A stretch of 64,000 nt of DNA. It comes from Candidatus Margulisiibacteriota bacterium (lineage in GTDB: Bacteria; Margulisbacteria; WOR-1; JAKLHX01). The DNA is taken from contig JBAZKW010000011.1 in assembly GCA_041650595.1 (NCBI GenBank), positions 116 to 64,115 of the forward strand. Reading direction: 5' to 3'. Positions within the stretch are counted from its first letter, which is position 1; every line of letters begins with the position of its first letter. The notes below the pieces were generated by a model. That model was not told the DNA's origin. It made no database searches and saw nothing but the letters and a program-made list of their open reading frames with translations. Both the position numbers and the translations under genes were made by a program. Below, piece after piece: positions 1 through 64,000 of the stretch.

Positions 1-1514
1 ATCCTGATCTTCCTGTTCGGCTCAGATCCGAAGGACTGCGCTTTTAGGCCGTAGCGCTCTATAAGCTGGTGCTGAAGCCTTCTTATATAAGAGTTTTGCG
101 GAGCAAGATCGACAGGCTTTCCCGTAGATTTTACGGATACCGCGGCTTTTTCGACTTCTTCGGACGCGGAGTTTTCGAGTATATCGGTATCAAATATCCT
201 GAAATACCCTTTTAAAAAACGGTTTATCTGCGGATGGGTCTTGTTCTTTATAACATGAACAGGAAGATTGTGTTCCCTGGCAATTTTTAGTATTTTTGAT
301 CCCTGCACCGCTTTGGACCTTATTGCCAAAACAACATTGGCTTCGTCCGGAGAATCCACCACTTCGGCATCCACACCCAATGCGCTTATGCATTTTTCAA
401 GCGCGCTGTTATTTATGCCGAACGGGAAAATTTTTACCAGGTCATCCTGTTTTTGGACTATGGCCGCTTCTATGGCTTCGTTGGACATTTCAGGCATAGC
501 CTCTTGTGTGGGTATCTGTTTTATCTCGATCTCTCCGTCAGGCTTCCTAATTCGCACTTCGGGAAGCGGGATCTTGCCCCTCAAAAGAAAATCGACAGCT
601 GCCGCCGTATCATGGTAAACTGCCATTTCGTCCCTTTGGCGTATTTCGATTACGATATCAAAAGTTGGCGGAGCTTTTCTCTCCAGCACTGCTTTTTGGG
701 TCTTGCGGCGCTTTGCCTCTTCATCCCCCAAAATGACGGTCTGAATTCCGCCGATCAGATCGCTAAGTGTGGGATTTGATATAAGATTGTCAAGCGTAAT
801 ACCGTGAGCTGTGCCAATCAGCACTACTCCCCTTTCAGCTATCGTCCGTGCGGCTTCGGACTCGGCTTGCGTGCCGATCTCATCGATAATTATGACTTCC
901 GGCATGTGATTTTCTACTGCTTCGATCATCACTGCGTGCTGTTTGTCGGGAGAAGGTACCTGCATCCTGCGCGCTTTGCCTATGCCCTCATGCGGAATGT
1001 CTCCATCCCCGGCTATTTCATTGCTTGTATCTACAACTATGACCCTTTTTCCCATCTCGCCGCTCAGCACCCTGGCGGATTCCCTGAGCTTTGTTGTCTT
1101 GCCTATACCCGGAGGCCCGAGGAACAAAATACTTTTGTTGGAGCGGATTATGTCCTTTATTATATCTATCGTTCCGTAGGCTGCTCTGCCTACCCTGCAG
1201 GTAAGGCCTATTATCTTGCCTGTCCGGTTGCGGATAGCTGAGATCCTGTGAAGCGTCCTTTCGATCCCGGCGCGGTTGTCGGCGGTGAATTTGCCCAGTT
1301 TGGAAGAGACATAATCTATGTCTTCCTGGGCTACGATCTCGTCTTCAAGATAGAATACTTTTTTTTCAAAACGGATCTCGGGGATCTTTCCAAGGTCCAG
1401 TATCACTTCTATCATGTCGGAAAAGTCCATTGAAGAATATATCTTGTCTTTTATGCGCGGGGGCAGGACTTCGAGCAGGCTTTTTAAGGCGTCTGATATC
1501 CTTATTTCTGCCAC
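1..1514 (-). CDS. R3H-domain AAA ATPase (Ycf45/SpoIIIAA-like), 3' end cut by window edge
   Basis: Absent from the ORF track because there is no stop inside the window. Manual minus-strand translation from GTG at 1514 stays open to position 1 (at least 504 aa). It shows Walker A LGPPGIGKTT, Walker B VIIIDEIG and an R3H-like C-terminal segment SYIRRLQHQLIERYGL. Confidence 0.7.
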   Translation of the reverse strand, partial: MAEIRISDALKSLLEVLPPRIKDKIYSSMDFSDMIEVILDLGKIPEIRFEKKVFYLEDEIVAQEDIDYVSSKLGKFTADNRAGIERTLHRISAIRNRTGKIIGLTCRVGRAAYGTIDIIKDIIRSNKSILFLGPPGIGKTTKLRESARVLSGEMGKRVIVVDTSNEIAGDGDIPHEGIGKARRMQVPSPDKQHAVMIEAVENHMPEVIIIDEIGTQAESEAARTIAERGVVLIGTAHGITLDNLISNPTLSDLIGGIQTVILGDEEAKRRKTQKAVLERKAPPTFDIVIEIRQRDEMAVYHDTAAAVDFLLRGKIPLPEVRIRKPDGEIEIKQIPTQEAMPEMSNEAIEAAIVQKQDDLVKIFPFGINNSALEKCISALGVDAEVVDSPDEANVVLAIRSKAVQGSKILKIAREHNLPVHVIKNKTHPQINRFLKGYFRIFDTDILENSASEEVEKAAVSVKSTGKPVDLAPQNSYIRRLQHQLIERYGLKAQSFGSEPNRKIR

Positions 1515-1793
1515 TTATTTACCTCTTATGGCTTTTTTTAGGTTAAAACCCGCAACAAAGACAGGGCATTTTGTTGCGCTGATCTCCATCTGCTGGCCGG
1601 TCCTCGGATTTCTTCCTATCCTTCCCTTGCGCGTCTTTACCGCAAAATTTCCGAAACCCACAAGCCGTACCTTTTCCCCTTTGGCAAGGGTTTCAGTGAG
1701 CATTTCTATGGCGGCATCCACTATGCGTTCCATCTGTGCCTTTTTGTCCCCGAATTTTGCCGCCAGTTTTTCCGCCAGTTCTTTTTGGTTCAT
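1515..1793 (-). CDS. hup: HU/IHF-family DNA-binding protein
   Basis: 92 aa. Typical HU signature GFGNFAVKTRKGRIGRNPRTGQ. Confidence 0.9.
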   Translation of the reverse strand: MNQKELAEKLAAKFGDKKAQMERIVDAAIEMLTETLAKGEKVRLVGFGNFAVKTRKGRIGRNPRTGQQMEISATKCPVFVAGFNLKKAIRGK

Positions 1794-2731
1794 ATTTTAT
1801 CGCCTCCTCCGAAACAATCACATTTTTTCTTCAAAAGTTCCCATTTTTTATCTATCTCGGCCTGAAGATCTTCCAGTAATTTTGCGTTCTCGGGCTTAAA
1901 GAGATGTCTGAACCTGTTCTGCGGCTTCAAAAATTCTATCAAAGGCTTCTTTTCTTTTGGAGTATATGTAATAGTATATTTCCCGTTCTCAACCTCATAA
2001 AGCGGCCAAAAACAGGTATCTACCGCTATTTTGCCAAGCTCTACGGTCTTGTCCATCGGATAACCCCATCCCAGCTGGCACGGTTGGAGCACGTTTATAA
2101 ATTTAGGCCCTCTTATCGACATGGCTTTTTCGACTTTTTTAGTAAGATCTCTCCAGTCGCCGACAACACTTTGCGCGGCGTACGGAATATTGTGAGCTAC
2201 CATACATTCGGTCAGATCTTTTCTGGTCATTACCTTTCCCTGTTTTACTTTGCCCGCCGGTTCAGTCGTAGTGTTGGCGCCTCTGGGAGTCGCTCCGGAC
2301 CTTTGTACGGAAGTGTTCATGTAGGCCTGGTTATCGTAACAGACATACAGCATGTCGTGGCCTCTTTCCATCGCTCCCGAAAGAGACTGGAATCCTATGT
2401 CATATGTTCCGCCGTCACCGCCAAATGCTATAAATCTGATGGTATCGTTTATTTTTCCCTGTTTTTTAAGGGAATTATAGGCGGCTTCGACACCGGACAT
2501 GGTAGCGGCGGCATTTTCAAAGGCGCTGTGAAGAAAAGGTGTTTTCCATGCACTAAAAGGGAATATTGTAGTAGAGACTTCGAGACATCCTGTAGCGGAA
2601 ACTACTACTACCGGTTCTTTTACGGCCATAAGGACCTGTCTGACTATTATGGGAGCTCCGCAGCCGGGACACATGCGGTGTCCGCCGGTAAGGCGGTCTT
2701 CCCTTGCCGCTAGTTCTTTTATTGTCGCCAT
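1790..2731 (-). CDS. porB: Pyruvate/2-oxoacid:ferredoxin oxidoreductase beta (TPP-binding) subunit
   Basis: N-terminal CPGCG motif and TPP-binding GGDGGTYDIG. Position in a G-D-A-B operon. Confidence 0.85.
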   Translation of the reverse strand: MATIKELAAREDRLTGGHRMCPGCGAPIIVRQVLMAVKEPVVVVSATGCLEVSTTIFPFSAWKTPFLHSAFENAAATMSGVEAAYNSLKKQGKINDTIRFIAFGGDGGTYDIGFQSLSGAMERGHDMLYVCYDNQAYMNTSVQRSGATPRGANTTTEPAGKVKQGKVMTRKDLTECMVAHNIPYAAQSVVGDWRDLTKKVEKAMSIRGPKFINVLQPCQLGWGYPMDKTVELGKIAVDTCFWPLYEVENGKYTITYTPKEKKPLIEFLKPQNRFRHLFKPENAKLLEDLQAEIDKKWELLKKKCDCFGGGDKI

Positions 2732-3910
2732 TTATCTGACTCCTTTATATTGTATTGGTTCTTTCATCTTTCCGCTTTCTGCAGTATTTTTGAGCTCATC
2801 AAAGATCTCCGTAATATGAGCATGAGTTACTTCTCTGCCCCCGAGACCGGTTATGTAATTTATGATCAGGGGTTTTTGTTTTTTGTCATAGAGGCAGCTT
2901 CTTATTTCATCGTACAGAGGTCCGCCTTTTGCCGAAAACCCGTCACATTTTTCGACGACCGCTACGGCTTTCATACGTTCAAGTTCCGCTGCTATTTCTT
3001 CGCCGGGGAAAGGCCTGTACACTCTTAGTTTCAAAAGTCCGATCTTTACCCCTTTGTCCCTAAATTCGTCAATAACCGATTTGGCCGAACCGGCTACCGA
3101 ACCAAGGCATACTATAGCCATTTCAGCATCGTCCATTTTATATTTTTCGAAAAACCCGTATTCCCTGCCGAATTTCTTGCCATATTCCCTGCCTACTTCA
3201 AGTATTATCTCTTTGGCCGATTTCATGGCTTCGGCTACTTGCACTTTGTGCTCGAAATAATAATTTTGGAGATCAAGAGCTCCGATCGTCACGGGATTTT
3301 TCAGGTCAAGAAGGTTCGTATATGCAGGGAATTTACCAACGTACTCTTTTACCACATCATCGTCCAACATCTCGATCTTTTCAAGACAATGGCTTATTAT
3401 AAACCCGTCAGTCGTGACCATTGTCGGAAGTTTTACTTTGGGATGTTCCGCTATCCTTACTGCCTGGAGCATATTGTCATAGGCTTCCTGGCTGTTCTCC
3501 GAAAATATCTGTATCCAGCCGAAATCCCTTGCCGCAAAAGTATCGCTGTGATCGTTGTGTATGTTTATGGGGCCGCTGAGCGCACGGTTAACCTCGGGCA
3601 TCACTATCGGGAGCCTTAGTGCCGAAGCAATCGGAAGCATCTCGTACATAAGCGCCAGTCCCTGTGATGAAGTACCTGTCATAGCTCTAGCTCCTGCCGC
3701 GGAAGCCGCGATTGTCGCGCTCATCGCGCTGTGTTCGCTCTCCACAGGCACATATTCCGTATTTACCAGCCCATCGGCGACGAACTGCGAAAATATCATT
3801 ACAATTTCAGTAGCCGGAGTTATGGGATATGCGGCCACAACATCCGGATTTATCTGGCGCATAGCCTCAGCCATAGCTTCGTTACCGGTTTTTGCGACAA
3901 CCTGAACCAT
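2732..3910 (-). CDS. porA: Pyruvate/2-oxoacid:ferredoxin oxidoreductase alpha subunit
   Basis: 392 aa. N-terminus GNEAMAEA...AAYPITPATEI is typical of POR alpha. Abuts porB. Confidence 0.85.
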   Translation of the reverse strand: MVQVVAKTGNEAMAEAMRQINPDVVAAYPITPATEIVMIFSQFVADGLVNTEYVPVESEHSAMSATIAASAAGARAMTGTSSQGLALMYEMLPIASALRLPIVMPEVNRALSGPINIHNDHSDTFAARDFGWIQIFSENSQEAYDNMLQAVRIAEHPKVKLPTMVTTDGFIISHCLEKIEMLDDDVVKEYVGKFPAYTNLLDLKNPVTIGALDLQNYYFEHKVQVAEAMKSAKEIILEVGREYGKKFGREYGFFEKYKMDDAEMAIVCLGSVAGSAKSVIDEFRDKGVKIGLLKLRVYRPFPGEEIAAELERMKAVAVVEKCDGFSAKGGPLYDEIRSCLYDKKQKPLIINYITGLGGREVTHAHITEIFDELKNTAESGKMKEPIQYKGVR

Positions 3911-3954
3911 TTAATTTCTCCCTTCAATATTTGGAATTGATCTTTCAATTCATT

Positions 3955-3986
3955 TGTACGGGCGGGTTTAAAACCCGCCCTCTACA
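3955..3986. repeat. REP-like palindrome TGTAcGGGCGGGTTT/AAACCCGCCCtcTACA (family B)
   Basis: Inverted repeat read directly. It lies inside the por operon between porD and porA. Related copies at 25206, 25459 and 47562. Confidence 0.6.
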
Positions 3987-3988
3987 AT

Positions 3989-4276
3989 CTATCTTTCGCT
4001 AACCATCTTTATCGCTTTGACGGGCTTTACAGGACAAACTGTCTCGCATATACCGCAGCCTTTGCAATAGTTAAAATCTATATCGGTCATTTTGCCGTCC
4101 TTTGCATGGATGGCGCTGTCAGGACAATAAATATAGCAGAAAAGGCAGTTTATACAGGTCTTTTCATCTTTTACCGGCCTTTTGGACCTCCAATCACCGG
4201 TATGGAACTGTGTTGCTGAGCCGGCCTTTAAAATGTCTCCTTCAGGAAGTTCCTTCCATCCAAGATCTTGTGCCAT
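3989..4276 (-). CDS. porD: POR delta subunit (2x[4Fe-4S] ferredoxin)
   Basis: Two CxxCxxCxxxCP motifs (CINCLFCYIYCP, CKGCGICETVCP). Confidence 0.85.
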   Translation of the reverse strand: MAQDLGWKELPEGDILKAGSATQFHTGDWRSKRPVKDEKTCINCLFCYIYCPDSAIHAKDGKMTDIDFNYCKGCGICETVCPVKPVKAIKMVSER

Positions 4277-4277
4277 C

Positions 4278-4856
4278 TTATTCCCCTTTCACTTCGTCAT
4301 AAGCTCTTTTTACCGCGTTCAGATTCCCCTCGATTACTTCGGGCTTTGACACAAATTTTTTAGCAAGTTTTTTCTTAAGGTCATCAATCATGTGGTTAAA
4401 ATCAAGCAACCCTGTAGCTTTTATAAGAGCTCCGAGCATCGGCGTATTAGGGATGTCCTTGCCGATAGTCTCTTTTGATATTTTTGAAGCATCGACCGCA
4501 AAGACTTTTCCGCCTTTGAACTTGATCATTTCCCTTACTTCTTTTGCCGATGACGGCGTATTGACAATGATCACGCCTTCTGAAGGAAGCCCTTTGGTAA
4601 CGTCTATTGTTCCTATTAGTGTCGGGTCAAGAACTAATACTATGTTCGGTTCGGTTATTCCGTAGTGGATGGTAATGGGGTCGGCGCTTATCCTGTTAAA
4701 AGAGGCGACAGGCGCGCCCATTCTTTCAGGGCCGTACTCCGGGAATGCCTGGATATATTTTCCAAGGCTCATAGCCGCGTCCCCCAGCAAAAGAGCGGCA
4801 GTTTTAGCCCCCTGCCCGCCTCTCCCGTGCCATCTTATCTCGGTTATTTGTTTCAT
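4278..4856 (-). CDS. porG: POR gamma subunit
   Basis: 192 aa. RWHGRGGQGAKTAA motif typical of the gamma subunit. Confidence 0.85.
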   Translation of the reverse strand: MKQITEIRWHGRGGQGAKTAALLLGDAAMSLGKYIQAFPEYGPERMGAPVASFNRISADPITIHYGITEPNIVLVLDPTLIGTIDVTKGLPSEGVIIVNTPSSAKEVREMIKFKGGKVFAVDASKISKETIGKDIPNTPMLGALIKATGLLDFNHMIDDLKKKLAKKFVSKPEVIEGNLNAVKRAYDEVKGE

Positions 4857-5561
4857 CTACACAGTCCACCTTTCTATTATCGCTATTATTTTTGATCCTG
4901 CGGTCATTTGTAATAATAGCACCAAAAATACTGCTGTAAAAGAGGCCAAAAGCGCTTTTGATTTAGAAAGCCCGTAAATTTTTCTCATTGCTATGCTCCA
5001 AAGCCCCCACAGATAGAAGATCAGCACTACAAAGAGCAGGTTAAGCCCTACTTCCAGGTTTTGCTGCGAAAGGGCCTTGTATCTTGTTGCCATGGCAATG
5101 ACAGGCACAAGAGAAAAAGGGATAAGCACGGCTCCGCTGTAAAAGGATGCTTTTATCATACTTTGGAGATCGCCTGTTTCGCCGAACTTACCTGCTGCAT
5201 AATTTAGCAGCAAGGATATCAGGTAAAAAAATGAAAATACGAGGCCCATTATTACCGAGCCGGCGATCATATAGATCATAACGAAGAAAATAAAGCAGAA
5301 AAAAGAGAACAACGGAATGATTATTGCCAGTTTTGCTCCGCTTATGCCTACGATAAGAACCGATACCATGGGTAGGATCGTTGCCGTGAATACAAAGACC
5401 GACATAAGGAATGAAAATATACAGCAGGATATAAGAAGGAATGTGACAGGCTTATCCTTTAGGGGGCCTTGTTCCATACGGGTAAAGAAGAATATCGGCC
5501 TGAAAAGTATCTTAATCAGATCATCCTTATACCAGCCTAACAGTCCTTCCGTCATAAACAA
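4857..5561 (-). CDS. Multi-pass membrane protein (possibly Yip1-domain-like)
   Basis: 234 aa with about 5 long hydrophobic segments. Translationally coupled between recR and porG. Family assignment is uncertain. Confidence 0.45.
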   Translation of the reverse strand: MFMTEGLLGWYKDDLIKILFRPIFFFTRMEQGPLKDKPVTFLLISCCIFSFLMSVFVFTATILPMVSVLIVGISGAKLAIIIPLFSFFCFIFFVMIYMIAGSVIMGLVFSFFYLISLLLNYAAGKFGETGDLQSMIKASFYSGAVLIPFSLVPVIAMATRYKALSQQNLEVGLNLLFVVLIFYLWGLWSIAMRKIYGLSKSKALLASFTAVFLVLLLQMTAGSKIIAIIERWTV

Positions 5562-6148
5562 GCCCTCCCTTCGAGCGATTTTAAAATAGTGGCCTCGTCC
5601 GCGAAATCCATGTCGCAGCCTATAGGCAGACCATAGGCTATGCGGGTCAGTTTTATGCCGAGAGGCTTGATCAGTTTTGTGAGATAAAAGACTGTTGCTT
5701 CGCTTTCCGTGGTCGGGTTGAGCGCCAGTATCACCTCTTCGGTCCCGTCTTTCAGCCTGCGGATAAGCTCTTTTATCCTGAGGTTGTCCGGCCCTACTCC
5801 GTCCAGCGGAGATAGAACCCCTCCTAATATATGGTAGACTCCCCTGTATTCGTTCGTCCTTTCGATAGCGATAAGGTCTTTTGGATCAGAGACCACGCAC
5901 ACTGTTTTTTTGTTCCTGTTATGGTCACTGCAGATCGGACATGGGTCGTTTACGGTAAGGTTAAAACACTGGGAACAGTATTTTATGCCCTTCTTTATTT
6001 TTTCGAGTGCCGACCGCAGAGATTCAACCTCATCTTCGGTTATGCCGAGGATATAGAATGCCAGGCGCTGGGCCGACTTTGGTCCGATCCCGGGCATTTT
6101 TTTAAATTCTTCTATAAGATCATTTACTGGCTGAGGGTAAAAAAGCAT
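5552..6148 (-). CDS. recR: Recombination protein RecR
   Basis: HhH N-terminus (MPGIGPKSAQRLAF), Cys4 zinc finger CSQC...CPIC, Toprim region. Confidence 0.95.
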   Translation of the reverse strand: MLFYPQPVNDLIEEFKKMPGIGPKSAQRLAFYILGITEDEVESLRSALEKIKKGIKYCSQCFNLTVNDPCPICSDHNRNKKTVCVVSDPKDLIAIERTNEYRGVYHILGGVLSPLDGVGPDNLRIKELIRRLKDGTEEVILALNPTTESEATVFYLTKLIKPLGIKLTRIAYGLPIGCDMDFADEATILKSLEGRACL

Positions 6149-6161
6149 TTTTTATTAAGTT

Positions 6162-6473
6162 CTATAAACCGGGTATTTTTAAATTGTCGGTAATAGACTT
6201 CATCTTATTTTGGCTGACCACTTGTGTTTTTTCTATCGCCTCGGCGATCACGCTTTTGATCATTTCCGAAAGCTGTTTTACATCGTTCATGGGAGCAAGT
6301 GCCGGATCGATCTCCAGATTTAAAAGCTTGAATTGCCCGTTCATGGTTGCCTTTACCGCGCCGCGGCCTGCTCCTGTGGTAATGATCTCTTTTTCAAGGG
6401 CCTCCGCTGTTTGCTTAATATCTTTTTGCATTTTAAACAGCTTGCTCATCATCTCCGCTGCTATTTCGCCCAT
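6162..6473 (-). CDS. ybaB: Nucleoid-associated protein YbaB/EbfC
   Basis: 103 aa. Conserved dnaX-ybaB-recR gene order and typical sequence (GAGRGAVKATMNG). Confidence 0.9.
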   Translation of the reverse strand: MGEIAAEMMSKLFKMQKDIKQTAEALEKEIITTGAGRGAVKATMNGQFKLLNLEIDPALAPMNDVKQLSEMIKSVIAEAIEKTQVVSQNKMKSITDNLKIPGL

Positions 6474-6494
6474 TGTTCTTCTCCTTTCAAAAGT

Positions 6495-7988
6495 TTATGA
6501 AACCACAGTCCCGTCGAACAGTTCTTCTATATCGGCGACCGAAACTGCCGCGGGGATTTCTGTTTTTTGAGACGGAGCTTTTACCTCACTCATTATACAC
6601 GATACCGAAATGTTCCTGCCGGCCACTCCGCTTACGCACTCTTCCAAAAGGACCTTGTTCTTAGGATCTTCTATCCTGGATTTGTGGAAAGAATAACCTT
6701 TTTTAAAACTTATGATAAGCCTGCCATTTTTGTCCAGTTCGAGCGGTTCAGCCTCGTGAAGGGAGACATACCCGAACGGGCTTTTGCTTTTCATCTTTTC
6801 AAGTATCTCGCCCCATCCGGCTTTTATGGAAGAAATAAGCCCTCCTCCGGTTTCCTGAGCAACAGGTTTTTCCGCAGTCTTGTGCACGGAGACTTCAGGA
6901 ACTGCCTCTGTGCCCGTGCAGAGTTCTATCAGCGTCATCTCAAGCAACATGCGCAGAGACCTGTGCCATTTCATCTCGGCATCAGCGGAAGAAAGTTTTT
7001 TTACAATCTCTTTAAGCCTTGAAAGCGGAACTTTTGCACTGTCTGCTTTTAATGCTTCTACCTGGTTCTTGGGTATTTCAAGTATTTCGGTGCTGCCTAT
7101 TTTTGTCAAAAGAAGGTTCCTGAAATGCCACAGGAGATCTTTTGTCAGTTGAGGCACTGCTACTCCCTCTAGAATGGCTTTGTCCACAAGGCTGACAGCT
7201 TTTTTTTCAGAGCCCTCCAGGACCGCTTTGCCTAGATCGAACAAAAATTGAGGTTCAGAAGTACCCAACACCTCGGTTACGTTTTCAAGCTTAATGGTAT
7301 CTCCGCAATAGGATGAGAGCTGGTCTATCAAAGAAAGCGCATCCCTCAGTGAGCCTTCGGAAGCCCTGGCAATACTATCGAGCGCTTCGTCTTCTATCTT
7401 TATCTTTTCGGCAGCCGATATCTCTTTCAGATGTTTTACTATGTTTTCAGCGGAGATCCTGCCGAAATCGAACCTTTGGCACCTTGAAGATATAGTGACA
7501 GGGACTTTTTGCGGTTCCGTGGTCGCAAGTATAAAAACAGTATCGGAGGGCGGCTCTTCAAGAGTCTTTAACAAAGCGTTAAAAGCTTCGGGGCTGAGCA
7601 TGTGGACCTCGTCTATTATATAGATCTTGTAAATCCCTTCTACGGGTTTATACGCGATCTTGTCTCTCAGCTCCCTTATATCGTCTATTCCCCTGTTGGA
7701 TGCTGCGTCAATTTCGAAGACATTGATGGCATTGCCTCTGGTTATTTTTATGCACTGGTCGCACTTGCCGCACGGGTTTGCCTTTTTCCTGTCAGAGCAG
7801 TTAAGTGCTTTGGCAAATATCCTTGCAGTGGACGTTTTGCCCGTGCCTCTGGGCCCGGTAAACAGATATGCGTGCGCGATCCTGCTGTTGTTTATCGCAT
7901 TTTTGAGCGTTGAGACTATCGGGTCCTGGCCGATTATTTCGTCAAAATCCTGCGACCTATACTTTCTGTAGAGCGAAATATGGGACAT
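6495..7988 (-). CDS. dnaX: DNA polymerase III subunit gamma/tau
   Basis: Walker A GPRGTGKTS, zinc module CGKCDQC, DEVHML, SRCQRF sensor motif. Confidence 0.95.
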   Translation of the reverse strand: MSHISLYRKYRSQDFDEIIGQDPIVSTLKNAINNSRIAHAYLFTGPRGTGKTSTARIFAKALNCSDRKKANPCGKCDQCIKITRGNAINVFEIDAASNRGIDDIRELRDKIAYKPVEGIYKIYIIDEVHMLSPEAFNALLKTLEEPPSDTVFILATTEPQKVPVTISSRCQRFDFGRISAENIVKHLKEISAAEKIKIEDEALDSIARASEGSLRDALSLIDQLSSYCGDTIKLENVTEVLGTSEPQFLFDLGKAVLEGSEKKAVSLVDKAILEGVAVPQLTKDLLWHFRNLLLTKIGSTEILEIPKNQVEALKADSAKVPLSRLKEIVKKLSSADAEMKWHRSLRMLLEMTLIELCTGTEAVPEVSVHKTAEKPVAQETGGGLISSIKAGWGEILEKMKSKSPFGYVSLHEAEPLELDKNGRLIISFKKGYSFHKSRIEDPKNKVLLEECVSGVAGRNISVSCIMSEVKAPSQKTEIPAAVSVADIEELFDGTVVS

Positions 7989-7990
7989 GT

Positions 7991-9109
7991 TTAACTCCTG
8001 TAAATTCGCGGCACACGTTTGCCTATACCGCAGACGACCTCATAATTTATGGTCCCGTCAAGCCGGGCAATATCTCCGGCGGTTATTTCTTCACTCCCGT
8101 CCGTACCTATCAAGACAGCTTCGTCGCCAACTTCTATTTTATCAAAACCTGTCTCAACCATTGTCATGTCCATCGTTACATTTCCGGCGATATGATATTT
8201 TTTGCCTTTAATAAGAACGGAGCCTTTGTTCGACAATCCTCGCGATAGCCCGTCGGCATATCCTACCGGCAATGTTGCGATCCTTGTGTCAGAAGCGGTG
8301 TAATAAGAGGCTCCGTAGCTTACCGAGGTATTTTTCGGGACTTCTTTTATATATAGCACTTTTGTCTTAAAAGAAAGCACCGGTTCTATTTTGGGCCCGT
8401 TGCCGTTGTTCTCAAAAGGTTTTAGTCCGTAAATGCATATCCCTACCCTTACCATATCAAGCCTGGTCTGAGGAAAATTGATCATTGCGGCGCTGTTGGC
8501 GGCGTGAAGTATGGGGATCTTGATCCCCGCGGCTTTTACCGATGAAACGATCTTGTTGAATTTACTAAATTGTTCCATGGTAAATGTGCTTTCGGTGTCA
8601 TCAGCTTTGGCAAAGTGAGTAAAAACACCTTCAAGCTCGATACCGGGAAGTGCTGCGATCTTTTCTATGAGCGCCTTTGCCTTATCCGGAAGAACGCCCA
8701 CCCTTGACATTCCCGTATCTATTTTTACGTGTACCTTTGCTTTTGAGCGTCTTTGCAGGGCTATGTCCGATAAAAGTTGTGCCAGATCAAATGTATAGAC
8801 AGTTTGGGTGATCCCGGCATCAAGGACCCTTTCCACATGGGCATGCGGAGTTTCGCTGAGTATAAGTATAGGGGCCTTTATCGATGAAGACCTAAGTTCG
8901 AGTGCTTCTCCCAAAGACGCTACTCCAAAATAGTCGGCGCCGGCGCTTTCGGCGGCTTTGGAGATCTCGACCGATCCGTGTCCGTAAGCGTTGGCTTTTA
9001 CTATTGCCATCAGCCTGACGTTTGGAGAGATCTCCTTTTTTATCTCACGCACATTACTTTTTAATTGATTCAGGTCTATTTCGGCATATGTGGGCCTAAA
9101 CGGTTCCAT
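7991..9109 (-). CDS. alr: Alanine racemase
   Basis: PLP-lysine motif AIVKANAYGHG. 372 aa. Confidence 0.9.
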   Translation of the reverse strand: MEPFRPTYAEIDLNQLKSNVREIKKEISPNVRLMAIVKANAYGHGSVEISKAAESAGADYFGVASLGEALELRSSSIKAPILILSETPHAHVERVLDAGITQTVYTFDLAQLLSDIALQRRSKAKVHVKIDTGMSRVGVLPDKAKALIEKIAALPGIELEGVFTHFAKADDTESTFTMEQFSKFNKIVSSVKAAGIKIPILHAANSAAMINFPQTRLDMVRVGICIYGLKPFENNGNGPKIEPVLSFKTKVLYIKEVPKNTSVSYGASYYTASDTRIATLPVGYADGLSRGLSNKGSVLIKGKKYHIAGNVTMDMTMVETGFDKIEVGDEAVLIGTDGSEEITAGDIARLDGTINYEVVCGIGKRVPRIYRS

Positions 9110-9112
9110 TAT

Positions 9113-10999
9113 TTATCCTTTAGGCAGAGTAAAACTGAACTTGGATCCCTTTCCATGTCCTTCACTTTGTGCCGTGATGTGTCCTCCGTGTGCTTCTACT
9201 ATTTCTTTTGCGATGCTGAGTCCCAGTCCGACCCCGGTCTGATATTTTGTCAGAGGATCATGCGCCTGATAGAATTTGTCAAAGATCTTTTCAATCTGAG
9301 ATCCCTCTATGCCGATCCCGTTGTCTTCGACCGATATGCTTATTTCCGGTCCTTTGTCCGCAGCTGTAACAATTATCTCCCCCGCGGGTCCGCAGTATTT
9401 TATGGAATTTTCCACCAGATTGAGCAGTGCCCTGTAAAGCTTGTTGTAATCACCCCGGACGGTCACTTCCGACAGAGATCCCTGGATCAGCTTGTTCAAA
9501 GATATGCTCTTATCATCTGCCTGCGGCCTGATGTTGAAAAGGACTTCGTCTATAAGTTTGCCGGGATCTATAGGCGACAATTCCAGGTCCGGGGCTTTTT
9601 CCTGAGTGTTTACGGCATCGAAAAGTTCGGAAATAAGAAGTGCCAGCCTTTCGGAGTTGTTTTTTGCGATCGTGAGGAATTTTTCCTGGTTGGGGGTCAC
9701 CTCGCCCACGATCCGCTTGAGGATTATTTTTATCGACTCTTTTATAGATGTGAGCGGGGTCTTGAGCTCGTGGGACATTTTGGAAAGAAAGTCGTTTTTT
9801 ACCTCTTCCAGTTTTTTGAGCCGGATCGCGGTCTCTCTTTCTATTCCGTACATTCTTGCGTTATGCATGGCCGTGGCCGCCTGGTCCGCAAAAGTCGTGA
9901 GCAAGCGCCTGCTTTCTTCGTTTATTGGTTTTTTTGAAATAAGGTTGTCTACCGCGATCATGCCGATGATGGCACCTCTGGCTTTCATCGGAACAACCAT
10001 GTTTTGCCCGACTCCCGGTACCATGTATTTTTTCTGACTGGGAGGAAGCGCACCGTCCGCATCTTCAGTAAAGAAATAATCAAGCTTGCCTTTGGCGATC
10101 CTGGCAAAATTGTTATCGTTTTCGTCCATGGAATATATCTGATTCTCTATGTTCTCCTGTTTTCCCCACTTGTCTATCCCGAGCCGTCCCTTTATTATGT
10201 TGTGCTGCTCATCTATTTCAAAGATCCCCACCCTGTCAAAACCCAATCCTTCCTGAACGCCTTTTATTATGTATGAGAGTATTTTTTCCAGCTCGATGTC
10301 GGAGGATATCAGTTTATGAGTATTATAGAGTATTTCCAGCTGGGCATATTTTCTTTTGAGCTCCGAAGATCCGTCGTTCATTTTGCTCTGAAGCTCCTCG
10401 TTAAGCCGGTTCACTCTCTCATAGAGAGAAGCGTTCTCCATGGCCGTTCTTTCGGTCATTTCACGCAGATCTCTTTCCAGGGAAGACAGAAAATTGACCG
10501 CAAAAGTTGCTGCTCCAAGCATGAATATTCTGCCTAAGAACGTATATATGTAGAAAGGAGTCCCGGCGGTAGAAACGGTGGCAGCCAAAAAAAGTATCCC
10601 TACATATGATAAAAGAGCAAATTCACTTTTAAGGTCTATTATCATTGATGAGGAGATTACCAGCAGAAAATACAGCGGCCACAGCTCGGAGTTTATTCCT
10701 CCGGAAAAGAATACGGCGCAGGTGATAAGGGCCGAATCCGTCAAAAAAGTCACAACGCTCAGAGATGTCTTGTAGCGCAGTTTTGCCGCAAAAGTAATAA
10801 CTGCATTGTAGGCAATGCCGCCTGCCAAGAGAATCGCTCCCGCAAAGAAAGACAGCCCGAAGCTCTTGGGAAGAAAGAAAAGGATAGAAAGCCAGATCAA
10901 GACTGCCCATCTTATTTTCCATAAGAAATTTTCCCTGACATAGAGGCGCTCTATGGCAGTTTCTTTTGGCAGCAGGCAGATGTGTTCTTTGTAGTCCAT
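9113..10999 (-). CDS. Membrane sensor histidine kinase with GAF-like domain
   Basis: About 5 N-terminal TM segments, H-box SHELKTPLT, N-box LVENSIKY, G1 DNGIGI, G2 GVGLGLSI. Confidence 0.85.
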   Translation of the reverse strand: MDYKEHICLLPKETAIERLYVRENFLWKIRWAVLIWLSILFFLPKSFGLSFFAGAILLAGGIAYNAVITFAAKLRYKTSLSVVTFLTDSALITCAVFFSGGINSELWPLYFLLVISSSMIIDLKSEFALLSYVGILFLAATVSTAGTPFYIYTFLGRIFMLGAATFAVNFLSSLERDLREMTERTAMENASLYERVNRLNEELQSKMNDGSSELKRKYAQLEILYNTHKLISSDIELEKILSYIIKGVQEGLGFDRVGIFEIDEQHNIIKGRLGIDKWGKQENIENQIYSMDENDNNFARIAKGKLDYFFTEDADGALPPSQKKYMVPGVGQNMVVPMKARGAIIGMIAVDNLISKKPINEESRRLLTTFADQAATAMHNARMYGIERETAIRLKKLEEVKNDFLSKMSHELKTPLTSIKESIKIILKRIVGEVTPNQEKFLTIAKNNSERLALLISELFDAVNTQEKAPDLELSPIDPGKLIDEVLFNIRPQADDKSISLNKLIQGSLSEVTVRGDYNKLYRALLNLVENSIKYCGPAGEIIVTAADKGPEISISVEDNGIGIEGSQIEKIFDKFYQAHDPLTKYQTGVGLGLSIAKEIVEAHGGHITAQSEGHGKGSKFSFTLPKG

Positions 11000-11030
11000 T
11001 ATGACGATAAGATTATAACATAACCTTATT

Positions 11031-13850
11031 TTATGTTTTTAAATGTTCGAACACAAAAGACAGAAGCTCGTCCCTTTTTATCGGTTTTGTCAGATGACCG
11101 TCGCAGCCGGCTTCAATAGTTTTTTGTATCTCTTCCGGCATACAAAAAGCGGATACTGCAATTATTGGTGTGTGTGCCCGATTTGACAGTTTTTCAATTT
11201 CTCTTATTTTCTTCGTGGCTTCATAGCCGTTAAGGACAGGGATCTTCAGGTCCATAAAAATAATGTCGTAAACGCCCTTCTCATACATGTTCACGGCTTT
11301 TCCGCCGTCCTCGGCAACATCTACGGTAATTTCGGGAAGATCAGAGAAATATTCTTTGAACAAGAACCGCAAGGTCTCAGAATCCTCGACAAAAAGTATT
11401 TTTGCGTTCTTTACGGGAGATATGGCAAATTGTCTTTGGGATGACGGATCTTCGAGCTCAGGCGTGGAAGCAGGATCTTTTAGTTTGACAGTAAAATAAA
11501 AAGTACTCCCGATATCGGGGGTGCTTTCCAGCCAAATACTGCCTCCCATGAGCTCGACAAGCTGTTTTGAAATGGTAAGCCCAAGCCCTGTACCGCTGTG
11601 CTTATGGGTTATGCTTACTTGCATTTGTGAAAACTTTTCAAAGATCCTTTCGGTCTGGTCCGGGTTGATCCCTATTCCCGTATCCTTCACGGAAAAAAGC
11701 AGCGTATTCCTGTTACCCTGGAAATAACCGGCTTTGACTATTACACTGCCTTTGTCGGTGAACTTTATAGCGTTACCTATAAGATTGACCAAAACTTCCT
11801 GAAGCCGAAGGGGGTCAGTCGAGATATCTTCATCCACATTACTATCTATCATAAAGGCCAGGTCAAGTCCTTTTTCCTTTGCGGAGTATTCGAGCATTTT
11901 TATTGTCCTGTACAGCAGACCGCGTATAGAAAAACGCCTGTTCTCAAGCATAAAGCGGCCGGATTCTATCTTGGCCAGATCCAGGATGCTGTTTACCATG
12001 CTGAGAAGGTTCTCTCCGGCGTATCGGACGGCCTGAATGCATCTTTTTTGCTTGTCGTCCATCCTTGACCCCGACAGCAGGTCTGCCGCGGCTATTATGG
12101 CGCTTAAGGGCGTCCTTATACCGTGGCTCATATTAGCTATAAAATTGGTCTTTGCCACGCTGGCGTTTATGGCAATGTCTTTTTCTTTTTCAAGGTTTTC
12201 GTTCAACTGCAGTATTTTTTCTTCGGCAAGTTTTTTTTCGGTGATGTCCGTCAGGACTATAAGAGTAGCCGGTTCTTTGTCATATTTTATAGAAACACCT
12301 TTTACAATTACGGGAATGCGTCTCCCGTCTTTTGAGACAACTTTTATTTCATATTCCCCTATGCTGGTACCTTTTTCCCGCTTTAAAATGTTTTCATAGA
12401 CCAGGCCCTTGTAATTTTCATCCACAAAATCCGCGATATCCATTCCTATTATATCTTTTTCTGAAAATCCGTATTTTTCAAGGAGAGCATAGTTGGCAAA
12501 AGTTATCTTGCCGTTCTTGTAGATGACTATCGCGTCGGGAAGGCTGGAAATAACTGTCCTGTACCTTTCTTCGCTTTCTTTAAGGGCATCTTCGGCAATT
12601 TTTCTGTCGGTGATATCTCTGGATATCCCCAGAACATTGGCAACACTGCCGCTTTTTTCATCTTTAAGAGGTATTAACCATGTACCCAGCCAAAGCTCTT
12701 TGTATGGGAACCTAGTCGGCTGACTTATATATAACGATTCCCCGGATTCAAAGACTTTTTTTATGTTGCTCAATTGCCTTGCCGCTATTTCTTCCGGAAA
12801 GAGATTTTGGAGATTTGCGCCCAAAAGCTCTTTTACGCTTTTCCCGAATTGTCTTGCGCCAAATTCATTCACGTAACTTATGTAGCCGTTTGAATCAATG
12901 GTATATATGAAATCATGAGAGCTTTCGGCAAGGTCTTTATATTTTTTTTCGCTTTGCATTATGGCCTGTTCAAAAGCTTTTCTCTGGGTAATATCCCTTA
13001 TCGTAGTGAATACGAACTCTTCTTTGCCAAGCTTTATCAGTTTTATGTACACCTCAACCGGTATCCTCTCACCGTTTTTCTTTATGTTAGAGGCTTCTCC
13101 GCGGTATTCCCCTTTGCTGGACAGAGACGAGACGATCTTCGGAAAGGTTTGCGATATCTCTTCGGGCACCAGATCGGATGTTTTCATTTTTTGAAATTCT
13201 TCCTTTGAATACCCCAGCAGTTTTTCCGCGGCCAAGTTGCAATCGAGTATCTTGCCGTCAAGTGTTTCCAGGAAAATAGCGTCAAAAACACTGTCCAAAA
13301 GCACTTGTTGTTTGATCCTGTCCTGACGGATCTTTTCAGCGGCCTTTTTTCTGTCGGTAATATCCGCGGAAAATGCTACAAGCCCGATGACCGCTCCTCT
13401 TTTATCTTTTACGGGAAATTTATCTGTCTGTAACCATTTTTCACCGTATATGGTTTCCAGCTTTTCTATGATGTTCCTTTTGGGAAGCCCGGTCGATATG
13501 ACATTCATATCGTCATGCCAGTATTTTTCCCCGTATTTAGGGAAAAGCTCAAAACATGATCTGCCTTCGACCTGGCTTTTTGTCCTTCCGATAAGGTCTG
13601 TGAACACCTTGTTGACACGGATGATCCTGTTTTCCCTGTCCTTGTAAAAGATCATAATGGGAGAAGATTCCATAATGGTGACTATTTCCTGGTTCTGCTT
13701 GAACATCTCTTCCGCGTTCTTTATCTCGGACATACACAGCTGGTAAGAAAGCTTTTTGAGTATTTTGTATAGGATGACGACAGCCGAAAAGCTCAGTGTG
13801 CACAAGAAGAACAGAAAAGCAAAAAGATGCGGATGCCACCAACGCTCCAT
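11031..13850 (-). CDS. Hybrid sensor histidine kinase (multi-PAS, HisKA, HATPase, receiver)
   Basis: Repeated PAS-like blocks ending in ...DITxRK, H-box SHGIRTPLS, NLIGNAIKFT, DTGIGI, GTGLGLTIS, C-terminal REC (DIIFMDLKIP...LTKPI). Confidence 0.85.
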   Translation of the reverse strand: MERWWHPHLFAFLFFLCTLSFSAVVILYKILKKLSYQLCMSEIKNAEEMFKQNQEIVTIMESSPIMIFYKDRENRIIRVNKVFTDLIGRTKSQVEGRSCFELFPKYGEKYWHDDMNVISTGLPKRNIIEKLETIYGEKWLQTDKFPVKDKRGAVIGLVAFSADITDRKKAAEKIRQDRIKQQVLLDSVFDAIFLETLDGKILDCNLAAEKLLGYSKEEFQKMKTSDLVPEEISQTFPKIVSSLSSKGEYRGEASNIKKNGERIPVEVYIKLIKLGKEEFVFTTIRDITQRKAFEQAIMQSEKKYKDLAESSHDFIYTIDSNGYISYVNEFGARQFGKSVKELLGANLQNLFPEEIAARQLSNIKKVFESGESLYISQPTRFPYKELWLGTWLIPLKDEKSGSVANVLGISRDITDRKIAEDALKESEERYRTVISSLPDAIVIYKNGKITFANYALLEKYGFSEKDIIGMDIADFVDENYKGLVYENILKREKGTSIGEYEIKVVSKDGRRIPVIVKGVSIKYDKEPATLIVLTDITEKKLAEEKILQLNENLEKEKDIAINASVAKTNFIANMSHGIRTPLSAIIAAADLLSGSRMDDKQKRCIQAVRYAGENLLSMVNSILDLAKIESGRFMLENRRFSIRGLLYRTIKMLEYSAKEKGLDLAFMIDSNVDEDISTDPLRLQEVLVNLIGNAIKFTDKGSVIVKAGYFQGNRNTLLFSVKDTGIGINPDQTERIFEKFSQMQVSITHKHSGTGLGLTISKQLVELMGGSIWLESTPDIGSTFYFTVKLKDPASTPELEDPSSQRQFAISPVKNAKILFVEDSETLRFLFKEYFSDLPEITVDVAEDGGKAVNMYEKGVYDIIFMDLKIPVLNGYEATKKIREIEKLSNRAHTPIIAVSAFCMPEEIQKTIEAGCDGHLTKPIKRDELLSFVFEHLKT

Positions 13851-13935
13851 TTTAGCTCCTTTTTATCTAGATAAGTTTAGAATAAAACCTCCAAAAAGAC
13901 AAGGAGTACTTTCGGATGGTAGAATATAGGCAAAT

Positions 13936-14904
13936 ATGAAGTCTATCGAAGTAAAAAACTTATCAAAACATTTCAAAAGTACAAAAGCTGTAGATGACAT
14001 CTCTTTTTATGTAAACAAGGGCGAATGCTTTGGTCTGCTTGGCCCGAACGGCGCCGGCAAAACGACCACGGTCAATATACTGTCAACTCTTTTAAAACCT
14101 ACTTTGGGCAATGCAACAGTAGCCGGATATGATGTCCTGAAAAACAAAAATGAAGTAAGGAACAGCATCGGTATGGTCTTTCAGGAGCCGGCGCTTGATT
14201 CAAAACTGACAGGCAAAGAAAACCTTGAATTCCATGCGATGATGTACGGCATACCGCCAAAGACATACAAAAAAAGGATAGATGCTCTCCTTGACCTCGT
14301 CGAATTAAAGGAAAAACAAAATACCCTGGTACAGAACTATTCCGGCGGAATGAAGCGGAGGCTGGAGATCGCCCGCGGCCTGATCCAAAAGCCAAAGGTC
14401 CTTTTTCTGGACGAGCCCACTCTCGGACTTGATTCCCAGACAAGGCGGCGTATCTGGGATTATATAAAGGGCCTTTTGTCCGAAAAAGATATTTCCATTA
14501 TTTTGACCACTCATTATATGGACGAGGCTGATTATTTGTGCGACAGGATCGCGATAATCGACAACGGCAAGATAATAGCGCTCGGTACTCCGCGGGAACT
14601 GAAAGACAGTCAGGGAGGAGATGTGTTGACCCTGGAGGTTGAGAATGAAACAAGAGAGTTTATCGCTTCGCTATCTGGAATAAACGGAATAAGGTCGATC
14701 AAAGAATATCAGGAATGCCCGAGATGCCTTAGCATTACTCTGGAAAAAGCCGAAACAAAGATACCTGAGGTCTTAAAGCTTGCACAGGATTTTTCCGTAA
14801 AAGTCGCCTCGGTCAGCGTGCACAAAATAAGCCTGGAAGACGTATTTCTGAATTATACCGGAAGGACGATCAAGAACACGGAAGAGAGAGAGAAGGTCTG
14901 GTGA
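13936..14904 (+). CDS. ABC transporter ATP-binding protein (ABC-2/DrrA-type)
   Basis: Walker A GPNGAGKTT, signature YSGGMKRRLE, Walker B VLFLDEPT. Confidence 0.9.
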   Translation: MKSIEVKNLSKHFKSTKAVDDISFYVNKGECFGLLGPNGAGKTTTVNILSTLLKPTLGNATVAGYDVLKNKNEVRNSIGMVFQEPALDSKLTGKENLEFHAMMYGIPPKTYKKRIDALLDLVELKEKQNTLVQNYSGGMKRRLEIARGLIQKPKVLFLDEPTLGLDSQTRRRIWDYIKGLLSEKDISIILTTHYMDEADYLCDRIAIIDNGKIIALGTPRELKDSQGGDVLTLEVENETREFIASLSGINGIRSIKEYQECPRCLSITLEKAETKIPEVLKLAQDFSVKVASVSVHKISLEDVFLNYTGRTIKNTEEREKVW

Positions 14905-14908
14905 ATCA

Positions 14909-14986
14909 GTCATTGCGAGGAGGAGCAAAGCGACGACGAAGCAATCCCACTATACAATGGGATTGCTTCGCTACGCTCGCAATGAC
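14909..14986. repeat. Nested palindromic REP-like element (family A: GTCATTGCGAG ... GAAGCAATCCCA / TGGGATTGCTTC ... CTCGCAATGAC)
   Basis: Outer 11-nt and inner 12-nt arms are perfect reverse complements. It lies between the ABC ATPase and permease genes. Further copies at 34473 and 42208. Confidence 0.75.
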
Positions 14987-14997
14987 AAGGAGATAAT

Positions 14998-15783
14998 GTG
15001 ATAGAACTAAGAGCGATCTACATATTATGGCTAAGGGAGATGAAAAAGCTCTCGAGAGCAAAAGAACGAATATTCGGATCGCTCGCTATGCCCATAATGT
15101 TCCTCGCCTTTCTAGGTCTCGGGTTCAAAAATACATCCCTTCCGGGACTTGAACACAAGATCAGCTATGTAAGTTTTCTCGTACCCGGCGTCATAGGGCT
15201 CAATATGCTTTTTGGATCGATGTTTTCCGGAATATCCGTCCTATGGGACAGGGAATTCGGCTTTTTGAAAGAAATAATGGTAGCTCCGGTAAGCAGGACT
15301 TCGATAGCTCTCGGGCGTGTTGCTGGCGGGATGACAATGGTGATAATCCAGGGGACCCTTTTGTTCCTGCTTTCATTTATCTTTCATTTTTCAATGGGGC
15401 CTCATTTTTCGATCCTGCGGGAATTATTCGGCATAGCAATGATGTATGTCTTTATGGTCCTCATGTCAATCACTTTTGTATCGCTGGGCCTTGCTTTTGC
15501 TTCCAACATGCGCGATGCCCAGGGATTTGACCTGATTATAAACTTTGTGATGTTCCCTCTTTTCTTTGTTTCGGGAGCTCTTGCGCCTATATCAAACCTG
15601 CCGGGCTGGCTCAGGTTCTTTTGTTATTTAAATCCACTGACTTACGGAGTGGACGGGATCAGATCGGCCCTGACACAGTATTCTGCAATAGGCCTGCCAA
15701 TAGACCTGATAGTATCGGTCCTTGTCGCGTTCGGGATGTTGTCGCTTGCTTCCTATTTTTTTGAGAGAAGCGATAGCGTGTAA
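14998..15783 (+). CDS. ABC-2 type transporter permease
   Basis: 261 aa, 6 hydrophobic segments. GTG start 5 nt after AAGGAG. Follows the ABC ATPase. Confidence 0.8.
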   Translation: MIELRAIYILWLREMKKLSRAKERIFGSLAMPIMFLAFLGLGFKNTSLPGLEHKISYVSFLVPGVIGLNMLFGSMFSGISVLWDREFGFLKEIMVAPVSRTSIALGRVAGGMTMVIIQGTLLFLLSFIFHFSMGPHFSILRELFGIAMMYVFMVLMSITFVSLGLAFASNMRDAQGFDLIINFVMFPLFFVSGALAPISNLPGWLRFFCYLNPLTYGVDGIRSALTQYSAIGLPIDLIVSVLVAFGMLSLASYFFERSDSV

Positions 15784-15809
15784 AGAAAATCTGCTGATTC
15801 TGCCAAATC

Positions 15810-16778
15810 TTGTGCTACACTTTCTATAGTTTATTTCTCCTTGCAAGGACAAAAAGCAAATTGGCAAAAATAGGAATACCAAGGTCTTTGGGGGCCAGCC
15901 GCTTTTACGGGTTCTGGGCCGAATTTTTTAAAACCCTCGGTCACGATGTATTGATAGCGCCTGAAACCGACAGAAAGATCATTGCTAATGCTAGTGAAAT
16001 ATGCGAACCGGAACTTTGCCTGCCAGCAAAGATATATATAGCGCAGTGCCGGTATCTTGCCAAAAACGGGGCCGATGCGATCTTTTCTCCTTGTTACGAA
16101 AGCTCCGATCCATGGATAATGCCTTGCCCGAAAGTGATAGCAATAAATGATCTTGTTAGATCTGCCGTAAATAATATTCCGCAGATATTGCAGCCTTCTG
16201 TTGAAATGGACATAGACGAAGAAATGTTCTCATTCGTTTCCCTTCTCAAGGATAGACAATACGGCAGGCAGGTCGCTGCCGATTCCCAATCATACCGGAA
16301 GGCTTACGACAAAGCACTGCTAAGCATGAAGACCCCTCCCTTTGAAGATCAACGCGAAAAGAAATTTATTGCCCTGCTCGGCCATTCATATGTACTTAAC
16401 GACCCTTTTCTTACAAAAAATATTCTAAATATAATAAAAAGGTATGATCTTGGTAATATGATACCTGACAGCCTTTCATGGAAAGATTGTAAACCGCACT
16501 ATAAGAACGCCGGATTGCTTCAGCCTCTGCATTGGCAACTGGGCAGAAAAATAATAGGGTTCTCTAAATATGTTTCCTTAAAAGATAATATAGCCGGTGC
16601 GATATATGTTTCCGCATTCGGGTGCGCCCTGGACGAGGTATTGTCCGAGGCCGCGCACTCAATAATGAAAGAAAAGAACATCCCCTTCTCTTTCATCATG
16701 ATGGACGAGCATACTCAACCGGCAAATATAAATGTGAGAGTGGAGGCATTTCTCGAGATATGCAAAAAGATACGCTGA
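15810..16778 (+). CDS. Acyl-CoA dehydratase-activase-associated protein (DUF2229-like, part 1)
   Basis: KIGIPRSL...FWAEFFKTLGHDV...CEPELCLPAKIY resembles the uncharacterised domain fused to BcrAD/BadFG ATPases in 'CoA-substrate-specific enzyme activase' proteins. The true start may be TTG at 15861. Confidence 0.55.
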   Translation: MCYTFYSLFLLARTKSKLAKIGIPRSLGASRFYGFWAEFFKTLGHDVLIAPETDRKIIANASEICEPELCLPAKIYIAQCRYLAKNGADAIFSPCYESSDPWIMPCPKVIAINDLVRSAVNNIPQILQPSVEMDIDEEMFSFVSLLKDRQYGRQVAADSQSYRKAYDKALLSMKTPPFEDQREKKFIALLGHSYVLNDPFLTKNILNIIKRYDLGNMIPDSLSWKDCKPHYKNAGLLQPLHWQLGRKIIGFSKYVSLKDNIAGAIYVSAFGCALDEVLSEAAHSIMKEKNIPFSFIMMDEHTQPANINVRVEAFLEICKKIR

Positions 16779-17899
16779 TATTTTCCTCGCCCAATATGGG
16801 AAATTACAACAAGATACTGTTCATGACCCTGATGGAGGGGCTCGGACTCAAATATATACTTCCGCCCTCTATGACAAGCGATACGGTGATCCTGGGAACA
16901 AAATACTGCCATGAACTGGCCTGCCAGCCTTTGAGGACCAGCCTGGGAGACCAGATAAAGGCCGTCCGCCAGGGCGCAAACGCCATTATGATGTCGGCAG
17001 GCAAAGATGCATGCCGATACCAATATTATTGGTCGACACAGAAAAAGACGCTCCGTGAGATATTCGGCAAAGATATATATTTTTTTGTTATAAAACATTG
17101 GGATGTTGCCAGGTCCGTAAAGGATTTTGTCAGGGAAATGGAATTGCCTGTCAGCGAAACCGATGTCAATATCCTTTTGGCGAGGATAAATCTAAAGATA
17201 GATATATACGATGCGATGTCTATTATTTATCAAACCATCCGGATCTTTAACCAAAAAGAAAGCAAAAAACTCTTCGATGAATATTTGTTAAAGCTGCAAA
17301 ATACTAACGGCCTGAGCGACTTGAATAAGCTTTTTACGCAGATCACGGAAAGATTTATGGCGCTGCCAAAGGAAGATCTGTCAGTACCTAAGCTCAAGAT
17401 CATGCTGATAGGCTCTGTATATGAACTGCTGGAACCGATCGCGAATAATTTTATCGAGGACATGCTCGCATCTATGAATGCAGCTGCAATACCGATGCTG
17501 AATTATCATGCTTTGGCGCCATTCATGTTTTTAGATAATCCTGCGGGCGAATTTTGCCGCGGATTTAGGCCTTCAAATTCAGAAATAAACAATTCCCTCA
17601 ATTCGCTGATGAGCTCTCCGTCAATTCTTCGCAACTTTGGTTTCGGCGGCTTTGGAGCATATAATGTCGGATGCGCGGCCAACGCGAAACAACTTGGATA
17701 TCACGGAGTGATACATATATATCCTTTCTTTTGCATGCCGGAAATCATAGCCAAGCCTTTTATGAGAGATATTTGCAGTAATCAGGGAATTCCATTGTTA
17801 TCCATAGGTACCGAGGAAAGCAATGCAAATATTGGTTTTAGAACAAAGATCGAAGCTTTTATCGACCTTATAAAATGGCAAAAAGAAAGGAAACCATAA
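16760..17899 (+). CDS. Acyl-CoA dehydratase-activase-associated protein (HgdB/DUF2229-like, part 2)
   Basis: The track ORF starts at 16622, inside the previous gene. The in-frame ATG at 16760 (MQKDTLIFSSPNMGNY) gives a 19-nt overlap. Cys-containing blocks YCHELACQPL and GKDACRYQYY. Confidence 0.5.
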   Translation: MQKDTLIFSSPNMGNYNKILFMTLMEGLGLKYILPPSMTSDTVILGTKYCHELACQPLRTSLGDQIKAVRQGANAIMMSAGKDACRYQYYWSTQKKTLREIFGKDIYFFVIKHWDVARSVKDFVREMELPVSETDVNILLARINLKIDIYDAMSIIYQTIRIFNQKESKKLFDEYLLKLQNTNGLSDLNKLFTQITERFMALPKEDLSVPKLKIMLIGSVYELLEPIANNFIEDMLASMNAAAIPMLNYHALAPFMFLDNPAGEFCRGFRPSNSEINNSLNSLMSSPSILRNFGFGGFGAYNVGCAANAKQLGYHGVIHIYPFFCMPEIIAKPFMRDICSNQGIPLLSIGTEESNANIGFRTKIEAFIDLIKWQKERKP

Positions 17900-17900
17900 A

Positions 17901-18860
17901 ATGGAGTGTTATTTTGGAATAGATGTCGGTTCTGTCAGCACGAATTTTGTGCTGATAGGCCCCGAAGGAAAGGTAATCAAAAAGCTGTATCTCAGGACCC
18001 ATGCAGATCCTATCAAGGCAATCAAGACCGGATTCCTGGATTTTAACGGGGAAACCCTTGACGGTTGTGACATAAAGGGCGTAGGTGCCACGGGCAGCGG
18101 GAGACAGCTGGCGGCAATAATGGTAGGCGCCGATCTGATCAAGAACGAGATCACAGCCCATGCGGTAGCAGCTATACACTCTTGTCCGCAGGTCCGCACC
18201 GTGTTGGAGATCGGCGGCCAGGATTCCAAGATAATACTTATACAAAACGGTGTCGCTGTTGATTTCGGCATGAATACTATCTGTGCCGCCGGGACCGGAT
18301 CTTTCCTGGAACAGCAAAGCAACAGGATAAATATATCTATCGAAGATTTTGGCGATTATGCTTTAAGAAGCCTGAGTCCTTCCGCTATTGCGGGACGCTG
18401 CACTGTTTTTGCCGAGACAGATATGATCCACAAGCAACAGCAGGGACACGCTGTTGAAGATATTATCGCGGGACTTTGCCATTCACTGGTGCGCAATTAC
18501 CTTAATACCGTAGCAAAAGGGAAAAAGATAGAAGAACCGATCCTTTTCCAGGGCGGGGTCGCGGCTAATAAAGGGATCGTTGATGCTTTCAAAAAGATCC
18601 TTGGCAAAGAGATAATCGTTCCTGAATATTTTGATTCTATGGGCGCGCTTGGAGCGGCACTTTTGGCCAAAGACAAGATGCATAAGTCTTCTTCGGCATC
18701 CAAATTCAAGGGGCCGGAAAAGATAATAAACTCCGAATTCAAGGTTGTAAGCGATATATGCAAAGATTGCGGAGAATCGTGTGAAATAGAAAGATATACG
18801 GAAAACGGAATTGAAGTCGCCGTCAGAGGCGGCCGCTGCGGCAAATGGGACAATCAATAA
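17901..18860 (+). CDS. BadF/BadG/BcrA/BcrD-type ATPase (2-hydroxyacyl-CoA dehydratase activator family)
   Basis: ASKHA motifs GIDVGSVSTN, EIGGQDSK, CAAGTGSF. Carries an extra C-terminal Cys cluster CKDCGESCE...RCGKW. Confidence 0.85.
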   Translation: MECYFGIDVGSVSTNFVLIGPEGKVIKKLYLRTHADPIKAIKTGFLDFNGETLDGCDIKGVGATGSGRQLAAIMVGADLIKNEITAHAVAAIHSCPQVRTVLEIGGQDSKIILIQNGVAVDFGMNTICAAGTGSFLEQQSNRINISIEDFGDYALRSLSPSAIAGRCTVFAETDMIHKQQQGHAVEDIIAGLCHSLVRNYLNTVAKGKKIEEPILFQGGVAANKGIVDAFKKILGKEIIVPEYFDSMGALGAALLAKDKMHKSSSASKFKGPEKIINSEFKVVSDICKDCGESCEIERYTENGIEVAVRGGRCGKWDNQ

Positions 18861-18863
18861 GGC

Positions 18864-18904
18864 AAAAAAAGACCGCGGAGGCTATCCGCGGTCCTGGTTT
18901 TTTT
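18864..18904. terminator. Bidirectional rho-independent terminator
   Basis: A-run, then hairpin GACCGCGGaggctaTCCGCGGTC, then T-run. Lies between convergent genes. Confidence 0.75.
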
Positions 18905-18919
18905 AGCAGCTAAAGATCG

Positions 18920-19267
18920 CTACTTTTTCATGTGTTTCATTTTCATATTATGGCGCATCGGCATCGTCTTTACCGGTACCCGGGGACCACCCATGCCTTT
19001 CATCATCGGGCACATACCGCCGTCTTTCATCATCGGGCATTGCATTACCGTTTTATGCATTTCCATCATTTTTCCGTAACCATGGCTTCCTATGTAATTA
19101 CCCGCGGAAAAAACCATGAAAGCACCGACCCACAGAAGCACTGCAACCACAAAACCGAATATTCTCAGCAGTTTTTCCTGTTTTTGGTTGACCACCAGCA
19201 CAAAGAAACTGAGCGTCAAAAGAACCGCAGTCGGGACGATGAATAATGATCCTATAGCTCTAAACAT
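18920..19267 (-). CDS. Small two-TM protein with Met/Cys-rich tail
   Basis: Start reset to the ATG at 19267, 8 nt after AGGAGG; the track ORF is 23 codons longer. The tail is MQCPMMKDGGMCPMMKGMGG...MPMRHNMKMKHMKK. Confidence 0.6.
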   Translation of the reverse strand: MFRAIGSLFIVPTAVLLTLSFFVLVVNQKQEKLLRIFGFVVAVLLWVGAFMVFSAGNYIGSHGYGKMMEMHKTVMQCPMMKDGGMCPMMKGMGGPRVPVKTMPMRHNMKMKHMKK

Positions 19268-19345
19268 ACTTATATCCTCCTTCTTTAGTGACCGATGATA
19301 AATCATAACATATAATACGGCAGCGTCAAGCCGCAAAATATTTGT

Positions 19346-19351
19346 TATAAT
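19346..19351 (+). promoter_or_regulatory. TATAAT -10 box 6 nt upstream of the leuC ATG (leaderless arrangement)
   Basis: TGtTATAATtcaagcATG read directly. There is no SD in the gap. Confidence 0.5.
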
Positions 19352-19357
19352 TCAAGC

Positions 19358-20671
19358 ATGAGACAGACAATAACACAAAAGATATTGGCAGCCCATTGCG
19401 GAAAAAATGAGGTGCATCCGGGAGAATTTATCGAGGCGGATGTGGATATTGTACTGGGCAATGATATTACGGCGCCGCCGGCAATAAAAGAATTTGAGAA
19501 AATTGTAGGGGCGGATGATCATCCGCCCGCACGAGTATTCGATAAAAACAAGGTCGTGCTTGTGCCGGACCATTTCACCCCCAATAAAGACATAAAATCT
19601 GCTCAACAAGTGAAAGAAATGCGTATATTTGCCAAAAAATACGGCATAAAACATTTCTTTGAACTGGGTTGCATGGGGGTTGAACACGCATTACTACCTG
19701 AACAGGGAATCGTCTATTCGGGACAACTGATCATCGGTGCCGATTCGCACACCTGCACATACGGCGCGCTGGGCGCGTTTTCAACCGGGATCGGCTCTAC
19801 CGATATGGCGGCAGCTATGGCCACCGGAAAGGTCTGGCTAAAAGTACCTGAAACCATCAAGTTTGTCTTCAAAGGAAAACTGAACAAATGGGTCAGCGGA
19901 AAAGACCTGATCTTATATACTATCGGGAACATCGGCGTTGATGGCGCTCTGTATAAGTCCATGGAGTTCACCGGCCCTGTCATATCCAAGTTATCTATGG
20001 ACAGCCGTCTTTCTATGTGCAACATGGCTATCGAAGCCGGCGGCAAGAACGGGATCATCATACCGGACGAGATAACAAAGGAGTATATAAAAGAACATGT
20101 TGAGGCGACGCATGCGACGCCTCAACGAGCGGCGTCTCAACCAGATCCCATTTATTACACATCCGACCCCGACGCCCAATATTGCAAGGTCATCGAATAC
20201 GATTGTTCAAAGATCGAACCTCAGGTGGCCTTCCCTCACCTGCCTTCGAACACAAAACCGGTGAGCAAAGCCGGCAATGTAAAGATAGATCAGGTGGTGA
20301 TCGGCTCCTGCACTAACGGAAGGATCGAAGATATGCGTATCGCCGCAAAAGTTCTTAAGGGTAAAAAGCGTAATCCTGATATAAGACTGATAATCATCCC
20401 TGCTACACAGGAAATTTGGCAGCAGGCAAACGATGAAGGACTGTTCGATATATTCATGAAGGCCGGAGCCGCGATCTCCACTCCTACCTGCGGCCCCTGT
20501 CTGGGCGGCCACATGGGAATACTTGCCGAAGGAGAAAGAGCGCTTGCTACTACGAACAGGAACTTTGTAGGCAGAATGGGCCATCCGAAATCCGAAGTTT
20601 ATTTATCTAATGCTGCTGTCGCGGCCGCATCGGCGGTTGCGGGCAGGATAGTTTCACCGGAGGATCTATAA
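19358..20671 (+). CDS. leuC: 3-isopropylmalate (or homoaconitate) dehydratase large subunit
   Basis: Aconitase-family motifs [32 protein letters not shown]. Followed by leuD and leuB. Confidence 0.85.
20100..20140. repeat. Palindromic element TTGAGGCGaCGCATGCGaCGCCTCAA(+third arm) inside the leuC coding frame
   Basis: A 26-nt near-perfect palindrome encoding [14 protein letters not shown]. The same core recurs intergenically at 21156-21178. Confidence 0.65.
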
Positions 20672-20672
20672 A

Positions 20673-21149
20673 ATGCAAGGAAAAACGTGGAAATTCAAGG
20701 ATAATGTCGATACCGACCTGATAATACCGGCCAGGTATCTGAACACGCACGATCCAGCCGAGCTGGCAAAACACTGCATGGAAGATGCTGACCCGGCATT
20801 TGCCTCAAAAGTATCCAAAGGCGACTTTATCGTTGTGGGAGAGAATTTCGGCTGCGGATCTTCCAGAGAACATGCTCCTGTTGCCATAAAGGCCGCAGGT
20901 GTCTCGGCGGTGATCGCAAAGTCTTTTGCGAGGATATTTTTCAGAAATGCTATTAATATCGGGCTTCCGATACTTGAAATAAAAGAGACTGACGAAATAA
21001 AAGAAGGCGACCTGCTTGATATAGATATTAAGAGCGGAACGATAAAAGATATGACTTCGGGAAAAACGTTCAAAGCCGAACCCTTCCCGCCGTTCATGCA
21101 AAAACTTATTGATGCGGGTGGCCTGATAAGCTACGTAAAGAGTAAGTAA
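20673..21149 (+). CDS. leuD: 3-isopropylmalate dehydratase small subunit
   Basis: GENFGCGSSREHA motif. 158 aa. Confidence 0.85.
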   Translation: MQGKTWKFKDNVDTDLIIPARYLNTHDPAELAKHCMEDADPAFASKVSKGDFIVVGENFGCGSSREHAPVAIKAAGVSAVIAKSFARIFFRNAINIGLPILEIKETDEIKEGDLLDIDIKSGTIKDMTSGKTFKAEPFPPFMQKLIDAGGLISYVKSK

Positions 21150-21155
21150 CTGTAA

Positions 21156-21178
21156 AGGCGCCGCATGCGACGCCTCAA
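21156..21178. repeat. Intergenic copy of the GGCGnCGCATGCGACGCCTCAA palindrome
   Basis: AGGCGcCGCATGCGaCGCCTcaa lies between leuD and leuB and matches the in-frame leuC copy. Confidence 0.65.
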
Positions 21179-21199
21179 CAACATCATAGGAGGAAAATC

Positions 21200-22255
21200 A
21201 TGGTAAAGACCCACAAGATCGCAGTAATAGGCGGAGATGGGACCGGGCCTGAAGTAGTCGCGGAAGGGTTAAAGGTACTTGAAGTTGTCGGCAAAAAGTT
21301 CGGTGTGAAATACGAACTAACTCATTTTGATTACGGCGGAGAAAGATATCTCAAAACAGGCAAAATACTTGATGACAGCGAAGTTGAAGGGCTGAAAAAG
21401 TTTGACGCTATTTTTCTGGGCGCTATAGGCCATCCGGATGTCGCTCCGGGGATACTTGAAAAAGGGATACTGTTAAAAGCCCGGTTTGGCCTGGACCAAT
21501 ACATAAACCTGAGGCCGGTAAAACTTTATGAGAACGTATGGACCCCGATAAAAGATAAAGGACCGGACGACATAGATTTTGTCGTAGTAAGGGAAAATAC
21601 CGAAGGTCTGTATGTGGGTACCGGAGGCAATCTTAAAAAAGGAACAAAAGATGAAGTCGCCATACAGGATTCGATAAATACAAGAAAAGGTGTCGAAAGA
21701 TGCATACGGTACGCTTTTGAGTTAACAAGAAAGCGGAACAAGAAAAAACAGCTGACCCTTGTCGGCAAGACAAACGTCCTCACCTATGCGTTTGATCTAT
21801 GGTATAGGACTTTTATGGAAGTCGCAAAAGAATATCCTGACATCAAACCCGATTATGCCCACGTTGACGCCACTTGCATGTGGTTCGTGAAGAACCCGGA
21901 GTGGTTTGATGTAATCGTCACCGATAATCTTTTCGGCGACATCATCACCGATCTTGGCGCTATGATCCAGGGCGGAATGGGAATCGCCGCCGGCGGCAAC
22001 ATCAATCCCGAAGGCGTCTCAATGTTTGAGCCGATTGGTGGTTCCGCTCCAAAATATACGGGGAAAAACGTAATAAATCCGCTTGCCGCGATCGGCGCTC
22101 TTCAGATGTTGCTCGAAAACATCGGCGAGGAAAAAGCAGCTCATGCGGTCGAAAAATCGATCATGGCGGCTTGCAAGAAGATGCTCAGTATGTCCGCGGG
22201 AAAAATGGGTTTTTCTACCACCGAAGTCGGCGATATGGTGGCGGAAGGGATATAG
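21200..22255 (+). CDS. leuB: 3-isopropylmalate dehydrogenase
   Basis: Isocitrate/isopropylmalate dehydrogenase motifs ENTEGLYVG and NLFGDIITDLGA. 351 aa. Confidence 0.85.
   Translation: MVKTHKIAVIGGDGTGPEVVAEGLKVLEVVGKKFGVKYELTHFDYGGERYLKTGKILDDSEVEGLKKFDAIFLGAIGHPDVAPGILEKGILLKARFGLDQYINLRPVKLYENVWTPIKDKGPDDIDFVVVRENTEGLYVGTGGNLKKGTKDEVAIQDSINTRKGVERCIRYAFELTRKRNKKKQLTLVGKTNVLTYAFDLWYRTFMEVAKEYPDIKPDYAHVDATCMWFVKNPEWFDVIVTDNLFGDIITDLGAMIQGGMGIAAGGNINPEGVSMFEPIGGSAPKYTGKNVINPLAAIGALQMLLENIGEEKAAHAVEKSIMAACKKMLSMSAGKMGFSTTEVGDMVAEGI
22175..22255 (+). repeat. 81-bp direct repeat, copy 1 (functional 3' end of leuB)
   Basis: 77/81 identical to 23030-23110. Confidence 0.9.
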
Positions 22256-22266
22256 ATTAAATCTTA

Positions 22267-22959
22267 CTACCTATTTTTGACTTTAAATGCTTGCAAAAAC
22301 GTAGCTGTCCCTGCGAGAGAACATATCAATGCAGCATGTTCCATAGCCTCATATGCGCCTAACATAGCAAATGAAAGAAAACCTGCATAACGCGGATCGT
22401 TTTTCGGATCCCTTGTTTTGTCTTTGAATTCACCAATCATGAATGAAACCATATTGATCGACAATCCGCCAGTCTCCATTACTTTCATTGGTTCGTTAAC
22501 CTTAAATTCCACTCTCACTCCTTGATTTCTGAAATTAAAACCGTCTTTCCGTCGGTCAATAGGAAGTAAGTTTCCATGCCATGCTTCAGCAATTAGCTCC
22601 TTTACAGGGCGCGGCAATACACCGCGCGCATCCGCACCACAATAACCATCGAGATGAATTACAATATCCCGAATTGGAGTTGCTAATACTTCCATATCTA
22701 AAAAATTAATCTGGCGCGGGTGAAACGATCCCTCCTGTCTCTTTTTATGCGAAGATAAAGTAATGACGCTTTTCATGCCAGCACTCGTAGCTTCTGTGCC
22801 AACAAATCTTACTATATAAGGGGGATCAATAACTCCTGTTGCCGCATGAATTGTTTTATATCTTCTTTCCGCTCCTTGATTATTCCGAAAAAGAAAAGAA
22901 CCCATCTGTAGGGGAATGTGCTCTTTCGGAAATCTTACTCCTATTGATCTTATTAGCAT
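22267..22959 (-). CDS. Hypothetical protein (single cargo gene of the insertion in the leuB 3' end)
   Basis: 230-aa ORF with AAGGAGG 6 nt upstream. No recognisable motifs. Confidence 0.6.
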   Translation of the reverse strand: MLIRSIGVRFPKEHIPLQMGSFLFRNNQGAERRYKTIHAATGVIDPPYIVRFVGTEATSAGMKSVITLSSHKKRQEGSFHPRQINFLDMEVLATPIRDIVIHLDGYCGADARGVLPRPVKELIAEAWHGNLLPIDRRKDGFNFRNQGVRVEFKVNEPMKVMETGGLSINMVSFMIGEFKDKTRDPKNDPRYAGFLSFAMLGAYEAMEHAALICSLAGTATFLQAFKVKNR

Positions 22960-22998
22960 GTATCTCCTCCTTAAATCTGAATAACCTCTAACACTTTA

Positions 22999-23026
22999 TT
23001 ATCGTTAATTAAATCCCGAAATTTCA
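22999..23026 (-). promoter_or_regulatory. Sigma-28-type promoter (TGAAAT-N16-CGATAA)
   Basis: Sense strand aTGAAATttcgggatttaattaaCGATAAt. The -10 box ends 40 nt before the ATG at 22959. Confidence 0.6.
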
Positions 23027-23029
23027 TGT

Positions 23030-23110
23030 AAGAAGATGCTCAGTATGTCCGCGGGAAAAATGGGTTTTTCTACCACCGAAGTCGGCGACATGGTAGCGGA
23101 AGGGATCTAA
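23030..23110 (+). pseudogene. Displaced 3' fragment of leuB (direct repeat copy 2)
   Basis: The last 27 codons of leuB are duplicated. The 4 differences are 3 synonymous changes plus TAG->TAA. Followed by the presumed original leuB terminator. Confidence 0.85.
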
Positions 23111-23139
23111 CTCACTAAGATTTCGCTCAAGGTAGTTAT

Positions 23140-23161
23140 GCGGCGGGTTAAAACTCGCCGC
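23140..23161 (+). terminator. Hairpin GCGGCGggttaaaactCGCCGC, presumed original leuB terminator
   Basis: Stem-loop followed by a T-rich stretch, 30 nt after the displaced leuB stop. Confidence 0.5.
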
Positions 23162-23200
23162 TACTTATTTAATGCGTTTTTGCCTCGTCTTAATTTTTTA

Positions 23201-23228
23201 TGAAATTGCACTCCTTTTATATCGATAA
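23201..23228 (+). promoter_or_regulatory. Sigma-28-type promoter (TGAAAT-N16-CGATAA)
   Basis: aTGAAATtgcactccttttatatCGATAAg. Followed by AAGGAGG and the TTG start at 23266. Confidence 0.6.
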
Positions 23229-23265
23229 GTAAATAGTCGAGATCTGTTTTAAGGAGGAAATTCTA

Positions 23266-23994
23266 TTGACTGCTGGATCTTATGTCGTTTCATGCCTGCC
23301 TAAGTTTGAAGGCCGAACATTCAGGGCATTTACTATAATGCGGGGGGAAAAAATGCCCAAATCAATAAGATTAAGAGACGGCTTCATTGATAATCCTGAC
23401 GCAATTTACAAAGCAACCGGTATAAGCCCTGATATTCAAACAGTTTATGGGATTGATGGCCAGGCGGTAAATAAGAGAACGCTTGCTAAACGGTTGACAT
23501 CGGCTTTAGAAACCCTTAAAACAGATGAGAATTTTCAATTTAGAGGGCAACCCGAGCCCTCTCAGATCGCTAATATTCTTTGCGCGAGGATAGGTCTTGA
23601 GGATGATGTTCTTAATATCAACCTCGCACACATTCTCTTCGATGACAACTCGCGATCATGGGTTATGGACAGGATTGGACTTGATTGCGTCACTCGGAAC
23701 GATGCGAGCGTGGCACTCGCAGTATCATATCTAAAACAAACTACTGGAGGAGATCCTACCCTTTTTGGAAAAAAGTTGTTCCTGTTAATACAGCGGAACA
23801 CACGCGATTCTAATCATCAGATCAGCCAGAAGCCTTTTATACGTGCCGTAACCGCAGGTGTTATTGATATTGCTGATCAGGGAGTGTTAAGTCAAGTAAT
23901 TAGCAGCATGGCTAATATGGAAGTTACTGGCCGTTTCGAGGACGAACTTACGCACCTTTGTATCATCTGGGGTAAAATGTTTCGCCCTGATTAA
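23266..23994 (+). CDS. Hypothetical protein
   Basis: 242-aa ORF. TTG start 7 nt after AAGGAGG. No recognisable motifs. Its 3' end overlaps the dinB 3' end by 32 nt. Confidence 0.55.
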   Translation: MTAGSYVVSCLPKFEGRTFRAFTIMRGEKMPKSIRLRDGFIDNPDAIYKATGISPDIQTVYGIDGQAVNKRTLAKRLTSALETLKTDENFQFRGQPEPSQIANILCARIGLEDDVLNINLAHILFDDNSRSWVMDRIGLDCVTRNDASVALAVSYLKQTTGGDPTLFGKKLFLLIQRNTRDSNHQISQKPFIRAVTAGVIDIADQGVLSQVISSMANMEVTGRFEDELTHLCIIWGKMFRPD

Positions 23995-25198
23995 GATCCG
24001 GCTCCAGCTTCTGCCTCGACGTCATGCCTGTCTTCTCGGCAAGTTCGTTGTAAATTATGCTCGCTCTTGTCACGGTAAAATCCCCGTATCTGTCATTTAT
24101 TTCGTCCATCGCGGCAAGAGCGGCTCTTTTTTTGCCTTCCTGATCGAACAGACTTAGCTGGTCCGCGTTCCTGATCAGATCGGAAAGTGCCACTCCCACC
24201 AGCCTAATAGGGCGTTCCATTTCTACCATACTCAGCGCGCTTATATAAACGTCATAGCCGTCATCTATATAATCATGTATATTCTTCTGCCTGCCATACC
24301 CTGAAAAATCTCCGTACCTTAAATACAAGCTTACTACCCTGCCCTTATACCCGTATTTTCTGGCGCGGCGGCCTACCTGCTCCGACAACCGGAGAAGATA
24401 GCTTTTTACGATATCCGGGTCTGACTCGTCTTTTGGCAAAGTATAAGAGTGACTTATAGATTTTGCGTCTTTGATATTGTTTTGAGGATCGACAGGATCA
24501 TCATCTATGCCTTTACCCATATTGGAAAGATGCACCCCGCACACTAGCCCGAATTTACTCACCAGCCTTTGCACCGGATATTTGGCAAGGTCCGAACACA
24601 TCCTTATTCCGAGAGAATTGAGCCTTTTCTTGAGTTGTCTGCCAACACCACAGAGATCTTCTACCGGTATAAATTCAAATACGATAGAAATTTCGTCCTC
24701 CCCTATTTTTGTCAGGCCGTCGGGCTTTTTCATCTCGCTGGCAAGCTTTGCTACAAGCTTGTTCGGCCCTATACCGATCGAACAGGTCAGACGGAACCTC
24801 TCTTTTATCCTTCTTTTGATATCTTTTGCGATCTCTATTTCTCCTCCGTATCCGTCTTTAACCCGTGTAACATCAAGAAAGGCCTCGTCAATTGAAAAAA
24901 CCTCGACAAGGTCCGTATAATCCCGGAGCATTTTGATTATTTCTTTTGAAGTATATACATATTTGTTCATATCTCCTGTGACTACTATGAGCTCAGGACA
25001 TTTTTTTAAGGCCTCCCACGTGGGCATACCGGTCTTTACCCCGCGGGCGCGCGCTTCATATGACGAGGTCGCGACAACGGTCCTTTTGCCTATCCCTCCG
25101 CCCACGGCAATTGGCTTTCCGCGAAGCAGAGGATTTGCCGCCTGCTCGACCGAGGCAAAATAGGAGTTCATGTCGACGTGGAGGATTATTCTGTTCAT
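23963..25198 (-). CDS. dinB: Y-family DNA polymerase IV
   Basis: VDMNSYFASVEQ and SIDEAFLDVT motifs. Start reset to the ATG at 25198 (MNRIILHVDMNSYF), because the 15-codon track extension is encoded by a REP palindrome. Confidence 0.9.
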   Translation of the reverse strand: MNRIILHVDMNSYFASVEQAANPLLRGKPIAVGGGIGKRTVVATSSYEARARGVKTGMPTWEALKKCPELIVVTGDMNKYVYTSKEIIKMLRDYTDLVEVFSIDEAFLDVTRVKDGYGGEIEIAKDIKRRIKERFRLTCSIGIGPNKLVAKLASEMKKPDGLTKIGEDEISIVFEFIPVEDLCGVGRQLKKRLNSLGIRMCSDLAKYPVQRLVSKFGLVCGVHLSNMGKGIDDDPVDPQNNIKDAKSISHSYTLPKDESDPDIVKSYLLRLSEQVGRRARKYGYKGRVVSLYLRYGDFSGYGRQKNIHDYIDDGYDVYISALSMVEMERPIRLVGVALSDLIRNADQLSLFDQEGKKRAALAAMDEINDRYGDFTVTRASIIYNELAEKTGMTSRQKLEPDLNQGETFYPR

Positions 25199-25205
25199 AT
25201 TAATA

Positions 25206-25235
25206 TGTAGGGGGCGATTGCAATCGCCCCCTACA
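25206..25235. repeat. REP-like palindrome TGTAGGGGGCGATTG/CAATCGCCCCCTACA (family B)
   Basis: Perfect 15-nt arms, between orf71 and dinB. Confidence 0.7.
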
Positions 25236-25451
25236 TTATTCATCGATCTCCCACCTCATCTCCTTGTCATCAAACATCAATTCAAACGTGTTAACGCCAT
25301 CACTTACTGCAAAATGATAAACCTTAGACAAGCCGTTTTTTGTCTGCCATTCATAATTTATCTCCTGTATCCGATACTGTCTGTTTTCAAGAACAAACCA
25401 GACGGGTTTTAATTTCCCTTTTTCGAATATTGTTGCTACTTTTATTGACAT
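25236..25451 (-). CDS. Small hypothetical protein between lexA and dinB
   Basis: 71-aa ORF, same strand, in the lexA-dinB operon position. No recognisable motifs and no SD. Confidence 0.45.
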   Translation of the reverse strand: MSIKVATIFEKGKLKPVWFVLENRQYRIQEINYEWQTKNGLSKVYHFAVSDGVNTFELMFDDKEMRWEIDE

Positions 25452-25458
25452 AATTATA

Positions 25459-25491
25459 TGCGTAGAGGCGGGTTTTAAACCCGCCTCTACA
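25459..25491. repeat. REP-like palindrome GTAGAGGCGGGTTT/AAACCCGCCTCTAC (family B)
   Basis: Perfect palindrome between lexA and orf71. Confidence 0.7.
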
Positions 25492-25507
25492 TTGGTTCCT
25501 GATTTAT

Positions 25508-26101
25508 TTAATATTTCCTGATCAGCCCCATCACCTTCCCCACCAACCTGAAATCATGGTCCACTCTTATCGGTGCATACCGAGAATTATAAGGCTGCAG
25601 CACTACATGGTCCCTTCTTCTGAAATATTTTTTCACTGTGGCCTCGTCATCTATCAATGCGACCACGATATCGCCGTTGTCCGCCTGCGGCTGGGGCTTT
25701 ACGATTATCATGTCACCTTCGTTTATTCCCGCGTCTATCATGCTGTCGCCCCGTACTTTTAATATAAAGCCGTCCCTCATGTTCTTTGCAAAATCCCACG
25801 CTATCGGTATAGTATCCTCTATGTTTTCAACGGCCAGTATCGGCCTTCCCGCCGCCACAGTTCCTACCAGCGGAAGGTTCACGACCCTTTTTCTGCCGAG
25901 GATCTCTATGCTCCTTGCATTTGAATCCCTTTTTATATATCCTTTTTCTTCAAGGGCCTTTAAATGGCTGTACACCGCCTTTGTTGACTTTATTTTGAAC
26001 TGCGCGCAGATCTCCCTTATAGAGGGAGCAAATCCTTTTGTTCCCATAAAATCGCTCACATAATCAAAAATATTCTTCTGCCGGTCTGTCAGTTGTTCCA
26101 T
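25508..26101 (-). CDS. lexA: LexA repressor (S24 peptidase)
   Basis: wHTH N-terminus, VAAG cleavage site, catalytic GDSM and VKKY lysine. Confidence 0.95.
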   Translation of the reverse strand: MEQLTDRQKNIFDYVSDFMGTKGFAPSIREICAQFKIKSTKAVYSHLKALEEKGYIKRDSNARSIEILGRKRVVNLPLVGTVAAGRPILAVENIEDTIPIAWDFAKNMRDGFILKVRGDSMIDAGINEGDMIIVKPQPQADNGDIVVALIDDEATVKKYFRRRDHVVLQPYNSRYAPIRVDHDFRLVGKVMGLIRKY

Positions 26102-26120
26102 GGCGGGGACCTCCTTTTTT

Positions 26121-26200
26121 AGAGCTGAAGCTCTGAAGTGCTGAAGCCCTGAAGAACCGGAGTCCGGATGTGCCTGCCTTCAGCGCTTCAGCCTTAAGCG
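26121..26200. repeat. CTGAAG/CTTCAG 8-nt-period inverted array (family C) in the lexA 5' UTR
   Basis: 4x CTGAAG at 8-nt spacing, a spacer containing CCGGAgTCCGG, then 2x CTTCAG plus CTTAAG. A related array lies at 49659-49773. Confidence 0.7.
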
Positions 26201-26202
26201 CT

Positions 26203-26231
26203 ATTATAGTAAACATTTGTTTACCTGTCAA
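26203..26231 (-). promoter_or_regulatory. lexA promoter TTGACA-N17-TATAAT with LexA-type operator GTAAACAaaTGTTTAC (26209-26224) filling the spacer
   Basis: Both hexamers are consensus. The 7-bp-arm palindrome has the AAC-N4-GTT core of Gram-positive-type SOS boxes. Confidence 0.7.
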
Positions 26232-26295
26232 GGCCCCATGGTTATTGATACAAGTTTTTGCCCCCTGGAAGCGATGTATCATTAAGAGAAATAGT

Positions 26296-27174
26296 ATGAA
26301 AACGAATAAGTTGGCATATCTAAAATGGATAATCGGCGAACTTAATGAGGGTTTGAATCTGAACTCGTTCACTAAGAACATTCACTCTCCCCTTTCGTTC
26401 GAAGAAATAGTCCCAGAAGGCAGCGATAAAATGGTTCAGCTGAACAGGCTTATGGTCGCCTCGGAGATCTACCGGTGGATAATGGGCGGAAAATGGCGGC
26501 TTCTCGATCTGGAACATATCTTAAGAAGCCAGGACGCAGAAAAAGAGTTCAATCACAAGCAGATAAAAGAGAATATCAAGGACCTGATAGACGGACAGGA
26601 AGTAAAAGGACCGGAAACTCTAAAAATGTGCCTTTTGCTTACCGGAATAAAGCCGGAAATAATAGACAATGTTAGCTATACCGTCCAAAAAAGATATTTT
26701 TATACCGGAAATTCGAGCAAGCTGTGGTCTTCCATCGGCTACTATGACATGCAGGACAAAAGTATCCATGTAAGTACCGGAGGCAAAAGAGGCGATAAAA
26801 AAGCAGTATTCCCTCTGGAGGACATAATGGAAACAGCTGCCCATGAACTCGGTCATCATATATATATTTCGATCGTTTCAAAAAGGTTTAAGACGCCTGC
26901 CGGCACCATACCCAGGATCAGAAACATCCTCAAAGGCGTAAAGACATCAAAAAGCGATACCGAACACAAGCAATGGACAGGCTTTTATAAAAAAGACTAC
27001 GGCAACGACTGGGAAAAGAACAAAGCTTTGCAAATAATACCAAAAGATGTCTATATCCGGTATGGCCTAGAGAACGAACTTTTTGCGCAGGTCATCGGAG
27101 GGAAAACGACTATATCAAAGACCAGAAGAAAACAACTCGTGGACCTCATAAACCAATCATGTCAGGTTTGCTGA
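26296..27174 (+). CDS. Hypothetical protein with HExxH zinc-metallopeptidase motif
   Basis: Start reset to the ATG at 26296, because the track extension runs through the lexA promoter and repeat. Contains ETAAHELGHHIY. Confidence 0.5.
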   Translation: MKTNKLAYLKWIIGELNEGLNLNSFTKNIHSPLSFEEIVPEGSDKMVQLNRLMVASEIYRWIMGGKWRLLDLEHILRSQDAEKEFNHKQIKENIKDLIDGQEVKGPETLKMCLLLTGIKPEIIDNVSYTVQKRYFYTGNSSKLWSSIGYYDMQDKSIHVSTGGKRGDKKAVFPLEDIMETAAHELGHHIYISIVSKRFKTPAGTIPRIRNILKGVKTSKSDTEHKQWTGFYKKDYGNDWEKNKALQIIPKDVYIRYGLENELFAQVIGGKTTISKTRRKQLVDLINQSCQVC

Positions 27175-28103
27175 TCACCCTTGCGTGACATTTCTTCCCT
27201 GATAAGCCCTGCCAATCCATCATTTATCTTTTCGAGCTCGGCCAGTATCAGCGCTATCTTTTCTTGTCCTTGGAACAAAATAAGCTCCAAAGCCCTCTTT
27301 GCATCGCATGATGAATATTCAAAATGAGTTTCTTCGGGCTGATCAACGACCCATTTACCGTGAAGTCTAAAGAGAGTAGATATCCCTTTCACATACATAG
27401 TTTCACCATCAAAACGGGCTATTTCTTCCGAGTCAACGACTTGTTTTGTCATCGGGATAATCTTTGAAAGTACCGAAGCTATTACATCCGGTTCGGCGTT
27501 TTTATGCGATGCCACATATTTTTGTACTTCGTCAGGGCCTACGCGGGAGATATAGCGCAGGACACCGGGAGCCATAACTCCTCTTAAAGAAAGGTTCGCA
27601 AAAGCTACAGGTCCCAATACAGAGCTCTTGTACACAAAAGGTCTTAATACGCTTTGAGGGGTACGCGGATCGGCCGCAACCCTTGACAAAACTCCAAAAT
27701 GAGAACTTTTTGAAAGCGCTATAAGATCGGGAACCTTTATAAGCCCCCTTGAATCGAGTTCATCATAGGCATAAACGGCAAAAACCGTATTGGACATAGC
27801 AAAATTTAACAGAGCTTGATTACAGTCCGTAAATCTAAAAGATTCCTTTATAACATCGCCGTCAAAATTCAGAAGCCGCAAAGGATCAAAACCGGCGGAA
27901 TATCTTCCGGCAAGGTTTTTTGCGATAAGCTTTTTAGTGTCACCGGCTTCATCAAAAGACAGCGTTTCAAGTTTGCGAAGTCTGGTAAAAGGATCGCTGG
28001 CGATAGTATGCGCGGACCTTCCGGACAGAGGCATCCCAAAAGCCCTTGCATAACGATAGCTGAATAAAGCGCCGGTCTTTGCGGCGATACTACGGATATT
28101 CAT
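27162..28103 (-). CDS. Hypothetical protein
   Basis: 313-aa ORF with no recognisable motifs. Preceded by a sigma-28-type box only 12 nt from the ATG. Confidence 0.55.
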   Translation of the reverse strand: MNIRSIAAKTGALFSYRYARAFGMPLSGRSAHTIASDPFTRLRKLETLSFDEAGDTKKLIAKNLAGRYSAGFDPLRLLNFDGDVIKESFRFTDCNQALLNFAMSNTVFAVYAYDELDSRGLIKVPDLIALSKSSHFGVLSRVAADPRTPQSVLRPFVYKSSVLGPVAFANLSLRGVMAPGVLRYISRVGPDEVQKYVASHKNAEPDVIASVLSKIIPMTKQVVDSEEIARFDGETMYVKGISTLFRLHGKWVVDQPEETHFEYSSCDAKRALELILFQGQEKIALILAELEKINDGLAGLIREEMSRKGDQQT

Positions 28104-28115
28104 GTTTATGATAGA

Positions 28116-28143
28116 TTATCGTTGTTTTTTGCGCAAAATCCCA
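28116..28143 (-). promoter_or_regulatory. Sigma-28-type promoter, variant -35 (TGGGAT-N16-CGATAA)
   Basis: Sense strand tTGGGATtttgcgcaaaaaacaaCGATAAtctatcataaacATG. Confidence 0.45.
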
Positions 28144-28150
28144 AAAAAAC

Positions 28151-28178
28151 TGAAATTTCTTATTAATTCAATCGATAA
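28151..28178 (+). promoter_or_regulatory. Sigma-28-type promoter (TGAAAT-N16-CGATAA)
   Basis: cTGAAATttcttattaattcaatCGATAAg. AAGGAG lies before the ATG at 28221. Confidence 0.6.
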
Positions 28179-28220
28179 GAAAATGTAGCCTTTCGTTTAT
28201 AAAATAAGGAGAAGAATAGA

Positions 28221-29564
28221 ATGCCGTATATATCTGCGCTCAACCCCATGCCAATGGTCCCGAGAATGGTGCCTGCGGCTGTAATGAACAGGATCGAACA
28301 TCTGACACCGCGGATCAGGGATATGTTTTCCCCGGACGTAAAAGTAAGGCTGACAGCGACAGAAGAGGTTGGAAAGGCATTAGCAGCGATCGGGATCCCT
28401 CAAACCAATACAATGGGAAATCACTACCATGGCAAGCATTCGTGGGGACCTGGATATCCCGCTTCTCTCGCGTTCTTTTCCGCGGCAAACGGCTTGTCTG
28501 TGACAGGTCTTGTCGATCATTACAGCGTATCAGGAGCGCTCGAATTCAGGAAAGCTTCATTTACCCATTTCGGCATACCGGCCACGGTCGGATATGAGGT
28601 AAGATCTCTCATAAGGGACCGGCTTATATGCGGAGGCCTCGATCTCTCAAAGACAGTTATGAATTCACCCGGAAATCCCGGCGAAATATATGTTGTTTTT
28701 CACGGGTTTCCAGGTAACAGAAATTCTTGGCTTGCTCTAGCAAGACAGGACAAATTCAAAAGATATGAGAGTGTGACAGCAAAGATCAACGACAATATCA
28801 GCAGCCGGTGTGCGGGGCTTTCACCCATTGATTTTCAAAGTGTCGTTGCCCTCTCTGAGGAAGGTAATATTACTGATAGACATTTGATGGATGTATTGTT
28901 CGATATGGTATTTGACCACTGCCAAGGTAATTTTGACGATGTAGTTGACAGGATCACAAGCTGGTGGGGAGCGATAACCGCAGACGAACAGGCTGGTTTA
29001 GACAGCGCTAAAGATGATGAGTTCTCAAAATACATGCTAATCGCGCACAGCATGATGAGAGGTAGATTATTGAAGGACGGCAAGCTCGGATATATCGCCC
29101 CGTCCGAGATCGAGGCTCCTTCGCTTGGGAATTTATCGCGGATCGCGGATGAAGAAGACAGTATCCTTGTATATCCGGCATATAAATTTGATATCCCATA
29201 TCTTGAGCATTTAATACCGATGCTTGTACGAGATCACGGGTTTAGGTCCCTATCGTTGATGTTCGACAGGAACACACCTGATGAAAGAGCCAAAATATTA
29301 AGGTGTGCGGAAGAATCTGTTATCCCCGCATTCAGCGGCATGGATGTCAACAATTGGTCGCAGACTTGGGTAAATAAGTTTTCGGATATCCCGGAATTTA
29401 TCGAAGGCGCGCTTGCTCTCGTTGGGCATGAAATCTCGGTAAGGGCGGGAAAACTTGGTCTATTCGACAATACATGGTTCCCCAATACACCGGCAGGATT
29501 AAAGCAAAGATTACAACATTTCGCTTTCTTGGGTTCGCAATGGAAAGACGCAACAGCAAGTTAA
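28221..29564 (+). CDS. Hypothetical protein, possible PHP-like metal-dependent phosphoesterase fold
   Basis: After a roughly 65-aa N-terminal extension, NHYHGKHSWGPG ... GLVDHYSVSG resembles PHP motifs HxH...S.DG and TDHD. The assignment is weak. Confidence 0.5.
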   Translation: MPYISALNPMPMVPRMVPAAVMNRIEHLTPRIRDMFSPDVKVRLTATEEVGKALAAIGIPQTNTMGNHYHGKHSWGPGYPASLAFFSAANGLSVTGLVDHYSVSGALEFRKASFTHFGIPATVGYEVRSLIRDRLICGGLDLSKTVMNSPGNPGEIYVVFHGFPGNRNSWLALARQDKFKRYESVTAKINDNISSRCAGLSPIDFQSVVALSEEGNITDRHLMDVLFDMVFDHCQGNFDDVVDRITSWWGAITADEQAGLDSAKDDEFSKYMLIAHSMMRGRLLKDGKLGYIAPSEIEAPSLGNLSRIADEEDSILVYPAYKFDIPYLEHLIPMLVRDHGFRSLSLMFDRNTPDERAKILRCAEESVIPAFSGMDVNNWSQTWVNKFSDIPEFIEGALALVGHEISVRAGKLGLFDNTWFPNTPAGLKQRLQHFAFLGSQWKDATAS

Positions 29565-29573
29565 AGGTAAAAT

Positions 29574-30974
29574 TCAGCTTATCTTATGGACTTTGATCAG
29601 GTTGGTGGTACCGGGCACGCCTATAGGCACTCCCGCCGTGATGACCACAAGGTCGCCTTTTTTGAGGAGTTTTTTGGCTACCACCGCTTTTTCTACATGA
29701 TCTACCATTTCATCGGTAGTCGCGCATTTGTCGGTCAATATATATTTAACTCCCCAGTATAATGAAACACGCCTGACCGCTTTTTCTGTTGTTACGGACG
29801 CGATGATAGGAGCTTTTGATCTCCATTTTGAGGCCATAAGGGCTGTTGAACCGGAACTCGTAAAAGTTATTATGGCCTTGGCATTTATATCCTCGCACAA
29901 ATGTACTGCCGCGTGAGATACAGCAAAAGACGTGTTTTGCCTGATATCGCTTTTTTCAAGATGCGAAGTCCTGTCGCTGTCAATGTTTTCGGCCTTTTCG
30001 ATTATCCTTGCCATCATTGAGATGGATTCTATAGGGTATTTTCCGCTGGCAGTCTCTTCCGAAAGCATTACAGCATCGGCCCCGTCCAATATGGCATTGG
30101 CAACATCACTTGATTCGGCCCTCGTAGGCAGCGGACTTAAGACCATGGATTCAAGCATCTGGCTTGCCACGATCACCGGTTTTGCGGCTCTCGCGCATTT
30201 TTTTATTATTTGTTTTTGCACTATCGGCACTTCTTCCGGCGGAAGCTCAACGCCCATGTCGCCTCTGGCGACCATTATAGCGTCGGAAATATTGATGATG
30301 GCATCTATATTGCTTATAGCTTCGGAGTTCTCTATTTTTGCGATTACAGGGATACTACCTCCGTTATCTTGTATTGCTTTTCTGGCATCAAGGATATCAT
30401 CGGGGCCTTTTACAAAAGAAAGAGCGACATAATCGGCTTCTACCGCGACAGCCACTTTTATATCTCCCCTATCCTTTTCGGTGAGAGCCTTTTTAAATAT
30501 CGAAACTCCGGGTATATTGATACCTTTGTGATCACCCAGGGTCCCGCCCGTATGAACGATACAATAGATCTCGTCGCCGCTAATGTTCTTTACGTGGAGT
30601 TCTATAAGCCCGTTATCCATGAGTATTCTCTGGCCGGGTTTTAGTTTTTTCGGAAGGTCGGCATAATCAGTTGAAACCTTTTTATCGCTTCCCTCGATAT
30701 GCTTTGTGGTTATTACAAATTCACTGCCCTCTTTCAACGTGACGGACCCGCCTTTTACCTCCCTGGTCCTAATACGCGGACCTTGAAGGTCAAGAATAAC
30801 CCCGATGTTTTTATTTATAGACCTTATGAGTTTAACTAGTTCAATTGCACCTTTGTGCCCTTCATGGGACATGTTGACCCTAAAAAGGTCCGCTCCCGCT
30901 TTTATAAGGGCTGTAATGTGCTCCTTATTCCACGAAGCCGGCCCAAGGGTCGCGATAATCTTTGTTTTGTTCAT
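29574..30974 (-). CDS. pyk: Pyruvate kinase
   Basis: Motifs ARGDMGVELP and MLSEETASGKYP. 466 aa. Confidence 0.95.
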   Translation of the reverse strand: MNKTKIIATLGPASWNKEHITALIKAGADLFRVNMSHEGHKGAIELVKLIRSINKNIGVILDLQGPRIRTREVKGGSVTLKEGSEFVITTKHIEGSDKKVSTDYADLPKKLKPGQRILMDNGLIELHVKNISGDEIYCIVHTGGTLGDHKGINIPGVSIFKKALTEKDRGDIKVAVAVEADYVALSFVKGPDDILDARKAIQDNGGSIPVIAKIENSEAISNIDAIINISDAIMVARGDMGVELPPEEVPIVQKQIIKKCARAAKPVIVASQMLESMVLSPLPTRAESSDVANAILDGADAVMLSEETASGKYPIESISMMARIIEKAENIDSDRTSHLEKSDIRQNTSFAVSHAAVHLCEDINAKAIITFTSSGSTALMASKWRSKAPIIASVTTEKAVRRVSLYWGVKYILTDKCATTDEMVDHVEKAVVAKKLLKKGDLVVITAGVPIGVPGTTNLIKVHKIS

Positions 30975-30982
30975 ATAGGCTA

Positions 30983-31012
30983 ATTATACAATGGGCAAAG
31001 GGTTTTTGACAA
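30983..31012 (-). promoter_or_regulatory. pyk promoter TTGTCA-N18-TATAAT, 8 nt from the ATG
   Basis: Read on the minus strand: TTGTCAaaaaccctttgcccattgTATAATtagcctatATG. No SD. Confidence 0.55.
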
Positions 31013-31046
31013 ATGGCGTACTTATTTTTCTCAATTATTAAAAATA

Positions 31047-31074
31047 TGAAATTTTTCATAAAAGCTGTCGATAA
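31047..31074 (+). promoter_or_regulatory. Sigma-28-type promoter (TGAAAT-N16-CGATAA)
   Basis: aTGAAATttttcataaaagctgtCGATAAg. AAAGGAG lies before the ATG at 31126. Confidence 0.6.
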
Positions 31075-31125
31075 GGAATTGAAAGTCAAGTTCAAAGAAA
31101 CAGATCAAAATAAAGGAGAGATATT

Positions 31126-32250
31126 ATGGCAGTGACCACGGCATTATCGTTCCCCATGCTTAATCGAAATCAATTGATTTTTCAACCGCTTGCTGCAAGA
31201 AAGAACAAATTCGATGTTTCAAAAATGATCCGGCCGGATGCGGTACGCAAAAATATGGGAGAAAAAGGTGAGGCTGTCATGCGGGAAACGATCGACCGCA
31301 TCAGGGCTGCCCGTGAAAGCGGGAAATCCAGGATGTTAACTTTTGGCGCTCACACGATAAAGAACGGATTATCACCGGTATTGATAAGACTGATCGAGGA
31401 CGGTTGGATAACTCATCTTGCCACCAACGGCGCCGGGATAATTCATGACTGGGAGCTGGCTTTTCATGGAGAGACAAGCGAAGACGTGAGAGAAAATACG
31501 TCAAAAGGCGAGTTTGGCGCATCGCAGGAGACCGGTTTTAATATCAATATGGCGATTATTATGGGAGCGTATCATGGTCTGGGCTACGGTGCTTCAATAG
31601 GCGCGATGGTGCATAATGACGGATTTGAAATACCGAACCGAGGGGTTTTACTGAGTGAAGCTCAGTATTTGATGGAAAGCAATCCGGACAAGGCACTTTC
31701 AGCTATCAATTTGTTACAGAAGATTAAGGAATTAGGCTTAAAACACGACCAGTTTGTTTCGGTCCCTCATCAATATAAGGAATACGGACTGCAGGCCGCG
31801 GCATACCGATTAGGGATCCCTTTCACAGGACACCCTATGATCGGCCATGATATTATTTACATTCATCCCGCAAATTCATGCATAGCGATCGGTCAGGCCG
31901 CTGAACGGGATTTCCTTGCTTTTGCACATAATGTAAGCAATCTTGACGGGGGCGTCTATATTTCTCTGGGATCAGCGGTCATGTCGCCAATGATATTTGA
32001 AAAATCGCTTTCAATGTCGCAAAACCTGGCGATACAGAACGGCAGGCACATAGATAATCATTATATGGTCATAGCCGATCTGCAGGAATGCACCTGGGAT
32101 TGGTCACAAGGAGAACCGCCGGAAACCGATCCCGCATATTATCTGCGTTTTATGAAAACCTTTGCGCGCATGGGCGGAACAGCCCATTATATGACAGCCG
32201 ACAACCGCGACTTCTTATTAGCGCTGTGGCAGGGACTGCAAAAGGTCTAA
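31126..32250 (+). CDS. Hypothetical protein, deoxyhypusine-synthase-like (DHS-like Rossmann) fold suspected
   Basis: MLTFGAHTIKNGLSPVLIRLIEDGWITHLATNGAGIIHDWELAFHGETSEDV resembles the bacterial DHS-family core. It has a roughly 60-aa N-terminal extension. Confidence 0.5.
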   Translation: MAVTTALSFPMLNRNQLIFQPLAARKNKFDVSKMIRPDAVRKNMGEKGEAVMRETIDRIRAARESGKSRMLTFGAHTIKNGLSPVLIRLIEDGWITHLATNGAGIIHDWELAFHGETSEDVRENTSKGEFGASQETGFNINMAIIMGAYHGLGYGASIGAMVHNDGFEIPNRGVLLSEAQYLMESNPDKALSAINLLQKIKELGLKHDQFVSVPHQYKEYGLQAAAYRLGIPFTGHPMIGHDIIYIHPANSCIAIGQAAERDFLAFAHNVSNLDGGVYISLGSAVMSPMIFEKSLSMSQNLAIQNGRHIDNHYMVIADLQECTWDWSQGEPPETDPAYYLRFMKTFARMGGTAHYMTADNRDFLLALWQGLQKV

Positions 32251-32273
32251 CGTCATTTCGAGCTCTACAATAA

Positions 32274-32291
32274 CCGAGCATGAATGCTCGG
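32274..32291 (+). terminator. Hairpin CCGAGCATgaATGCTCGG flanked by CTACA motifs
   Basis: 8-bp perfect stem 24 nt after the stop of the preceding ORF. No T-run, so it may be REP-like rather than a terminator. Confidence 0.35.
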
Positions 32292-32329
32292 CTACAGACA
32301 TTGATTAGGGACAAATAATTCCTAACAAC

Positions 32330-32357
32330 TGAAATCCTCCCCTTTTTTTATCGAAAA
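32330..32357 (+). promoter_or_regulatory. Sigma-28-type promoter, variant -10 (TGAAAT-N16-CGAAAA)
   Basis: cTGAAATcctcccctttttttatCGAAAAtacattagacaggtATG. No SD. Confidence 0.45.
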
Positions 32358-32371
32358 TACATTAGACAGGT

Positions 32372-33658
32372 ATGTTAACAGAACAACAGATAATTAATCC
32401 CACCAGGCCGATACACTTTCAGGCCGCTAATCGGCTCGGACAGTTAAGGCCTGACCGTGCGGCTGGTGTATTAAATGATATTGCCTCGGGCAATATAGGC
32501 CGCGCATCGATCCTGCTGGTGGATATCAGAGAACGTTTTGGCAGGAGAGCTGTTAACAATATCATGAACAGCATGCCCTCTCAGGTCAAAAGAAGTGCTA
32601 TTGAATTCATCAGCAACATGCCAACTTTTGATGCCGCAAAATTTAGAAAAGATGTGTTAAAAATGCCTGCTGATGAGGCCTATGCTTTGAGCCATCACGC
32701 CTGGCAGAATATATATCCGCTGGCAGATTACAATCATTCAAGATTACATGCATATTACTCCGGATTTTCTGAACAAGATATCCGTTCAATAATTAGCGCT
32801 GCGGACGCGTCACATCAGGCTTTTGCCCCGCTATTTTTTGATGCCGACGCATCAGATACGAACATATCCGAATTTTACAGGTGGGCCGGAGCATTATTCC
32901 CTGCGGACAGTTATGGCTATCATTCCATTTGGGAGAAAATGACGCTTGCCGGCGGAACTTCACAATTCGAGGTCCGCCTGCCTAAAGGCCCGGGTTTTGA
33001 CGGAACCGGCGTGCAATTCCATCAATGTTGCCATACGGCAATTGCAGCCAGAAGCTTTTTCTCTCAACTTGGTATGCCATCAGAAGTCTTGCATTTTATG
33101 CTCCCGTCAAAGTTCACTCATAACGCCGCTGTCATATTCTCTCCTGGAATCATTGGAATAAAAACAACACTTGTTGATGCAAGTCCGTTCGCGCGCGCTT
33201 TTTCGGAGCAGCAGATGGCAAATGTCGTCCCCATGAGCTGGAATCTCATCAGGTCCGACACAAACGATACACACTGTTTCGCAAAACAGATATACATAGA
33301 CGATATGGGCGGCAATTCCCTGCCGTGGTTCAGCCATCAGTTAGGCCATGGCACGAATTTGATTGGGTTTGTTCACGTAGTGGTCAGATACGACCGGAGT
33401 ATCGCAAGTAAAGCCGATAATGAGGGATATACAAGCCTTCTGCCTGAACTGGAGATCATACTGACATCACCTGACAGACGTTTCACTAATTTCGGGCTCC
33501 CTATTCTAAGGGGAAACGGTGATGAGATATCATTTCTGTGGAGCGGCATTCAAAGGGCCCGCTTAGGTGCAACAATGATCGACGCGATCGAAGCTGCTTC
33601 ACTTGAGCCTGCAAGACATTTTATCCAAATGCTCCAAGGATTTAAGATCATCCGCTGA
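32372..33658 (+). CDS. Hypothetical protein with NAT/transglutaminase-like Cys-His-Asp arrangement
   Basis: GVQFHQCCHTAIAARSFFSQLGMP ... THNAAVIF ... TLVDASPF is collinear with the Cys...His...Asp triad of arylamine N-acetyltransferase and papain-like folds. Confidence 0.5.
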   Translation: MLTEQQIINPTRPIHFQAANRLGQLRPDRAAGVLNDIASGNIGRASILLVDIRERFGRRAVNNIMNSMPSQVKRSAIEFISNMPTFDAAKFRKDVLKMPADEAYALSHHAWQNIYPLADYNHSRLHAYYSGFSEQDIRSIISAADASHQAFAPLFFDADASDTNISEFYRWAGALFPADSYGYHSIWEKMTLAGGTSQFEVRLPKGPGFDGTGVQFHQCCHTAIAARSFFSQLGMPSEVLHFMLPSKFTHNAAVIFSPGIIGIKTTLVDASPFARAFSEQQMANVVPMSWNLIRSDTNDTHCFAKQIYIDDMGGNSLPWFSHQLGHGTNLIGFVHVVVRYDRSIASKADNEGYTSLLPELEIILTSPDRRFTNFGLPILRGNGDEISFLWSGIQRARLGATMIDAIEAASLEPARHFIQMLQGFKIIR

Positions 33659-33668
33659 TCGCTATACG

Positions 33669-33697
33669 TTTACAATCCGATACCAATTTGTTATATT
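33669..33697 (+). promoter_or_regulatory. tpiA promoter TTTACA-N17-TATATT
   Basis: Read directly. Followed by AGGAGG and the ATG at 33718. Confidence 0.55.
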
Positions 33698-33717
33698 AAA
33701 AACAGGAGGATTCTATA

Positions 33718-34467
33718 ATGCGCAAACCAATGGCGGCCGGAAACTGGAAGATGTTCAAAACAGCAAAGGAAGCGGCTCAGATGCTGCTTGACCTCAAAGA
33801 CAAGGTAAAAGGAGTAGAAAACAGGGAAATAGTGATCTGTCCCACTTTTACCGCGCTGGAATCCGCGGTAAATGCTACGCATGGGTCTAATATAAAGATA
33901 GGCGCGCAAAACCTTTTCTGGGAAGAAAAAGGCGCTTTCACTGGAGAAATAGCTCCGGCAATGATAAAAGACCTCGGTTGCGAATACGTGATAATCGGCC
34001 ATTCTGAAAGAAGGCAGTATTTCGGAGAGAGCGATGCTACCGTCAACAAAAGGATATTTGCCGCATTAAAAGCCGGTCTTAAGCCCATAATCTGTGTCGG
34101 CGAAACCCTCCAGGAAAGAGAAAGCGAAAAAACTTTCTCGGTGATAGAGACCCAGTTAAAGGGCGGACTTAAAGATCTCACAAAAGAACAAATGACAGCC
34201 GCTGTCATAGCTTATGAGCCTGTATGGGCTATCGGCACGGGCAAGACCGCTACAAAAGAACAGGCTCAAGAAGTCCATGCTTTTATCCGAAAACTTCTTG
34301 CTGATCTGTTCGGCAAAAATACAGCTGAAGCGACAAGAATATTGTATGGCGGAAGCGTAAAACCGGATAATATGAAAGATCTCATGTCCCAGCCCGATAT
34401 AGACGGAGGATTGGTCGGGGGCGCAAGCCTTGAAGCGGAATCGTTTTCTAAGATAGTAAAATATTGA
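33718..34467 (+). CDS. tpiA: Triosephosphate isomerase
   Basis: AGNWKM, IIGHSERR, AYEPVWAIGTG, YGGSV. Confidence 0.95.
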   Translation: MRKPMAAGNWKMFKTAKEAAQMLLDLKDKVKGVENREIVICPTFTALESAVNATHGSNIKIGAQNLFWEEKGAFTGEIAPAMIKDLGCEYVIIGHSERRQYFGESDATVNKRIFAALKAGLKPIICVGETLQERESEKTFSVIETQLKGGLKDLTKEQMTAAVIAYEPVWAIGTGKTATKEQAQEVHAFIRKLLADLFGKNTAEATRILYGGSVKPDNMKDLMSQPDIDGGLVGGASLEAESFSKIVKY

Positions 34468-34472
34468 TGGTT

Positions 34473-34544
34473 GTCATTGCGAGCGTAGCGAAGCAATCCC
34501 ATAGATAAATGGGATTGCTTCAGGGCTTCGCCCTTCGCAATGAC
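34473..34544. repeat. Nested palindromic REP-like element (family A)
   Basis: GTCATTGCGAG...GAAGCAATCCCA/TGGGATTGCTTC...TTCGCAATGAC, between tpiA and pfp. Confidence 0.75.
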
Positions 34545-34561
34545 AGATGAAAGGAGATAAG

Positions 34562-36196
34562 ATGAACGTAAAAATCGGACAACTGATGGATAAAAAACTT
34601 GGGAAGCAAAAGAACGACATTCTTCCCGTACTTAAAGATTTGTCCAAGATAGTTCTGGCAGAAGGCAAAAAGTTCGATGTCTGTGAAAAGGCGTCCAAGG
34701 ACCTTCCGGAAATAGCCGGCAATGCACTTCTGTCTTTTTCATCCTCAGGAAAAACTTCTTCGGTAAAACCTTTGAAGGTTGGCGTCCTTTTTTCCGGCGG
34801 ACCGGCATCAGGCGGCCACAATGTTGTTGTCGGACTTTATGACGCGATAAAAGAAATGGACCCAAAAAGCGAGGTCATAGGTTTTATGAACGGACCTGAC
34901 GGCTTGTTGAAAGCCGACGGCAAAGTCCTGTCAAAAGCAGATATAGACAGTGTAAGGAACCAGGGAGGCTTTTATCTTCTCGGGACTTCCCGGACAAAGT
35001 TTGAAAAAGAATCAGATATGGCCAAATGTTCCGAAACCATCAAAAAGTTCGATCTTGACGGGCTTTTGATCATCGGAGGTGACGATTCCAATACCAACGC
35101 GGCACATCTGGCGAACCATCTTAAAAAAGACGGCTCCAAAGCTGTTGTTGTCGGTATTCCCAAGACCATAGACGGTGATCTTGCCTATCTCCCTTATCTC
35201 CAGACTTCTTTCGGGTTTTATACGGCGGCTATGACCTACAGCGAAATGGTCGGCAATATTTGCAGGGATCTTCCATCCAGCCGCAAGATATGGCATTTTG
35301 TAAAGCTCATGGGACGATCAGCCAGCTGGATAACGCTTGAAACCGCTTTCCAGACACAGCCGAACGTCGCGCTCATCGGCGAAGAGATCAAAGAAAAGAA
35401 GATGACCCTGTCGCAGGTAATAGACATGGTCGCCGATATCATCGAAAAAAGATATAAAGCCGGTAAAAAATACGGGATCGTCCTTATCCCGGAAGGAATA
35501 GTAGAATTCATTCCTGAAATAAAAAGCCTTATTTCCAGTATCAACAAAGCGATAGTGAATATAGGCAACGATCATTTCATAAAAATGCATATCAACGACA
35601 GAAAAGAAAAGGTCCTGGTTGAACTTATACAAGAGCATGAAAGGCTTTTCGTGGAACTGCCTCACACCGTGCAGAACGGGCTTCTTTCGGGTTTGGACCC
35701 GCACGGCAACGTACAGGTATCGCAAATCGCCTCAGATGTGCTCATTATGGACCTGGTCTGGGACCGCCTTTCACAACGGGGCATAAAATTGACCACACAG
35801 ACGCATTTCTACGGTTATGACGGAAGATGCGGATATCCTACATGGTTCGACGCGACCTATACATATAATCTTGGCAGGGCCGCAAGTATACTCGTAGCCA
35901 ACAGCAAAGCCGGTTATATGGTAACAGTGAATAACATCAACGGATCATTTGATAAGTGGCAGGCGCAAGGGATCCCCCTAGCCGGCATGATGGCCGTGGA
36001 AGAAAGAAAAGGAAAAGACTGTCTCGTAATATCAAAGTATCTGGTGAACCTAAACAGCAGGGCCTTTAAAGAATTCGAAAAGAACCGCGACAAATGGGCT
36101 TTTGAAGACTGCTACCTTTGTCCGGGTCCTATCCAATTCTTCGGGCCGGATGAACTGGTAAAATCAAAAGCGATAACGATGGAGTTGAACACCTGA
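34562..36196 (+). CDS. pfp: Pyrophosphate-dependent 6-phosphofructokinase
   Basis: GGDDSNTNA and PKTIDGDL, the PPi-type variants of GGDGS and PGTIDND. Start moved to the ATG at 34562, 5 nt after AAGGAG; the track ATG at 34547 abuts the repeat. Confidence 0.9.
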   Translation: MNVKIGQLMDKKLGKQKNDILPVLKDLSKIVLAEGKKFDVCEKASKDLPEIAGNALLSFSSSGKTSSVKPLKVGVLFSGGPASGGHNVVVGLYDAIKEMDPKSEVIGFMNGPDGLLKADGKVLSKADIDSVRNQGGFYLLGTSRTKFEKESDMAKCSETIKKFDLDGLLIIGGDDSNTNAAHLANHLKKDGSKAVVVGIPKTIDGDLAYLPYLQTSFGFYTAAMTYSEMVGNICRDLPSSRKIWHFVKLMGRSASWITLETAFQTQPNVALIGEEIKEKKMTLSQVIDMVADIIEKRYKAGKKYGIVLIPEGIVEFIPEIKSLISSINKAIVNIGNDHFIKMHINDRKEKVLVELIQEHERLFVELPHTVQNGLLSGLDPHGNVQVSQIASDVLIMDLVWDRLSQRGIKLTTQTHFYGYDGRCGYPTWFDATYTYNLGRAASILVANSKAGYMVTVNNINGSFDKWQAQGIPLAGMMAVEERKGKDCLVISKYLVNLNSRAFKEFEKNRDKWAFEDCYLCPGPIQFFGPDELVKSKAITMELNT

Positions 36197-36241
36197 GTTA
36201 AAGATCGCAACACATTCTAGGCTGCACGGACAAGGTGCGCA

Positions 36242-37027
36242 TTAATGCACGCCATCTCTTCTCTCCCGCCGTCCCATATCAAAGCACCCTTTTTCGTCAA
36301 AGCCGGCATGCTCAAGGAATCCAAGAGTATTTTGTATCTCCTGATTTAAGCGTTTATCGGCATCATAGTCGTCTTTGGGATAAATTTTGAATTGAAAATT
36401 TCGAATATAGTCTGCGAACATGCCTCCTCGCAAACCGGCGGCCATAAGCAAAATCAAGGATTCGCTTCCGTACCCTGCGCCCCTGAAATTGACATCTAAG
36501 GGAAACACGACATGATCATCCGATGATACGATGCCGCGATGATGTATCCCATATCTGAAGAAAAGATTGTTAGCTCCTTTCGCGTGTTCATAAAGACCGT
36601 GACCGATAACAATATCGCCAAAATCATTATGTCTGACGGATATCGAAAACAGATGCGTTTTTCTTGTTTTTACGCGTGAAAGAGGAACAAAATATGCCAA
36701 CTTTACCCTTCCATGAGTAAAAACTGTGCAGCAACCGGGATCAAGATCCTTTCCGACCCGAATATTCCCTATCCAATCGGAGCGGAACGTTCCGAACATC
36801 GCATCAGAAAATCGTGTTGCAATAGTTCCAACTTTTTCGGCACAAGTTATTTGTTCTCTTCCAAAATCAACTTCTTTAATGAATCCCGGAGTTAAAGGAA
36901 ATAATCCGGCGTTCCTGTCTTTTGGTCTCGGCGCCATTCCAGCATAAAGAGAAGTTTCCGCAAGCGGCAAAGGACGGAACCCTGACACTATAAAAGAGCC
37001 TCCACACCCGCTCACGCGCTCCACCAT
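36242..37027 (-). CDS. Hypothetical protein, possible GNAT-fold acetyltransferase
   Basis: VNFRGAGYGSESLILLMAAG (R-x-x-G-x-G motif A) and LGFLEHAGF near the C-terminus. Overlaps the upstream gene by 16 nt. Confidence 0.5.
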   Translation of the reverse strand: MVERVSGCGGSFIVSGFRPLPLAETSLYAGMAPRPKDRNAGLFPLTPGFIKEVDFGREQITCAEKVGTIATRFSDAMFGTFRSDWIGNIRVGKDLDPGCCTVFTHGRVKLAYFVPLSRVKTRKTHLFSISVRHNDFGDIVIGHGLYEHAKGANNLFFRYGIHHRGIVSSDDHVVFPLDVNFRGAGYGSESLILLMAAGLRGGMFADYIRNFQFKIYPKDDYDADKRLNQEIQNTLGFLEHAGFDEKGCFDMGRRERRDGVH

Positions 37028-38232
37028 TGCTTCGCCTCAAAATCAGGAACATCCCCCACCCTTCTTCCGCTCACAAGATTCGCCCATTGCAGTATGCCTA
37101 GGCTGCCGTCAAGCCGCTGCTCGCAACTAAGATATACATGCGGCGGGAGTTCATCAGCGTCCATGGGACTGTGGTTCAGATAAAAACATATCCGCCTGAC
37201 ATTCTTATAACGCGAAAGATTGATGCCGAATGTTTCTATGTCGTTTGTGCCGTCACCCATTATGATCACGAGCGTATTTTCTTCCGGATTGATGTCGCTT
37301 AATATTCTGCCAAGCGATTGGACCACTGCCTGCGCTTTAGTTATTTTAGATAGCAATACAAATGTCGCGCCCGGGATAAGAAATGTACCGGGATATACAT
37401 GCCACCACCTGAGCATGTTATCGACAACGGATTTTGCAAATCGCCGTGAATCGTCCTGCGTTGGATCATACGCATCGAGAACGCTCTTGGTATCCTGGAG
37501 TTCAAGGACAAGCGCACTCCCCACATCGTATATATAAGGGCCGCCGAATGTCGGGCCGATCAATCTTGACAGCAATTTAAATTTAAAAACCTCGCCTTGT
37601 ATCCCTTTACCCCATAGGCCATACTTACGTAATATTTCAAATCTTTTTAAAGCGCTCCCAAAAGCATCGTTGATTTTCTTCAATTCAGGTTGCTTAAATA
37701 AGTTGACAAACGTGCCTTTCGGTTCGTCAGCTTCAGCATGAAAAGCCCTCATAAATGCCAGCATCATGATGTGTGCGGCATCTTCCCTGAAACTCAGCGA
37801 CCAGCTGGGTTCGATTCTCGAAAATGATTTTTCTCCGTCCGGCCGATAATCCTCCTGTGTTCTTCCTGTCGCGGCAATCATATGGTAACGGTCCGCCCAG
37901 TCCATTGCTGCAAGAGCATTGCGAAAAATCGTTTGCGATTTCCTCATTTCAGATTCGGGATCGCCGGAATTGACCAGCAAAGCATTATCAGGATTTGAAA
38001 GAAAACTAAGCGAAGCCGCATGAATATCTTCCCTGATCGGTTTATCCGTCCTTTCCGTCAAAGTCCCTGTATTGTCGGAAACAAGTATCACATGTTTGAT
38101 CACTTCTCCGGCAGGCCAGCCCGTCACTTCGACAAGGCGCAAATCAGTATCTATGAGGCGCAAATCTGAAGCCGTCCCATGCGCAGCACGCAGCATTCTT
38201 GGTGCACCTGTTCTGTTCATTACAACTCGCAT
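37012..38232 (-). CDS. Soluble HAD-superfamily protein with P-type-ATPase-like DNTGTLT and GDGTND motifs
   Basis: VSDNTGTLTE (compare DKTGTLT) and MGDGTNDIE (compare GDGxND) lie about 280 aa apart. No TM segments. Confidence 0.6.
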   Translation of the reverse strand: MRVVMNRTGAPRMLRAAHGTASDLRLIDTDLRLVEVTGWPAGEVIKHVILVSDNTGTLTERTDKPIREDIHAASLSFLSNPDNALLVNSGDPESEMRKSQTIFRNALAAMDWADRYHMIAATGRTQEDYRPDGEKSFSRIEPSWSLSFREDAAHIMMLAFMRAFHAEADEPKGTFVNLFKQPELKKINDAFGSALKRFEILRKYGLWGKGIQGEVFKFKLLSRLIGPTFGGPYIYDVGSALVLELQDTKSVLDAYDPTQDDSRRFAKSVVDNMLRWWHVYPGTFLIPGATFVLLSKITKAQAVVQSLGRILSDINPEENTLVIIMGDGTNDIETFGINLSRYKNVRRICFYLNHSPMDADELPPHVYLSCEQRLDGSLGILQWANLVSGRRVGDVPDFEAKQWWSA

Positions 38233-38275
38233 TTGCTACTTTCCTTTGCCCTGTGAATATAGTTCCATCAATTAT

Positions 38276-38303
38276 CTATCGTAAGTTTCCGGAAGGAATT
38301 TCA
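38276..38303 (-). promoter_or_regulatory. Sigma-28-type promoter (TGAAAT-N16-CGATAG)
   Basis: Sense strand tTGAAATtccttccggaaacttaCGATAGa. AAAGGAAAG lies before the ATG at 38232. Confidence 0.6.
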
Positions 38304-38323
38304 AAAAATGAGGATACTATAGC

Positions 38324-40027
38324 CTAAAACTTACACCCTGCAGGAATTGCCCGATCCATAGCGTATTGTATTTCGTCAAGAATCCTTTGTCCCGTATTCA
38401 TGTCTGCTAAGCGCAATCCTGCCTTTCTTAACATCTCATAAACAGTTGCCAAATCAATATGCTCTGCCTGTCCTGATGCAAGGACATCAACCATCGCAAG
38501 TGTTTGTGAAGCATTCATTTGGAAATTGCCTACCTCTAGAATAATAAGATTGATTTCTTCACCGACCATTTTTTTGAGCTGTTGAAAAAGCTGATACATT
38601 GCAGATGGAGTGCCGGGTCGAGAAACAATTCTTGATATTTCCTCAATCCCCATTAGAAGCAGCTTAAGTGACGGATAACCTTCGCGCCGCTTGCCGAAAG
38701 AAAGCGGCAGCTCTCCGCGCAGGAATCTTTCTGCATCTGTATGATATGGCCTGCTTTGTTCCGAGCCGATGAATGAACTGATCCATTGCCTTGCTGTGCT
38801 CTGAGCTTTTTCCTCAAAATTGTCCAAACCTTTTTCCTCATACAAATAAACAAGCCCACGGACAATTCCGTGGAAAGCAACGCTTGGGTTTGAAAGGCGA
38901 GATAGAGTGCGGGCTTGATATTCCATATGTCCAGCAGCAATTTTGTCCCCTTTAGGCCTGACATTATCGACTGCCATAAGATCCACGAGAGAACGGACAA
39001 ATCTGGGTATGCTTACACCTGTCTTTCTTTCTCTTATTGATATAAGACGCAATTCATGCCTATCCTCCGCTGATTTTCTATAGATAGTATCGCCTGCATT
39101 AAGGAAATAATTTGCTATTGTTGTACCGCCTTTGGCCTCAGGTTCGTAATGATAAACAATGGAAGCAATGACCTCTGCAAGGACATCCGCAACATCTTCC
39201 TCGGGAAGTTTGACCAGTCGGCTTCTTTCGCCGCAAAACTCCCAGCGCCAGAGGGTCCCGTGTTCAAAACCCAGCTCTTCATAACCGCCGAGAAATTGTG
39301 AAATCCCGATCGTATATTTTTGATCGGCGACTGTCACATTACGTACTCCATAAGGTTTAGGAAGGAATCTTCGCCTTCCGATGCGCCAATAATGTTCAAA
39401 ATATTGCTGATTTTTGGCAATTGTTTCCGCACGCATTTTATTTTTGTTGCGCGGGATCTCCACGACAAGCTGCGGATTGCCGTCAATATTCACCTTCAGC
39501 AACTGCGAAAATGATCCCTGCTTAAATAACTCGAACTCTATTGTGTTCACATCAGGGCTAACTCCAAAAGGATGCCACAGCATTTTATCAGCCAACAGTT
39601 CATGTGCAGCTTTCCTTCTCAGATTGCCCAATTCTTCTCCGTCTAACATGTTTTTAGGGTCCGGATCATATGGTTCCGGAAAAGGTGTTATGTAATTCGT
39701 CTGAGCTCCTTCTAAAGAGTCATCATCTATTTGAGCTTGCAGAATCTGTTGCATAATAAGATGGTTTTGACCACTTTGTAATATCAATCCCCTTTTTCTT
39801 GAAATTTCACTGACAATTGCCGGTGATAGAGCAGGATGAACGAGCAGCTCTTCTAAAACAGCACTCAGCGCCGCTTTTTGCTTTGGAGAAATACCTCCCA
39901 GTTTGGCTTCGACTTTTGGCATGACCCGAGTAGCATTAAGCGATCTGCTGCCCAAATCAATATGTGAAGCTCTAAGGACTTGCGGCGTAAAACCTGATCT
40001 ATGACCCATACAGCTTGTAACTCTCAT
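38324..40027 (-). CDS. Hypothetical protein
   Basis: 567-aa ORF with no secure motifs. Its N-terminus resembles those of the two downstream genes. Confidence 0.55.
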   Translation of the reverse strand: MRVTSCMGHRSGFTPQVLRASHIDLGSRSLNATRVMPKVEAKLGGISPKQKAALSAVLEELLVHPALSPAIVSEISRKRGLILQSGQNHLIMQQILQAQIDDDSLEGAQTNYITPFPEPYDPDPKNMLDGEELGNLRRKAAHELLADKMLWHPFGVSPDVNTIEFELFKQGSFSQLLKVNIDGNPQLVVEIPRNKNKMRAETIAKNQQYFEHYWRIGRRRFLPKPYGVRNVTVADQKYTIGISQFLGGYEELGFEHGTLWRWEFCGERSRLVKLPEEDVADVLAEVIASIVYHYEPEAKGGTTIANYFLNAGDTIYRKSAEDRHELRLISIRERKTGVSIPRFVRSLVDLMAVDNVRPKGDKIAAGHMEYQARTLSRLSNPSVAFHGIVRGLVYLYEEKGLDNFEEKAQSTARQWISSFIGSEQSRPYHTDAERFLRGELPLSFGKRREGYPSLKLLLMGIEEISRIVSRPGTPSAMYQLFQQLKKMVGEEINLIILEVGNFQMNASQTLAMVDVLASGQAEHIDLATVYEMLRKAGLRLADMNTGQRILDEIQYAMDRAIPAGCKF

Positions 40028-40062
40028 TTAATTGTTATATCTCCCATAATGTGCTCAAATAT

Positions 40063-40090
40063 TTATCGGCAATAAGGCGTGTGGATTTCA
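40063..40090 (-). promoter_or_regulatory. Sigma-28-type promoter (TGAAAT-N16-CGATAA; full GCCGATAA)
   Basis: Sense strand tTGAAATccacacgccttattGCCGATAAa. Confidence 0.65.
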
Positions 40091-40161
40091 ACTAAAAATA
40101 TAATGATTTGACGATTTTGTGAAATGGAGACAAAATTTCAGTGTCGGGTTAAGACTCAGCC

Positions 40162-42969
<2,808 letters not shown>

Positions 42970-42985
<16 letters not shown>

Positions 42986-43923
42986 TTGTCTTTTATCACG
43001 GCAAGCAATTTATCTTTTGCCTCTTCCACCGGTCCTGACATGACGATACCGGATGCTCTTTGATGTCCGCCTCCGCCAAGCTCTTTGGCGACCAGTTGAA
43101 TATTCCTTTGTTTTGATCTCAGATTAACCTTAATTTTGCCGTCCGACATTTCCCGCAAGAACACCGCGATATCAACGCCTTTTATGGCCCGTATCCTGTC
43201 GGCGATCGAGCTCGTCTCTTCATCCAAGGCTCCGGCGCTTTCTATCTCTCCCCTTGTAAGCCAGGTATAAGCGACCTGCCCGTCAATGATCGTTTCGGTC
43301 TTTTCCAGGGCTTTTGCGAGTATTTTCATTTCGGACCTTGTCTTTGATTCGTATATTTTTATCGCAATGTCATGAGGATCGGCTCCCGCTTCTACCAGCG
43401 CGGCCGCGATCTTAAACACTTTTGCTGTCGCATTGTCATATTTAAAATTACCGGTATCGGTCACTATGGCGCTGTAAATAGCTATCGCCATATCCTCATT
43501 AAGTTCTAATTTCAACTTTTTTGAAAGATCATATATCAATTCTCCGGTAGAGGAACACTTCTTTATGAAATTGATATCCCCGAACTTGGTGTTGTCCACG
43601 TGATGATCGATATTTATCACTAGGTCGGAGAGCTTTTCTATCCCGGTAAAGCCCGGTATTCTTTTGGAATCCGCGCAGTCAAGAGCAACTATGGCATCAA
43701 ACTTTGACAATCCGTCTATGGAAGAAGATACTTTATCGGTATATTTTAAGAACTTGTAAACTTCGGGTATGGGGCCCGAACAATATACTGAGAATTTTTT
43801 TTCTAGTTTTTCAAGCATAGAGCAGAACGCGCTTGCGGACCCTATAGTATCCCCGTCGGGATCTACATGCATGCATACGAGAAAACTTTTCGAGTTATTT
43901 ATCGCTTGGACTATTTTTTCCAT
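42970..43923 (-). CDS. nrnA: DHH/DHHA1 phosphoesterase (NrnA-like oligoribonuclease/pAp phosphatase)
   Basis: DPDGD, DHH and GGGH motifs. Confidence 0.85.
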
Positions 43924-44251
43924 TTTTTTTGCTCATCAGGTTCCACAGACGGCTGGCCTTTTCAAGGGATTCGTCATAAGCGAATCTCAATTTTGGCACC
44001 ATGCGCAACGCTAATTTGTCTCCTAATATCCCTTTGACATATCCCGTCGCGCGGTCGAGCGCTTCCATGGAAGTTTTTTTCTTTTCTTCCTCTCCCAGTA
44101 CGCTGACATAAACCGTAGCGTTTTCAAGGTCGGGAGAAACCGCAACTTTTGTGACAGTCACAAATCCGAGACCCGGATCGTCCAGGTCTTTGGTGAGGAT
44201 CCCGCTGACAATCTTTTTAATCTGCTCGGCTACCCGTTCAGGCCTTGACAT
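43895..44251 (-). CDS. rbfA: Ribosome-binding factor A
   Basis: 118 aa, typical RbfA N-terminus, position after infB. Confidence 0.9.
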   Translation of the reverse strand: MSRPERVAEQIKKIVSGILTKDLDDPGLGFVTVTKVAVSPDLENATVYVSVLGEEEKKKTSMEALDRATGYVKGILGDKLALRMVPKLRFAYDESLEKASRLWNLMSKKNGKNSPSDK

Positions 44252-46313
44252 GCTTTTTCTTTACCCGCATTTCGAATTGTTCTATCACGTCCTCGACCTT
44301 GAGCCCGTCAAAATTAGATATCGTGATGCCGCATTCAAGTCCGGCTGCCACCTCTTTTACGTCATCCTTAAACCTTTTTAAAGTTGAAATAGCGCCCTCG
44401 GCAATTTTTTCACTGTTGCGCAGGACCCTTGCCTTAGAGCCTCTTACAACCTTGCCGTCCGATACTATACAGCCAGCGATCGTCCCTACCTTAGAATATT
44501 TGAACATTTGTCTGACCGCCGCGTGTGCAGTTACCGCCTCTTCGTATTCGGGTTCCAGCATTCCCTCAAGAGCCATTTTTATATCATCGATAACTTCGTA
44601 AATTATGGAATACATGCGGACATCTACTCCTTCGCTGTCCGCAAGCGCTTTGGTCTCGCCTTCAAAATCAACATTAAAGCCGACAATTATGGCTTCGGAG
44701 GCTTTGGAAAGCATTATATCGCCCTGTGTTATGTTGCCCGTACTGTTCCTTATTATATTAGTCTTGATGTTTCCCGCCGAAAGTTCTTCAAGTGAGCTCA
44801 CAAGAGCTTCCTGCGAGCCGTGGACATCCGCCTTTATTATCAGATTAAGGCCTTTTACTTCGTCACCGGATTTTACTTTTTGTGAAAAATCTTCCAGCGA
44901 GATGACCTTGCCACGAAGCTTGCTTTGGTCCTGGCTTTGGCTGTTTTGTTCGGCTATGGTCCGTGCCTCTTTTTCGCTGGGCATGACCTTAAAAACATCT
45001 CCTGACTGCGGGACCGAAGAAATACCAAGTATCTTTATTGGAAAAGCAGGCCCTGCTTTCGATATCCTTTTTCCTTTGTCATTGATAAGCGCCCTAATTT
45101 TTCCGCTTGTTCCTCCCGAATAGAAGGCATCTCCGACCCTTAATGTACCTTCTTGCACTATTACCGTGGCCACGGGGCCCATAGACTTGTCCATATAAGA
45201 CTCTATTATCACACCTGCGGCAGGACAGGACGGATTGGCCTTTAGTTCCTGCATATCGGCCATCAAAAGTATCATCTCTAAAAGCGACTCGATCCCCGTA
45301 CCTTTTAGTGCAGAAACTCCTACAGTTACAGTACTACCGCCCCATTCTTCGGGAGTCAGGTCAAATTCTGAGAGTTGCTGTTTTACTCTGTCCGGAGAAG
45401 CGTCTGGCTTGTCTATCTTGTTTATGGCAACTATTATCGGAACATTCGAAGCTTTTGCATGGTCTATTGCTTCTTTGGTCTGGGGCATAATGCCGTCATC
45501 AGCCGCTACCACAAGCACGACAATATCCGTTACGTTGGCACCTCTCGCCCGCAATGCAGTAAATGCCTCGTGGCCCGGGGTGTCCAAAAAAGTTATCTGC
45601 CTGCCGTTTATCTCTACCTGGTAGGCTCCTATGTGCTGTGTAATGCCTCCGGCTTCGGTATCTATGACATTTGTCTTTCTTATCGCGTCCAAAAGCTTGG
45701 TCTTGCCATGGTCCACATGCCCCATTACCGTCACTATCGGCGGGCGGGTCACTAATTTTGATTTATCAACGGTCCTGCAGGCATCTATTTTTTCGGAAGC
45801 TTTTTCCTCATATACAAGATCTATGCCAAGTTTTAAGGCCGCCTTGCTGGCAATCTCAAAATTTATCCTTTGGTTGATAGTAGCAAGGATCCCTTCCAGT
45901 AGCAGCTGTTTAATAAGGTCTACCGGCCTTACTTCCAGGCGGGCGGCAAGGTCTTTTACGGATATTTCTTTTTCGCTTAAGGCAACTATCTTATTTGAGA
46001 CTGCAGCAGCAGGTGGCATGGGAGCAGTTTCCGCAGGCGGAAGTTCTATAACGGCGGCTGGTTCCGGGCTGGCTTTTTCTGCCGGAGCTTTTGCAGTTTT
46101 TACCGCGGCAGGTTCTTGTTTCTTGCTTTTTCCGGATTTTATAAGTTCTGTTATCAGTTTTGCAGATTCTTCATCTATGGACGAAGCTTTGGTCTTTGCG
46201 TTTATGTCAAGGTCCTTAAGTATAGAAAGGAGTTCTTTGACATCTGTTTTCAGCTCTTTAGATAGAGCTTCAACCTTTATCTTCTTCGGAGCTGCTTTCT
46301 TTTTTACCGGCAT
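44238..46313 (-). CDS. infB: Translation initiation factor IF-2
   Basis: GTPase motifs GHVDHGKTKLLD, DTPGHEAF, NKID. Confidence 0.95.
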   Translation of the reverse strand: MPVKKKAAPKKIKVEALSKELKTDVKELLSILKDLDINAKTKASSIDEESAKLITELIKSGKSKKQEPAAVKTAKAPAEKASPEPAAVIELPPAETAPMPPAAAVSNKIVALSEKEISVKDLAARLEVRPVDLIKQLLLEGILATINQRINFEIASKAALKLGIDLVYEEKASEKIDACRTVDKSKLVTRPPIVTVMGHVDHGKTKLLDAIRKTNVIDTEAGGITQHIGAYQVEINGRQITFLDTPGHEAFTALRARGANVTDIVVLVVAADDGIMPQTKEAIDHAKASNVPIIVAINKIDKPDASPDRVKQQLSEFDLTPEEWGGSTVTVGVSALKGTGIESLLEMILLMADMQELKANPSCPAAGVIIESYMDKSMGPVATVIVQEGTLRVGDAFYSGGTSGKIRALINDKGKRISKAGPAFPIKILGISSVPQSGDVFKVMPSEKEARTIAEQNSQSQDQSKLRGKVISLEDFSQKVKSGDEVKGLNLIIKADVHGSQEALVSSLEELSAGNIKTNIIRNSTGNITQGDIMLSKASEAIIVGFNVDFEGETKALADSEGVDVRMYSIIYEVIDDIKMALEGMLEPEYEEAVTAHAAVRQMFKYSKVGTIAGCIVSDGKVVRGSKARVLRNSEKIAEGAISTLKRFKDDVKEVAAGLECGITISNFDGLKVEDVIEQFEMRVKKKHVKA

Positions 46314-46340
46314 TTTTTACCCCGCCTGCCATCGCTGCGC

Positions 46341-47432
46341 TCAGGCGCTGGCGGGCATGGCCTCTCCGCTGTTTTCAACGTCGATTTCCGCAGCAGGCTG
46401 CTTTTCTGCATCGCTTTTGATATCTATCTTCCATCCGGTAAGCTTTGAAGCAAGCCTTACGTTCTGGCCTTCTTTGCCGATCGCCAGTGACAGCTGGCTG
46501 TCAGGAACGGTAACAACAGCCGTTTGTTCCTCCGGTTTAAGCTCTATTTTAACAGGTTTAGCCGGGCTTAGAGCGTTGGCAATGTATGCTTTGGGGTCCG
46601 CTTTCCATTCTATGATATCTATTCTTTCATTTCCCAGTTCCCTCACAATGTTCTGTATCCTGGCTCCCATATGCCCAACACAGGTCCCGACAACGCTCAC
46701 GTTGGCATCTTTTGACTCAACGGCTATCTTTGTCCTGCGGCCTGCTTCGCGAACCACATTCTTTATCTCAAGCACGCCTTCGGCTATTTCCGGTACTTCA
46801 AGTTCGAACAGTTTTTTTACAAGGCCCGGATTGGTCCTGGATATAAGGATATGCGGACCTTTTGAGGTCCTTGATACTTCCGCAACATATACTTTGATCC
46901 TGTCCTTGGGACGCAGCGCCTCCGAAGGCTCTACTTCTGAAAAAGGCAGGAGTGTTTCCACTCTGCCCAGGTTGACCAGGTATCCGTTATATTCTTTCTG
47001 TTGGATGGTGCCGGTAACTATTTCTCCCTGTTTTTTTGTGAATTCATCAAAGGCCATATCCTTTTCAGCTTCCCTGATTCGCTGCATTATTACCTGTTTG
47101 GCGGTTTGCGCGGCAAGGCGTCCGAAATCTTTGGGAGTCACGTCAAAGGTGACCTGTCCGCCTATTTCGGCTTCTTTATCCGTTTTTTTGGCTTCTGCCA
47201 GGCTTATTTCAAGCTCGGGGTCAACGAGCTCTTCGACAATATTTTTGGCCGCAAATACTTTTACATTGCCTTCATCGTCGATCTTTATGCTCAGGTTTTC
47301 GCCTGTTCCCGGTATTTTCTTGCGGCTGGCAGAAAGCAAAGCCGCTTCGACCGCGGATACCAGCACCTCTTTTGGTATCCCGCGTTCATTCTGGATCACG
47401 GTGAGCATTGTTTTAAAGCCTTCGATCTTCAT
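46341..47432 (-). CDS. nusA: Transcription termination/antitermination factor NusA
   Basis: 363 aa, S1 plus 2 KH region sequence. Precedes infB. Confidence 0.9.
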   Translation of the reverse strand: MKIEGFKTMLTVIQNERGIPKEVLVSAVEAALLSASRKKIPGTGENLSIKIDDEGNVKVFAAKNIVEELVDPELEISLAEAKKTDKEAEIGGQVTFDVTPKDFGRLAAQTAKQVIMQRIREAEKDMAFDEFTKKQGEIVTGTIQQKEYNGYLVNLGRVETLLPFSEVEPSEALRPKDRIKVYVAEVSRTSKGPHILISRTNPGLVKKLFELEVPEIAEGVLEIKNVVREAGRRTKIAVESKDANVSVVGTCVGHMGARIQNIVRELGNERIDIIEWKADPKAYIANALSPAKPVKIELKPEEQTAVVTVPDSQLSLAIGKEGQNVRLASKLTGWKIDIKSDAEKQPAAEIDVENSGEAMPASA

Positions 47433-47461
47433 GTCCCTTAATCCCCTTTAATAAAACAAAA

Positions 47462-47479
47462 AGTGGGTATACTCCCACT
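47462..47479 (-). promoter_or_regulatory. Leader hairpin AGTGGGagtataCCCACT followed by TTTTTGTTTT, upstream of nusA
   Basis: 6-bp stem plus a U-run between the predicted nusA promoter and start codon. Possible attenuator. Confidence 0.35.
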
Positions 47480-47508
47480 GGTTTTAGCCGCCTGATTCAA
47501 TTAGTTTT

Positions 47509-47537
47509 ATAATATCATATGCTACCCGGGTTGGCAA
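47509..47537 (-). promoter_or_regulatory. nusA promoter TTGCCA-N17-TATTAT
   Basis: Read on the minus strand. Confidence 0.5.
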
Positions 47538-47553
47538 GAGGTAAAAAAACAGG

Positions 47554-47593
47554 GGCGGTCGCCGCAGCGACCGCCCTCTACAATGATGACAAC
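47554..47593 (-). terminator. groEL rho-independent terminator (also carries the family B flank TGTAGAGG)
   Basis: Minus strand: TGTAGAGGGCGGTCGCtgcgGCGACCGCCCCT followed by GTTTTTTT. Confidence 0.8.
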
Positions 47594-47600
47594 GGAGGTT

Positions 47601-49256
<1,656 letters not shown>

Positions 49257-49274
49257 TCACTCCCCTTCTTGTTT

Positions 49275-49568
49275 TTAGTTTTTTACTGCCAATATATCCC
49301 TCTCCTGAAGGATGATATATTCTTCGTTGTCCAATTTTACTTCGGTCCCGCCGTATTTGGCGTAGATCACCTTGTCCCCGACTTTTACTTCAACAGGGAC
49401 TCTCTGGCCGTTGTCAAATATTCTTCCCAGGCCTACCGCTATAACTGTCCCCATCTGGGGCTTTTCTTTCGCGGTATCCGGCAGCACAATGCCGCTTTGG
49501 GTCTTTTCTTCGGACGGCTCCTGCTTTACGACCACCCTGTCTCCGAGCGGCCTCAAATTCTTCGCCAT
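49275..49568 (-). CDS. groS: Co-chaperonin GroES
   Basis: Start reset to the ATG at 49568 ([14 protein letters not shown]), 8 nt after GGAAGGAGG. The track extension covers the promoter and CIRCE region. Confidence 0.95.
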
Positions 49569-49613
49569 TTTCTTCCGACCTCCTTCCGACCGTATTTTTT
49601 TAACCTGCAAATA

Positions 49614-49642
49614 AGTATACCAACTGCTTAGCACTCTGTCAA
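49614..49642 (-). promoter_or_regulatory. groES promoter TTGACA-N17-TATACT overlapping CIRCE
   Basis: The -35 lies in the CIRCE spacer. Confidence 0.6.
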
Positions 49643-49654
49643 GGGGAGTGCTAA
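49628..49654. promoter_or_regulatory. CIRCE element (HrcA operator) TTAGCACTC-N9-GAGTGCTAA
   Basis: Perfect match to the consensus, upstream of groES. Confidence 0.95.
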
Positions 49655-49658
49655 AGAA

Positions 49659-49773
49659 AGTGCTGAAGCGCAGAAGATCTGAAGCAGGGCAGAAATTCAA
49701 AATCACATTAAACTAAAGCAGACACCTCATCAATTATTACTTCAGCACTTCAGAGCTTCAGTTCTTCAGCGCT
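49659..49773. repeat. CTGAAG/CTTCAG 8-nt-period inverted array (family C)
   Basis: CTGAAGcgCAGAAGatCTGAAG, a roughly 55-nt spacer, then CTTCAGcaCTTCAGagCTTCAGttCTTCAG. It shares the CTTCAGcaCTTCAGagCTTCAG string with the lexA copy. Confidence 0.7.
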
Positions 49774-49780
49774 ATCGTGC

Positions 49781-49786
49781 TATAAT
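49781..49786 (+). promoter_or_regulatory. TATAAT -10 box 6 nt upstream of the glk ATG (leaderless arrangement)
   Basis: gcTATAATttctccATG. No SD. Confidence 0.5.
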
Positions 49787-49792
49787 TTCTCC

Positions 49793-50671
49793 ATGAAAAA
49801 GCTCATTGCCGGAGTAGATCTTGGCGGAACAAAAATATCCGCTGCGGTAGCATCTGCCGACGGAAAATTACTTGCCATAGAGACCATCCCTACTCTTGCT
49901 CACCTGGGAGTTAGTAAAGTCACTGACAGGATCGCCTTTGCTGTGAAATCCGCCTGCAAAAAAGCAGGGGTAACAATGAAGCAGATAAAATGTATAGGCA
50001 TAGGAGCTCCCGGGCCTGTGGATCCAAAGACTGGATATGTAAATAACCCCCCAAATCTGAAAGGATGGAAAAGGGTCAACTTAAAGAAAATAATGGCAAA
50101 AAAGCTCGGGAAAAAGATAATTCTGGAGAATGATGCCAATTGTGCGGCTCTAGCCGAGCTTAATTTTGGGGCCGGCCGCAGGTTCAATACCTTTATATAT
50201 GTTACGCTGAGCACGGGCATAGGCGGCGGAATAGTCATAGACAAAAAACTCTATACCGGTTTTTCCGGTTCAGCCGGCGAGGTTGGACATACAGTTATAG
50301 ATATTGACGGCCCAAAATGTACATGCGGAAAACGAGGACATCTGGAAGGACTTGCGGCAGGTCCTGCCGTAGAAAAAAGGTCCAAAATGTCGCCTGAAAA
50401 GCTTGGGGCATTGGCAAGAAAAGGCAACAAAAAAGCGTTAAAAGAAATCGACTATACAGGGCACCTAATTGGCCTTGGTTTTTCTAATATCGTGAATATT
50501 ATGAACCCCGAAGCTATAATAGTGGGCGGAGGCCTAACAAACCTGGGGAAACCTTTGTTTGAGGCAATTAAAACTACGGTAAAAGAAAACGCTCTTGCTG
50601 CGGTAAAGATCATTCCTGCACATCTTAAGAAAAATGTCGGGGTTATTGGAGCGGTAGCACTATGTCTATAG
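49793..50671 (+). CDS. glk: ROK-family glucokinase
   Basis: GVDLGGTKI and ROK zinc motif GHTVIDIDGPKCTCGKRGHLE. Confidence 0.85.
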   Translation: MKKLIAGVDLGGTKISAAVASADGKLLAIETIPTLAHLGVSKVTDRIAFAVKSACKKAGVTMKQIKCIGIGAPGPVDPKTGYVNNPPNLKGWKRVNLKKIMAKKLGKKIILENDANCAALAELNFGAGRRFNTFIYVTLSTGIGGGIVIDKKLYTGFSGSAGEVGHTVIDIDGPKCTCGKRGHLEGLAAGPAVEKRSKMSPEKLGALARKGNKKALKEIDYTGHLIGLGFSNIVNIMNPEAIIVGGGLTNLGKPLFEAIKTTVKENALAAVKIIPAHLKKNVGVIGAVALCL

Positions 50672-51282
50672 CTATAATTGATTACGGGGCCGGTAATCTA
50701 AGGAGCGTACAAAAGGCGCTCGAAAAACTCGGATTCTCTTCATTTATTACCAAAGACAAAGCTGCGGTCATTTCTTCACATGGGATCATTCTTCCCGGGG
50801 TCGGAGCTTTTGACAGCGCATTAAAAGAACTTCGGTCGCTCGGCATAGACAGTCTTTTGAAATCGCAGATAGAAGAAGGGAAACCTTTTCTGGGACTTTG
50901 TCTGGGCATGCAGGTGCTATTTGAAGAAAGCGAAGAAGGCCGCGAAAAAGGACTTGGCCTGATAAAAGGCAGGGTAAAAAAATTCTCTTTTACAAAGGAC
51001 ACCGCCTTAAAAGTCCCTCACATGGGTTGGAACAACCTTTTGATCAAACAACCCGCATGCCCTATCATGAAAAACATACCCCAGAACGTTAAAGTATATT
51101 TTGTGCATTCATACTACTGCGAGCCTCAGAACTCGATCGACATGCTTACAGAGACTGATTACGGTTTAAAGTTCGCTTCTTCCGTGAGCCGGGACAATCT
51201 TTTCGCCCTGCAGTTCCATCCGGAAAAAAGCGGCGAGATAGGCCTTGAGATACTCAAAAACTTCGGAGGACTGTGCAAATGA
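50662..51282 (+). CDS. hisH: Imidazole glycerol phosphate synthase glutaminase subunit
   Basis: Class I amidotransferase GLCLGMQ nucleophile. 206 aa. Confidence 0.9.
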   Translation: MSIAIIDYGAGNLRSVQKALEKLGFSSFITKDKAAVISSHGIILPGVGAFDSALKELRSLGIDSLLKSQIEEGKPFLGLCLGMQVLFEESEEGREKGLGLIKGRVKKFSFTKDTALKVPHMGWNNLLIKQPACPIMKNIPQNVKVYFVHSYYCEPQNSIDMLTETDYGLKFASSVSRDNLFALQFHPEKSGEIGLEILKNFGGLCK

Positions 51283-51986
51283 GATTTGTTGTGATCCCCG
51301 CTGTGGATATTTTGGGCGGCAAATGCGTCCGTCTCGAAAAAGGCGACTACGAAAAGGTAACAGTGTATTCCGAAGATCCCGTTTCAATGGCAAAAAAGTG
51401 GCAGGACCAGGGATATAAAAGGCTCCATCTGGTAGATCTTGACGGTGCCAGAGAAGGTATCCCCAGAAATATTAAATTTATAAAGGCGATCGCCGCGGCT
51501 GTATCCGTCCCGGTCCAGGTAGGCGGCGGAATAAGGCAGATAGACACGATAAGAGAGCTTTTCGAAAGCGGCGTGAACAGGGTCATCTTGGGCACCGTGG
51601 CATTTGAGAATCTAAGTTTCATCAAGACGGTGTGCGAGCTTTTTGGAGAGAATATTGCAGTCAGCATAGACGCAAAAAAAGATATTGTACTCACAAAAGG
51701 CTGGCTCGAAACGACATCGTTGAAAGCCGTGGAGGCGGCCAAAAAACTGGTTTCTATGGGTATAAAACGCTTTGTCTATACCGATATTTCGCGTGACGGG
51801 ATGATGGCCGGACCCAATATTAAAGGCATCAAGCAGTTTGCCTCCTCCGTAAACGCTTCCGTGATAGCGTCCGGGGGTGTTACCACCGGCCAGGATATAG
51901 AAAAACTTTCCAAGCTGGGAAAGAATATCGAGGGTTGTATAGTGGGAAAAGCATTGTACGAGGGAAAAATAAAAATAGATGAATAA
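51273..51986 (+). CDS. hisA: ProFAR isomerase
   Basis: IPAVDILGGKCVRL and VGGGIR motifs. 237 aa. Confidence 0.9.
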   Translation: MQMRFVVIPAVDILGGKCVRLEKGDYEKVTVYSEDPVSMAKKWQDQGYKRLHLVDLDGAREGIPRNIKFIKAIAAAVSVPVQVGGGIRQIDTIRELFESGVNRVILGTVAFENLSFIKTVCELFGENIAVSIDAKKDIVLTKGWLETTSLKAVEAAKKLVSMGIKRFVYTDISRDGMMAGPNIKGIKQFASSVNASVIASGGVTTGQDIEKLSKLGKNIEGCIVGKALYEGKIKIDE

Positions 51987-52638
51987 AAACGAAGATTTTC
52001 AAACCGAGCAAAACCTGCACAAGGTAAAGCAAGTGATCGAATATGCGAAGCAAAAAGACGTGGTATATAATGCAAAACAATTCGAATCTGGTTATCATTC
52101 TTTACATCTGGGCGATCAATACCTCCGCGGCCAAAGGGAATGCAGGGAAAGACTCGACAAACTGAATTATGATTTTTCCGGCAAAAATGTTCTCGACATC
52201 GGCACAAATATAGGGGGAATGCTCTTTTCGATACAAAAGGAGATAAACTACGGCATTGGAATAGACAATGAACCAAAATATATTAATGCGGCAAATTCCA
52301 TAAAAAGATATAACGGATATAAAAATATCGACTTTTTTCTGCTGGATCTGCAGATAGATCCTCTCGATATTCTGGACAATCTTATATTAGTTGGAAATAT
52401 TGATATTATATTCTTGCTTTCGGTATGCATGTGGATAGATAATTGGAAAGACATCATCTTATACTGCAGCAAAAAAGCTCCGGACCTCTTTTTTGAAACG
52501 AATGGAACAAACCAGCAGCAACTTGCGCAGATCGATATGTTGAAGAAGTTTTATAGGAAAATATCTGTCGTAAACATGTATTCCGATGATGATTCCGGAC
52601 AAATTAACAGGAGCACCCTTTTTTGCTCAAATAAGTAA
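51979..52638 (+). CDS. Class I SAM-dependent methyltransferase
   Basis: Motif I VLDIGTNIGGM. Confidence 0.65.
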   Translation: MNKNEDFQTEQNLHKVKQVIEYAKQKDVVYNAKQFESGYHSLHLGDQYLRGQRECRERLDKLNYDFSGKNVLDIGTNIGGMLFSIQKEINYGIGIDNEPKYINAANSIKRYNGYKNIDFFLLDLQIDPLDILDNLILVGNIDIIFLLSVCMWIDNWKDIILYCSKKAPDLFFETNGTNQQQLAQIDMLKKFYRKISVVNMYSDDDSGQINRSTLFCSNK

Positions 52639-52687
52639 GTCCGCCATCTAATCATGGCTTTTTCTGCTTGAAATGAATTAAATTTCC

Positions 52688-53779
52688 GTGTTAAACTTCA
52701 ATAAAATGTTGCAATTCGGACCAGCAGATAATGCATCCTTGATAAAACAGGCTGTAGAAAGTTGTCTGCATTCCCATTTTCAAAAAGATGAGATATCTAA
52801 CCCGAAAGCAAAAATACTGCCCATTAGGAGTTCCGGTCCAGATTCTTGCATATCCGTTCTTTTATTTTCCGCCAACAGGCCTGTCCTAGTGATCAAGATG
52901 CCAAGGATCAGACATAGAAAAATAGCCAACACCTCTATTGAAAACGAGTTTAAGATTCTCTCATTATTGAGTCGGAAAGGCCAGATATCATCACATGTAC
53001 CGAAAATAATTGATATGCTTAAAATAGACGGGGAGAATCTGCTTGTGACCAAGTTTATAGAAGGCACAATGTTAAATGAGGTGATCGATAACGAACTAGG
53101 CCCCAAAGAGTTTGATAAATATTCTTTTCAAGCAACAAAGATACTGTTGCTGATGAAAAAAAAGAGTGTTTTATCCTCGACTCAAGTAAACAAGACTTTC
53201 ATAGACAATAACGTGACATCTCCCGCCAAAAAGGCAGGTGAATATTTTCCACAGCATTTAAATCGCATGCAAAACTTCCTCAATAGTTTTTTTATATTTT
53301 ATCAACCTTCTGGGGAAATGCTCGCAAGCTGTATGTATCATGCGGATTTTAATCCATGGAATATTCTTTTTGAAAAGAACGGCAATCAAAGGATACTAGA
53401 CTGGGAAGATGCTTCGGAAGATGGTTTGCCAATGTTAGATCTTTATAACTTTTTCACAATACTTTTCAGGATTGCGATTATAGGCGAATCTCTAGATGCA
53501 AAGAATCGACCGATAGAAGCCAAGATCCTGAGGGCTGAATCCGTTATTAGTGCTTATCAGTCCTGCTCAAAAGAATACAAAAGCTTATTTGGTTTGAGCG
53601 ATGAACTTTCAGACCTTTTGTTTTTGATCTATGCATTAAAAAGCGTGCTCTTTTTTGTAACAACAAAGAGAAATGCTTTTGCTTATGCCGAAAATTGGTT
53701 GACCATGCTTTCAAACAACTATTCGAAAGGCTTTTTTGAACAATACATGAAAAGGACAGTCCAATCGTTCAAGGGATAA
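52688..53779 (+). CDS. Aminoglycoside/choline-kinase-like phosphotransferase
   Basis: Brenner motif YHADFNPWNIL and ILDWEDA. The start is uncertain (GTG at 52688 or ATG at 52706). Confidence 0.65.
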   Translation: MLNFNKMLQFGPADNASLIKQAVESCLHSHFQKDEISNPKAKILPIRSSGPDSCISVLLFSANRPVLVIKMPRIRHRKIANTSIENEFKILSLLSRKGQISSHVPKIIDMLKIDGENLLVTKFIEGTMLNEVIDNELGPKEFDKYSFQATKILLLMKKKSVLSSTQVNKTFIDNNVTSPAKKAGEYFPQHLNRMQNFLNSFFIFYQPSGEMLASCMYHADFNPWNILFEKNGNQRILDWEDASEDGLPMLDLYNFFTILFRIAIIGESLDAKNRPIEAKILRAESVISAYQSCSKEYKSLFGLSDELSDLLFLIYALKSVLFFVTTKRNAFAYAENWLTMLSNNYSKGFFEQYMKRTVQSFKG

Positions 53780-53783
53780 AACG

Positions 53784-54890
53784 ATGCAAATAGTATTTGT
53801 ATATTTTTGGCTGGATTTTGATGGTGATACGCTAAAAGACCGTCCGCTGGGAGGAGTCGAAACAAGCATTGTTATTATGGCAAAAGAGCTTGCAAAGCTG
53901 GGTTTTAGCGTAACTGTATTCAATAAATGCAGCCGTCCGGGAGTTTATGATGGCGTTATATATAGCAACACAGAAAAACTTCAAGATTATCTGCTAACAA
54001 ACAACATAGACATACTAATTGAAGTCCGCTCTGCCACAATTTTAGGGTGCGGCGGCCTGCGCATTAAGCGCAGAATATTTTGGTCGGGAGATCCGATCGT
54101 CTTTTTCGATGAGGCAAGAAAGAACCTGCGCAGGAGCGCAGTTCAATCTGTTATTGATAAATACTTTTTCGTGAGTAAATGGCAGGCCAATTCCTATCAA
54201 CAGAATTATAATCTTGAAATAAATAAAATATTTGTTACCAGAAACGGTTTCGAAAAAGAACTTATAGACGAAAAAAACATAGAAGCCTGCGATCATAGAA
54301 TGATTTACGCAAGCGTTCCGGATCGCGGGCTCGCATTGCTCGAACATATTTTTCCGCTTATAAAGAAAACTGTACCGGAAGCTGAGCTGCATGTCTTTAG
54401 CGGATATGAACACTATCAAATGAATGAGGCTGATATAAAACGCGTAATTGGAGATCTCTTTGTCAGACTTTCAAAGATCGACGGGGTATTTTTACATAAA
54501 GTTGTGAGCAGAAAGGAATTAATGGCTGAATTCAAAAACAGTTCATTTCTCATTTATCCTTGTACTGCTCTTGAAACATCGTGCATGGTTGCAATTGAAG
54601 CTCAGGCATGCGGGATACCGGTACTAGCAAGCTCATTAGGCGGACTTCCAGAAACCGTTCAGGACGGCAAAACAGGAATAATAGTCCCCGGTTCTCCGGA
54701 AAGTCAAGACTTTATTACTAAATTTGCTGAAGAAGCTATTAAACTAATACAAGACAAGGAACTAAGAGATGATCTTGGAGCAAATGCAAAAAAGCGCATG
54801 TTTGACAATTATCAATGGACAAAGATTGCTAAGGAATGGGAAGCAGTTCTTTCCAATATTTTGCAATTGTCAGAAGTGAAACACAACTGA
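53784..54890 (+). CDS. GT4-family (GT-B) glycosyltransferase
   Basis: GGVETSIV N-terminus, E-x7-E motif ETSCMVAIE, GGLPETVQDGKTGIIV. Confidence 0.8.
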   Translation: MQIVFVYFWLDFDGDTLKDRPLGGVETSIVIMAKELAKLGFSVTVFNKCSRPGVYDGVIYSNTEKLQDYLLTNNIDILIEVRSATILGCGGLRIKRRIFWSGDPIVFFDEARKNLRRSAVQSVIDKYFFVSKWQANSYQQNYNLEINKIFVTRNGFEKELIDEKNIEACDHRMIYASVPDRGLALLEHIFPLIKKTVPEAELHVFSGYEHYQMNEADIKRVIGDLFVRLSKIDGVFLHKVVSRKELMAEFKNSSFLIYPCTALETSCMVAIEAQACGIPVLASSLGGLPETVQDGKTGIIVPGSPESQDFITKFAEEAIKLIQDKELRDDLGANAKKRMFDNYQWTKIAKEWEAVLSNILQLSEVKHN

Positions 54891-54909
54891 TAGAATACCG
54901 AATGATTGA

Positions 54910-56064
54910 CTAAGGCATCCCTCTGATTATTTCTAGAGTCTTGATTATATCAAGCATCTGCGCCATATCAATATTGTCAGGTTTGTTCTTTAGTATTCCC
55001 TCGGCAAAAGATATAGCCGCGGCTTTGCCTATGGCTTTAAGAAGTGCCCTAATATGAAGAACATATATTAAAGAGCCCCATTTTTGTTCATTGAACATGA
55101 GAACGGGATGTTGAATTTTCGGGAGTTTTAACATTTGCTCTGTCAGCTCCAGCGCTTCCTCATATTTTCCCAATTTTATTAGTGCCATTGCCGCTGTATC
55201 GCAGGGCTCTAAGAACATCGGATCCAGCTTGATGGCCGCCAAAGCTTCGGCCAAAGCTTCTTCGCCGTGGCCGGATTCCAGAAGTATTTGAGCTTTCTTT
55301 GCCAGTGCGGCGTGCATAAAATATTTTTTTTGCCTGTCGGTCGATGCCTCTTTTTCACAGATAGAGACCGCCTGAGAATAGTAGCCCAGGGCTTCTTGTG
55401 GAAGTTTCATTTCGGAGTATCTCATGCCCAAAAGATACCGCACGGAATAATCTTCTCTATTTTCAGCCGCGATCTTTTTCAAAAGCTCGATCCTGGGTCC
55501 CATCTTTTTTTCCATAGCTTCGGCAGAAAGATGCAACCCCCAGTGGCAGATCCTGGCCCCAAGAAAATCAACAACGGAAACCTTTGTGTTTTCCGGGAAT
55601 ACCAACTGTTCATTGGCAGACTTTGTAAAACATGCGCCTTTGTTATTCCTGAATATTTTATCCCGCATATAAAAAGAATCGCCGTTTGTCTCTCCGTATT
55701 GGCATTCGTATATAGGGATACGGACAACATCGGCTTCTGTGCCATCCAAAAAGCCCCTGATCGCTTTAAATGAAAGCTCATCTATATATTCATCGGCATC
55801 CAGCCACAATATCCAGTCTTCTTTAGCTTTTGAGATAGAAAAATTCCTGGCATCGGCAAAATTGTTGTTCCACTTGAAATGATATATTTCAGCGCCTAAT
55901 TCTTTGGCAATATTAACAGTGCTGTCATCCGATCCCGTATCGACCAATATTACTTTGTCTGAATACTTTATATTATTGGAAATGGTTTTTGGCAGGCTTT
56001 CCTGTTCGTTCTTCACGATCATGCATATTGCAAGGCTTTTATTGTGCTTTTTTGCTAAATCCAT
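54910..56064 (-). CDS. GT2-family glycosyltransferase fused to TPR repeats
   Basis: CMIVKNE...VDTGSDD...LDADE (DxD), followed by TPR-like helical repeats. Confidence 0.8.
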   Translation of the reverse strand: MDLAKKHNKSLAICMIVKNEQESLPKTISNNIKYSDKVILVDTGSDDSTVNIAKELGAEIYHFKWNNNFADARNFSISKAKEDWILWLDADEYIDELSFKAIRGFLDGTEADVVRIPIYECQYGETNGDSFYMRDKIFRNNKGACFTKSANEQLVFPENTKVSVVDFLGARICHWGLHLSAEAMEKKMGPRIELLKKIAAENREDYSVRYLLGMRYSEMKLPQEALGYYSQAVSICEKEASTDRQKKYFMHAALAKKAQILLESGHGEEALAEALAAIKLDPMFLEPCDTAAMALIKLGKYEEALELTEQMLKLPKIQHPVLMFNEQKWGSLIYVLHIRALLKAIGKAAAISFAEGILKNKPDNIDMAQMLDIIKTLEIIRGMP

Positions 56065-56142
56065 GCTCTTATTATATATTACTGATGTATTTATACAACC
56101 TTAAGAACGATGAATGCATAGAATAACGGCTTAAAACGAAAA

Positions 56143-56167
56143 CAGCCCCGATAAAACATCGGGGCTG
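56143..56167 (-). terminator. Rho-independent terminator of the giant ORF
   Basis: Minus strand: CAGCCCCGatgttttatCGGGGCTG followed by TTTTCGTTTT. Confidence 0.7.
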
Positions 56168-56204
56168 ACAAAGAAAACACCCACACTATTTACGGCTAAA
56201 ATAA

Positions 56205-59200
56205 TTAATTCCCGTGTCTTTTACTATTCCAGTACTTCTTTACATCCTCCAGATTAACACCCTGTTCATGACATCTCCTGTAGCATTCAACCAACAGAGG
56301 ATGTCCTGCAACAAATGGTGCCGTCTGATGAAAGAACCCTGCACCTTTCTTTTCCGCCGGGTCTAAAGGAACATCAAGCATATGGTGAACACCGGATATC
56401 GCGCTGCCTCCTACTTTTTCGGCCAGGTAAGCCATCATTATAAGTTCATACCATGGTCGCAACCTGCCCCTTGCCCTTGATTCATCCGCAGTATATCCGT
56501 AAACAGAAAACGGCGTAGTCAATATTCTGTGTGTATCAACTGTACCTGCTCCGGTCCATGCTAATTCAGCGCCTTCTTTTTCGAGCAAAAATTTTGTAAA
56601 TTCCCATATCGCCGTGGGCCTCCACTGTGAGGGAGCGCCGCCCAGAGCGATGATCGGCCGTGCATTACTTGACTCCTGAACGCGTGTAATATGCCCCATT
56701 TTGCGGAACACCCCGTGCCTGTCAAGCATAAACTGCTCGACTCCATCTCCCCACTTTGAAGCCACAAAAAGCTGTTCGGTATATCCGTGATTTACCATCG
56801 CAACAGCTTCGAGCATGTCTCTGCCTGTTTTGCCTCTCAAAATTTCCGGAAGGAATTCGGGATTGTGCGGAAGTCGATCTCGCTTATCCTTTATTTGCGC
56901 AATATTACCCGCATCAAGAGGAACTCTGTACAAGCTAAGGAATGTGCCAAGCGACTGCAGTGCAGCGAATGTTGATGTTCCGTCAAGCGAATCTAATCCC
57001 CCTACAAGCATGCCATTAAGTTTTAAAGCTTCTATCATATTACCGACAAAAATACGGTCCTGTTCCTCGCCTCCGTGGAATGATAGTAAAGCTTTGGCAA
57101 GCGGACCTATCGGGTGTGCCGGATCATGAAGAGCCTTCATTATAGATTCATGAACAGCCGTTTCGCCTCTAGGATTATATGCAATGGCGGTAAACAGCTG
57201 CTCGGTCAGCCAATCGACATATTCTTGGGTATCTCCTGCAAAGTTTGCTACTCCGTGCGGAGCTTCAAGGGAAGCCCAAGGGAATAAAAGCCTGAAAACA
57301 GCAGCCATTGTCGGAACTACTCCAAGGATTCTTCGTATATCTCCGGGCATACCGGCACCTTTCATTGCTGTAAGATAATCACATAATGACTGATTCCTTC
57401 TGTTTACCTCAATGGTATGATGAAAAGCAAATTCATCAGATGATACCCTTACATTTTTAGTGACAGGCTTTGCCTTGATATCCCCGGAAGGCGCAAGCTT
57501 TTCAGTCATCCTTTCCACAGGCTCCTTAGCTCCGCACACCACAACATATTTTGCGCTGGAATTGAACAGATCATCACTGGACAGTTCTTTAACAAAATCC
57601 GCACCTGATTTCTTTGTTCCGTCGTCGCTTATCACGCATATCGCGCCCGCGGAATTTTCTACAATATGATAAAGAGAAAGGATATCTAGTGCTGAAGCGG
57701 TCGATATTGAAGATCCTCCATTAATAGCCATTTCATAATCGGTCGCGATAGGTATATAGCGTTCGCGCATCTTGACATCTTTTCTTTCCAGCATTGCCAT
57801 GATTATGGGCTGAACCGCAGGCGGATAATCCGAAATAGCCCCCAAAACGGCAAATTGCGAACCTGTTGTTTTCCTTTCCAGAACCGGCTCGTCTATGTCT
57901 CCTCTTCGCCGTTGGGCGATCGTTCCATCATGCATACGGATAAAATCCATAACTTTGAGCATATCGTCGCCCGGCTGCAGGGCAACGCACACTAATCCGT
58001 CGTTCAAAGAGTGATACATCACAAAAGTATTTACCAGATTCCCGGGAACAACATCCCCATCAAAGACAGAAACCGTTGAGACCATCATATTGTTGTCTCT
58101 TTCCACCAAATTATTGCCCTGGAGAGGATTGATAACCAATTGATATCTTCCATTGGGATTCTGGAATTCCGGACTTATGCTGTTGCTAAAATACACCCTA
58201 CCGATGTTATCAGCATCTGCAGTCAGCTTTATGCTATCTACCATTGCCTGCCTGACATTAGCCATCCTCTGGGCCGGATAACCAAATGTCCTAGTCGAAA
58301 GGTTTATTGTGTCCGCAGCAGCCGAGATCAGCGAGGAAATCGTACCGCTTATCGGGAAAATCGCCTTTGCTTGTCTTCCTAGTTCTGCATTTATCAGAAG
58401 GGCATGTTCTAATTTCCCGGCAACAACACCCTGCTGGCCGGAGTAGGAAGGCTGTTTCCTTGAGCGCAGTCCCAGGCACATCATTGCGCTCGCCGGCATC
58501 TGTAAAGTTGAGTACAGTAACTGACCAAGGATTGTTTCGTCAGCCCTATCCATTTGCATTCTCATCGAGGCATGTCCGTTTGCGGCCACCGCTTTTTCAA
58601 GGTCTTCCATTTCCCGCCTGTGCAGTTCGTCAATTTCTTTGTCGCCTGTGTCTTTCACCGAAACAAATGTAAAATATGACGGATTGGCAAGTAAAAGCGG
58701 CATTGTTCTTTTTGCCTCTTCATATCCAATAACTGTTGTATAAGTATCTACTCCAGGCTTGCCTCGCGATTCATTTTCCATTTGTTTAAAGTGGTCTACC
58801 AAACCGTCAAGACGAGGGTCCATCAAGACCATTACATTTGTCGGTGCTGTCTCTCCTAAATGCTTGTTCATCGCCCCCCATACTAATCCGACATTTTGGA
58901 GTACCAGATCAAGCACATCTTTGTTTTCTTCAAACAACTTTTTGTATGCGGCCAGCAATTGATCCCTTAGTCTTGCGGCATCGTCAGAGCTCCTTCTTGA
59001 CTCAAGCAGCAGCTCATCGATCTCCGTCAGCGCTGCCATGATCAATTTGCTCCGTTCTATCTGTTTATCAGGCTTATTAGGATCCTGAACTTTTTCTCTG
59101 ACTTTCGCGGACACGGCCGCCATATCTGTCTGCATCGCGGCAGCCCCTTTAAATAACGCTTCGGCATTATGCCCGGCTCTCTTCATCATCATTGCCATCC

Positions 59201-61289
59201 ACGCTGTAAGACAGCTGAATCTGGAATCAACCTTCTCCGATAGTTCCAAATGAGCTATGTCGGGATTTTTTCTGAGCAGTCCGGAAAGAGGGCTTGTACG
59301 TCTTGGAGCGCATGCAACTACTGTATGTTTATGTTGAACTCCGTTTTTGAAAAGAACCCCTGTCAGCGCATTTGTACACCTTGTCTGTCCGGAGGAAGAA
59401 GCCGTTATAAGATCTGCCTCCCCCATCCCTTCTCCTACAAATTCAAGTGCGTCAGATAATGCCGCAGCATCCGGCTGATCAAGAATTATAACTTTCCCTT
59501 CATTCCCAGGATTTGCAGCGATTTGGGTAAGCACTTTATGGATGGCCGTAAAAGCATTTCCTGATCCTCCTATCCCAGTAATAAAATGAGGCCCGCTACC
59601 GCGCCTTTCTGCTTCCATCTGTTCAATATCCGGTAACATAGCCAAGGTCTCCTGAGGTGATGTTATCCAACCGTGTTTGGTTGTTTTTGGCGGAGCTTCG
59701 ACAGCAAGTTGTACGCCCACACATAAAAGATCGCCAAGCATCTGATTAAATCTTAGAGGATCAGAGATTCTTTGCGTCCCGGAACCGATGGCTCCTTCTA
59801 TTTCCAAACTCAATCCACCTTGAGAAAATGAAGTTGTTTGTGCAATCTGATCTTTCTTTATCTCTTTGGACCTCAAAGGGGATGCCACCTTTGGTTCATA
59901 ACAACGTGAAAGAATTCTACCCAGGGCTAATGTATATACAACCTCTCTTCCTACTTGCATGGCATCCGGACTTTCCGCCATGCTTAGCGTTGTCGGCCGG
60001 CTGTTTGTTGCCAGCGCTTTACCATAAGCTTGCGCATTGGTGGCGTTGAACTTGCTCATCCATAAACCGTCAAGCTTTGGGTCTGGACAATTTTCGATAA
60101 CGATATCCGGACCCGTTCCGAAACCTCTGCGGAAGACTACAAAACCATGGTCGCCTTCTGCCCAATTTTGTTCGTCAGTATGATGAGCTCTTGGCAACAC
60201 CGCACAATCGATCAGCATTTCTCCTGTAGTGTTATTCATCGCACTGCAAATTTGCAGTCTCATCCATTTCACAAAATTTTCCCACTTTTGTGAATAAATA
60301 GCCTCTATAAATGTATTGCGCCCTTTCCCCGCCAAAACTTGCATTAGTGCGGCTTTTATCTCTATAGGATGGTCATCAGGCCCCATCAAACTGTCTCTTG
60401 CGTCCTTTGCTCCTTCTATGAGTTGTTGTATATCTATCCCTGCAAGTGTCAGAGGAAGAAGTGCCGCAGGAAAAAAGGATTCAGCATCAGCCAACCCTCT
60501 GGGAAGCGTAACTATACGGCAGTTATGTTTTTGGGACTCATCAACTAAATATCTATTGCTGCTTTGCAGCATAATGACCATATGCTCCAATTTGTCCGCA
60601 TCATTAAATTTTGCCACTAGTTCTTCGTAGCACATTGCCATAGCTGTTTTCTTCTGCCCTTCACTTGTCATGTTCCCCATAACTATCATTCCGGCTTTAG
60701 TGAAATCAATCTTGTTTTGCAACTGTCTTAAATTTCCCTCCGTCACAAAGTGGATCCTTGGAGAATTTTCACCATTTGTTCTGTCATTCCGATAAGTATC
60801 CACCAGCGCATCATGGGCCATTTTTATACCAACTTCGTCCGGCGCTATCACAAGAATGTCTTCCAGTCCTTTCAGGGCATCCGCAGCTTCCCGGATCTCT
60901 TGAATCACAGGTAAAGAAACCGTCTCCTCCAGATTAAACGCATTATCTCTCATCACACTCTGAGTTATCCTTCTGTCCTTCATAACGGCCAAAGTATCTT
61001 CTATTTCTTTTGGTGTCGCTCCTCTATCTCCTCTGATGATAGGAAGCCCCTGACCGTGTAGAGCATTGGCAATATCCAGCGCTATACCGGCAGAACGGCT
61101 ACTCTGAAATTTTGGGATCATTTGAGCAGAAGCTGCTTGAGCAGCTCCAATCTCAGCCTGCACGGGACAAAGTGTGAATGTCCTTCCTCCCATAGGAATA
61201 GGAAATTTTCTCAGGTGTTTCGGGACAAGATTTCCACAAACATTGCTCATAAGACCAGGATACATTTTAGTGAATACTCGAGCAGCCAT
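56205..61289 (-). CDS. Giant multi-module protein: degenerate PGI-like + PGI-like + degenerate FBPase-like + unknown C-terminal module
   Basis: 1,694 aa from the ATG at 61289, 8 nt after AAGGGAG; the track uses TTG at 61307. Motifs are listed in the findings: GIGGS / SSSGQT / DSRFSCLTA / QMENESRGK / QQGVVAGK, and NPLQGNN / RYI...GG / ENSAG. Confidence 0.7.
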   Translation of the reverse strand: MAARVFTKMYPGLMSNVCGNLVPKHLRKFPIPMGGRTFTLCPVQAEIGAAQAASAQMIPKFQSSRSAGIALDIANALHGQGLPIIRGDRGATPKEIEDTLAVMKDRRITQSVMRDNAFNLEETVSLPVIQEIREAADALKGLEDILVIAPDEVGIKMAHDALVDTYRNDRTNGENSPRIHFVTEGNLRQLQNKIDFTKAGMIVMGNMTSEGQKKTAMAMCYEELVAKFNDADKLEHMVIMLQSSNRYLVDESQKHNCRIVTLPRGLADAESFFPAALLPLTLAGIDIQQLIEGAKDARDSLMGPDDHPIEIKAALMQVLAGKGRNTFIEAIYSQKWENFVKWMRLQICSAMNNTTGEMLIDCAVLPRAHHTDEQNWAEGDHGFVVFRRGFGTGPDIVIENCPDPKLDGLWMSKFNATNAQAYGKALATNSRPTTLSMAESPDAMQVGREVVYTLALGRILSRCYEPKVASPLRSKEIKKDQIAQTTSFSQGGLSLEIEGAIGSGTQRISDPLRFNQMLGDLLCVGVQLAVEAPPKTTKHGWITSPQETLAMLPDIEQMEAERRGSGPHFITGIGGSGNAFTAIHKVLTQIAANPGNEGKVIILDQPDAAALSDALEFVGEGMGEADLITASSSGQTRCTNALTGVLFKNGVQHKHTVVACAPRRTSPLSGLLRKNPDIAHLELSEKVDSRFSCLTAWMAMMMKRAGHNAEALFKGAAAMQTDMAAVSAKVREKVQDPNKPDKQIERSKLIMAALTEIDELLLESRRSSDDAARLRDQLLAAYKKLFEENKDVLDLVLQNVGLVWGAMNKHLGETAPTNVMVLMDPRLDGLVDHFKQMENESRGKPGVDTYTTVIGYEEAKRTMPLLLANPSYFTFVSVKDTGDKEIDELHRREMEDLEKAVAANGHASMRMQMDRADETILGQLLYSTLQMPASAMMCLGLRSRKQPSYSGQQGVVAGKLEHALLINAELGRQAKAIFPISGTISSLISAAADTINLSTRTFGYPAQRMANVRQAMVDSIKLTADADNIGRVYFSNSISPEFQNPNGRYQLVINPLQGNNLVERDNNMMVSTVSVFDGDVVPGNLVNTFVMYHSLNDGLVCVALQPGDDMLKVMDFIRMHDGTIAQRRRGDIDEPVLERKTTGSQFAVLGAISDYPPAVQPIIMAMLERKDVKMRERYIPIATDYEMAINGGSSISTASALDILSLYHIVENSAGAICVISDDGTKKSGADFVKELSSDDLFNSSAKYVVVCGAKEPVERMTEKLAPSGDIKAKPVTKNVRVSSDEFAFHHTIEVNRRNQSLCDYLTAMKGAGMPGDIRRILGVVPTMAAVFRLLFPWASLEAPHGVANFAGDTQEYVDWLTEQLFTAIAYNPRGETAVHESIMKALHDPAHPIGPLAKALLSFHGGEEQDRIFVGNMIEALKLNGMLVGGLDSLDGTSTFAALQSLGTFLSLYRVPLDAGNIAQIKDKRDRLPHNPEFLPEILRGKTGRDMLEAVAMVNHGYTEQLFVASKWGDGVEQFMLDRHGVFRKMGHITRVQESSNARPIIALGGAPSQWRPTAIWEFTKFLLEKEGAELAWTGAGTVDTHRILTTPFSVYGYTADESRARGRLRPWYELIMMAYLAEKVGGSAISGVHHMLDVPLDPAEKKGAGFFHQTAPFVAGHPLLVECYRRCHEQGVNLEDVKKYWNSKRHGN

Positions 61290-61334
61290 AATATGATCTC
61301 CCTTCAATAGTGATTATAATTCCATCTACATGTT

Positions 61335-61362
61335 CTATCGTTAAAAAAAACCGGGGATTTCA
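61335..61362 (-). promoter_or_regulatory. Sigma-28-type promoter (TGAAAT-N16-CGATAG)
   Basis: Sense strand gTGAAATccccggttttttttaaCGATAGa. The -10 box ends 45 nt before the ATG at 61289. Confidence 0.6.
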
Positions 61363-61406
61363 CTCTTTTTTCATTTTGCGCAAAGAAAAACGGAAAATCC
61401 CTGCCA

Positions 61407-61435
61407 TTGACCCCAACCGGCAAAAACGATATCAT
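61407..61435 (+). promoter_or_regulatory. plsC promoter TTGACC-N17-TATCAT, 8 nt from the ATG
   Basis: Read directly. No SD. Confidence 0.5.
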
Positions 61436-61443
61436 TATCGCAA

Positions 61444-62130
61444 ATGTTTTTGCGTACTGCCGTCATAAGGATAGGTCTGATATTGGGGATGCTTTTCATT
61501 TTCTTTGCATCTATTCCAATCGCTTTTTTTGCGTATACGGCTTCTATGTTCTCTGGGAACAGGCGTTTACGGTACCAACACGGCATACAAAGCGCGCTGA
61601 AATTTGTGCTGCCAAGGACCACTGTACACATCAACAATTATGAAATATTGCTGAACACCCCGACTCCTTTCATCCTGGCCGCAAACCATATGAACTATTT
61701 TGACTGGATGATACTTTATTCCCGTCTAAAAATTAATATATCCGTGATATCCGACACCTTTCTCGTCAAATTCCCGTTCTCTATCCTTACGAACAGAGCC
61801 GGTTTTTTTGCGATAAAACAAAAGCCGTCTTTTAGTCAAAGCAAAGCGGTCCTTAGGATAATAGACGCTATTAACAACAAAAATTCTGTGCTGATATTTA
61901 CAAACTCAGAAATGGATGCTTCTAAGTTTTTGGAAGATGTCAGGCCGGGAACGGCTTATCTCTCTATAAAGACAGGCGCCCCCGTGATCCCTGTACATAT
62001 AAAGGAGTTGAATGGCGGAAAAAGTTTTGACATTACTTTCGGCAATCCTATTTTGCCTGAAACAGAAGATATTGGGAAAACCGTAGAGTATGCAAAAAGG
62101 ATAGGCAGATCGATATTGTCATTAGGCTGA
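61444..62130 (+). CDS. plsC: 1-acyl-sn-glycerol-3-phosphate acyltransferase
   Basis: HX4D motif NHMNYFD. N-terminal TM helix. Confidence 0.8.
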   Translation: MFLRTAVIRIGLILGMLFIFFASIPIAFFAYTASMFSGNRRLRYQHGIQSALKFVLPRTTVHINNYEILLNTPTPFILAANHMNYFDWMILYSRLKINISVISDTFLVKFPFSILTNRAGFFAIKQKPSFSQSKAVLRIIDAINNKNSVLIFTNSEMDASKFLEDVRPGTAYLSIKTGAPVIPVHIKELNGGKSFDITFGNPILPETEDIGKTVEYAKRIGRSILSLG

Positions 62131-64000
62131 TCAGGCAGACCGGCTATTTTTGTCTTCTTTTTTGGAGATACTGCTCACGATCAATTCGTTTTCTTCTCCC
62201 TCTTCGTCATCTTCAAAAAATGGGATCAAACCCGTCCTCACTTTGGCAAGCATCTTCTTTAGCTTGTTTTCTCCTTTGATCGAGTCCTGCACGCCCGCAA
62301 TGATAGGCGCCTTGCTTGATACTGTCTCCGAACTACTCATCTTTGCTTCCTGCAAGATCGTTTCCGTGCGCTGCTTTAAGGATTCATCGCTGCCGGTTTG
62401 TTCTAGAACATTCCGGAAAAATGCTTGCAGCTTTTCTCCGCTGACTGATTTCATTGACGGGTTTAGAGCAAGCATATATGACAATATTTCAGGCGCCGCA
62501 TTGGGCCTGCTCAATACTGTTGAGACAAGATCGTCTGTCCCGGAACCATTTCGCGCGGACAATGCCTTTAATAAACTTACGGCGGAATTTTTGTGCTGCA
62601 AAGATAATTCCGCTTTTTTGAGCGATTCTCTAGCAAGTGATAAATTGTCGCAGATCGCACTGCGCAAAGAGGAACTCCCCATATTTTTACGCAGATCGCC
62701 GGATATCAGTTCGATGACCGATGAATATTTTTCAGCGTTTGACAGGTCGCTCCTCTTCATAATATCCGATATGCGGTCCGCATCCGTATACCCTGCACGC
62801 ACAGCTCTGTCTGCCAGCGCTTTCATCGGCTTTTCAATACTGGTCAAGTCAATATTTTCATTTGTACCGGTAGTTGATCTGACATTTTCCTTCACAGAAG
62901 CGGCTCTTTGTTTGATCCCTGCCGCTATCATAAGCAATTCTGATTTTTCATTATCGGCCGGCAGGTTGCCAAATGATGACGACAGTTCCTTTTGTATTTT
63001 CGAGATCTCATTGTTGTCAAATATTGTCGTCAATTCGGGGTTTTCATAAGATGCTGCCTTGACCGGCATAGACGGCTTTTCATTTGCTATAAATTTGATA
63101 GGTCCGTAGTTGCCGCTTATTGCTCCCGCAAACGGCGCTCGAAGATCTTCGTTTTTTTTGGATTCCGCAAAAGCCTTTGTAGCTTTCTGGGTCTTCTTGG
63201 CCAAACTCTCTATGCTTGCTTTCTTATTGTCGTCAGCTTTGGTAATGATCTCTGCAGCCCTGCTGACAGGCATTTCATTGAGTGCTTGGACAAGGATATC
63301 ATCAGGCATGCATTTAATTATCGCTTTTGAAGCTTTTTCATCGGACGAAATGACTGCAGCCCTAAGAGCCGGCGATTTTACAATATTTTCGAAGAATTTA
63401 TCTATTGAAGACGCAATCTCGTTCCTAGACAGATTTTTAGGATATTTTGTTCCAGCAGCTTTATTGTCGGTTCTTAATTCTTCGCGTACATCGGCCAACG
63501 CTTCGATTGCAGGGACAGCTATAGAATAGTTCTTTTGAACTAATCCCTCTTCGGAAAGAAACATCATCTGTTTTATAGCTTCGGCTGCTTTTGTTGGCTC
63601 TTTCCTTACAAGTGAAAGCAATTTCATACTTATCGGATTTAAGGTTTCCTTGACAGGCGCTTCTGCCTTTATCGGCTGCGATGTCACTACAGGTGCTTTT
63701 TCCGCCTGTCCGGATGCCTTTATGATAGGTGTCTTCTGTGGTCTTGCTGCATCGGGTCTTGATCCTGTTACCTGGGGACTCACATCTTGCAAGGAATCGA
63801 AAATTTCTCTTATTTCACTGAGCTTGTTCTGTGTATTCTGTTTTACATCATTCGGCACGTTTGCCCGTTCATTGACTTCTTCCGCTGCCTTTATTATTTT
63901 CAATCCCTCCGTCTTTGCCTTCTGCACCGACGCTTTAACTGTTTCGTCAACAGGTTTGTTTGACACCTCTTTCAGCATTGCAGCAAAGTCTTTCAGATTC
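62131..64000 (-). CDS. Large low-complexity Ser/Ala/Lys-rich hypothetical protein, 5' end probably outside the window
   Basis: The track starts at the ATG at 63978, but the frame remains open to the window edge (..NLKDFAAM). Helical, acidic C-terminal tail FFEDDEEGEENE. Confidence 0.5.
   Translation of the reverse strand, partial: NLKDFAAMLKEVSNKPVDETVKASVQKAKTEGLKIIKAAEEVNERANVPNDVKQNTQNKLSEIREIFDSLQDVSPQVTGSRPDAARPQKTPIIKASGQAEKAPVVTSQPIKAEAPVKETLNPISMKLLSLVRKEPTKAAEAIKQMMFLSEEGLVQKNYSIAVPAIEALADVREELRTDNKAAGTKYPKNLSRNEIASSIDKFFENIVKSPALRAAVISSDEKASKAIIKCMPDDILVQALNEMPVSRAAEIITKADDNKKASIESLAKKTQKATKAFAESKKNEDLRAPFAGAISGNYGPIKFIANEKPSMPVKAASYENPELTTIFDNNEISKIQKELSSSFGNLPADNEKSELLMIAAGIKQRAASVKENVRSTTGTNENIDLTSIEKPMKALADRAVRAGYTDADRISDIMKRSDLSNAEKYSSVIELISGDLRKNMGSSSLRSAICDNLSLARESLKKAELSLQHKNSAVSLLKALSARNGSGTDDLVSTVLSRPNAAPEILSYMLALNPSMKSVSGEKLQAFFRNVLEQTGSDESLKQRTETILQEAKMSSSETVSSKAPIIAGVQDSIKGENKLKKMLAKVRTGLIPFFEDDEEGEENELIVSSISKKEDKNSRSA

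Follow-up and report, generated by a model that had tools for sequence, protein, structure and literature searches.

Two described systems leave a displaced gene end behind. Where e14 or phage 21 occupies the icd gene of Escherichia coli, the element supplies a replacement end and the original is left as the icdC fragment, and this downstream fragment differs mainly by silent or conservative changes (PMC13626634). At rhs, cdiA and type VI secretion system (T6SS) effector loci, C-terminal displacement has been attributed to homology-facilitated illegitimate recombination, in which a homologous anchor in the conserved 5' part of the gene is combined with an illegitimate joint and the old 3' end persists as an orphan fragment (PMC5361080). 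Here we describe a leuB locus that is a single clean example of this known kind of recombination scar and is not evidence for a new mobile element.

The analysed window, by which we mean the whole 64-kb stretch of DNA, contains an intact leuB whose 3' end is present a second time 855 nt downstream, with one gene, ORF230, between the two copies. The features of the locus are listed below; L097 and L099 are two of the related leuB loci with which it was compared.

21200–22255, plus strand: leuB (3-isopropylmalate dehydrogenase), intact, 351 aa, matching NCBIfam NF002898 and Pfam Iso_dh; its last 84 nt are repeat copy 1
22172–22255, plus strand: repeat copy 1, the last 27 codons and the TAG stop of the functional leuB, followed by foreign sequence without counterpart in relatives
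22256–23026, no strand assigned: inserted segment of 771 nt, made up of an 11-nt spacer, ORF230, its 5' UTR and its promoter
22267–22959, minus strand: ORF230, 230 aa, from a rare uncharacterised family, convergent with leuB, its stop 11 nt from the leuB stop
22964–22972, minus strand: ORF230 Shine-Dalgarno sequence AAGGAGGAG, as read from the sequence
22999–23025, minus strand: predicted sigma-28-type promoter of ORF230, GAAATTTC-N11-AACGATAA, with the -35 box at 23025–23018 and the -10 box at 23006–22999
23027–23110, plus strand: repeat copy 2, 27 codons and a TAA stop, attached to no reading frame and with the native terminator and then the syntenic gene beyond it
23140–23161, plus strand: intrinsic terminator hairpin, presumed to be the original leuB terminator; in L097 a hairpin terminator occupies the corresponding place
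23202–23228, plus strand: predicted sigma-28-type promoter of ORF242, GAAATTGC-N11-ATCGATAA; in L097 and L099 the orthologous gene has an equivalent promoter in front of it
23266–23994, plus strand: ORF242, the native downstream neighbour, a diverged member of a fast-evolving family found 3' of leuB in relatives
23963–26101, minus strand: conserved right-hand context, with dinB (23963–25243), a 71-aa ORF (25236–25451) and lexA (25508–26101), assigned by Pfam

The leuB product matched the NCBIfam equivalog NF002898 (PRK03437.1, 3-isopropylmalate dehydrogenase) over its full length with 530.7 bits, and its reading frame is completed by copy 1. The original prediction had described repeats of 81 bp with four differences; the repeat is real, but it spans 84 nt (27 codons plus the stop) with five differences, a TGC/TGT change having been missed. 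The two copies (22172–22255 and 23027–23110) are identical at 79/84 positions, begin at an exact codon boundary, in frame, and have unrelated sequence on their left and right flanks. All five differences (TGC/TGT, GAT/GAC, GTG/GTA, ATA/ATC and TAG/TAA, copy 1 first) fall at third positions and are silent, and both copies encode the same 27 residues, CKKMLSMSAGKMGFSTTEVGDMVAEGI*. Such a pattern has a probability of ~0.007 under in-place decay of one copy, and of ~0.0006 if every change fell in the free copy. Because every difference is silent, we conclude that each end belonged to a functional leuB gene while the two diverged. The differences are also unevenly spread, leaving an identical run of 59 nt at 22175–22233 (P ~0.01 among silent-capable sites), as expected for a homologous crossover or a conversion tract. 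At the five variable sites, parsimony using the relatives found third positions to be saturated. No direct repeat in the window is longer than this one; comparisons at the DNA and protein levels found no other duplicated gene ends there, the repeat core does not occur a second time elsewhere in the window, and the 771 nt that separate the copies are unique within it.

We compared the locus with 20 related leuB loci (L085–L104), which represent seven distinct contexts (L085, L086–88, L089–96, L097/98, L099–102, L103 and L104), each with only one leuB 3' end. Downstream of it, most of these contexts have a plus-strand gene belonging to a single fast-evolving family; at L085, lexA is directly 3' of leuB. 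ORF242 is a weak homologue of the post-leuB family (blastp E 3e-4 against the L089 and L093 proteins; hhalign probability 76%, E 2.3e-5), has the N-terminal motif KF.G..(I/F)RAF in common with it, and agrees with it in position, orientation and promoter type. The stretch carrying dinB, the 71-aa ORF and lexA is syntenic with L089, L090 and L093. In L097 the leuB terminator could be read directly, and the hairpin proposed at 23140–23161 was confirmed. Neither the insert nor its gene was found in this set: the 771 nt had no nucleotide match in the 20 loci, and ORF230 was absent from all seven contexts. The single ends of the relatives, the homology of ORF242 and the lack of ORF230 together indicate that copy 2 is the displaced resident 3' end of leuB and that ORF230 arrived with a replacement end. 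The suggestion that copy 2 was the original end of the gene is thus borne out, to the extent that comparison of gene order and sequence can do so. Copy 1 would then be the incoming, donor end, wholly or in part.

The window LeuB is 94–97% identical in amino acid sequence to Margulisiibacteriota-like LeuB proteins. A LeuB protein search with contig look-ups returned genus-level relatives only, a scan of GTDB genomes with LeuB returned relatives at no more than 78% identity from many phyla, and when metagenomes were scanned with the 18 C-terminal residues in degenerate back-translation, one contig was returned, L085. No conspecific genome was found in these searches, the closest relatives having 77–86% DNA identity. 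The comparison with an empty site that had been proposed went part of the way: relatives are single-ended and lack ORF230, but among them, at 77–86% DNA identity, the exact empty site was not found. At L099 a different orphan gene, encoding 235 aa, lies 3 nt past the leuB stop, with no flanking repeat and no second leuB end; it was considered as an ORF230 homologue, and the comparison was negative. Given its position, a donor in which leuB is immediately followed by a convergent gene is plausible.

ORF230 is a real gene, and its composition is foreign, with a GC3 of 0.325 where the window averages 0.475 (sd 0.051), a difference of 2.9 sd. It had been called an orphan, which is not strictly correct, since an exhaustive phmmer search found about 10 remote homologues, all without domains (22–37% identity for P0002–P0010). 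A profile search added no further relatives, a word-index protein search matched only the ORF230 protein itself, and there were no matches in Pfam, NCBIfam, PHROG or PADLOC. The AF2 model (pLDDT 75, pTM 0.80) had no significant structural matches in PDB or BFVD, a profile search against PDB sequences gave no match, and no similarity to recombinases was detected by sequence or fold. A mobile-element origin of ORF230 was tried as well, and no relative was found among IMG/VR, GenBank phages or PLSDB plasmids.

By motif and spacing, the predicted promoters of ORF230 and ORF242 are of the sigma-28 (FliA/SigD) type. The motif, GAAATTTC-N11-nnCGATAA, can be written GAAA-N15-nnCGATAA, and the FliA/SigD consensus is TAAA-N15-GCCGATAA. 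It thus resembles FliA/SigD promoters in its -10 element (nnCGATAA), its -35 element (GAAA) and the exact sigma-28 spacing, and also in recurring upstream of start codons. The ORF230 -35 box matches the recurrent box at 8/8 positions and lies 1 nt from copy 2 if the 84-nt boundaries are used, or 4 nt with the 81-nt boundaries; the transcription start predicted for ORF230 is near 22992. Sites with at least 7/8 matches in the -35 box number four in the window, all 35–50 nt upstream of a ribosome-binding site and start codon; at a threshold of 6/8 there are five, against 0.27 in shuffled sequence. The motif occurs 6.3–6.5 times per 100 kb in the window and its relatives and 0.7 times per 100 kb in 80 loci from other phyla. 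Unlike those of FliA/SigD promoters, the genes behind the window motif are not recognisably flagellar or chemotactic, and all of them lack Pfam domains. No sigma factor gene was seen within the 64-kb window. Between genomes with 95% identical LeuB, the Pfam-less gene content behind sigma-28-type promoters differs.

The best explanation for these data, and on balance a probable one, is a one-off recombinational displacement of the leuB 3' end. Copy 2 lies downstream in the same orientation, joined to the native terminator and ORF242, and the two ends derive from two functional alleles, with 5/5 differences silent. A foreign unit consisting of a promoter, a ribosome-binding site and the 230-aa gene would have entered the chromosome joined to at least 84 nt of a leuB end, the donor of that end presumably being a related genome with another functional leuB allele. 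Recombination within leuB would have placed the incoming end onto the resident gene body and pushed the resident end 855 nt downstream, still attached to its own terminator and to ORF242. The left crossover would be homologous and would most probably have taken place within, or upstream of, the 59-nt identical core at 22175–22233, and the right joint (23026/23027), just upstream of the ORF230 -35 box, would be illegitimate; the microhomology at this joint is TG only, the first two bases of each copy. The fragment could have acted as a linear donor in homology-facilitated illegitimate recombination, or it could have formed a circle that entered the chromosome through one Campbell-type crossover, with the same product. 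Neither route would need an element-encoded recombinase. After the event leuB would remain functional, its transcripts running antisense through ORF230 up to the old terminator, and ORF230 transcripts would run antisense into leuB.

Several points count against this explanation. Microhomology at the right joint is limited to TG, and the comparison with relatives yielded neither an exact empty site nor a donor genome. Homology-facilitated illegitimate recombination is usually described with deletion of recipient DNA, not duplication. In addition, the insert is trimmed nearly to a transcription unit, ending with the stop plus 11 nt on one side and 1–4 nt past the -35 box on the other, and such near-exact trimming looks more designed than a random illegitimate joint predicts. 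The original prediction, an insertion that restores its target gene by Campbell-type or site-specific integration, was upheld as regards the restoring insertion; neither of the two modes was established, and a homology-anchored illegitimate event fits equally well.

Of the alternatives, site-specific integration in trans survives best, although we consider it unlikely. It would require an 855-bp circle with an attP mimicking the leuB end and a tyrosine or serine recombinase, encoded elsewhere in the genome or on a helper element, that inserts the circle into an attB inside leuB. The use of icd by e14 and phage 21 follows this scheme, as do cis-mobilisable elements. The 3' end of the target gene present as direct repeats, with the gene restored, is the classical attL/attR picture; a 59-nt perfect core is flanked by differences, the insert consists of a single transcription unit and hardly any further DNA, and in relatives various orphan genes recurrently occupy the slot 3' of leuB. 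However, no integrase or transposase domain was found by Pfam among the scanned window ORFs of at least 150 aa, which for these ORFs upholds the earlier statement that no such enzyme is present, and no helper recombinase was identified in the window. No tRNA and no Rfam match was found there either. The core has no second copy elsewhere in the window, no second leuB end occurs in the related loci, including the orphan-filled L099, and ORF230 has no phage, plasmid or viral-contig relatives in the databases searched. Nor do homologues of ORF230 use leuB: in none of five homologue loci did we find leuB alongside or flanking duplications (0/5). The lack of recurrent leuB use by the family argues against a dedicated att site. 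The homologues instead lie in differing contexts (beside tsaD, tpiA-methyltransferase or tig, or in tandem arrays), and this variety without duplications fits a one-off event better than a dedicated att site.

An assembly artefact or strain chimera, in which two strains differing 3' of leuB had both ends threaded into one contig, is a good deal less probable. The source is a metagenome-type contig of 318 kb, and silent, SNP-like changes are all that separates the copies, which is what alleles of two strains would show. Both junctions are novel, however, and no graph or overlap assembler could have crossed them unless the reads contained them; at 23026/23027 the ORF230 promoter is joined to leuB codon 325, which simple haplotype collapse should not be able to create; the 771 nt between the copies are unique, and the arrangement is biologically coherent, with intact genes, promoter and terminator. 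Slightly less probable again is an in-situ duplication, whether a very long target-site duplication or a tandem duplication later reduced, with the copies diverging in place: direct repeats do immediately flank the inserted DNA, but five silent differences out of five (P ~0.007) are hard to reconcile with an untranslated copy 2, 84 nt far exceeds the target-site duplications of known transposons (about 2–15 bp), neither terminal inverted repeats nor a transposase were found, and the ORF230 composition is foreign. Two named element classes were rejected as well: a DDE transposon or IS, given no transposase, no inverted repeats at the insert ends and a duplication of 84 bp; and an integron gene cassette, given that the insert has its own promoter, that the 11-nt spacer at the ORF230 end holds no imperfect palindrome, and that the window holds no integrase.

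The wider proposal that the orphan genes had spread as promoter-plus-gene units found circumstantial support only. The differing contexts of the ORF230 homologues, the same promoter type (nearly all of those checked lie behind the same sigma-28-type promoter) and the occupied slot at L099 are circumstantial evidence for it. Against it, no further duplication was found: other duplicated gene ends near sigma-28-type genes, for which a search had been proposed, occur neither in the window nor in the five homologue loci. There is no paralogy among the window orphans. We regard it as quite doubtful that lineage-specific genes of Margulisiibacteriota-like genomes travel as cassettes of a sigma-28 promoter and a gene, with the -35 box as one boundary and no cis-encoded recombinase. 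If they did, the leuB event would be a fresh insertion with its junction scar, and older insertions would have lost theirs; candidates for the latter would be the 235-aa gene of L099 and the window orphans around pyk and tpiA.

With displacement of the resident end by recombination as the preferred reading, the leuB locus is a very legible record of how an accessory gene may enter a housekeeping operon of a compact chromosome without damage. The incoming DNA would give the replacement gene end, and the old end would stay as a dated scar. The all-silent differences show that what looks like a short "pseudogene" may be an allele that was displaced and not a decaying duplicate, which matters for annotation and for spotting recombination in metagenome-assembled genomes. 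The lineage-specific sigma-28-type promoter before many Pfam-less genes is a testable lead on orphan recruitment and regulation in a poorly known phylum.

Among known systems, integron cassettes and CIMEs (cis-mobilisable elements lacking an integrase) resemble the leuB insert in being single-gene or att-flanked units without their own recombinase; unlike them, the insert has no attC, attI or intI, carries its own promoter and duplicates the end of its target. Campbell-type integration, as in a merodiploid, likewise brackets the insert with direct repeats of shared homology, and it would be expected to cross over within the longest stretch of identity, which at leuB is 59 nt. The leuB case differs in that the shared homology, at 84 nt, is very short and in that neither a replicon nor a circular form is known; on present data this route and the linear-fragment route are indistinguishable. 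With rhs, cdiA and T6SS loci the leuB locus shares a resident 3' end shifted downstream by incoming, homology-anchored DNA. At those loci the displaced ends specify different toxins, accompanied by immunity genes, and selection favours diversity, whereas the two leuB ends encode an identical housekeeping peptide and the payload is a separate convergent gene. The e14 element is ~15 kb long, encodes its own integrase and is excised on SOS induction; the leuB insert, by contrast, is 771 nt, holds only ORF230 and so no integrase or other recombinase, and shows no sign of repeated leuB use. In other respects the likeness to e14 and phage 21 is close. Repeats of the target end bracket the insert, and the target frame is completed by the element-proximal copy; the incoming end keeps leuB intact, and the original end is left downstream. 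Both targets, moreover, are the 3' ends of beta-decarboxylating dehydrogenase genes, icd and leuB belonging to the same Pfam family, PF00180.

We analysed the 3' end of leuB, a gene preceded by leuC and leuD, and found its last 27 codons and stop repeated downstream with 79 of 84 positions identical. The repeat starts at a codon boundary, the sequences flanking the two copies are unrelated on both sides, and no direct repeat in the 64 kb is longer. The region contains the following features.

21200-22255, plus strand: leuB (NCBIfam NF002898, 530.7 bits; Pfam Iso_dh)
22172-22255: copy 1, the end of the intact leuB reading frame
11 nt directly after the leuB stop: spacer
22267-22959, minus strand: ORF230, 230 aa
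22964-22972, minus strand: Shine-Dalgarno sequence of ORF230, AAGGAGGAG
23025-22999, minus strand: sigma-28-type promoter of ORF230, GAAATTTC-N11-AACGATAA
23027-23110: copy 2, the repeated leuB end
23140-23161: good intrinsic terminator after copy 2
23202-23228, plus strand: second sigma-28-type promoter, GAAATTGC-N11-ATCGATAA, after the terminator
23266-23994, plus strand: ORF242, right of the second promoter

The copies are separated by 771 nt (22256-23026), and the -35 box of the ORF230 promoter ends 1 nt from copy 2. Sigma-28 (FliA/SigD) promoters have the consensus TAAA-N15-GCCGATAA; the ORF230 promoter, read as GAAA-N15-nnCGATAA, has their spacing and -10 box. Right of ORF242, the minus strand carries dinB, a 71-aa ORF and lexA. 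Because the boundary between leuB and ORF230 has no terminator, transcription of leuB would continue across ORF230, in antisense, as far as the old terminator, and that of ORF230 would enter leuB, likewise in antisense.

The original prediction described an 81-nt repeat with four differences. The repeat is real, but one further codon (TGC/TGT) extends it to 84 nt and five differences. All five (the others being GAT/GAC, GTG/GTA, ATA/ATC and TAG/TAA) are silent, so both copies encode CKKMLSMSAGKMGFSTTEVGDMVAEGI*. Silent changes make up 21-23% of the possible single substitutions in these 84 nt. Had the copies been identical at insertion, with copy 1 constrained and copy 2 free, five silent differences would be expected with P ~0.007, or 0.0006 with every change in copy 2. 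This indicates that the two ends diverged in two genomes, each terminating a functional leuB. The differences are clustered, leaving a 59-nt identical run (22175-22233; P ~0.01 for random placement of five differences on the 25 silent-capable sites), as expected of a conserved recombination core or of a tract of homologous crossover or conversion.

The closest LeuB proteins are 94-97% identical to the window's, and slightly more distant named ones come from Candidatus Margulisiibacteriota, Saganbacteria and WOR-1. The relatives' contigs share with the window the order dnaX-alr-two histidine kinases-leuCDB ... dinB-orf73-lexA-291 aa-pyk-tpiA-pfk. Every related locus compared has a single leuB 3' end and no ORF230, in keeping with an empty site, although at only 77-86% DNA identity these relatives are of genus level and not strains. 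Neither the 771-nt insert nor the sequence right of copy 2 has a match in the related leuB loci. The interval from leuB to lexA (22256-25500 in the window) is hypervariable: sets of genes lacking Pfam domains differ among L085, L086, L089, L093, L097, L099 and L103, while LeuB is ~95% identical.

Arrangement after leuB in related loci
L085: no gene; 104 nt to lexA
L086-L088: 391-aa gene
L089-L096: 385-aa plus-strand gene and 408-aa minus-strand gene
L097/L098: terminator, sigma-28-type promoter, gene of at least 275 aa
L099-L102: unrelated 235-aa minus-strand orphan 3 nt past the stop, then a 367-aa gene
L103: 123-aa fragment of the 408-aa family

In L085 and L099 the lexA operon lacks its dinB-orf71 part. 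The 235-aa orphan (L099 6795-7640; also L100-L102) is convergent with leuB and occupies ORF230's slot; its sigma-28-type -35 box lies 4 nt from that of its divergent neighbour. No duplication flanks it, and the locus lacks a leuB terminator like that of L097.

The plus-strand genes of 385, 380, 391, 367 and at least 275 aa form one fast-evolving family, 34-67% identical between genomes whose LeuB is ~95% identical. ORF242 has the same position and orientation, and its promoter is of the type in L097 and L099. Its similarity to the family (blastp E 3e-4; hhalign probability 76%, E 2.3e-5; shared N-terminal motif KF.G..(I/F)RAF....MP..(V/I)RL) makes membership a weak but credible proposal. Given this membership, position and promoter, and the single leuB end of the relatives, copy 2, the terminator, the promoter and ORF242 are the resident arrangement, and ORF230 with the end in copy 1 the newcomer. 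The low GC3 of ORF230 (0.325 against a window mean of 0.475; 2.9 sd lower) agrees with this. Copy 2 had been proposed as the original leuB end, and the terminator, promoter and ORF242 at its native position support that view.

Several palindromic repeats occur in the window. One of 28 nt, GTTGAGGCGACGCATGCGACGCCTCAAC, is perfect and sits in frame within leuC (20099-20126), at a loop from which the LeuC of relatives lacks 4-7 residues, with a near copy in the leuD-leuB spacer (21156-21179); it looks like a small REP/MITE-like repeat tolerated in a coding region. A hairpin repeat, CGAAGCAATCCCA...TGGGATTGCTTC, follows an ABC ATPase gene (14937-14969) and tpiA (34489-34521), and a similar one lies in the leuD-leuB spacer of L086; these probably form a family of terminator-like palindromic elements. 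Elsewhere, a 1700-aa ORF (56205-61307, minus strand) matches only FBPase_C, near its C-terminus, the rest being uncharacterised.

ORF230 has no match in Pfam, NCBIfam, PHROG or PADLOC, and a word-index search returned only itself. Exhaustive phmmer against 1.84 billion representatives, the homologue search suggested with the original prediction, yielded ten more proteins with E no higher than 0.001. Of these, seven are 216-282 aa long and 22-37% identical, so that ORF230 is not strictly the orphan it was taken for; the remaining three are very long and align in many short stretches or not at all. The family alignment has 20 invariant positions, with motifs such as YKT(L/I)HAAxG, DAWxGxLLP and NxVxLxxGE. 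The AlphaFold model built from it is moderately confident (pLDDT 75, pTM 0.80) and predicts a beta-rich fold with a long C-terminal helix. Searches of PDB and BFVD with the model gave no significant structural match, the sequence profile has no match in PDB, and no relatives were found among IMG/VR viral contigs, GenBank phages or plasmids. The relatives that do exist, the alignment and the model mark ORF230 as a real gene, one from a very rare family of uncharacterised proteins.

At five other loci, homologues sit in the contexts tsaD-gatCAB, tpiA-methyltransferase and Zn-ribbon/tig-clpP, or in tandem arrays of two or three paralogues. The arrays (32-40% identity) comprise three paralogues in L081 (541-2738), where a near-identical 77-nt promoter and leader block precedes the first and third copies, and two in L105 (8001-9392). 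When the first and last 45 residues of each of the 53 ORFs were compared with the window at protein level, no other gene end proved to be duplicated; further such ends beside sigma-28-type promoters, a check suggested with the original prediction, were found neither here nor at the five homologue loci.

The promoter motif itself is recurrent. The window has five sites of the form GAAATTTC-N11-nnCGATA(A/T) with at least 6 of 8 matches in the -35 box, where shuffled sequence gives 0.27. The four best sites lie 35-50 nt upstream of a Shine-Dalgarno sequence and start, before ORF230 (22999-23025, minus), ORF242 (23202-23228, plus), a 447-aa gene (28221-29564; site 28152-28178, plus) and a 374-aa gene (31126-32250; site 31048-31074, plus). 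Weaker sites precede a 567-aa gene (38324-40027; site 40063-40089, minus) and a 313-aa gene (27162-28103; site 28116-28142, minus). None of these six genes has a Pfam domain, and no well-placed site was found at the window's Pfam-annotated genes. Per 100 kb, the window and its relatives have 6.3-6.5 motif sites, ~9-fold more than the 0.7 counted across 80 loci of other phyla, where three of the five sites come from the single Margulisiibacteriota MAG. The 11-nt-spaced site also precedes ORF230 homologues in L081 (twice), L082, L083/L084 and L105, and unrelated orphans behind leuB in L099 and L103; the motif scan listed none before the homologue in L106. A lineage-specific sigma-28-type promoter before hypervariable genes lacking Pfam domains is a more promising lead than the leuB scar.

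Relative to L089 (13844-16977; 291 aa-pyk-tpiA), the window has four extra genes without Pfam domains (27162-29564 and 31126-33658), packed closely into the intervals 291-aa homologue-pyk and pyk-tpiA. There is almost no spare DNA, their ends overlapping or lying 9 nt from those of neighbouring core genes, and their junctions showed no scars. Like the promoter distribution, these extra genes fit gene gain by promoter-plus-gene units but do not show that such units are mobile; they are equally well explained by a shared regulon and ordinary recombination in the variable slots. The proposal that orphans spread as such units gains from the same promoter at homologues and orphans in varied contexts, yet the leuB scar is its only junction evidence.

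The scar requires one joint within leuB homology and one illegitimate joint, between the ORF230 promoter and leuB codon 325 (23026/23027), where microhomology is only TG. We favour a one-off recombinational displacement of the 3' end. The donor would be a related genome with ORF230 convergent just behind leuB, like the 235-aa gene in L099, whose DNA would recombine homologously in leuB and illegitimately at the other end; equivalently, a donor fragment might circularise and then enter through one Campbell-type crossover within the 59-nt core. The Campbell-type or site-specific integration first proposed to restore the gene is partly supported: the gene has a replaced end, and the Campbell-type route is one of two candidate routes. 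Site-specific integration in trans, as pictured for e14 at icd/icdC (PMC13626634), whose target icd shares a Pfam family with leuB, seems to us rather unlikely. Its strongest support is an insert trimmed exactly to one transcription unit. However, as originally observed, no recombinase domain occurs in the window's Pfam-scanned ORFs, the insert ends lack inverted repeats, the homologues at five other loci are never at leuB and never repeat-flanked, and no related leuB locus has a second end, all of which argues for a one-off event and against a dedicated element. A long target duplication made in place is disfavoured by the five silent differences (P ~0.007). An assembly artefact is improbable: each junction is a novel sequence, which reads must contain.

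A pathway of the kind we favour, one-off displacement, has been proposed for displaced 3' ends at T6SS and rhs loci (PMC5361080). The event at leuB belongs to this known kind, replacement and displacement of a target gene's end, in an unusually minimal form: one gene, no recombinase and a housekeeping target.

Follow-up and report, generated by a model that had tools for sequence, protein, structure and literature searches.

Sigma-28 (FliA/SigD/WhiG) promoters have the consensus TAAA(GTTT)-N11/15-GCCGATAA, and the non-flagellar regulons of this type, such as the Chlamydia sigma-28 late genes (hctB) and the Streptomyces WhiG regulon, are small and developmental. ECF promoters are exemplified by those of sigma-W (TGAAAC-N16-CGTA) and PvdS (TAAAT-N16-CGT), and the hrp-box recognised by HrpL in plant pathogens reads GGAACC-N16-CCACNNA. 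In the Bacteroidota, the primary-sigma promoters follow a phylum-specific consensus, TTTG/TAnnTTTG. The Margulisiibacteriota and Saganbacteria, relatives at sibling rank to the Cyanobacteria, are uncultured, and no description of the transcription signals of this lineage was found in the literature searched for the motif and for Margulisbacteria promoters.

The window analysed here, a stretch of 64,000 nucleotides from a Candidatus Margulisiibacteriota bacterium, carries repeated copies of a box, TGAAAT-N16-CGATAR, that shares with sigma-28 promoters an identical -10 core (CGATAA/CGATAT) and a T-rich extension of the -35 element (TGAAATTT for the box, TAAAGTTT for sigma-28); its predicted transcription start, about 7-8 nt past the second hexamer, would also agree. 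The distance from AAA to CGATAA is 17 nt, the same as in the Pseudomonas aeruginosa fliC sigma-28 promoter, (-36)TCTAAAG...(-15)GCCGATAA(-8) (PMC12784957). The collinearity with sigma-28 promoters proposed in the first-pass annotation thus holds for both the -10 hexamer and the geometry.

Boxes in the window

Nine boxes had been proposed, and all were found where they had been placed: seven are exact matches to TGAAAT-N16-CGATAR, against 0.01 expected from shuffled sequences, one (32330-32357, plus strand) has CGAAAA as its -10 element and is found once one mismatch is allowed, and one (28116-28143, minus strand) has TGGGAT as its -35 element, a two-mismatch site that is the weakest of the nine. 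The latter is supported by its position, since the equivalent divergent pair in a syntenic relative (locus L255) consists of two perfect boxes. The nine sites are all intergenic, even though intergenic DNA makes up 5.4% of the window (P about 4e-12), and each lies in the sense orientation upstream of the adjacent ORF. The distance from the end of the second hexamer to the start codon is 12-51 nt, so that the minimum given previously stands, whereas the maximum of 45 nt is exceeded by the site at 31047 (51 nt). A GGAG-type Shine-Dalgarno sequence is present in all seven long leaders, as had been reported for the longer gaps, and in neither of the two short ones (12 and 14 nt). A pyrimidine is found 6 nt after the hexamer in eight of the nine sites (T in seven), and a purine 7 nt after it, also in eight. 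Extending the contig by 18 kb past the window gave no additional boxes, and Rfam and tRNA scans of the window gave no matches.

The contrast drawn earlier with the housekeeping genes was borne out, as their promoters are of the TTGACA/TATAAT type, matching 12/12 positions for lexA, 11/12 for pyk and 10/12 for tpiA, with a box of similar type at nusA. The box-driven genes are interspersed among these sigma-70-driven genes, in agreement with the proposal of a scattered regulon. The possibility that the box is the promoter of the lineage's primary sigma was rejected, given the canonical promoters of lexA, pyk, tpiA and nusA; their coexistence with the box implies that it belongs to a second sigma.

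Genes downstream of the boxes

An exact box ending in CGATAA at 22999..23026 (minus strand; predicted transcription start about 22992) is followed by a 39-nt stretch with an AGGAGG Shine-Dalgarno sequence and by a gene for a 230-aa protein (22267..22959, minus) with no Pfam or NCBIfam match. Divergent from it, the exact box at 23201..23228 (plus; predicted start about 23235) precedes a 242-aa protein (23266..23994, plus) that starts with TTG after AAGGAGG and also lacks a family match. The least certain box, TGGGAT-N16-CGATAA at 28116..28143 (minus), is separated by 12 nt that lack a Shine-Dalgarno sequence from the ATG of a 313-aa protein (27162..28103, minus) that has no family match and 45% identity to its L255 counterpart; its spacer contains the palindrome TTTGCGCAAA and is identical to that of a canonical box in another locus of the lineage, L214. 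Back to back with this site, and 7 nt apart, is the exact box at 28151..28178 (plus; predicted start about 28185), which drives a 447-aa protein (28221..29564, plus) with only eight homologues (38-46% identity) and a PHP-domain phosphoesterase fold in its AlphaFold2 model.

The exact box at 31047..31074 (plus; predicted start about 31081), with a Shine-Dalgarno sequence in its 51-nt gap, precedes a 374-aa protein (31126..32250, plus) of the uncharacterised GSU2086 family, for which more than 7,700 homologues were found. Between the variant box TGAAAT-N16-CGAAAA at 32330..32357 (plus) and the ATG of a 428-aa protein (32372..33658, plus) there are 14 nt and no Shine-Dalgarno sequence; a search of 1.84 billion representative proteins gave only 15 distant relatives of this protein. 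An exact box with a CGATAG end at 38276..38303 (minus; predicted start about 38269) drives a two-gene unit (36242..38232, minus) encoding a 406-aa protein and a 261-aa ORF that overlap by 16 nt; both are without a family match, and HAD/P-type-ATPase-like DNTGT and GDGTND motifs were recognised by eye in the former. Just downstream of ligA, the exact box at 40063..40090 (minus) does carry GCCGATAA, as had been noted, and its target is a 567-aa protein (38324..40027, minus) with one close homologue. Finally, the exact box at 61335..61362 (minus), again with a CGATAG end, has the palindrome TTTGCGCAAA at 61375-61384, 12 nt upstream of its -35 element, and precedes a 1694-aa protein (56205..61289, minus) in which two PGI-like domains, both degenerate, are combined with a C-terminus resembling class-1 FBPase.

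The orphan label given to the targets thus holds in part: seven of the first genes have no Pfam or NCBIfam match, one encodes the degenerate PGI/FBPase protein, and the 374-aa protein is no orphan because the GSU2086 family is widespread. No paralogy was detected among the nine targets of the window, nor any homology between them and 87 targets elsewhere.

Distribution of the box and turnover of its targets

A scan for back-to-back box pairs in 185,579 species genomes (596 Gb) matched 40 loci, against about one expected by chance: 18 are labelled Margulisiibacteriota, nine Saganbacteria/WOR-1, eight are unlabelled, and five are probably chance matches. As at least 27 of the 40 belong to Margulisiibacteriota or Saganbacteria, the box is lineage-wide. 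Eighteen additional boxes were found in 238 kb of these loci, compared with one in 1.16 Mb of unrelated control genomes, and the density in the lineage is roughly 0.5-0.9 per 10 kb. The box characterises the Margulisiibacteriota and Saganbacteria in their entirety, and in this it is comparable to the Bacteroidota consensus, likewise diagnostic of a whole phylum; however, in contrast to that primary-sigma consensus, it coexists with canonical TTGACA/TATAAT promoters.

About two thirds of the lineage targets appear to lack Pfam domains. The targets include PFK, ClpP, PRPP synthetase, iPGM and Sec-type lipoproteins, as well as LRR, Ser/Thr-kinase and TPR proteins. The regulon of orphans proposed from the window is indeed scattered, but it belongs to a lineage-wide box that elsewhere also drives ordinary enzymes.

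In the one syntenic block compared, the sigma-70-driven neighbours share 84-94% identity with those of the relative, whereas the box-driven genes share 45-48% or have been replaced, with the boxes staying in place. L255 has retained a box at four of the equivalent positions, while the spacers and the downstream genes diverge, and the box after ligA, equivalent to that at 40063, is kept in both L001 and L255. The first ~35 codons of the 567-aa target at this position are common to unrelated genes of 386/387 aa in the relatives. From these comparisons, the targets appear to be set apart mainly by their fast divergence and turnover.

Promoter anatomy

Among the copies from the lineage, the consensus is present in 94, against 0-1 for every single-base variant of the -35 element. 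All but one of 95 copies have a 16-nt spacer; the exception has 15 nt, and no 17-nt spacer was seen. In the -10 element CGATA is invariant in the lineage counts, and the base that follows is most often A (63 copies), then T (31) and G (six). An alignment of 87 sites showed an A/T-rich region upstream of the box, an extension of the -35 element to TGAAATTT, and no preference for GC before CGATAA. In the same alignment, T is the commonest base at position +6 after the hexamer (51%), and position +7 is a purine in 86% of the sites. The box therefore looks like a functional promoter, with a probable start signature of T followed by a purine 6-7 nt after the second hexamer.

A start codon is placed 4-10 nt past the hexamer in 29 of the 87 sites, compared with 9.8% at random positions (P = 2e-9), and in 25 of these 29 it is ATG; in other sites a Shine-Dalgarno sequence begins 4-8 nt past the hexamer. 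This accumulation of ATG codons in the relatives indicates that many of their box-driven mRNAs are probably leaderless. The box is a real class of alternative-sigma promoter, distinct from the sigma-70-type promoters of its neighbours, and the separation of the two classes made in the first-pass annotation is upheld.

Nature of the sigma factor

In our view the box serves as promoter for an alternative sigma of the sigma-70 family that is dedicated to it, conserved across both lineages and most likely related to sigma-28, a reading to which we give a probability of roughly 60%. The sigma-28 label is only partly supported: it agrees with the -10 element and the spacing, but the -35 element is an invariant TGAAAT, with TAAA-type variants at zero against 94 (TTAAAT and TAAAAT have no copies each), and what it has in common with sigma-28 is limited to its AAA core and T-rich extension. 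Unlike sigma-28 promoters, the box has G as the first base of the -35 element, with an invariant flanking T, has no preference for GC before CGATAA and no flagellar targets, and is near-invariant, densely distributed and associated with many apparently leaderless transcripts; both the size of the regulon and the rigidity of the motif exceed those typical of sigma-28. The Chlamydia and WhiG regulons offer a precedent for sigma-28-type promoters at genes unrelated to motility, but the box regulon is large, spans two candidate lineages and is rich in fast-evolving, lineage-specific genes.

No sigma gene is found in the window, and tblastn searches with FliA, sigma-70 and SigW queries gave no match in 388 kb of lineage DNA, in which no flagellin was found either. 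No flagellar, chemotaxis or FlgM genes were found among the about 94 lineage targets, and a Pfam check of 85 box-driven proteins gave no flagellar family among the matches listed, one of the tables giving 25 of its 31 families. A first scan of genome contigs for the box followed by ATG and INxN, which also recovered the lineage loci L099, L128 and L131, gave no flagellin among the 120 matches listed, which are mostly chance. A stricter pattern of box plus flagellin N-terminus, which Margulisbacterial flagellins might not fit, gave one match in genome contigs, taken as chance, and five in metagenome contigs, none of them a flagellin. A flagellar link is thus not supported, no flagellin gene with a box having been found in either set of contigs.

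This lack of a flagellar connection also favours a promoter of the same kind being read by an ECF (group 4) sigma or one of a novel group, which we regard as possible but doubtful. TGAAAT-N16-CGAT is collinear with the sigma-W and PvdS promoters, with the same spacing and a -35 element matching at five of six positions, the near-invariance and fixed 16-nt spacer are typical of stringent ECF promoters (a fixed spacer of 16-17 nt and high stringency being ECF-type traits that the box displays), and HrpL, itself an ECF sigma, provides a precedent for a rigid box before scattered, lineage-specific, fast-evolving genes. However, the box has AAT where ECF promoters have AAC (TGAAAC has no copies against 94 of the consensus) and CGA where they have CGT (no CGT variant against 63 copies of TGAAAT-N16-CGATAA), and its -10 element is longer, being conserved over 6-7 bases and equal to the sigma-28 CGATAA. 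Moreover, no autoregulated sigma/anti-sigma operon was seen behind a box among the about 94 targets, although a genome would be expected to have only about one such site. The HrpL regulon resembles that of the box further in that promoter and N-terminus are kept and the remainder of the gene is exchanged, but the box differs in sequence, its targets include housekeeping-type enzymes, and no secretion system was seen with it in the lineage loci.

The HrpL regulon, together with the sigma-28-dependent secreted proteins of Campylobacter, is also the model for an unlikely reading in which the box marks exported effectors that are expressed alongside a secretion apparatus, flagellar-type or other, the N-terminal signal being kept and the cargo swapped. 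The box would then act as an address label for exported or partner-directed proteins of Margulisiibacteriota and Saganbacteria, a large repertoire that is reshuffled rapidly, with a sigma-28-derived sigma, freed from flagellar genes, activating 100-200 lineage-specific genes per genome, new cargo being recruited by fusion behind the kept promoter and ~35-codon N-terminal module, and the logic of type III effectors operating in a sister lineage of the Cyanobacteria, whether free-living or symbiotic. The sharing of a promoter and ~35 codons by otherwise unrelated genes at one locus can be likened to the terminal reassortment of type III effectors, and the fast turnover of the targets, the high proportion without Pfam domains and the LRR, Ser/Thr-kinase and TPR proteins among them are in line with it. 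The box-driven N-termini in the window are also acid-poor and basic (on average 1.2 D/E per first 30 residues, versus 3.5 in other proteins, P = 1.7e-4), but this bias is weak lineage-wide (net charge 2.9 versus 1.8, with a noisy control), and the targets include ordinary cytoplasmic enzymes and Sec-type lipoproteins. In addition, residues 1-60 of the 447-aa protein are modelled by AlphaFold2 as confident helices packed on the PHP fold rather than as a free signal, and no secretion-system gene was seen in the lineage loci examined. It is very improbable that the box is not recognised by a sigma at all, being instead a transcription-factor binding site or a conserved sequence at the end of mobile gene cassettes. 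The extreme invariance and the replacement of genes downstream of kept boxes could suggest cassette ends, but the box consists of two unlike hexamers 16 nt apart with a non-conserved spacer, has an A/T-rich upstream region and a pyrimidine-purine step at the expected start site, and is followed by leaderless ATG codons 4-10 nt downstream or directly by Shine-Dalgarno sequences; neither flanking repeats nor a recombinase are present, and the G+C content is that of the surroundings.

Under the favoured reading of a sigma-28-related factor, a group-3 sigma of the FliA/SigD/WhiG type would have moved its -35 preference to TGAAAT, and its holoenzyme would bind this hexamer near -35 and CGATA(A/T/G) near -12 to -7, the 16-nt spacer between them being fixed. 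Transcription would begin at the purine ~7 nt past the second hexamer, giving leaders of 6-45 nt in the window and, in many relatives, mRNAs that are truly leaderless. By extrapolation, each genome may have some 100-200 promoters of this regulon, which would be non-flagellar, made up mostly of lineage-specific genes with fast divergence or turnover, and would include some enzymes of carbohydrate and phosphoester metabolism. The motif, its placement and orientation, its conservation throughout the lineage and the rapid divergence of its targets are demonstrated here, whereas where transcription begins, which sigma is responsible and what induces the regulon are inferred.

Implications

A near-invariant promoter of 12 bases provides a sequence-only, genome-wide handle on one co-regulated gene set in each MAG of these lineages. 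It also gives precise calls of start codons and start sites for annotation, leaderless genes included, and flags the genes that are diverging or being replaced fastest. The many unknown genes of this lineage are not randomly regulated, but probably have a dedicated sigma in common; if this sigma is a FliA relative, its regulon would exceed in size all known sigma-28 regulons that are non-flagellar.

Occurrence and placement of the box

The first-pass annotation had described nine copies of a TGAAAT-N16-CGATAR box, and all nine were recovered (they are named here by their start coordinates). The exact box is found seven times in the window (22999, 23201, 28151, 31047, 38276, 40063 and 61335), against 0.01 in dinucleotide-preserving shuffles, while the CGAAAA variant at 32330-32357 (+) appears when one mismatch is allowed, and the TGGGAT variant at 28116-28143 (-), the ninth site, requires two. 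Intergenic DNA makes up 5.4% of the window, yet all nine boxes sit there (P about 4e-12), in every case in sense orientation upstream of the adjacent ORF. The distance from box to start codon, previously put at 12-45 nt, is correct at its lower end and extends to 51 nt at its upper end. GGAG-type ribosome-binding sites are present in all seven long leaders, as had been proposed, and the two leaders of 12 and 14 nt have none. We also noted a pyrimidine six bases past the second hexamer (8/9 window sites, T in seven) and a purine seven bases past it (8/9), neither of which the first-pass annotation had described. Because the neighbouring housekeeping genes have canonical sigma-70 promoters (lexA, 12/12; pyk, 11/12; tpiA, 10/12; nusA, similar), as the first-pass annotation also held, there are two clearly different promoter classes in the window.

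Distribution in Margulisiibacteriota and Saganbacteria

The window is contained in a 318-kb metagenomic contig (ENA ERZ27247363 k141_938828). At the protein level, the window NusA shares 89% of its residues with that of a relative's locus (L001) and 72% with those of two other MAGs, and its closest named relative is from a Candidatus Margulisiibacteriota MAG (63% identity). In the NCBI taxonomy Margulisiibacteriota stands beside Saganbacteria (WOR-1), both in the Cyanobacteriota/Melainabacteria group; we refer to the two together as the lineage. Among 80 NusA loci of diverse bacteria exact boxes were found only in L001, and when these loci were scanned with a weight matrix, a TGAAAT-N16-CGATAT site came up in L004, a Margulisiibacteriota locus. 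One genome per species (185,579 species, 596 Gb) was then scanned for two back-to-back boxes within 30 nt, a pattern for which we estimate about one chance match in 596 Gb. This yielded 40 loci, with several genomes giving three each: 18 carry the label Margulisiibacteriota, Margulisbacteria or Marinamargulisbacteria and nine that of Saganbacteria or WOR-1, eight are named just 'uncultured bacterium', and five (Faecalimonas, Tyzzerella, Acidobacteriaceae, Phycisphaerae and Dysgonomonas) look like chance matches. Leaving the selected pairs aside, the 35 lineage loci contain 18 further exact boxes in 238 kb (0.75 per 10 kb). The density is 0.47 per 10 kb in loci chosen without regard to the box (L001-L004) and 0.85 per 10 kb in the window and its flanks, and the control of unrelated genomes gave one box in 1.16 Mb. 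The box is lineage-wide and, by extrapolation rather than by count, a genome of a few megabases would have on the order of 100-200 box promoters.

Anatomy of the box and predicted start of transcription

An alignment of 87 lineage sites shows an A/T-rich region upstream of the box, a -35 element with the extended form TGAAATTT, a spacer with no sequence conservation, and a -10 element composed of CGATA, then A (62%) or T (32%), then A-n-A; after the hexamer, T is commonest at +6 (51%) and a purine is found at +7 (86%). The signal is rigid: in 388 kb of pooled lineage DNA there are 94 copies of the consensus versus 0 or 1 for each single-base -35 variant (0 for both TGAAAC and TTAAAT), and although the search pattern itself selected 70 of these 94 copies, the contrast also holds for the other 24. 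The spacer is 16 nt long in 94 copies; a 15-nt spacer occurs once, and a 17-nt spacer never.

At 29 of the 87 lineage sites, the first start codon of the ORF behind the box lies 4-10 nt past the hexamer, versus 9.8% at random positions (P = 2e-9), and 25 of these 29 codons are ATG (control, 41%). In a second group of lineage sites a Shine-Dalgarno sequence starts just 4-8 nt past the hexamer. Since the leaderless ATGs and the immediately adjacent ribosome-binding sites both point there, transcription probably starts about 7 nt after the hexamer, which is about the distance at which a -10 element of the sigma-70 family would set it. On this sequence evidence, the box very likely functions as a promoter. 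About one third of the box-driven genes elsewhere in the lineage (L202-L240) appear leaderless, with ATG 4-10 nt after the -10 hexamer, and gene-finding software that demands a ribosome-binding site may misplace the start codons of such genes.

Palindromes and repeats

The palindrome TTTGCGCAAA has two exact copies in the window, both touching boxes. The copy at 28128-28137 falls within the spacer of the 28116 box and precedes the -35 element of the 28151 box by 13 nt; the copy at 61375-61384 precedes that of the 61335 box by 12 nt. TTTGCGCAAAAG (L214 2730-2741) fills the spacer of a canonical box from a marine Margulisbacterial single-cell genome. The position of TTTGCGCAAA beside or inside three boxes hints at a candidate operator, by which an additional repressor could act on some regulon members. 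The 8-nt unit CTGAAGNN (nine matches versus 0.07 expected) is repeated in tandem and inverted arrays in two other intergenic regions, between lexA and the 334-aa gene (26124-26192) and between groES and the ROK-kinase gene (49662-49770). REP-like hairpins GAAGCAATCCCA-N8-TGGGATTGCTTC, nested in longer CATTGCGAG...CGCAATGAC palindromes, lie in intergenic DNA upstream of an ABC-2 permease gene (14938-14969) and of pfk (34490-34521).

Target genes

The earlier description of all targets as orphans, or as recognisable by fold only, holds for the seven first genes that lack a Pfam or NCBIfam match, but not for the 374-aa protein, which belongs to the GSU2086 family, and the 1694-aa protein has degenerate domains. 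A confident Pfam match is missing in 8/9 box-driven genes versus 3/40 other window genes (Fisher P = 3e-6), and no paralogy was found among the nine window targets. The 374-aa protein (31126-32250, +) has more than 7,700 homologues in many phyla; the family is conserved but uncharacterised, without a Pfam domain, and keeps about 60% identity even between distant phyla. Elsewhere its gene is usually followed by a SIS-domain gene (as seen in L252 and L254), and in the window it lies between pyk and tpiA; we suggest that it may encode an unrecognised sugar-phosphate enzyme. In the 1694-aa protein (56205-61289, -), two degenerate glucose-6-phosphate-isomerase-like domains (about residues 119-344 and 535-723) are fused to a class-1 FBPase-like C-terminus (about 1426-1670); all three score far under the family cut-offs, and the protein could be a pseudo-enzyme or scaffold. 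The 447-aa protein (28221-29564) has eight homologues, and its AlphaFold2 model (mean pLDDT 81) has matches of probability 1.0 to the PHP-domain phosphoesterases 3o0f, 2yb1 and 9etk; in relatives its gene lies 0-4 nt behind a class II aldolase gene. The 567-aa and 428-aa proteins come close to being orphans. At the window edge, a 615-aa ORF (62131-64000) corresponds to the C-terminal part of a 2823-aa protein without a Pfam domain (L243 10688-19159), whose gene has no box in the roughly 100 nt upstream.

Across the lineage, we estimate from family tables that a Pfam domain is present in roughly 30 of the 85 box-driven proteins. Among them are PFK, archaeal-type phosphoglycerate mutase, PRPP synthetase, PPDK-like proteins, sugar epimerases and GH16/26/48/77, together with ClpP, three calcineurin-like phosphoesterases, radical SAM enzymes, a Ser/Thr kinase, an S8 protease and an LRR protein. 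The regulon is therefore a mixed one, with many carbohydrate and phosphoester enzymes and a strong enrichment of proteins that cannot be annotated.

Divergence and turnover of box-driven genes

The syntenic contig of a relative (L255) has the gene order dinB, lexA, 292-aa gene, box pair, pyk, tpiA, pfk, two boxes, ligA. Its sigma-70-driven genes are close to those of the window (identities of 94% for lexA and pfk, 92% for pyk, 89% for tpiA, 87% for dinB and 84% for ligA), whereas the box-driven 447/441-aa and 313/213-aa proteins (window 313-aa gene, 27162-28103) share 48% and 45%. Other box-driven genes are swapped for unrelated ones, the 406-aa gene for a 387-aa gene and the 567-aa gene for a 160-aa gene, and a methyltransferase takes the place of the 374-aa and 428-aa pair. 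Equivalent positions in L255 keep their boxes; where the window has the degenerate 28116 site, L255 has a perfect box. The 334-aa protein (26170-27174, +), which carries a HELGHH zincin-like motif, has neither a box nor a Pfam match and is 89% identical to its 292-aa counterpart; absence of a Pfam domain is therefore not the cause of the fast divergence of box-driven genes.

After ligA, the window 567-aa gene (38324-40027) and the HAD-like genes that stand there in L001 and L255 (386/387 aa) have promoter, leader and about 35 codons in common, and beyond those are unrelated. A similar terminal reassortment has been described in type III effectors. Box-driven N-termini in the window are also acid-poor and basic (1.2 D/E in the first 30 residues versus 3.5 in other proteins, P = 1.7e-4). 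This charge bias is weak lineage-wide, and AlphaFold2 folds the N-terminal 60 residues of the PHP (447-aa) protein as confident helices, so that an export signal is a minority hypothesis. A weak, alignment-dependent motif, [RK]-[AST]-x-H, recurs at about residues 20-40 of otherwise unrelated box-driven proteins (LRASH, LRAAH, YRAPH, GRSAH, KTIH, RRTTH) and co-occurs with acid-poor, basic N-termini; carriers are encoded at 22267-22959, 27162-28103, 37012-38232 and 38324-40027 in the window, 11805-12965 in L001, and 12337-13500 and 13621-14103 in L255.

Nature of the sigma factor

The -10 hexamer of the box is the sigma-28 core. The sigma-28 fliC promoter of P. aeruginosa, (-36)TCTAAAG(-30) ... 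(-15)GCCGATAA(-8), has 17 nt from AAA to CGATAA, the same geometry as the box (PMC12784957). The sigma-28 assignment of the first-pass annotation thus stands for the -10 core and geometry, but the -35 has GAAA inside an invariant TGAAAT, with TAAA-type variants absent from the 388 kb of lineage DNA, and GC is not preferred before CGATAA in the 87 lineage sites. The Pfam families listed for the 85 box-driven proteins that were scanned include none of flagellar, chemotaxis or FlgM type. Neither public sequence collection (genome or metagenome contigs) yielded a flagellin when the box was searched for in combination with a flagellin N-terminus, and searches of the window and of the 388 kb of lineage DNA turned up no sigma gene. 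We favour a group-3 sigma related to sigma-28 whose preference at -35 has changed, with a probability of about 0.5-0.6.

An ECF sigma, or one of another group, seems rather unlikely: the ECF promoters of sigma-W (TGAAAC-N16-CGTA) and PvdS (TAAAT-N16-CGT) are equally collinear with the box, but their hallmarks AAC and CGT are both absent from it and its -10 is longer than ECF elements. That the box is not a sigma promoter at all we consider very improbable.

Proposed mechanism and meaning

We propose that Margulisiibacteriota and Saganbacteria share a conserved, dedicated alternative sigma, which would guide RNA polymerase very stringently to TGAAAT/CGATAW and initiate about 7 nt downstream of the hexamer, co-regulating a large, evolutionarily plastic gene set placed among sigma-70-driven housekeeping genes. 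On a conservative reading this would be a general alternative-lifestyle or stress regulon; an effector-like exported repertoire, proposed by analogy, is a minority hypothesis. Alternative-sigma promoters with CGATAA are well known, and sigma-28 is used outside flagella in Chlamydia and Streptomyces; the literature searched yielded no account of promoters or sigma regulons in these lineages. What would be new is the combination of a lineage-diagnostic, nearly invariant motif and a very large non-flagellar regulon with frequent leaderless transcripts and a tight association with fast-diverging or fast-turnover genes.

Follow-up and report, generated by a model that had tools for sequence, protein, structure and literature searches.

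Glucose-6-phosphate isomerase (PGI) and class I fructose-1,6-bisphosphatase (FBPase) are oligomeric enzymes. The short bacterial and archaeal type of PGI (Pfam PF00342), exemplified by T. maritima TM1385 (PDB 2q8n), is an obligate homodimer, while class I FBPase (PF00316 and PF18913; pig and human FBP1/FBP2, E. coli Fbp) is a homotetramer with Arg243 shared across its C1-C2 interface. Giroux et al. reportedly treated this enzyme in 1994 under the title "Shared active sites of fructose-1,6-bisphosphatase". The contact between Arg243 of C1 and Ser124 of C2 across subunits appears in Table 4 of PMC4822563. In PGI, the active-site histidine comes from the other subunit of the dimer (PMC12751066), and this ring-opening residue has an acid-catalyst role (PMC9436075). 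Long proteins of Omnitrophota have been described with GPI-like, FBPase-like, TIM-like, aldolase-like and PGM-like domains (bioRxiv 10.1101/2023.11.21.568195), and with PGM, starch synthase, GT1, ROK-kinase and NUDIX content (bioRxiv 10.64898/2026.06.07.730766). The latter preprint finds canonical PGI in just 67 of 176 complete Omnitrophota genomes. Neither preprint describes a 2+2 tandem cassette or complementary degeneracy.

The locus studied here lies within a 64,000-nucleotide stretch of Candidatus Margulisiibacteriota DNA, analysed as a whole and referred to as the window. It encodes a 1,694-aa protein whose modules run in the order PGI-like 1, PGI-like 2, FBPase-like 3 and FBPase 4, or (pseudo-PGI + PGI) + (pseudo-FBPase + FBPase). 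Its coding features are listed below.

56205..61289, minus strand: whole gene, 1,694 aa counted from the ATG, plus stop codon
56205..61307, minus strand: longer ORF of 1,700 aa from an in-frame TTG at 61307
61008..61289, minus strand: N-terminal region, residues 1-94, its end part matching the family pre-PGI helix; sequence read directly
59850..61007, minus strand: module 1, residues 95-480, PGI-fold pseudo-enzyme
60180..60182, minus strand: H370 codon, aligned with the PGI ring-opening His (rabbit/mouse His388; T. maritima DQHS)
58374..59792, minus strand: module 2, residues 500-972, PGI domain
57471..58367, minus strand: module 3, residues 975-1273, class I FBPase-fold pseudo-enzyme
57765..57767, minus strand: R1175 codon, equivalent of FBPase Arg243, kept in 11 of 11 family sequences
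56208..57398, minus strand: module 4, residues 1298-1694, class I FBPase domain

The ATG at 61289 is favoured over the TTG at 61307 because the Shine-Dalgarno sequence AAGGGAG (61298-61304) precedes it. The reading frame is real, being open without a break for 5.1 kb and followed by its own terminator. An exhaustive phmmer search of representatives recovered ten collinear homologues or fragments, four of them from Omnitrophota MAGs and two from MAGs labelled only "bacterium". The collinear homologues span 1,684-4,388 aa, come mostly from Candidatus Omnitrophota MAGs, and are recorded as hypothetical or "NUDIX domain-containing". Collinear alignment extends to P0007, P0008, P0010, P0011 and a 3,620-aa ORF of the Omnitrophota MAG contig JACPWF010000025. 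Of five homologues scanned with Pfam, four show both PGI and FBPase, as does the L001 ORF, and P0005-P0008 clear the Pfam PGI gathering score. Identity to the 1,694-aa protein in modules 2 and 4 is about 18-30%, rising to ~44% for the closest fragments. The alignments of modules 1, 2 and 3 have a mean column identity of 41-42%, which shows the degenerate modules to be under constraint.

It was the exhaustive representative search that brought this family to light. A word-indexed search returned only the protein itself when the whole protein was the query, only itself and a transaldolase-PGI (P0074) with the 12-sequence family alignment, and no match, itself included, with the module 3 alignment. 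Scanning GTDB representative genomes with the single protein found no relative, and a 4-member alignment found one Omnitrophota locus and one ordinary PGI (L002); two scans of metagenome contigs found no relatives. BLASTP between the modules of the protein gave nothing significant, and the internal duplications are ancient, being seen through profiles only. The preliminary description had known of no described fusion of this kind. An unannotated family does exist, and two preprints mention GPI-like and FBPase-like domains or sugar-metabolism modules within very long Omnitrophota proteins; the part that stands is that the four-module cassette and its complementary degeneracy are undescribed there.

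The family also bears on whether the ORF is real. Fusion of separate pgi and fbp genes by assembly or gene calling could be suspected, as the window derives from a metagenome-type contig of 64,463 bp and the close relatives P0002 and P0004 form distinct ORFs of a single 8.6-kb contig. However, the 5.1 kb frame is uninterrupted and has a single Shine-Dalgarno sequence, start and terminator, and identically ordered sets of these four modules are encoded by single ORFs in at least seven independent assemblies. The complementary residue losses detailed below, moreover, make sense only for modules that have co-evolved within a single chain. An artefact is therefore extremely improbable and effectively refuted already, and the earlier doubt about an assembly chimera is settled by the collinear homologues in independent assemblies.

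Modules 1 and 2 are PGI homologues well beyond chance. They match NCBIfam PGI models (E 8e-18 and 4e-21, respectively), their family profiles align with T. maritima PGI 2q8n (E 1.7e-38 and 1.7e-51), and their AF2 model gives Foldseek TM values of 0.70-0.75 against PGIs of the short bacterial type. The 1,694-aa protein has no reported match to Pfam PF00342, and its best NCBIfam PGI equivalog reaches 75 bits against a cut-off of 487. The motifs quoted in the preliminary description are all present where it placed them, and alignment of catalytic residues upholds its view of a tandem pair in which module 1 is degenerate and module 2 motif-complete. In module 1 the GIGGS Ser and SKSG are gone, as are the GGR Arg, the catalytic Glu and the Lys motif at the C-terminus; H370, Q374 and R431 remain. 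Its NAQAYGK segment had been taken for the counterpart of DQPGVEAYK, an assignment that fails, as this segment sits before the conserved RP motif. Module 2 carries the in-cis set: GIGGS (572-576), a phosphate loop that reads SSSGQT (631-636) and not SKSGxT, R690, Q836..E840 (QMENESRGK) and K959 (QQGVVAGK). Its phosphate-binding and catalytic residues S576, S631, T636, R690, E840 and K959 have no equivalent in module 1. Module 2 also has an extra helical insertion of ~80 residues at about residues 720-800.

The same division of residues extends across the family. In module 1, His and Gln are both kept in eight of eight members, H370 being invariant, and the cis residues are lost throughout, with the Arg of GGRFS remaining only in P0011. 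In module 2, the SKSG Ser and Thr, the Arg, Gln, Glu and C-terminal Lys are kept in all eight, and the GIGGS Ser in seven; a His at the His388 position is absent from all eight. The ring-opening His thus occurs only in the otherwise dead module 1, not in every PGI domain.

The C-terminal half repeats this pattern with a different enzyme. Module 4, previously listed as unrecognised, is a full-length class I FBPase domain and the best preserved one, according to Pfam, PDB, hhalign and Foldseek. It matches Pfam FBPase_C (E 9.5e-13, 48.5 bits against a cut-off of 27), with the N-terminal PF00316 at 23.4 bits, under its 34.8 cut-off; PDB FBPases match at E 5e-9, hhalign to FBPases gives 99.9% (E 1e-31, 298 columns), and Foldseek TM values are 0.74-0.80. 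Its metal and catalytic residues comprise N1349, D1353, D1359, E1408, E1409, D1433-S1439 (DSLDGTS), Y1599, R1611 and E1615, where D68, D74, E97, E98, D118, D121 and E280 of FBPase correspond to D1353, D1359, E1408, E1409, D1433, D1436 and E1615. Across the family, about ten of ten sequences retain these ligands and catalytic residues. Because module 4 is an FBPase with all these residues, the earlier tally of one competent and two pseudo-enzyme modules becomes two catalytically intact and two degenerate ones. The Arg243 position of module 4 itself is A1577; this column holds A, G, T or N in nine of nine aligned family members, the permuted C-terminus of P0003 being unaligned.

Module 3, as a single sequence, has no FBPase match in a PDB search. 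Its family profile, compared with a profile of 33 ordinary FBPases, gives hhalign 99.6% (E 6e-24, 211 columns), and the original by-eye call of a degenerate FBPase-like module holds on this evidence. D118 and D121 are replaced by N1054 and Q1057, E97/E98 by N1036/S1037, and the GKLRLLYE loop is deleted; D118 is lost in 11 of 11 family sequences, which all keep R1175. The AF2 pLDDT of this module is mostly 80-90.

The AF2 models cover two-module constructs, modules 1+2 and modules 3+4, with pTM values of 0.79 and 0.85, such that the modules within each pair are not expected to tumble independently. Local pLDDT is modest near H370 (about 58-62) and E840 (about 53). Structure prediction with Foldseek agrees with the expected folds, PGI-like for modules 1 and 2 and FBPase-like for module 4.

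The distribution of these residues suggests that the degenerate modules are more than dead copies, as each keeps exactly the residue that its parent enzyme donates across the dimer interface. One copy per pair keeps only the partner-lent residue, so each pair is probably a built-in dimer with one site. On balance, we lean towards a soluble four-module sugar-phosphate enzyme in which two pseudo-dimers, both within the single chain, have one composite active site apiece, and which probably converts FBP to F6P and then G6P. Modules 1 and 2 would pack as PGI homodimer subunits do, leaving one of the two composite sites, to which module 2 would contribute the phosphate-binding Ser/Thr, R690, the catalytic base E840 and K959, and module 1 the ring-opening H370 in trans. 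Modules 3 and 4 would pack as a C1-C2 FBPase dimer, with the full metal and catalytic site in module 4 and the Arg243-like R1175 supplied in trans by module 3. The two sites would then catalyze consecutive steps, the FBPase site turning a sugar 1,6-bisphosphate into the 6-phosphate and the PGI site a ketose into an aldose, in the series FBP, F6P and G6P or with close analogues. The product may enter glycan or storage-polysaccharide synthesis as a hexose phosphate. The GT4 and GT2-TPR genes beside this gene, the sugar-metabolism genes elsewhere in the window and the ROK-kinase-like and NUDIX domains added in larger homologues fit this reading, as do the PGM, starch synthase and GT1 reported for long proteins of this class.

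Alternatively, all four modules may be non-catalytic, forming a sugar-phosphate-binding sensor, regulator or scaffold on borrowed enzyme folds. In favour of this, two modules are plainly dead, the protein scores far under curated enzyme cut-offs, module 4 has a changed specificity pocket, and larger homologues embed the cassette in huge multi-domain proteins. Yet modules 2 and 4 retain nearly all catalytic, metal-binding and phosphate-binding residues at ~18-30% identity, and the dead modules retain exactly the residues that act in trans. This is the pattern expected of catalysis and not of mere binding, and we regard a purely binding role as improbable.

The 6-phosphate pocket of module 4 is altered through N212 to G1550, K274 to R1609 and M248 to G1582, with Y215 changed to Ala and Y244 to Trp; Y264 and R276 are kept, and the pocket thereby departs from the canonical set. 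Every family member has a remodelled pocket, with Gly for N212, Arg for K274 and a variable Y215 position, and compared with ordinary FBPases module 4 has two insertions, lying after the D74 helix and near residue 140. The substrate of module 4 may therefore not be fructose 1,6-bisphosphate, and the altered pocket leaves the exact substrates uncertain. The same pseudo-dimer logic could thus operate on other substrates in a specialised glycan pathway instead of gluconeogenesis, for example sedoheptulose-1,7-bisphosphate or another sugar bisphosphate in module 4, and mannose-6-phosphate or another aldose or ketose phosphate in module 2. The family-wide pocket changes, the insertions in module 4 and the helical insertion in module 2 agree with such a role, as does the gene neighbourhood. 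Genes for GT4 and GT2-TPR glycosyltransferases adjoin the 1,694-aa gene, with methyltransferase, APH-type kinase and HisH/HisF-like genes nearby, and these neighbours look like a glycan-modification cluster. However, both domains find their nearest relatives, in sequence as in fold, among bona fide PGIs and class I FBPases, the pocket lining retains Y244(W), Y264 and R276 together with an Arg at position 274, and homologue neighbourhoods are not conserved. The preliminary description had proposed examining orthologues and their surroundings; orthologues were found, but no conserved gene neighbourhood was seen at the L001 and L003 loci. Substrates outside gluconeogenesis are unlikely in our view.

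The window also encodes a ROK kinase, PPi-PFK, TIM and pyruvate kinase, and no second, ordinary pgi or fbp gene was found in it with HMMs built for the purpose. Rfam gave no matches over the whole window, with no rRNA or tRNA. As the window already holds a gene for a reversible PPi-dependent phosphofructokinase, an FBPase is not obviously needed.

The location of the predicted pseudo-dimer enzyme has also to be considered. The cassette might, like the very long Omnitrophota proteins, be an exported or prey-directed unit that handles sugar phosphates from prey outside the cytoplasm, or within the host or prey, with the stand-alone copy leaving by a non-Sec route. P0005, P0007, P0008 and P0011 start with typical Sec signal peptides that end in AxA, a hint that the family may have a non-cytoplasmic role. 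West-Roberts et al. predict an extracellular location for GPI-like and FBPase-like domains in giant proteins, and 94% of long Omnitrophota proteins are membrane-anchored or secreted (bioRxiv 10.64898/2026.06.07.730766). In P0008 and P0010, recurrent short motifs, RSExR or AARL, flank the cassette and could be processing sites. In contrast, the 1,694-aa protein has none of these junction motifs and no hydrophobic segment or signal peptide seen by eye at its N-terminus, and P0003 likewise has no N-terminal signal peptide or transmembrane segment. No secretion genes adjoin the 1,694-aa gene, and phosphorylated sugars are rare outside cells. Export is thus a distant prospect for this protein, for which a soluble two-site enzyme is the preferred reading.

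Putative control elements around the gene are as follows.

61336..61361, minus strand: promoter-like motif (T)GAAATCCCCGGTTTTTTTTAACGATA of the TGAAAT-N16-CGATA class, 46 nt ahead of the ATG
61313..61318, minus strand: hexamer matching TATAAT exactly, 23 nt ahead of the ATG and lacking a good -35
56143..56167, minus strand: intrinsic terminator hairpin with an 11 bp stem and seven G-C pairs, followed by a T run

The terminator hairpin lies ~40 nt past the stop codon, and the gene looks monocistronic. The sigma-28-type promoter first proposed stands in part: a TGAAAT-N16-CGATA motif spaced like the sigma-28 consensus precedes the gene and recurs upstream of six further genes in the window, and GAAA-N17-CGATA has eight exact matches in the window against 1.12 expected, a count attained in none of 100 shuffles. 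The strict sigma-28 consensus TAAA-N15-GCCGATAA was dropped for this gene, having no match upstream within three mismatches. The recurrent motif would suit an ECF-type promoter equally well as a sigma-28 type. The TATAAT hexamer is a possible alternative sigma-70-type -10 element, passed over in the promoter scan because its -35 is poor.

A wider proposal, which we advance as a tentative possibility, is that the cassette is an unrecognised single-chain PGI/FBPase, working through composite-site pseudo-dimers, that could fill apparently missing steps of upper glycolysis and gluconeogenesis in Omnitrophota-like bacteria. Giant homologues may free it at their junction motifs, and here it may be co-regulated with orphan genes through the TGAAAT-N16-CGATA alternative-sigma promoter. 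Since the family is recorded as hypothetical or NUDIX and the 1,694-aa protein scores far under curated PGI cut-offs, metabolic reconstructions of Omnitrophota-like bacteria may wrongly call PGI or FBPase absent. If the pseudo-dimer model is correct, one chain would show twice how an obligate homodimer with shared sites becomes a fused pseudo-heterodimer with half the sites, with decay split cleanly between the two copies of each pair. H370 and R1175 should then be essential despite lying in "dead" domains. The 1.7-kaa stand-alone version would offer a tractable form of a module that elsewhere lies within proteins whose size stands in the way of expression and study.

Relative to known systems, modules 1 and 2 share the fold and family of short PGI, whose motifs GIGGS, SxSGxT, GRF, QLxNESxGK and QPGVxxxK are represented in module 2, and xxH..Q and RP in module 1. 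They differ in being two fused copies, neither complete, with one dimer site erased from both sides; module 1 is without the C-terminal Lys segment and module 2 has gained its ~80-residue helical insertion. Similarly, module 4 aligns with class I FBPase over 298 columns with all ligands, module 3 belongs to the same fold family, and the dynamic 52-72 loop region is of low confidence in the AF2 model, as expected. Here the differences are the tandem fusion, the missing metal site and GKLRLLYE loop of module 3, and, in module 4, the lack of Arg243, the N212G and K274R changes, and insertions past the D74 helix and near residue 140.

Among the Omnitrophota very long proteins ('Archaeovorin'-type and 'multi-enzyme metabolic'), the same cassette occurs in members of 2,181-4,388 aa with NUDIX and ROK-kinase-like parts. 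The preprints define the class by extreme length (at least 10-30 kaa) with a signal peptide and/or membrane anchor, whereas the 1,694-aa protein is the cassette alone. The transaldolase-PGI architecture (PF00923+PF00342; P0074) likewise fuses PGI to another sugar-phosphate enzyme, but it has one complete PGI copy that dimerises between chains, its partner is a transaldolase and not an FBPase, and it contains no pseudo-enzyme modules. Asymmetric ABC transporters such as CFTR and TAP1/2 have two homologous domains forming two composite head-to-tail sites, one of which is inactivated by complementary substitutions shared between the domains while the other is left intact. They follow the same evolutionary logic by analogy, not homology, their fold and chemistry being unrelated.

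The giant protein comprises four modules, PGI-like 1 (residues 95-480), PGI-like 2 (500-972), FBPase-like 3 (975-1273) and FBPase 4 (1298-1694), numbered throughout by the 1,694-aa scheme that begins at the ATG. Library scans of the whole protein matched PGI models at residues 119-344 (E 8e-18) and 535-723 (E 4e-21) and class-I FBPase models at residues 1426-1670, while a PDB sequence search returned FBPases over residues 1420-1675 (E about 5e-9) and short T. maritima / T. thermophilus-type PGIs aligned with residues 185-434. The family profiles of modules 1 and 2 matched T. maritima PGI (2q8n) at E 1.7e-38 and 1.7e-51, respectively, and an AF2 model of residues 95-975 (pLDDT 74.3, pTM 0.79) retrieved short bacterial PGIs (TM 0.70-0.75), in agreement with the PGI-like character proposed for both modules in the preliminary description.

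Module 4, previously left unrecognised, is an intact class-I FBPase. It is the sole part of the protein that any library recognises as FBPase, and it matches a profile of 33 ordinary FBPases over 298 columns (99.9% probability, E 1e-31). Residues 975-1694, modelled with AF2 (mean pLDDT 80.1, pTM 0.85), retrieved class-I FBPases only (target-normalised TM 0.74-0.80). As a single sequence, module 3 found no match and the FBPase HMM barely touches it; its family alignment of 11 sequences matched the FBPase profile over 211 columns (99.6%, E 6e-24), bearing out an assignment first made by eye. BLASTP of the modules against one another detected no mutual similarity, a divergence indicating that the internal duplications are old.

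The PGI catalytic columns, read from the family alignments of modules 1 and 2 (8 members each) together with T. maritima PGI, are distributed in a complementary manner.

PGI catalytic residues in modules 1 and 2
Ser of GIGGS: lost in module 1; kept in 7/8 in module 2 (S576; Q in the homologue P0003)
SKSG..T phosphate loop: lost in module 1; Ser and Thr kept in 8/8 in module 2 (S631, T636)
Arg of GGRFS: lost in 7/8 in module 1 (the homologue P0011 retains it); kept in 8/8 in module 2 (R690)
Glu of ESxGK: lost in module 1; kept in 8/8 in module 2 (E840)
Lys of GVExGK: motif absent from module 1; kept in 8/8 in module 2 (K959)
His of DQHSxxQ: kept in 8/8 in module 1 (H370); absent in 8/8 in module 2 (deleted or non-His)
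Gln of DQHSxxQ: kept in 8/8 in module 1 (Q374); absent from module 2

At the position of this His, module 2 carries K860 by HMMER alignment. In PGI dimers the His is the acid catalyst of ring opening (PMC9436075), with the opposite subunit supplying it to each active site (PMC12751066). The residues confirm the earlier contrast between a degenerate module 1 and a module 2 with its motifs kept; the proposed replacement of DQPGVEAYK by NAQAYGK was a wrong motif assignment, the Lys motif being absent from module 1.

The FBPase columns, read in module 4 (about 10 members) and module 3 (11 members), are likewise divided.

FBPase residues in modules 4 and 3
N64, D68, D74: kept in module 4; region unaligned in module 3
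E97, E98: kept in module 4; lost or variable in module 3
D118: kept in module 4; lost in 11/11 in module 3
D121, G122, S/T123, S124: kept in module 4; variable or lost in module 3
Y264, R276: kept in module 4; within a remodelled/deleted region of module 3
E280: kept in module 4; E or D in 11/11 in module 3
GKLRLLYE loop: present in module 4; deleted in module 3
Arg243: never Arg in module 4 (A, G, T or N; 9 sequences aligned there); kept in 11/11 in module 3 (R1175)

Arg243 is the basis for the description of FBPase as having "shared active sites". Across the C1-C2 interface, it contacts Ser124 in the active site of the adjacent subunit (PMC4822563, Table 4). In module 3, G122 survives only in the window protein and its homologue P0002, and the reported replacement of metal-ligand Asp residues holds for both D118 and D121.

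An exhaustive phmmer search of 1.84 billion representative sequences with residues 501-1694 recovered six full-length collinear homologues (1,684-4,388 aa) and four fragments; below these ranked only ordinary ~300-aa FBPases, aligned to module 4 alone. With the whole protein as query, the homologues were collinear from residue ~65 to ~1690. Word-indexed searches with the whole protein, the family alignment and the module-3 alignment did not recover the family. Pfam detected PGI and both FBPase domains in 4/5 homologues scanned, with FBPase_C alone, below threshold, in P0003. The homologues, named "hypothetical protein" or "NUDIX domain-containing protein" by NCBI, derive from Candidatus Omnitrophota MAGs (4/10) and unclassified "bacterium" MAGs (2/10), and a GTDB genome scan added a 3,620-aa ORF from a groundwater MAG of Omnitrophota (locus L001). 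The closest relatives, P0002 and P0004 (38-45% identity), share one 8.6-kb contig and are probably one gene broken by a frameshift. Judged by these sequences, the cassette of four modules in order is a protein family and not an artefact.

Several loci showed further features. At L001, a 1,641-aa ORF without a Pfam match (1498-6423, +) lies directly upstream of the 3,620-aa ORF with slight overlap, and the two may be a single longer gene split by a frameshift. The second GTDB match, a 545-aa ORF in a Gastranaerophilales MAG (L002, 6988-8625, +), aligns with the PGI part of the query only; the search pattern behind it resembles an ERNGYxR stretch common to T. maritima PGI and module 1, and the ORF is probably an ordinary PGI outside the family. 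In the C-terminal ~180 residues of P0003 (L003, 6586-11757), a LAIGGEP...FAWSGSGAVD segment follows the GRLRVFYE...GG segment, an order opposite to that of the window protein, where the counterpart residues (about 1521-1589) precede it. Module 4 of P0003 seems to have been circularly permuted or rearranged, unless the order is an assembly error.

At the N-termini of P0005, P0006, P0007, P0008 and P0011, a hydrophobic signal peptide of the Sec type was seen by eye, with AxA at its end (as in ...QASA/NPF and ...TAYA/VPD of longer homologues), and none was seen in the window protein or P0003; localisation may thus differ within the family. In the giant homologues P0008 and P0010, lineage-specific short motifs bracket the cassette: RSExR occurs 4 times in P0008 (0.0 expected; residues 531, 578, 1020, 2165) and [AG]ARL 6 times in P0010 (0.4 expected; residues 1063, 2669, 2776, 3090, 3119, 3157). 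Each has one copy just ahead of module 1 and one just past module 4, with a further RSExR copy between modules 1 and 2 of P0008. These motifs may mark linkers or be sites of proteolytic processing. RSExR-type motifs are absent from the window protein, whose single AARL (residue 771, in module 2) is within chance expectation.

The gene and its flanks are as follows.

56205..61307, minus: giant ORF, open without interruption, 1,700 aa from a TTG
56167..56143, downstream of the giant gene: strong intrinsic terminator with an 11-bp stem, 7 G-C pairs and a T run
61444..62130, divergent: acyltransferase gene, the upstream neighbour

The ATG at 61289, giving the 1,694 aa originally described, is the likelier start, given an AAGGGAG 9-15 nt ahead of it and the position of the TTG inside that Shine-Dalgarno region. 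Uninterrupted frame, start and terminator all uphold the ORF as described. With the terminator after it and the acyltransferase gene diverging upstream, the giant gene looks monocistronic. Just past the acyltransferase gene, 62131-63978 (minus) encodes a 615-aa low-complexity, Ser/Lys/Glu-rich ORF with only a weak sub-threshold MgtE_N/FliG-like match.

The sigma-28-type promoter proposed for this gene stands in part. The strict sigma-28 consensus has no match with <=3 mismatches upstream of it, and such matches are common anyway (124 observed, 82 expected). A recurrent motif is nevertheless real: GAAA-N17-CGATA occurs 8 times in the window against 1.12 expected, a count reached in 0/100 shuffles, and 7/8 sites read TGAAAT-N16-CGATA(A/G), 36-52 nt upstream of start codons.

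23000-23025, minus: TGAAAT-N16-CGATA(A/G) site
23202-23227, plus: TGAAAT-N16-CGATA(A/G) site
28152-28177, plus: TGAAAT-N16-CGATA(A/G) site
31048-31073, plus: TGAAAT-N16-CGATA(A/G) site
38277-38302, minus: TGAAAT-N16-CGATA(A/G) site
40064-40089, minus: TGAAAT-N16-CGATA(A/G) site
61336-61361, minus: TGAAAT-N16-CGATA(A/G) site before the giant gene

The other sites precede ORFs without a Pfam match (22267-22959, 23266-23994, 28221-29564, 37012-38232, 38324-40027) and a GSU2086-family gene (31126-32250). The set may represent an alternative-sigma regulon of orphan genes, sigma-28-like or ECF-like; by spacing, both promoter types fit equally well, the ECF-type sigma-W promoter of B. subtilis being TGAAAC-N16-CGTA. 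The giant gene is also preceded by a perfect TATAAT, 23 nt before its ATG.

Cassette neighbourhoods are not conserved among the three loci compared: agmatine deiminase, the 1,641-aa orphan and purine genes in the Omnitrophota locus, a small zinc-ribbon gene and a 1,557-aa TPR protein beside P0003, and glycosyltransferases in the window. The adjoining block at 49793-56064 resembles a cluster for glycan or sugar modification, containing a ROK-family kinase, HisH-like glutamine amidotransferase, HisF-like cyclase, methyltransferase, APH-type kinase and GT4 glycosyltransferase, with a GT2 glycosyltransferase fused to TPR repeats on the opposite strand; GC falls to 0.37-0.41 across 52-56 kb. Elsewhere, LexA (25508-26101) and an IMS/DinB-type Y-family polymerase (23963-25243) form an ordinary SOS pair (23963-26101, minus), and glycolysis genes cluster at 29574-36196.

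29574-30974, minus: pyruvate kinase
33718-34467, plus: triose-phosphate isomerase
34547-36196, plus: long PPi-dependent phosphofructokinase

An HMM search of the whole 64-kb window detected neither an ordinary pgi nor an ordinary fbp gene.

From the observed module folds, family membership and residue pattern, we infer that modules 1 and 2 would pack within one chain like the PGI dimer, and modules 3 and 4 like the FBPase dimer. The high pTM of both two-module models supports a fixed intramolecular arrangement; pLDDT is modest, about 55-60, close to H370 and E840. Each pair appears to have lost exactly one composite site of the ancestral dimer, erased from both contributing domains, and the remaining site appears intact, divided between a live module (2 or 4) and a dead one (1 or 3). 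The dead modules are conserved as much as the live, the alignments of modules 1, 2 and 3 each having a mean column identity of 41-42%. Each pair would thereby have a single working active site, and the two activities would act in sequence, FBP -> F6P -> G6P. Two single-chain pseudo-dimers with one composite site each and this predicted pathway constitute the best explanation, which we hold with slightly better than even confidence. The preliminary observation was largely right apart from the corrections to module 4 and NAQAYGK, and its reading as a fusion of one apparently competent and two pseudo-enzyme modules, partly supported, is sharpened into a specific, testable model. The substrates are uncertain because the 6-phosphate pocket of module 4 is changed family-wide by N212G and K274R and varies at the Y215 position, as is the need for FBPase, since the window also encodes the reversible PPi-PFK. 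A predicted role in feeding sugar into glycan or storage-polysaccharide synthesis fits the adjoining GT4 and GT2-TPR genes, the ROK-kinase-like and NUDIX parts that larger homologues also carry, and the reported presence of PGM, starch synthase and GT1 in this class of long proteins (10.64898/2026.06.07.730766).

Of the systems already described, the very long multi-enzyme Omnitrophota proteins come closest. West-Roberts et al. (bioRxiv 10.1101/2023.11.21.568195) reported "Archaeovorin" proteins with GPI-like, FBPase-like, TIM-like, aldolase-like and PGM-like domains, for which extracellular sugar pre-processing was suggested. A 2026 preprint (10.64898/2026.06.07.730766) defined a "multi-enzyme metabolic" class of long proteins and found canonical PGI in only 67/176 complete genomes. 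The 2+2 cassette, its stand-alone form and the complementary degeneracy are described in neither preprint. We rate the enzyme folds and multi-enzyme fusion as known, and the single-chain pseudo-dimer architecture as the undescribed feature of this family.
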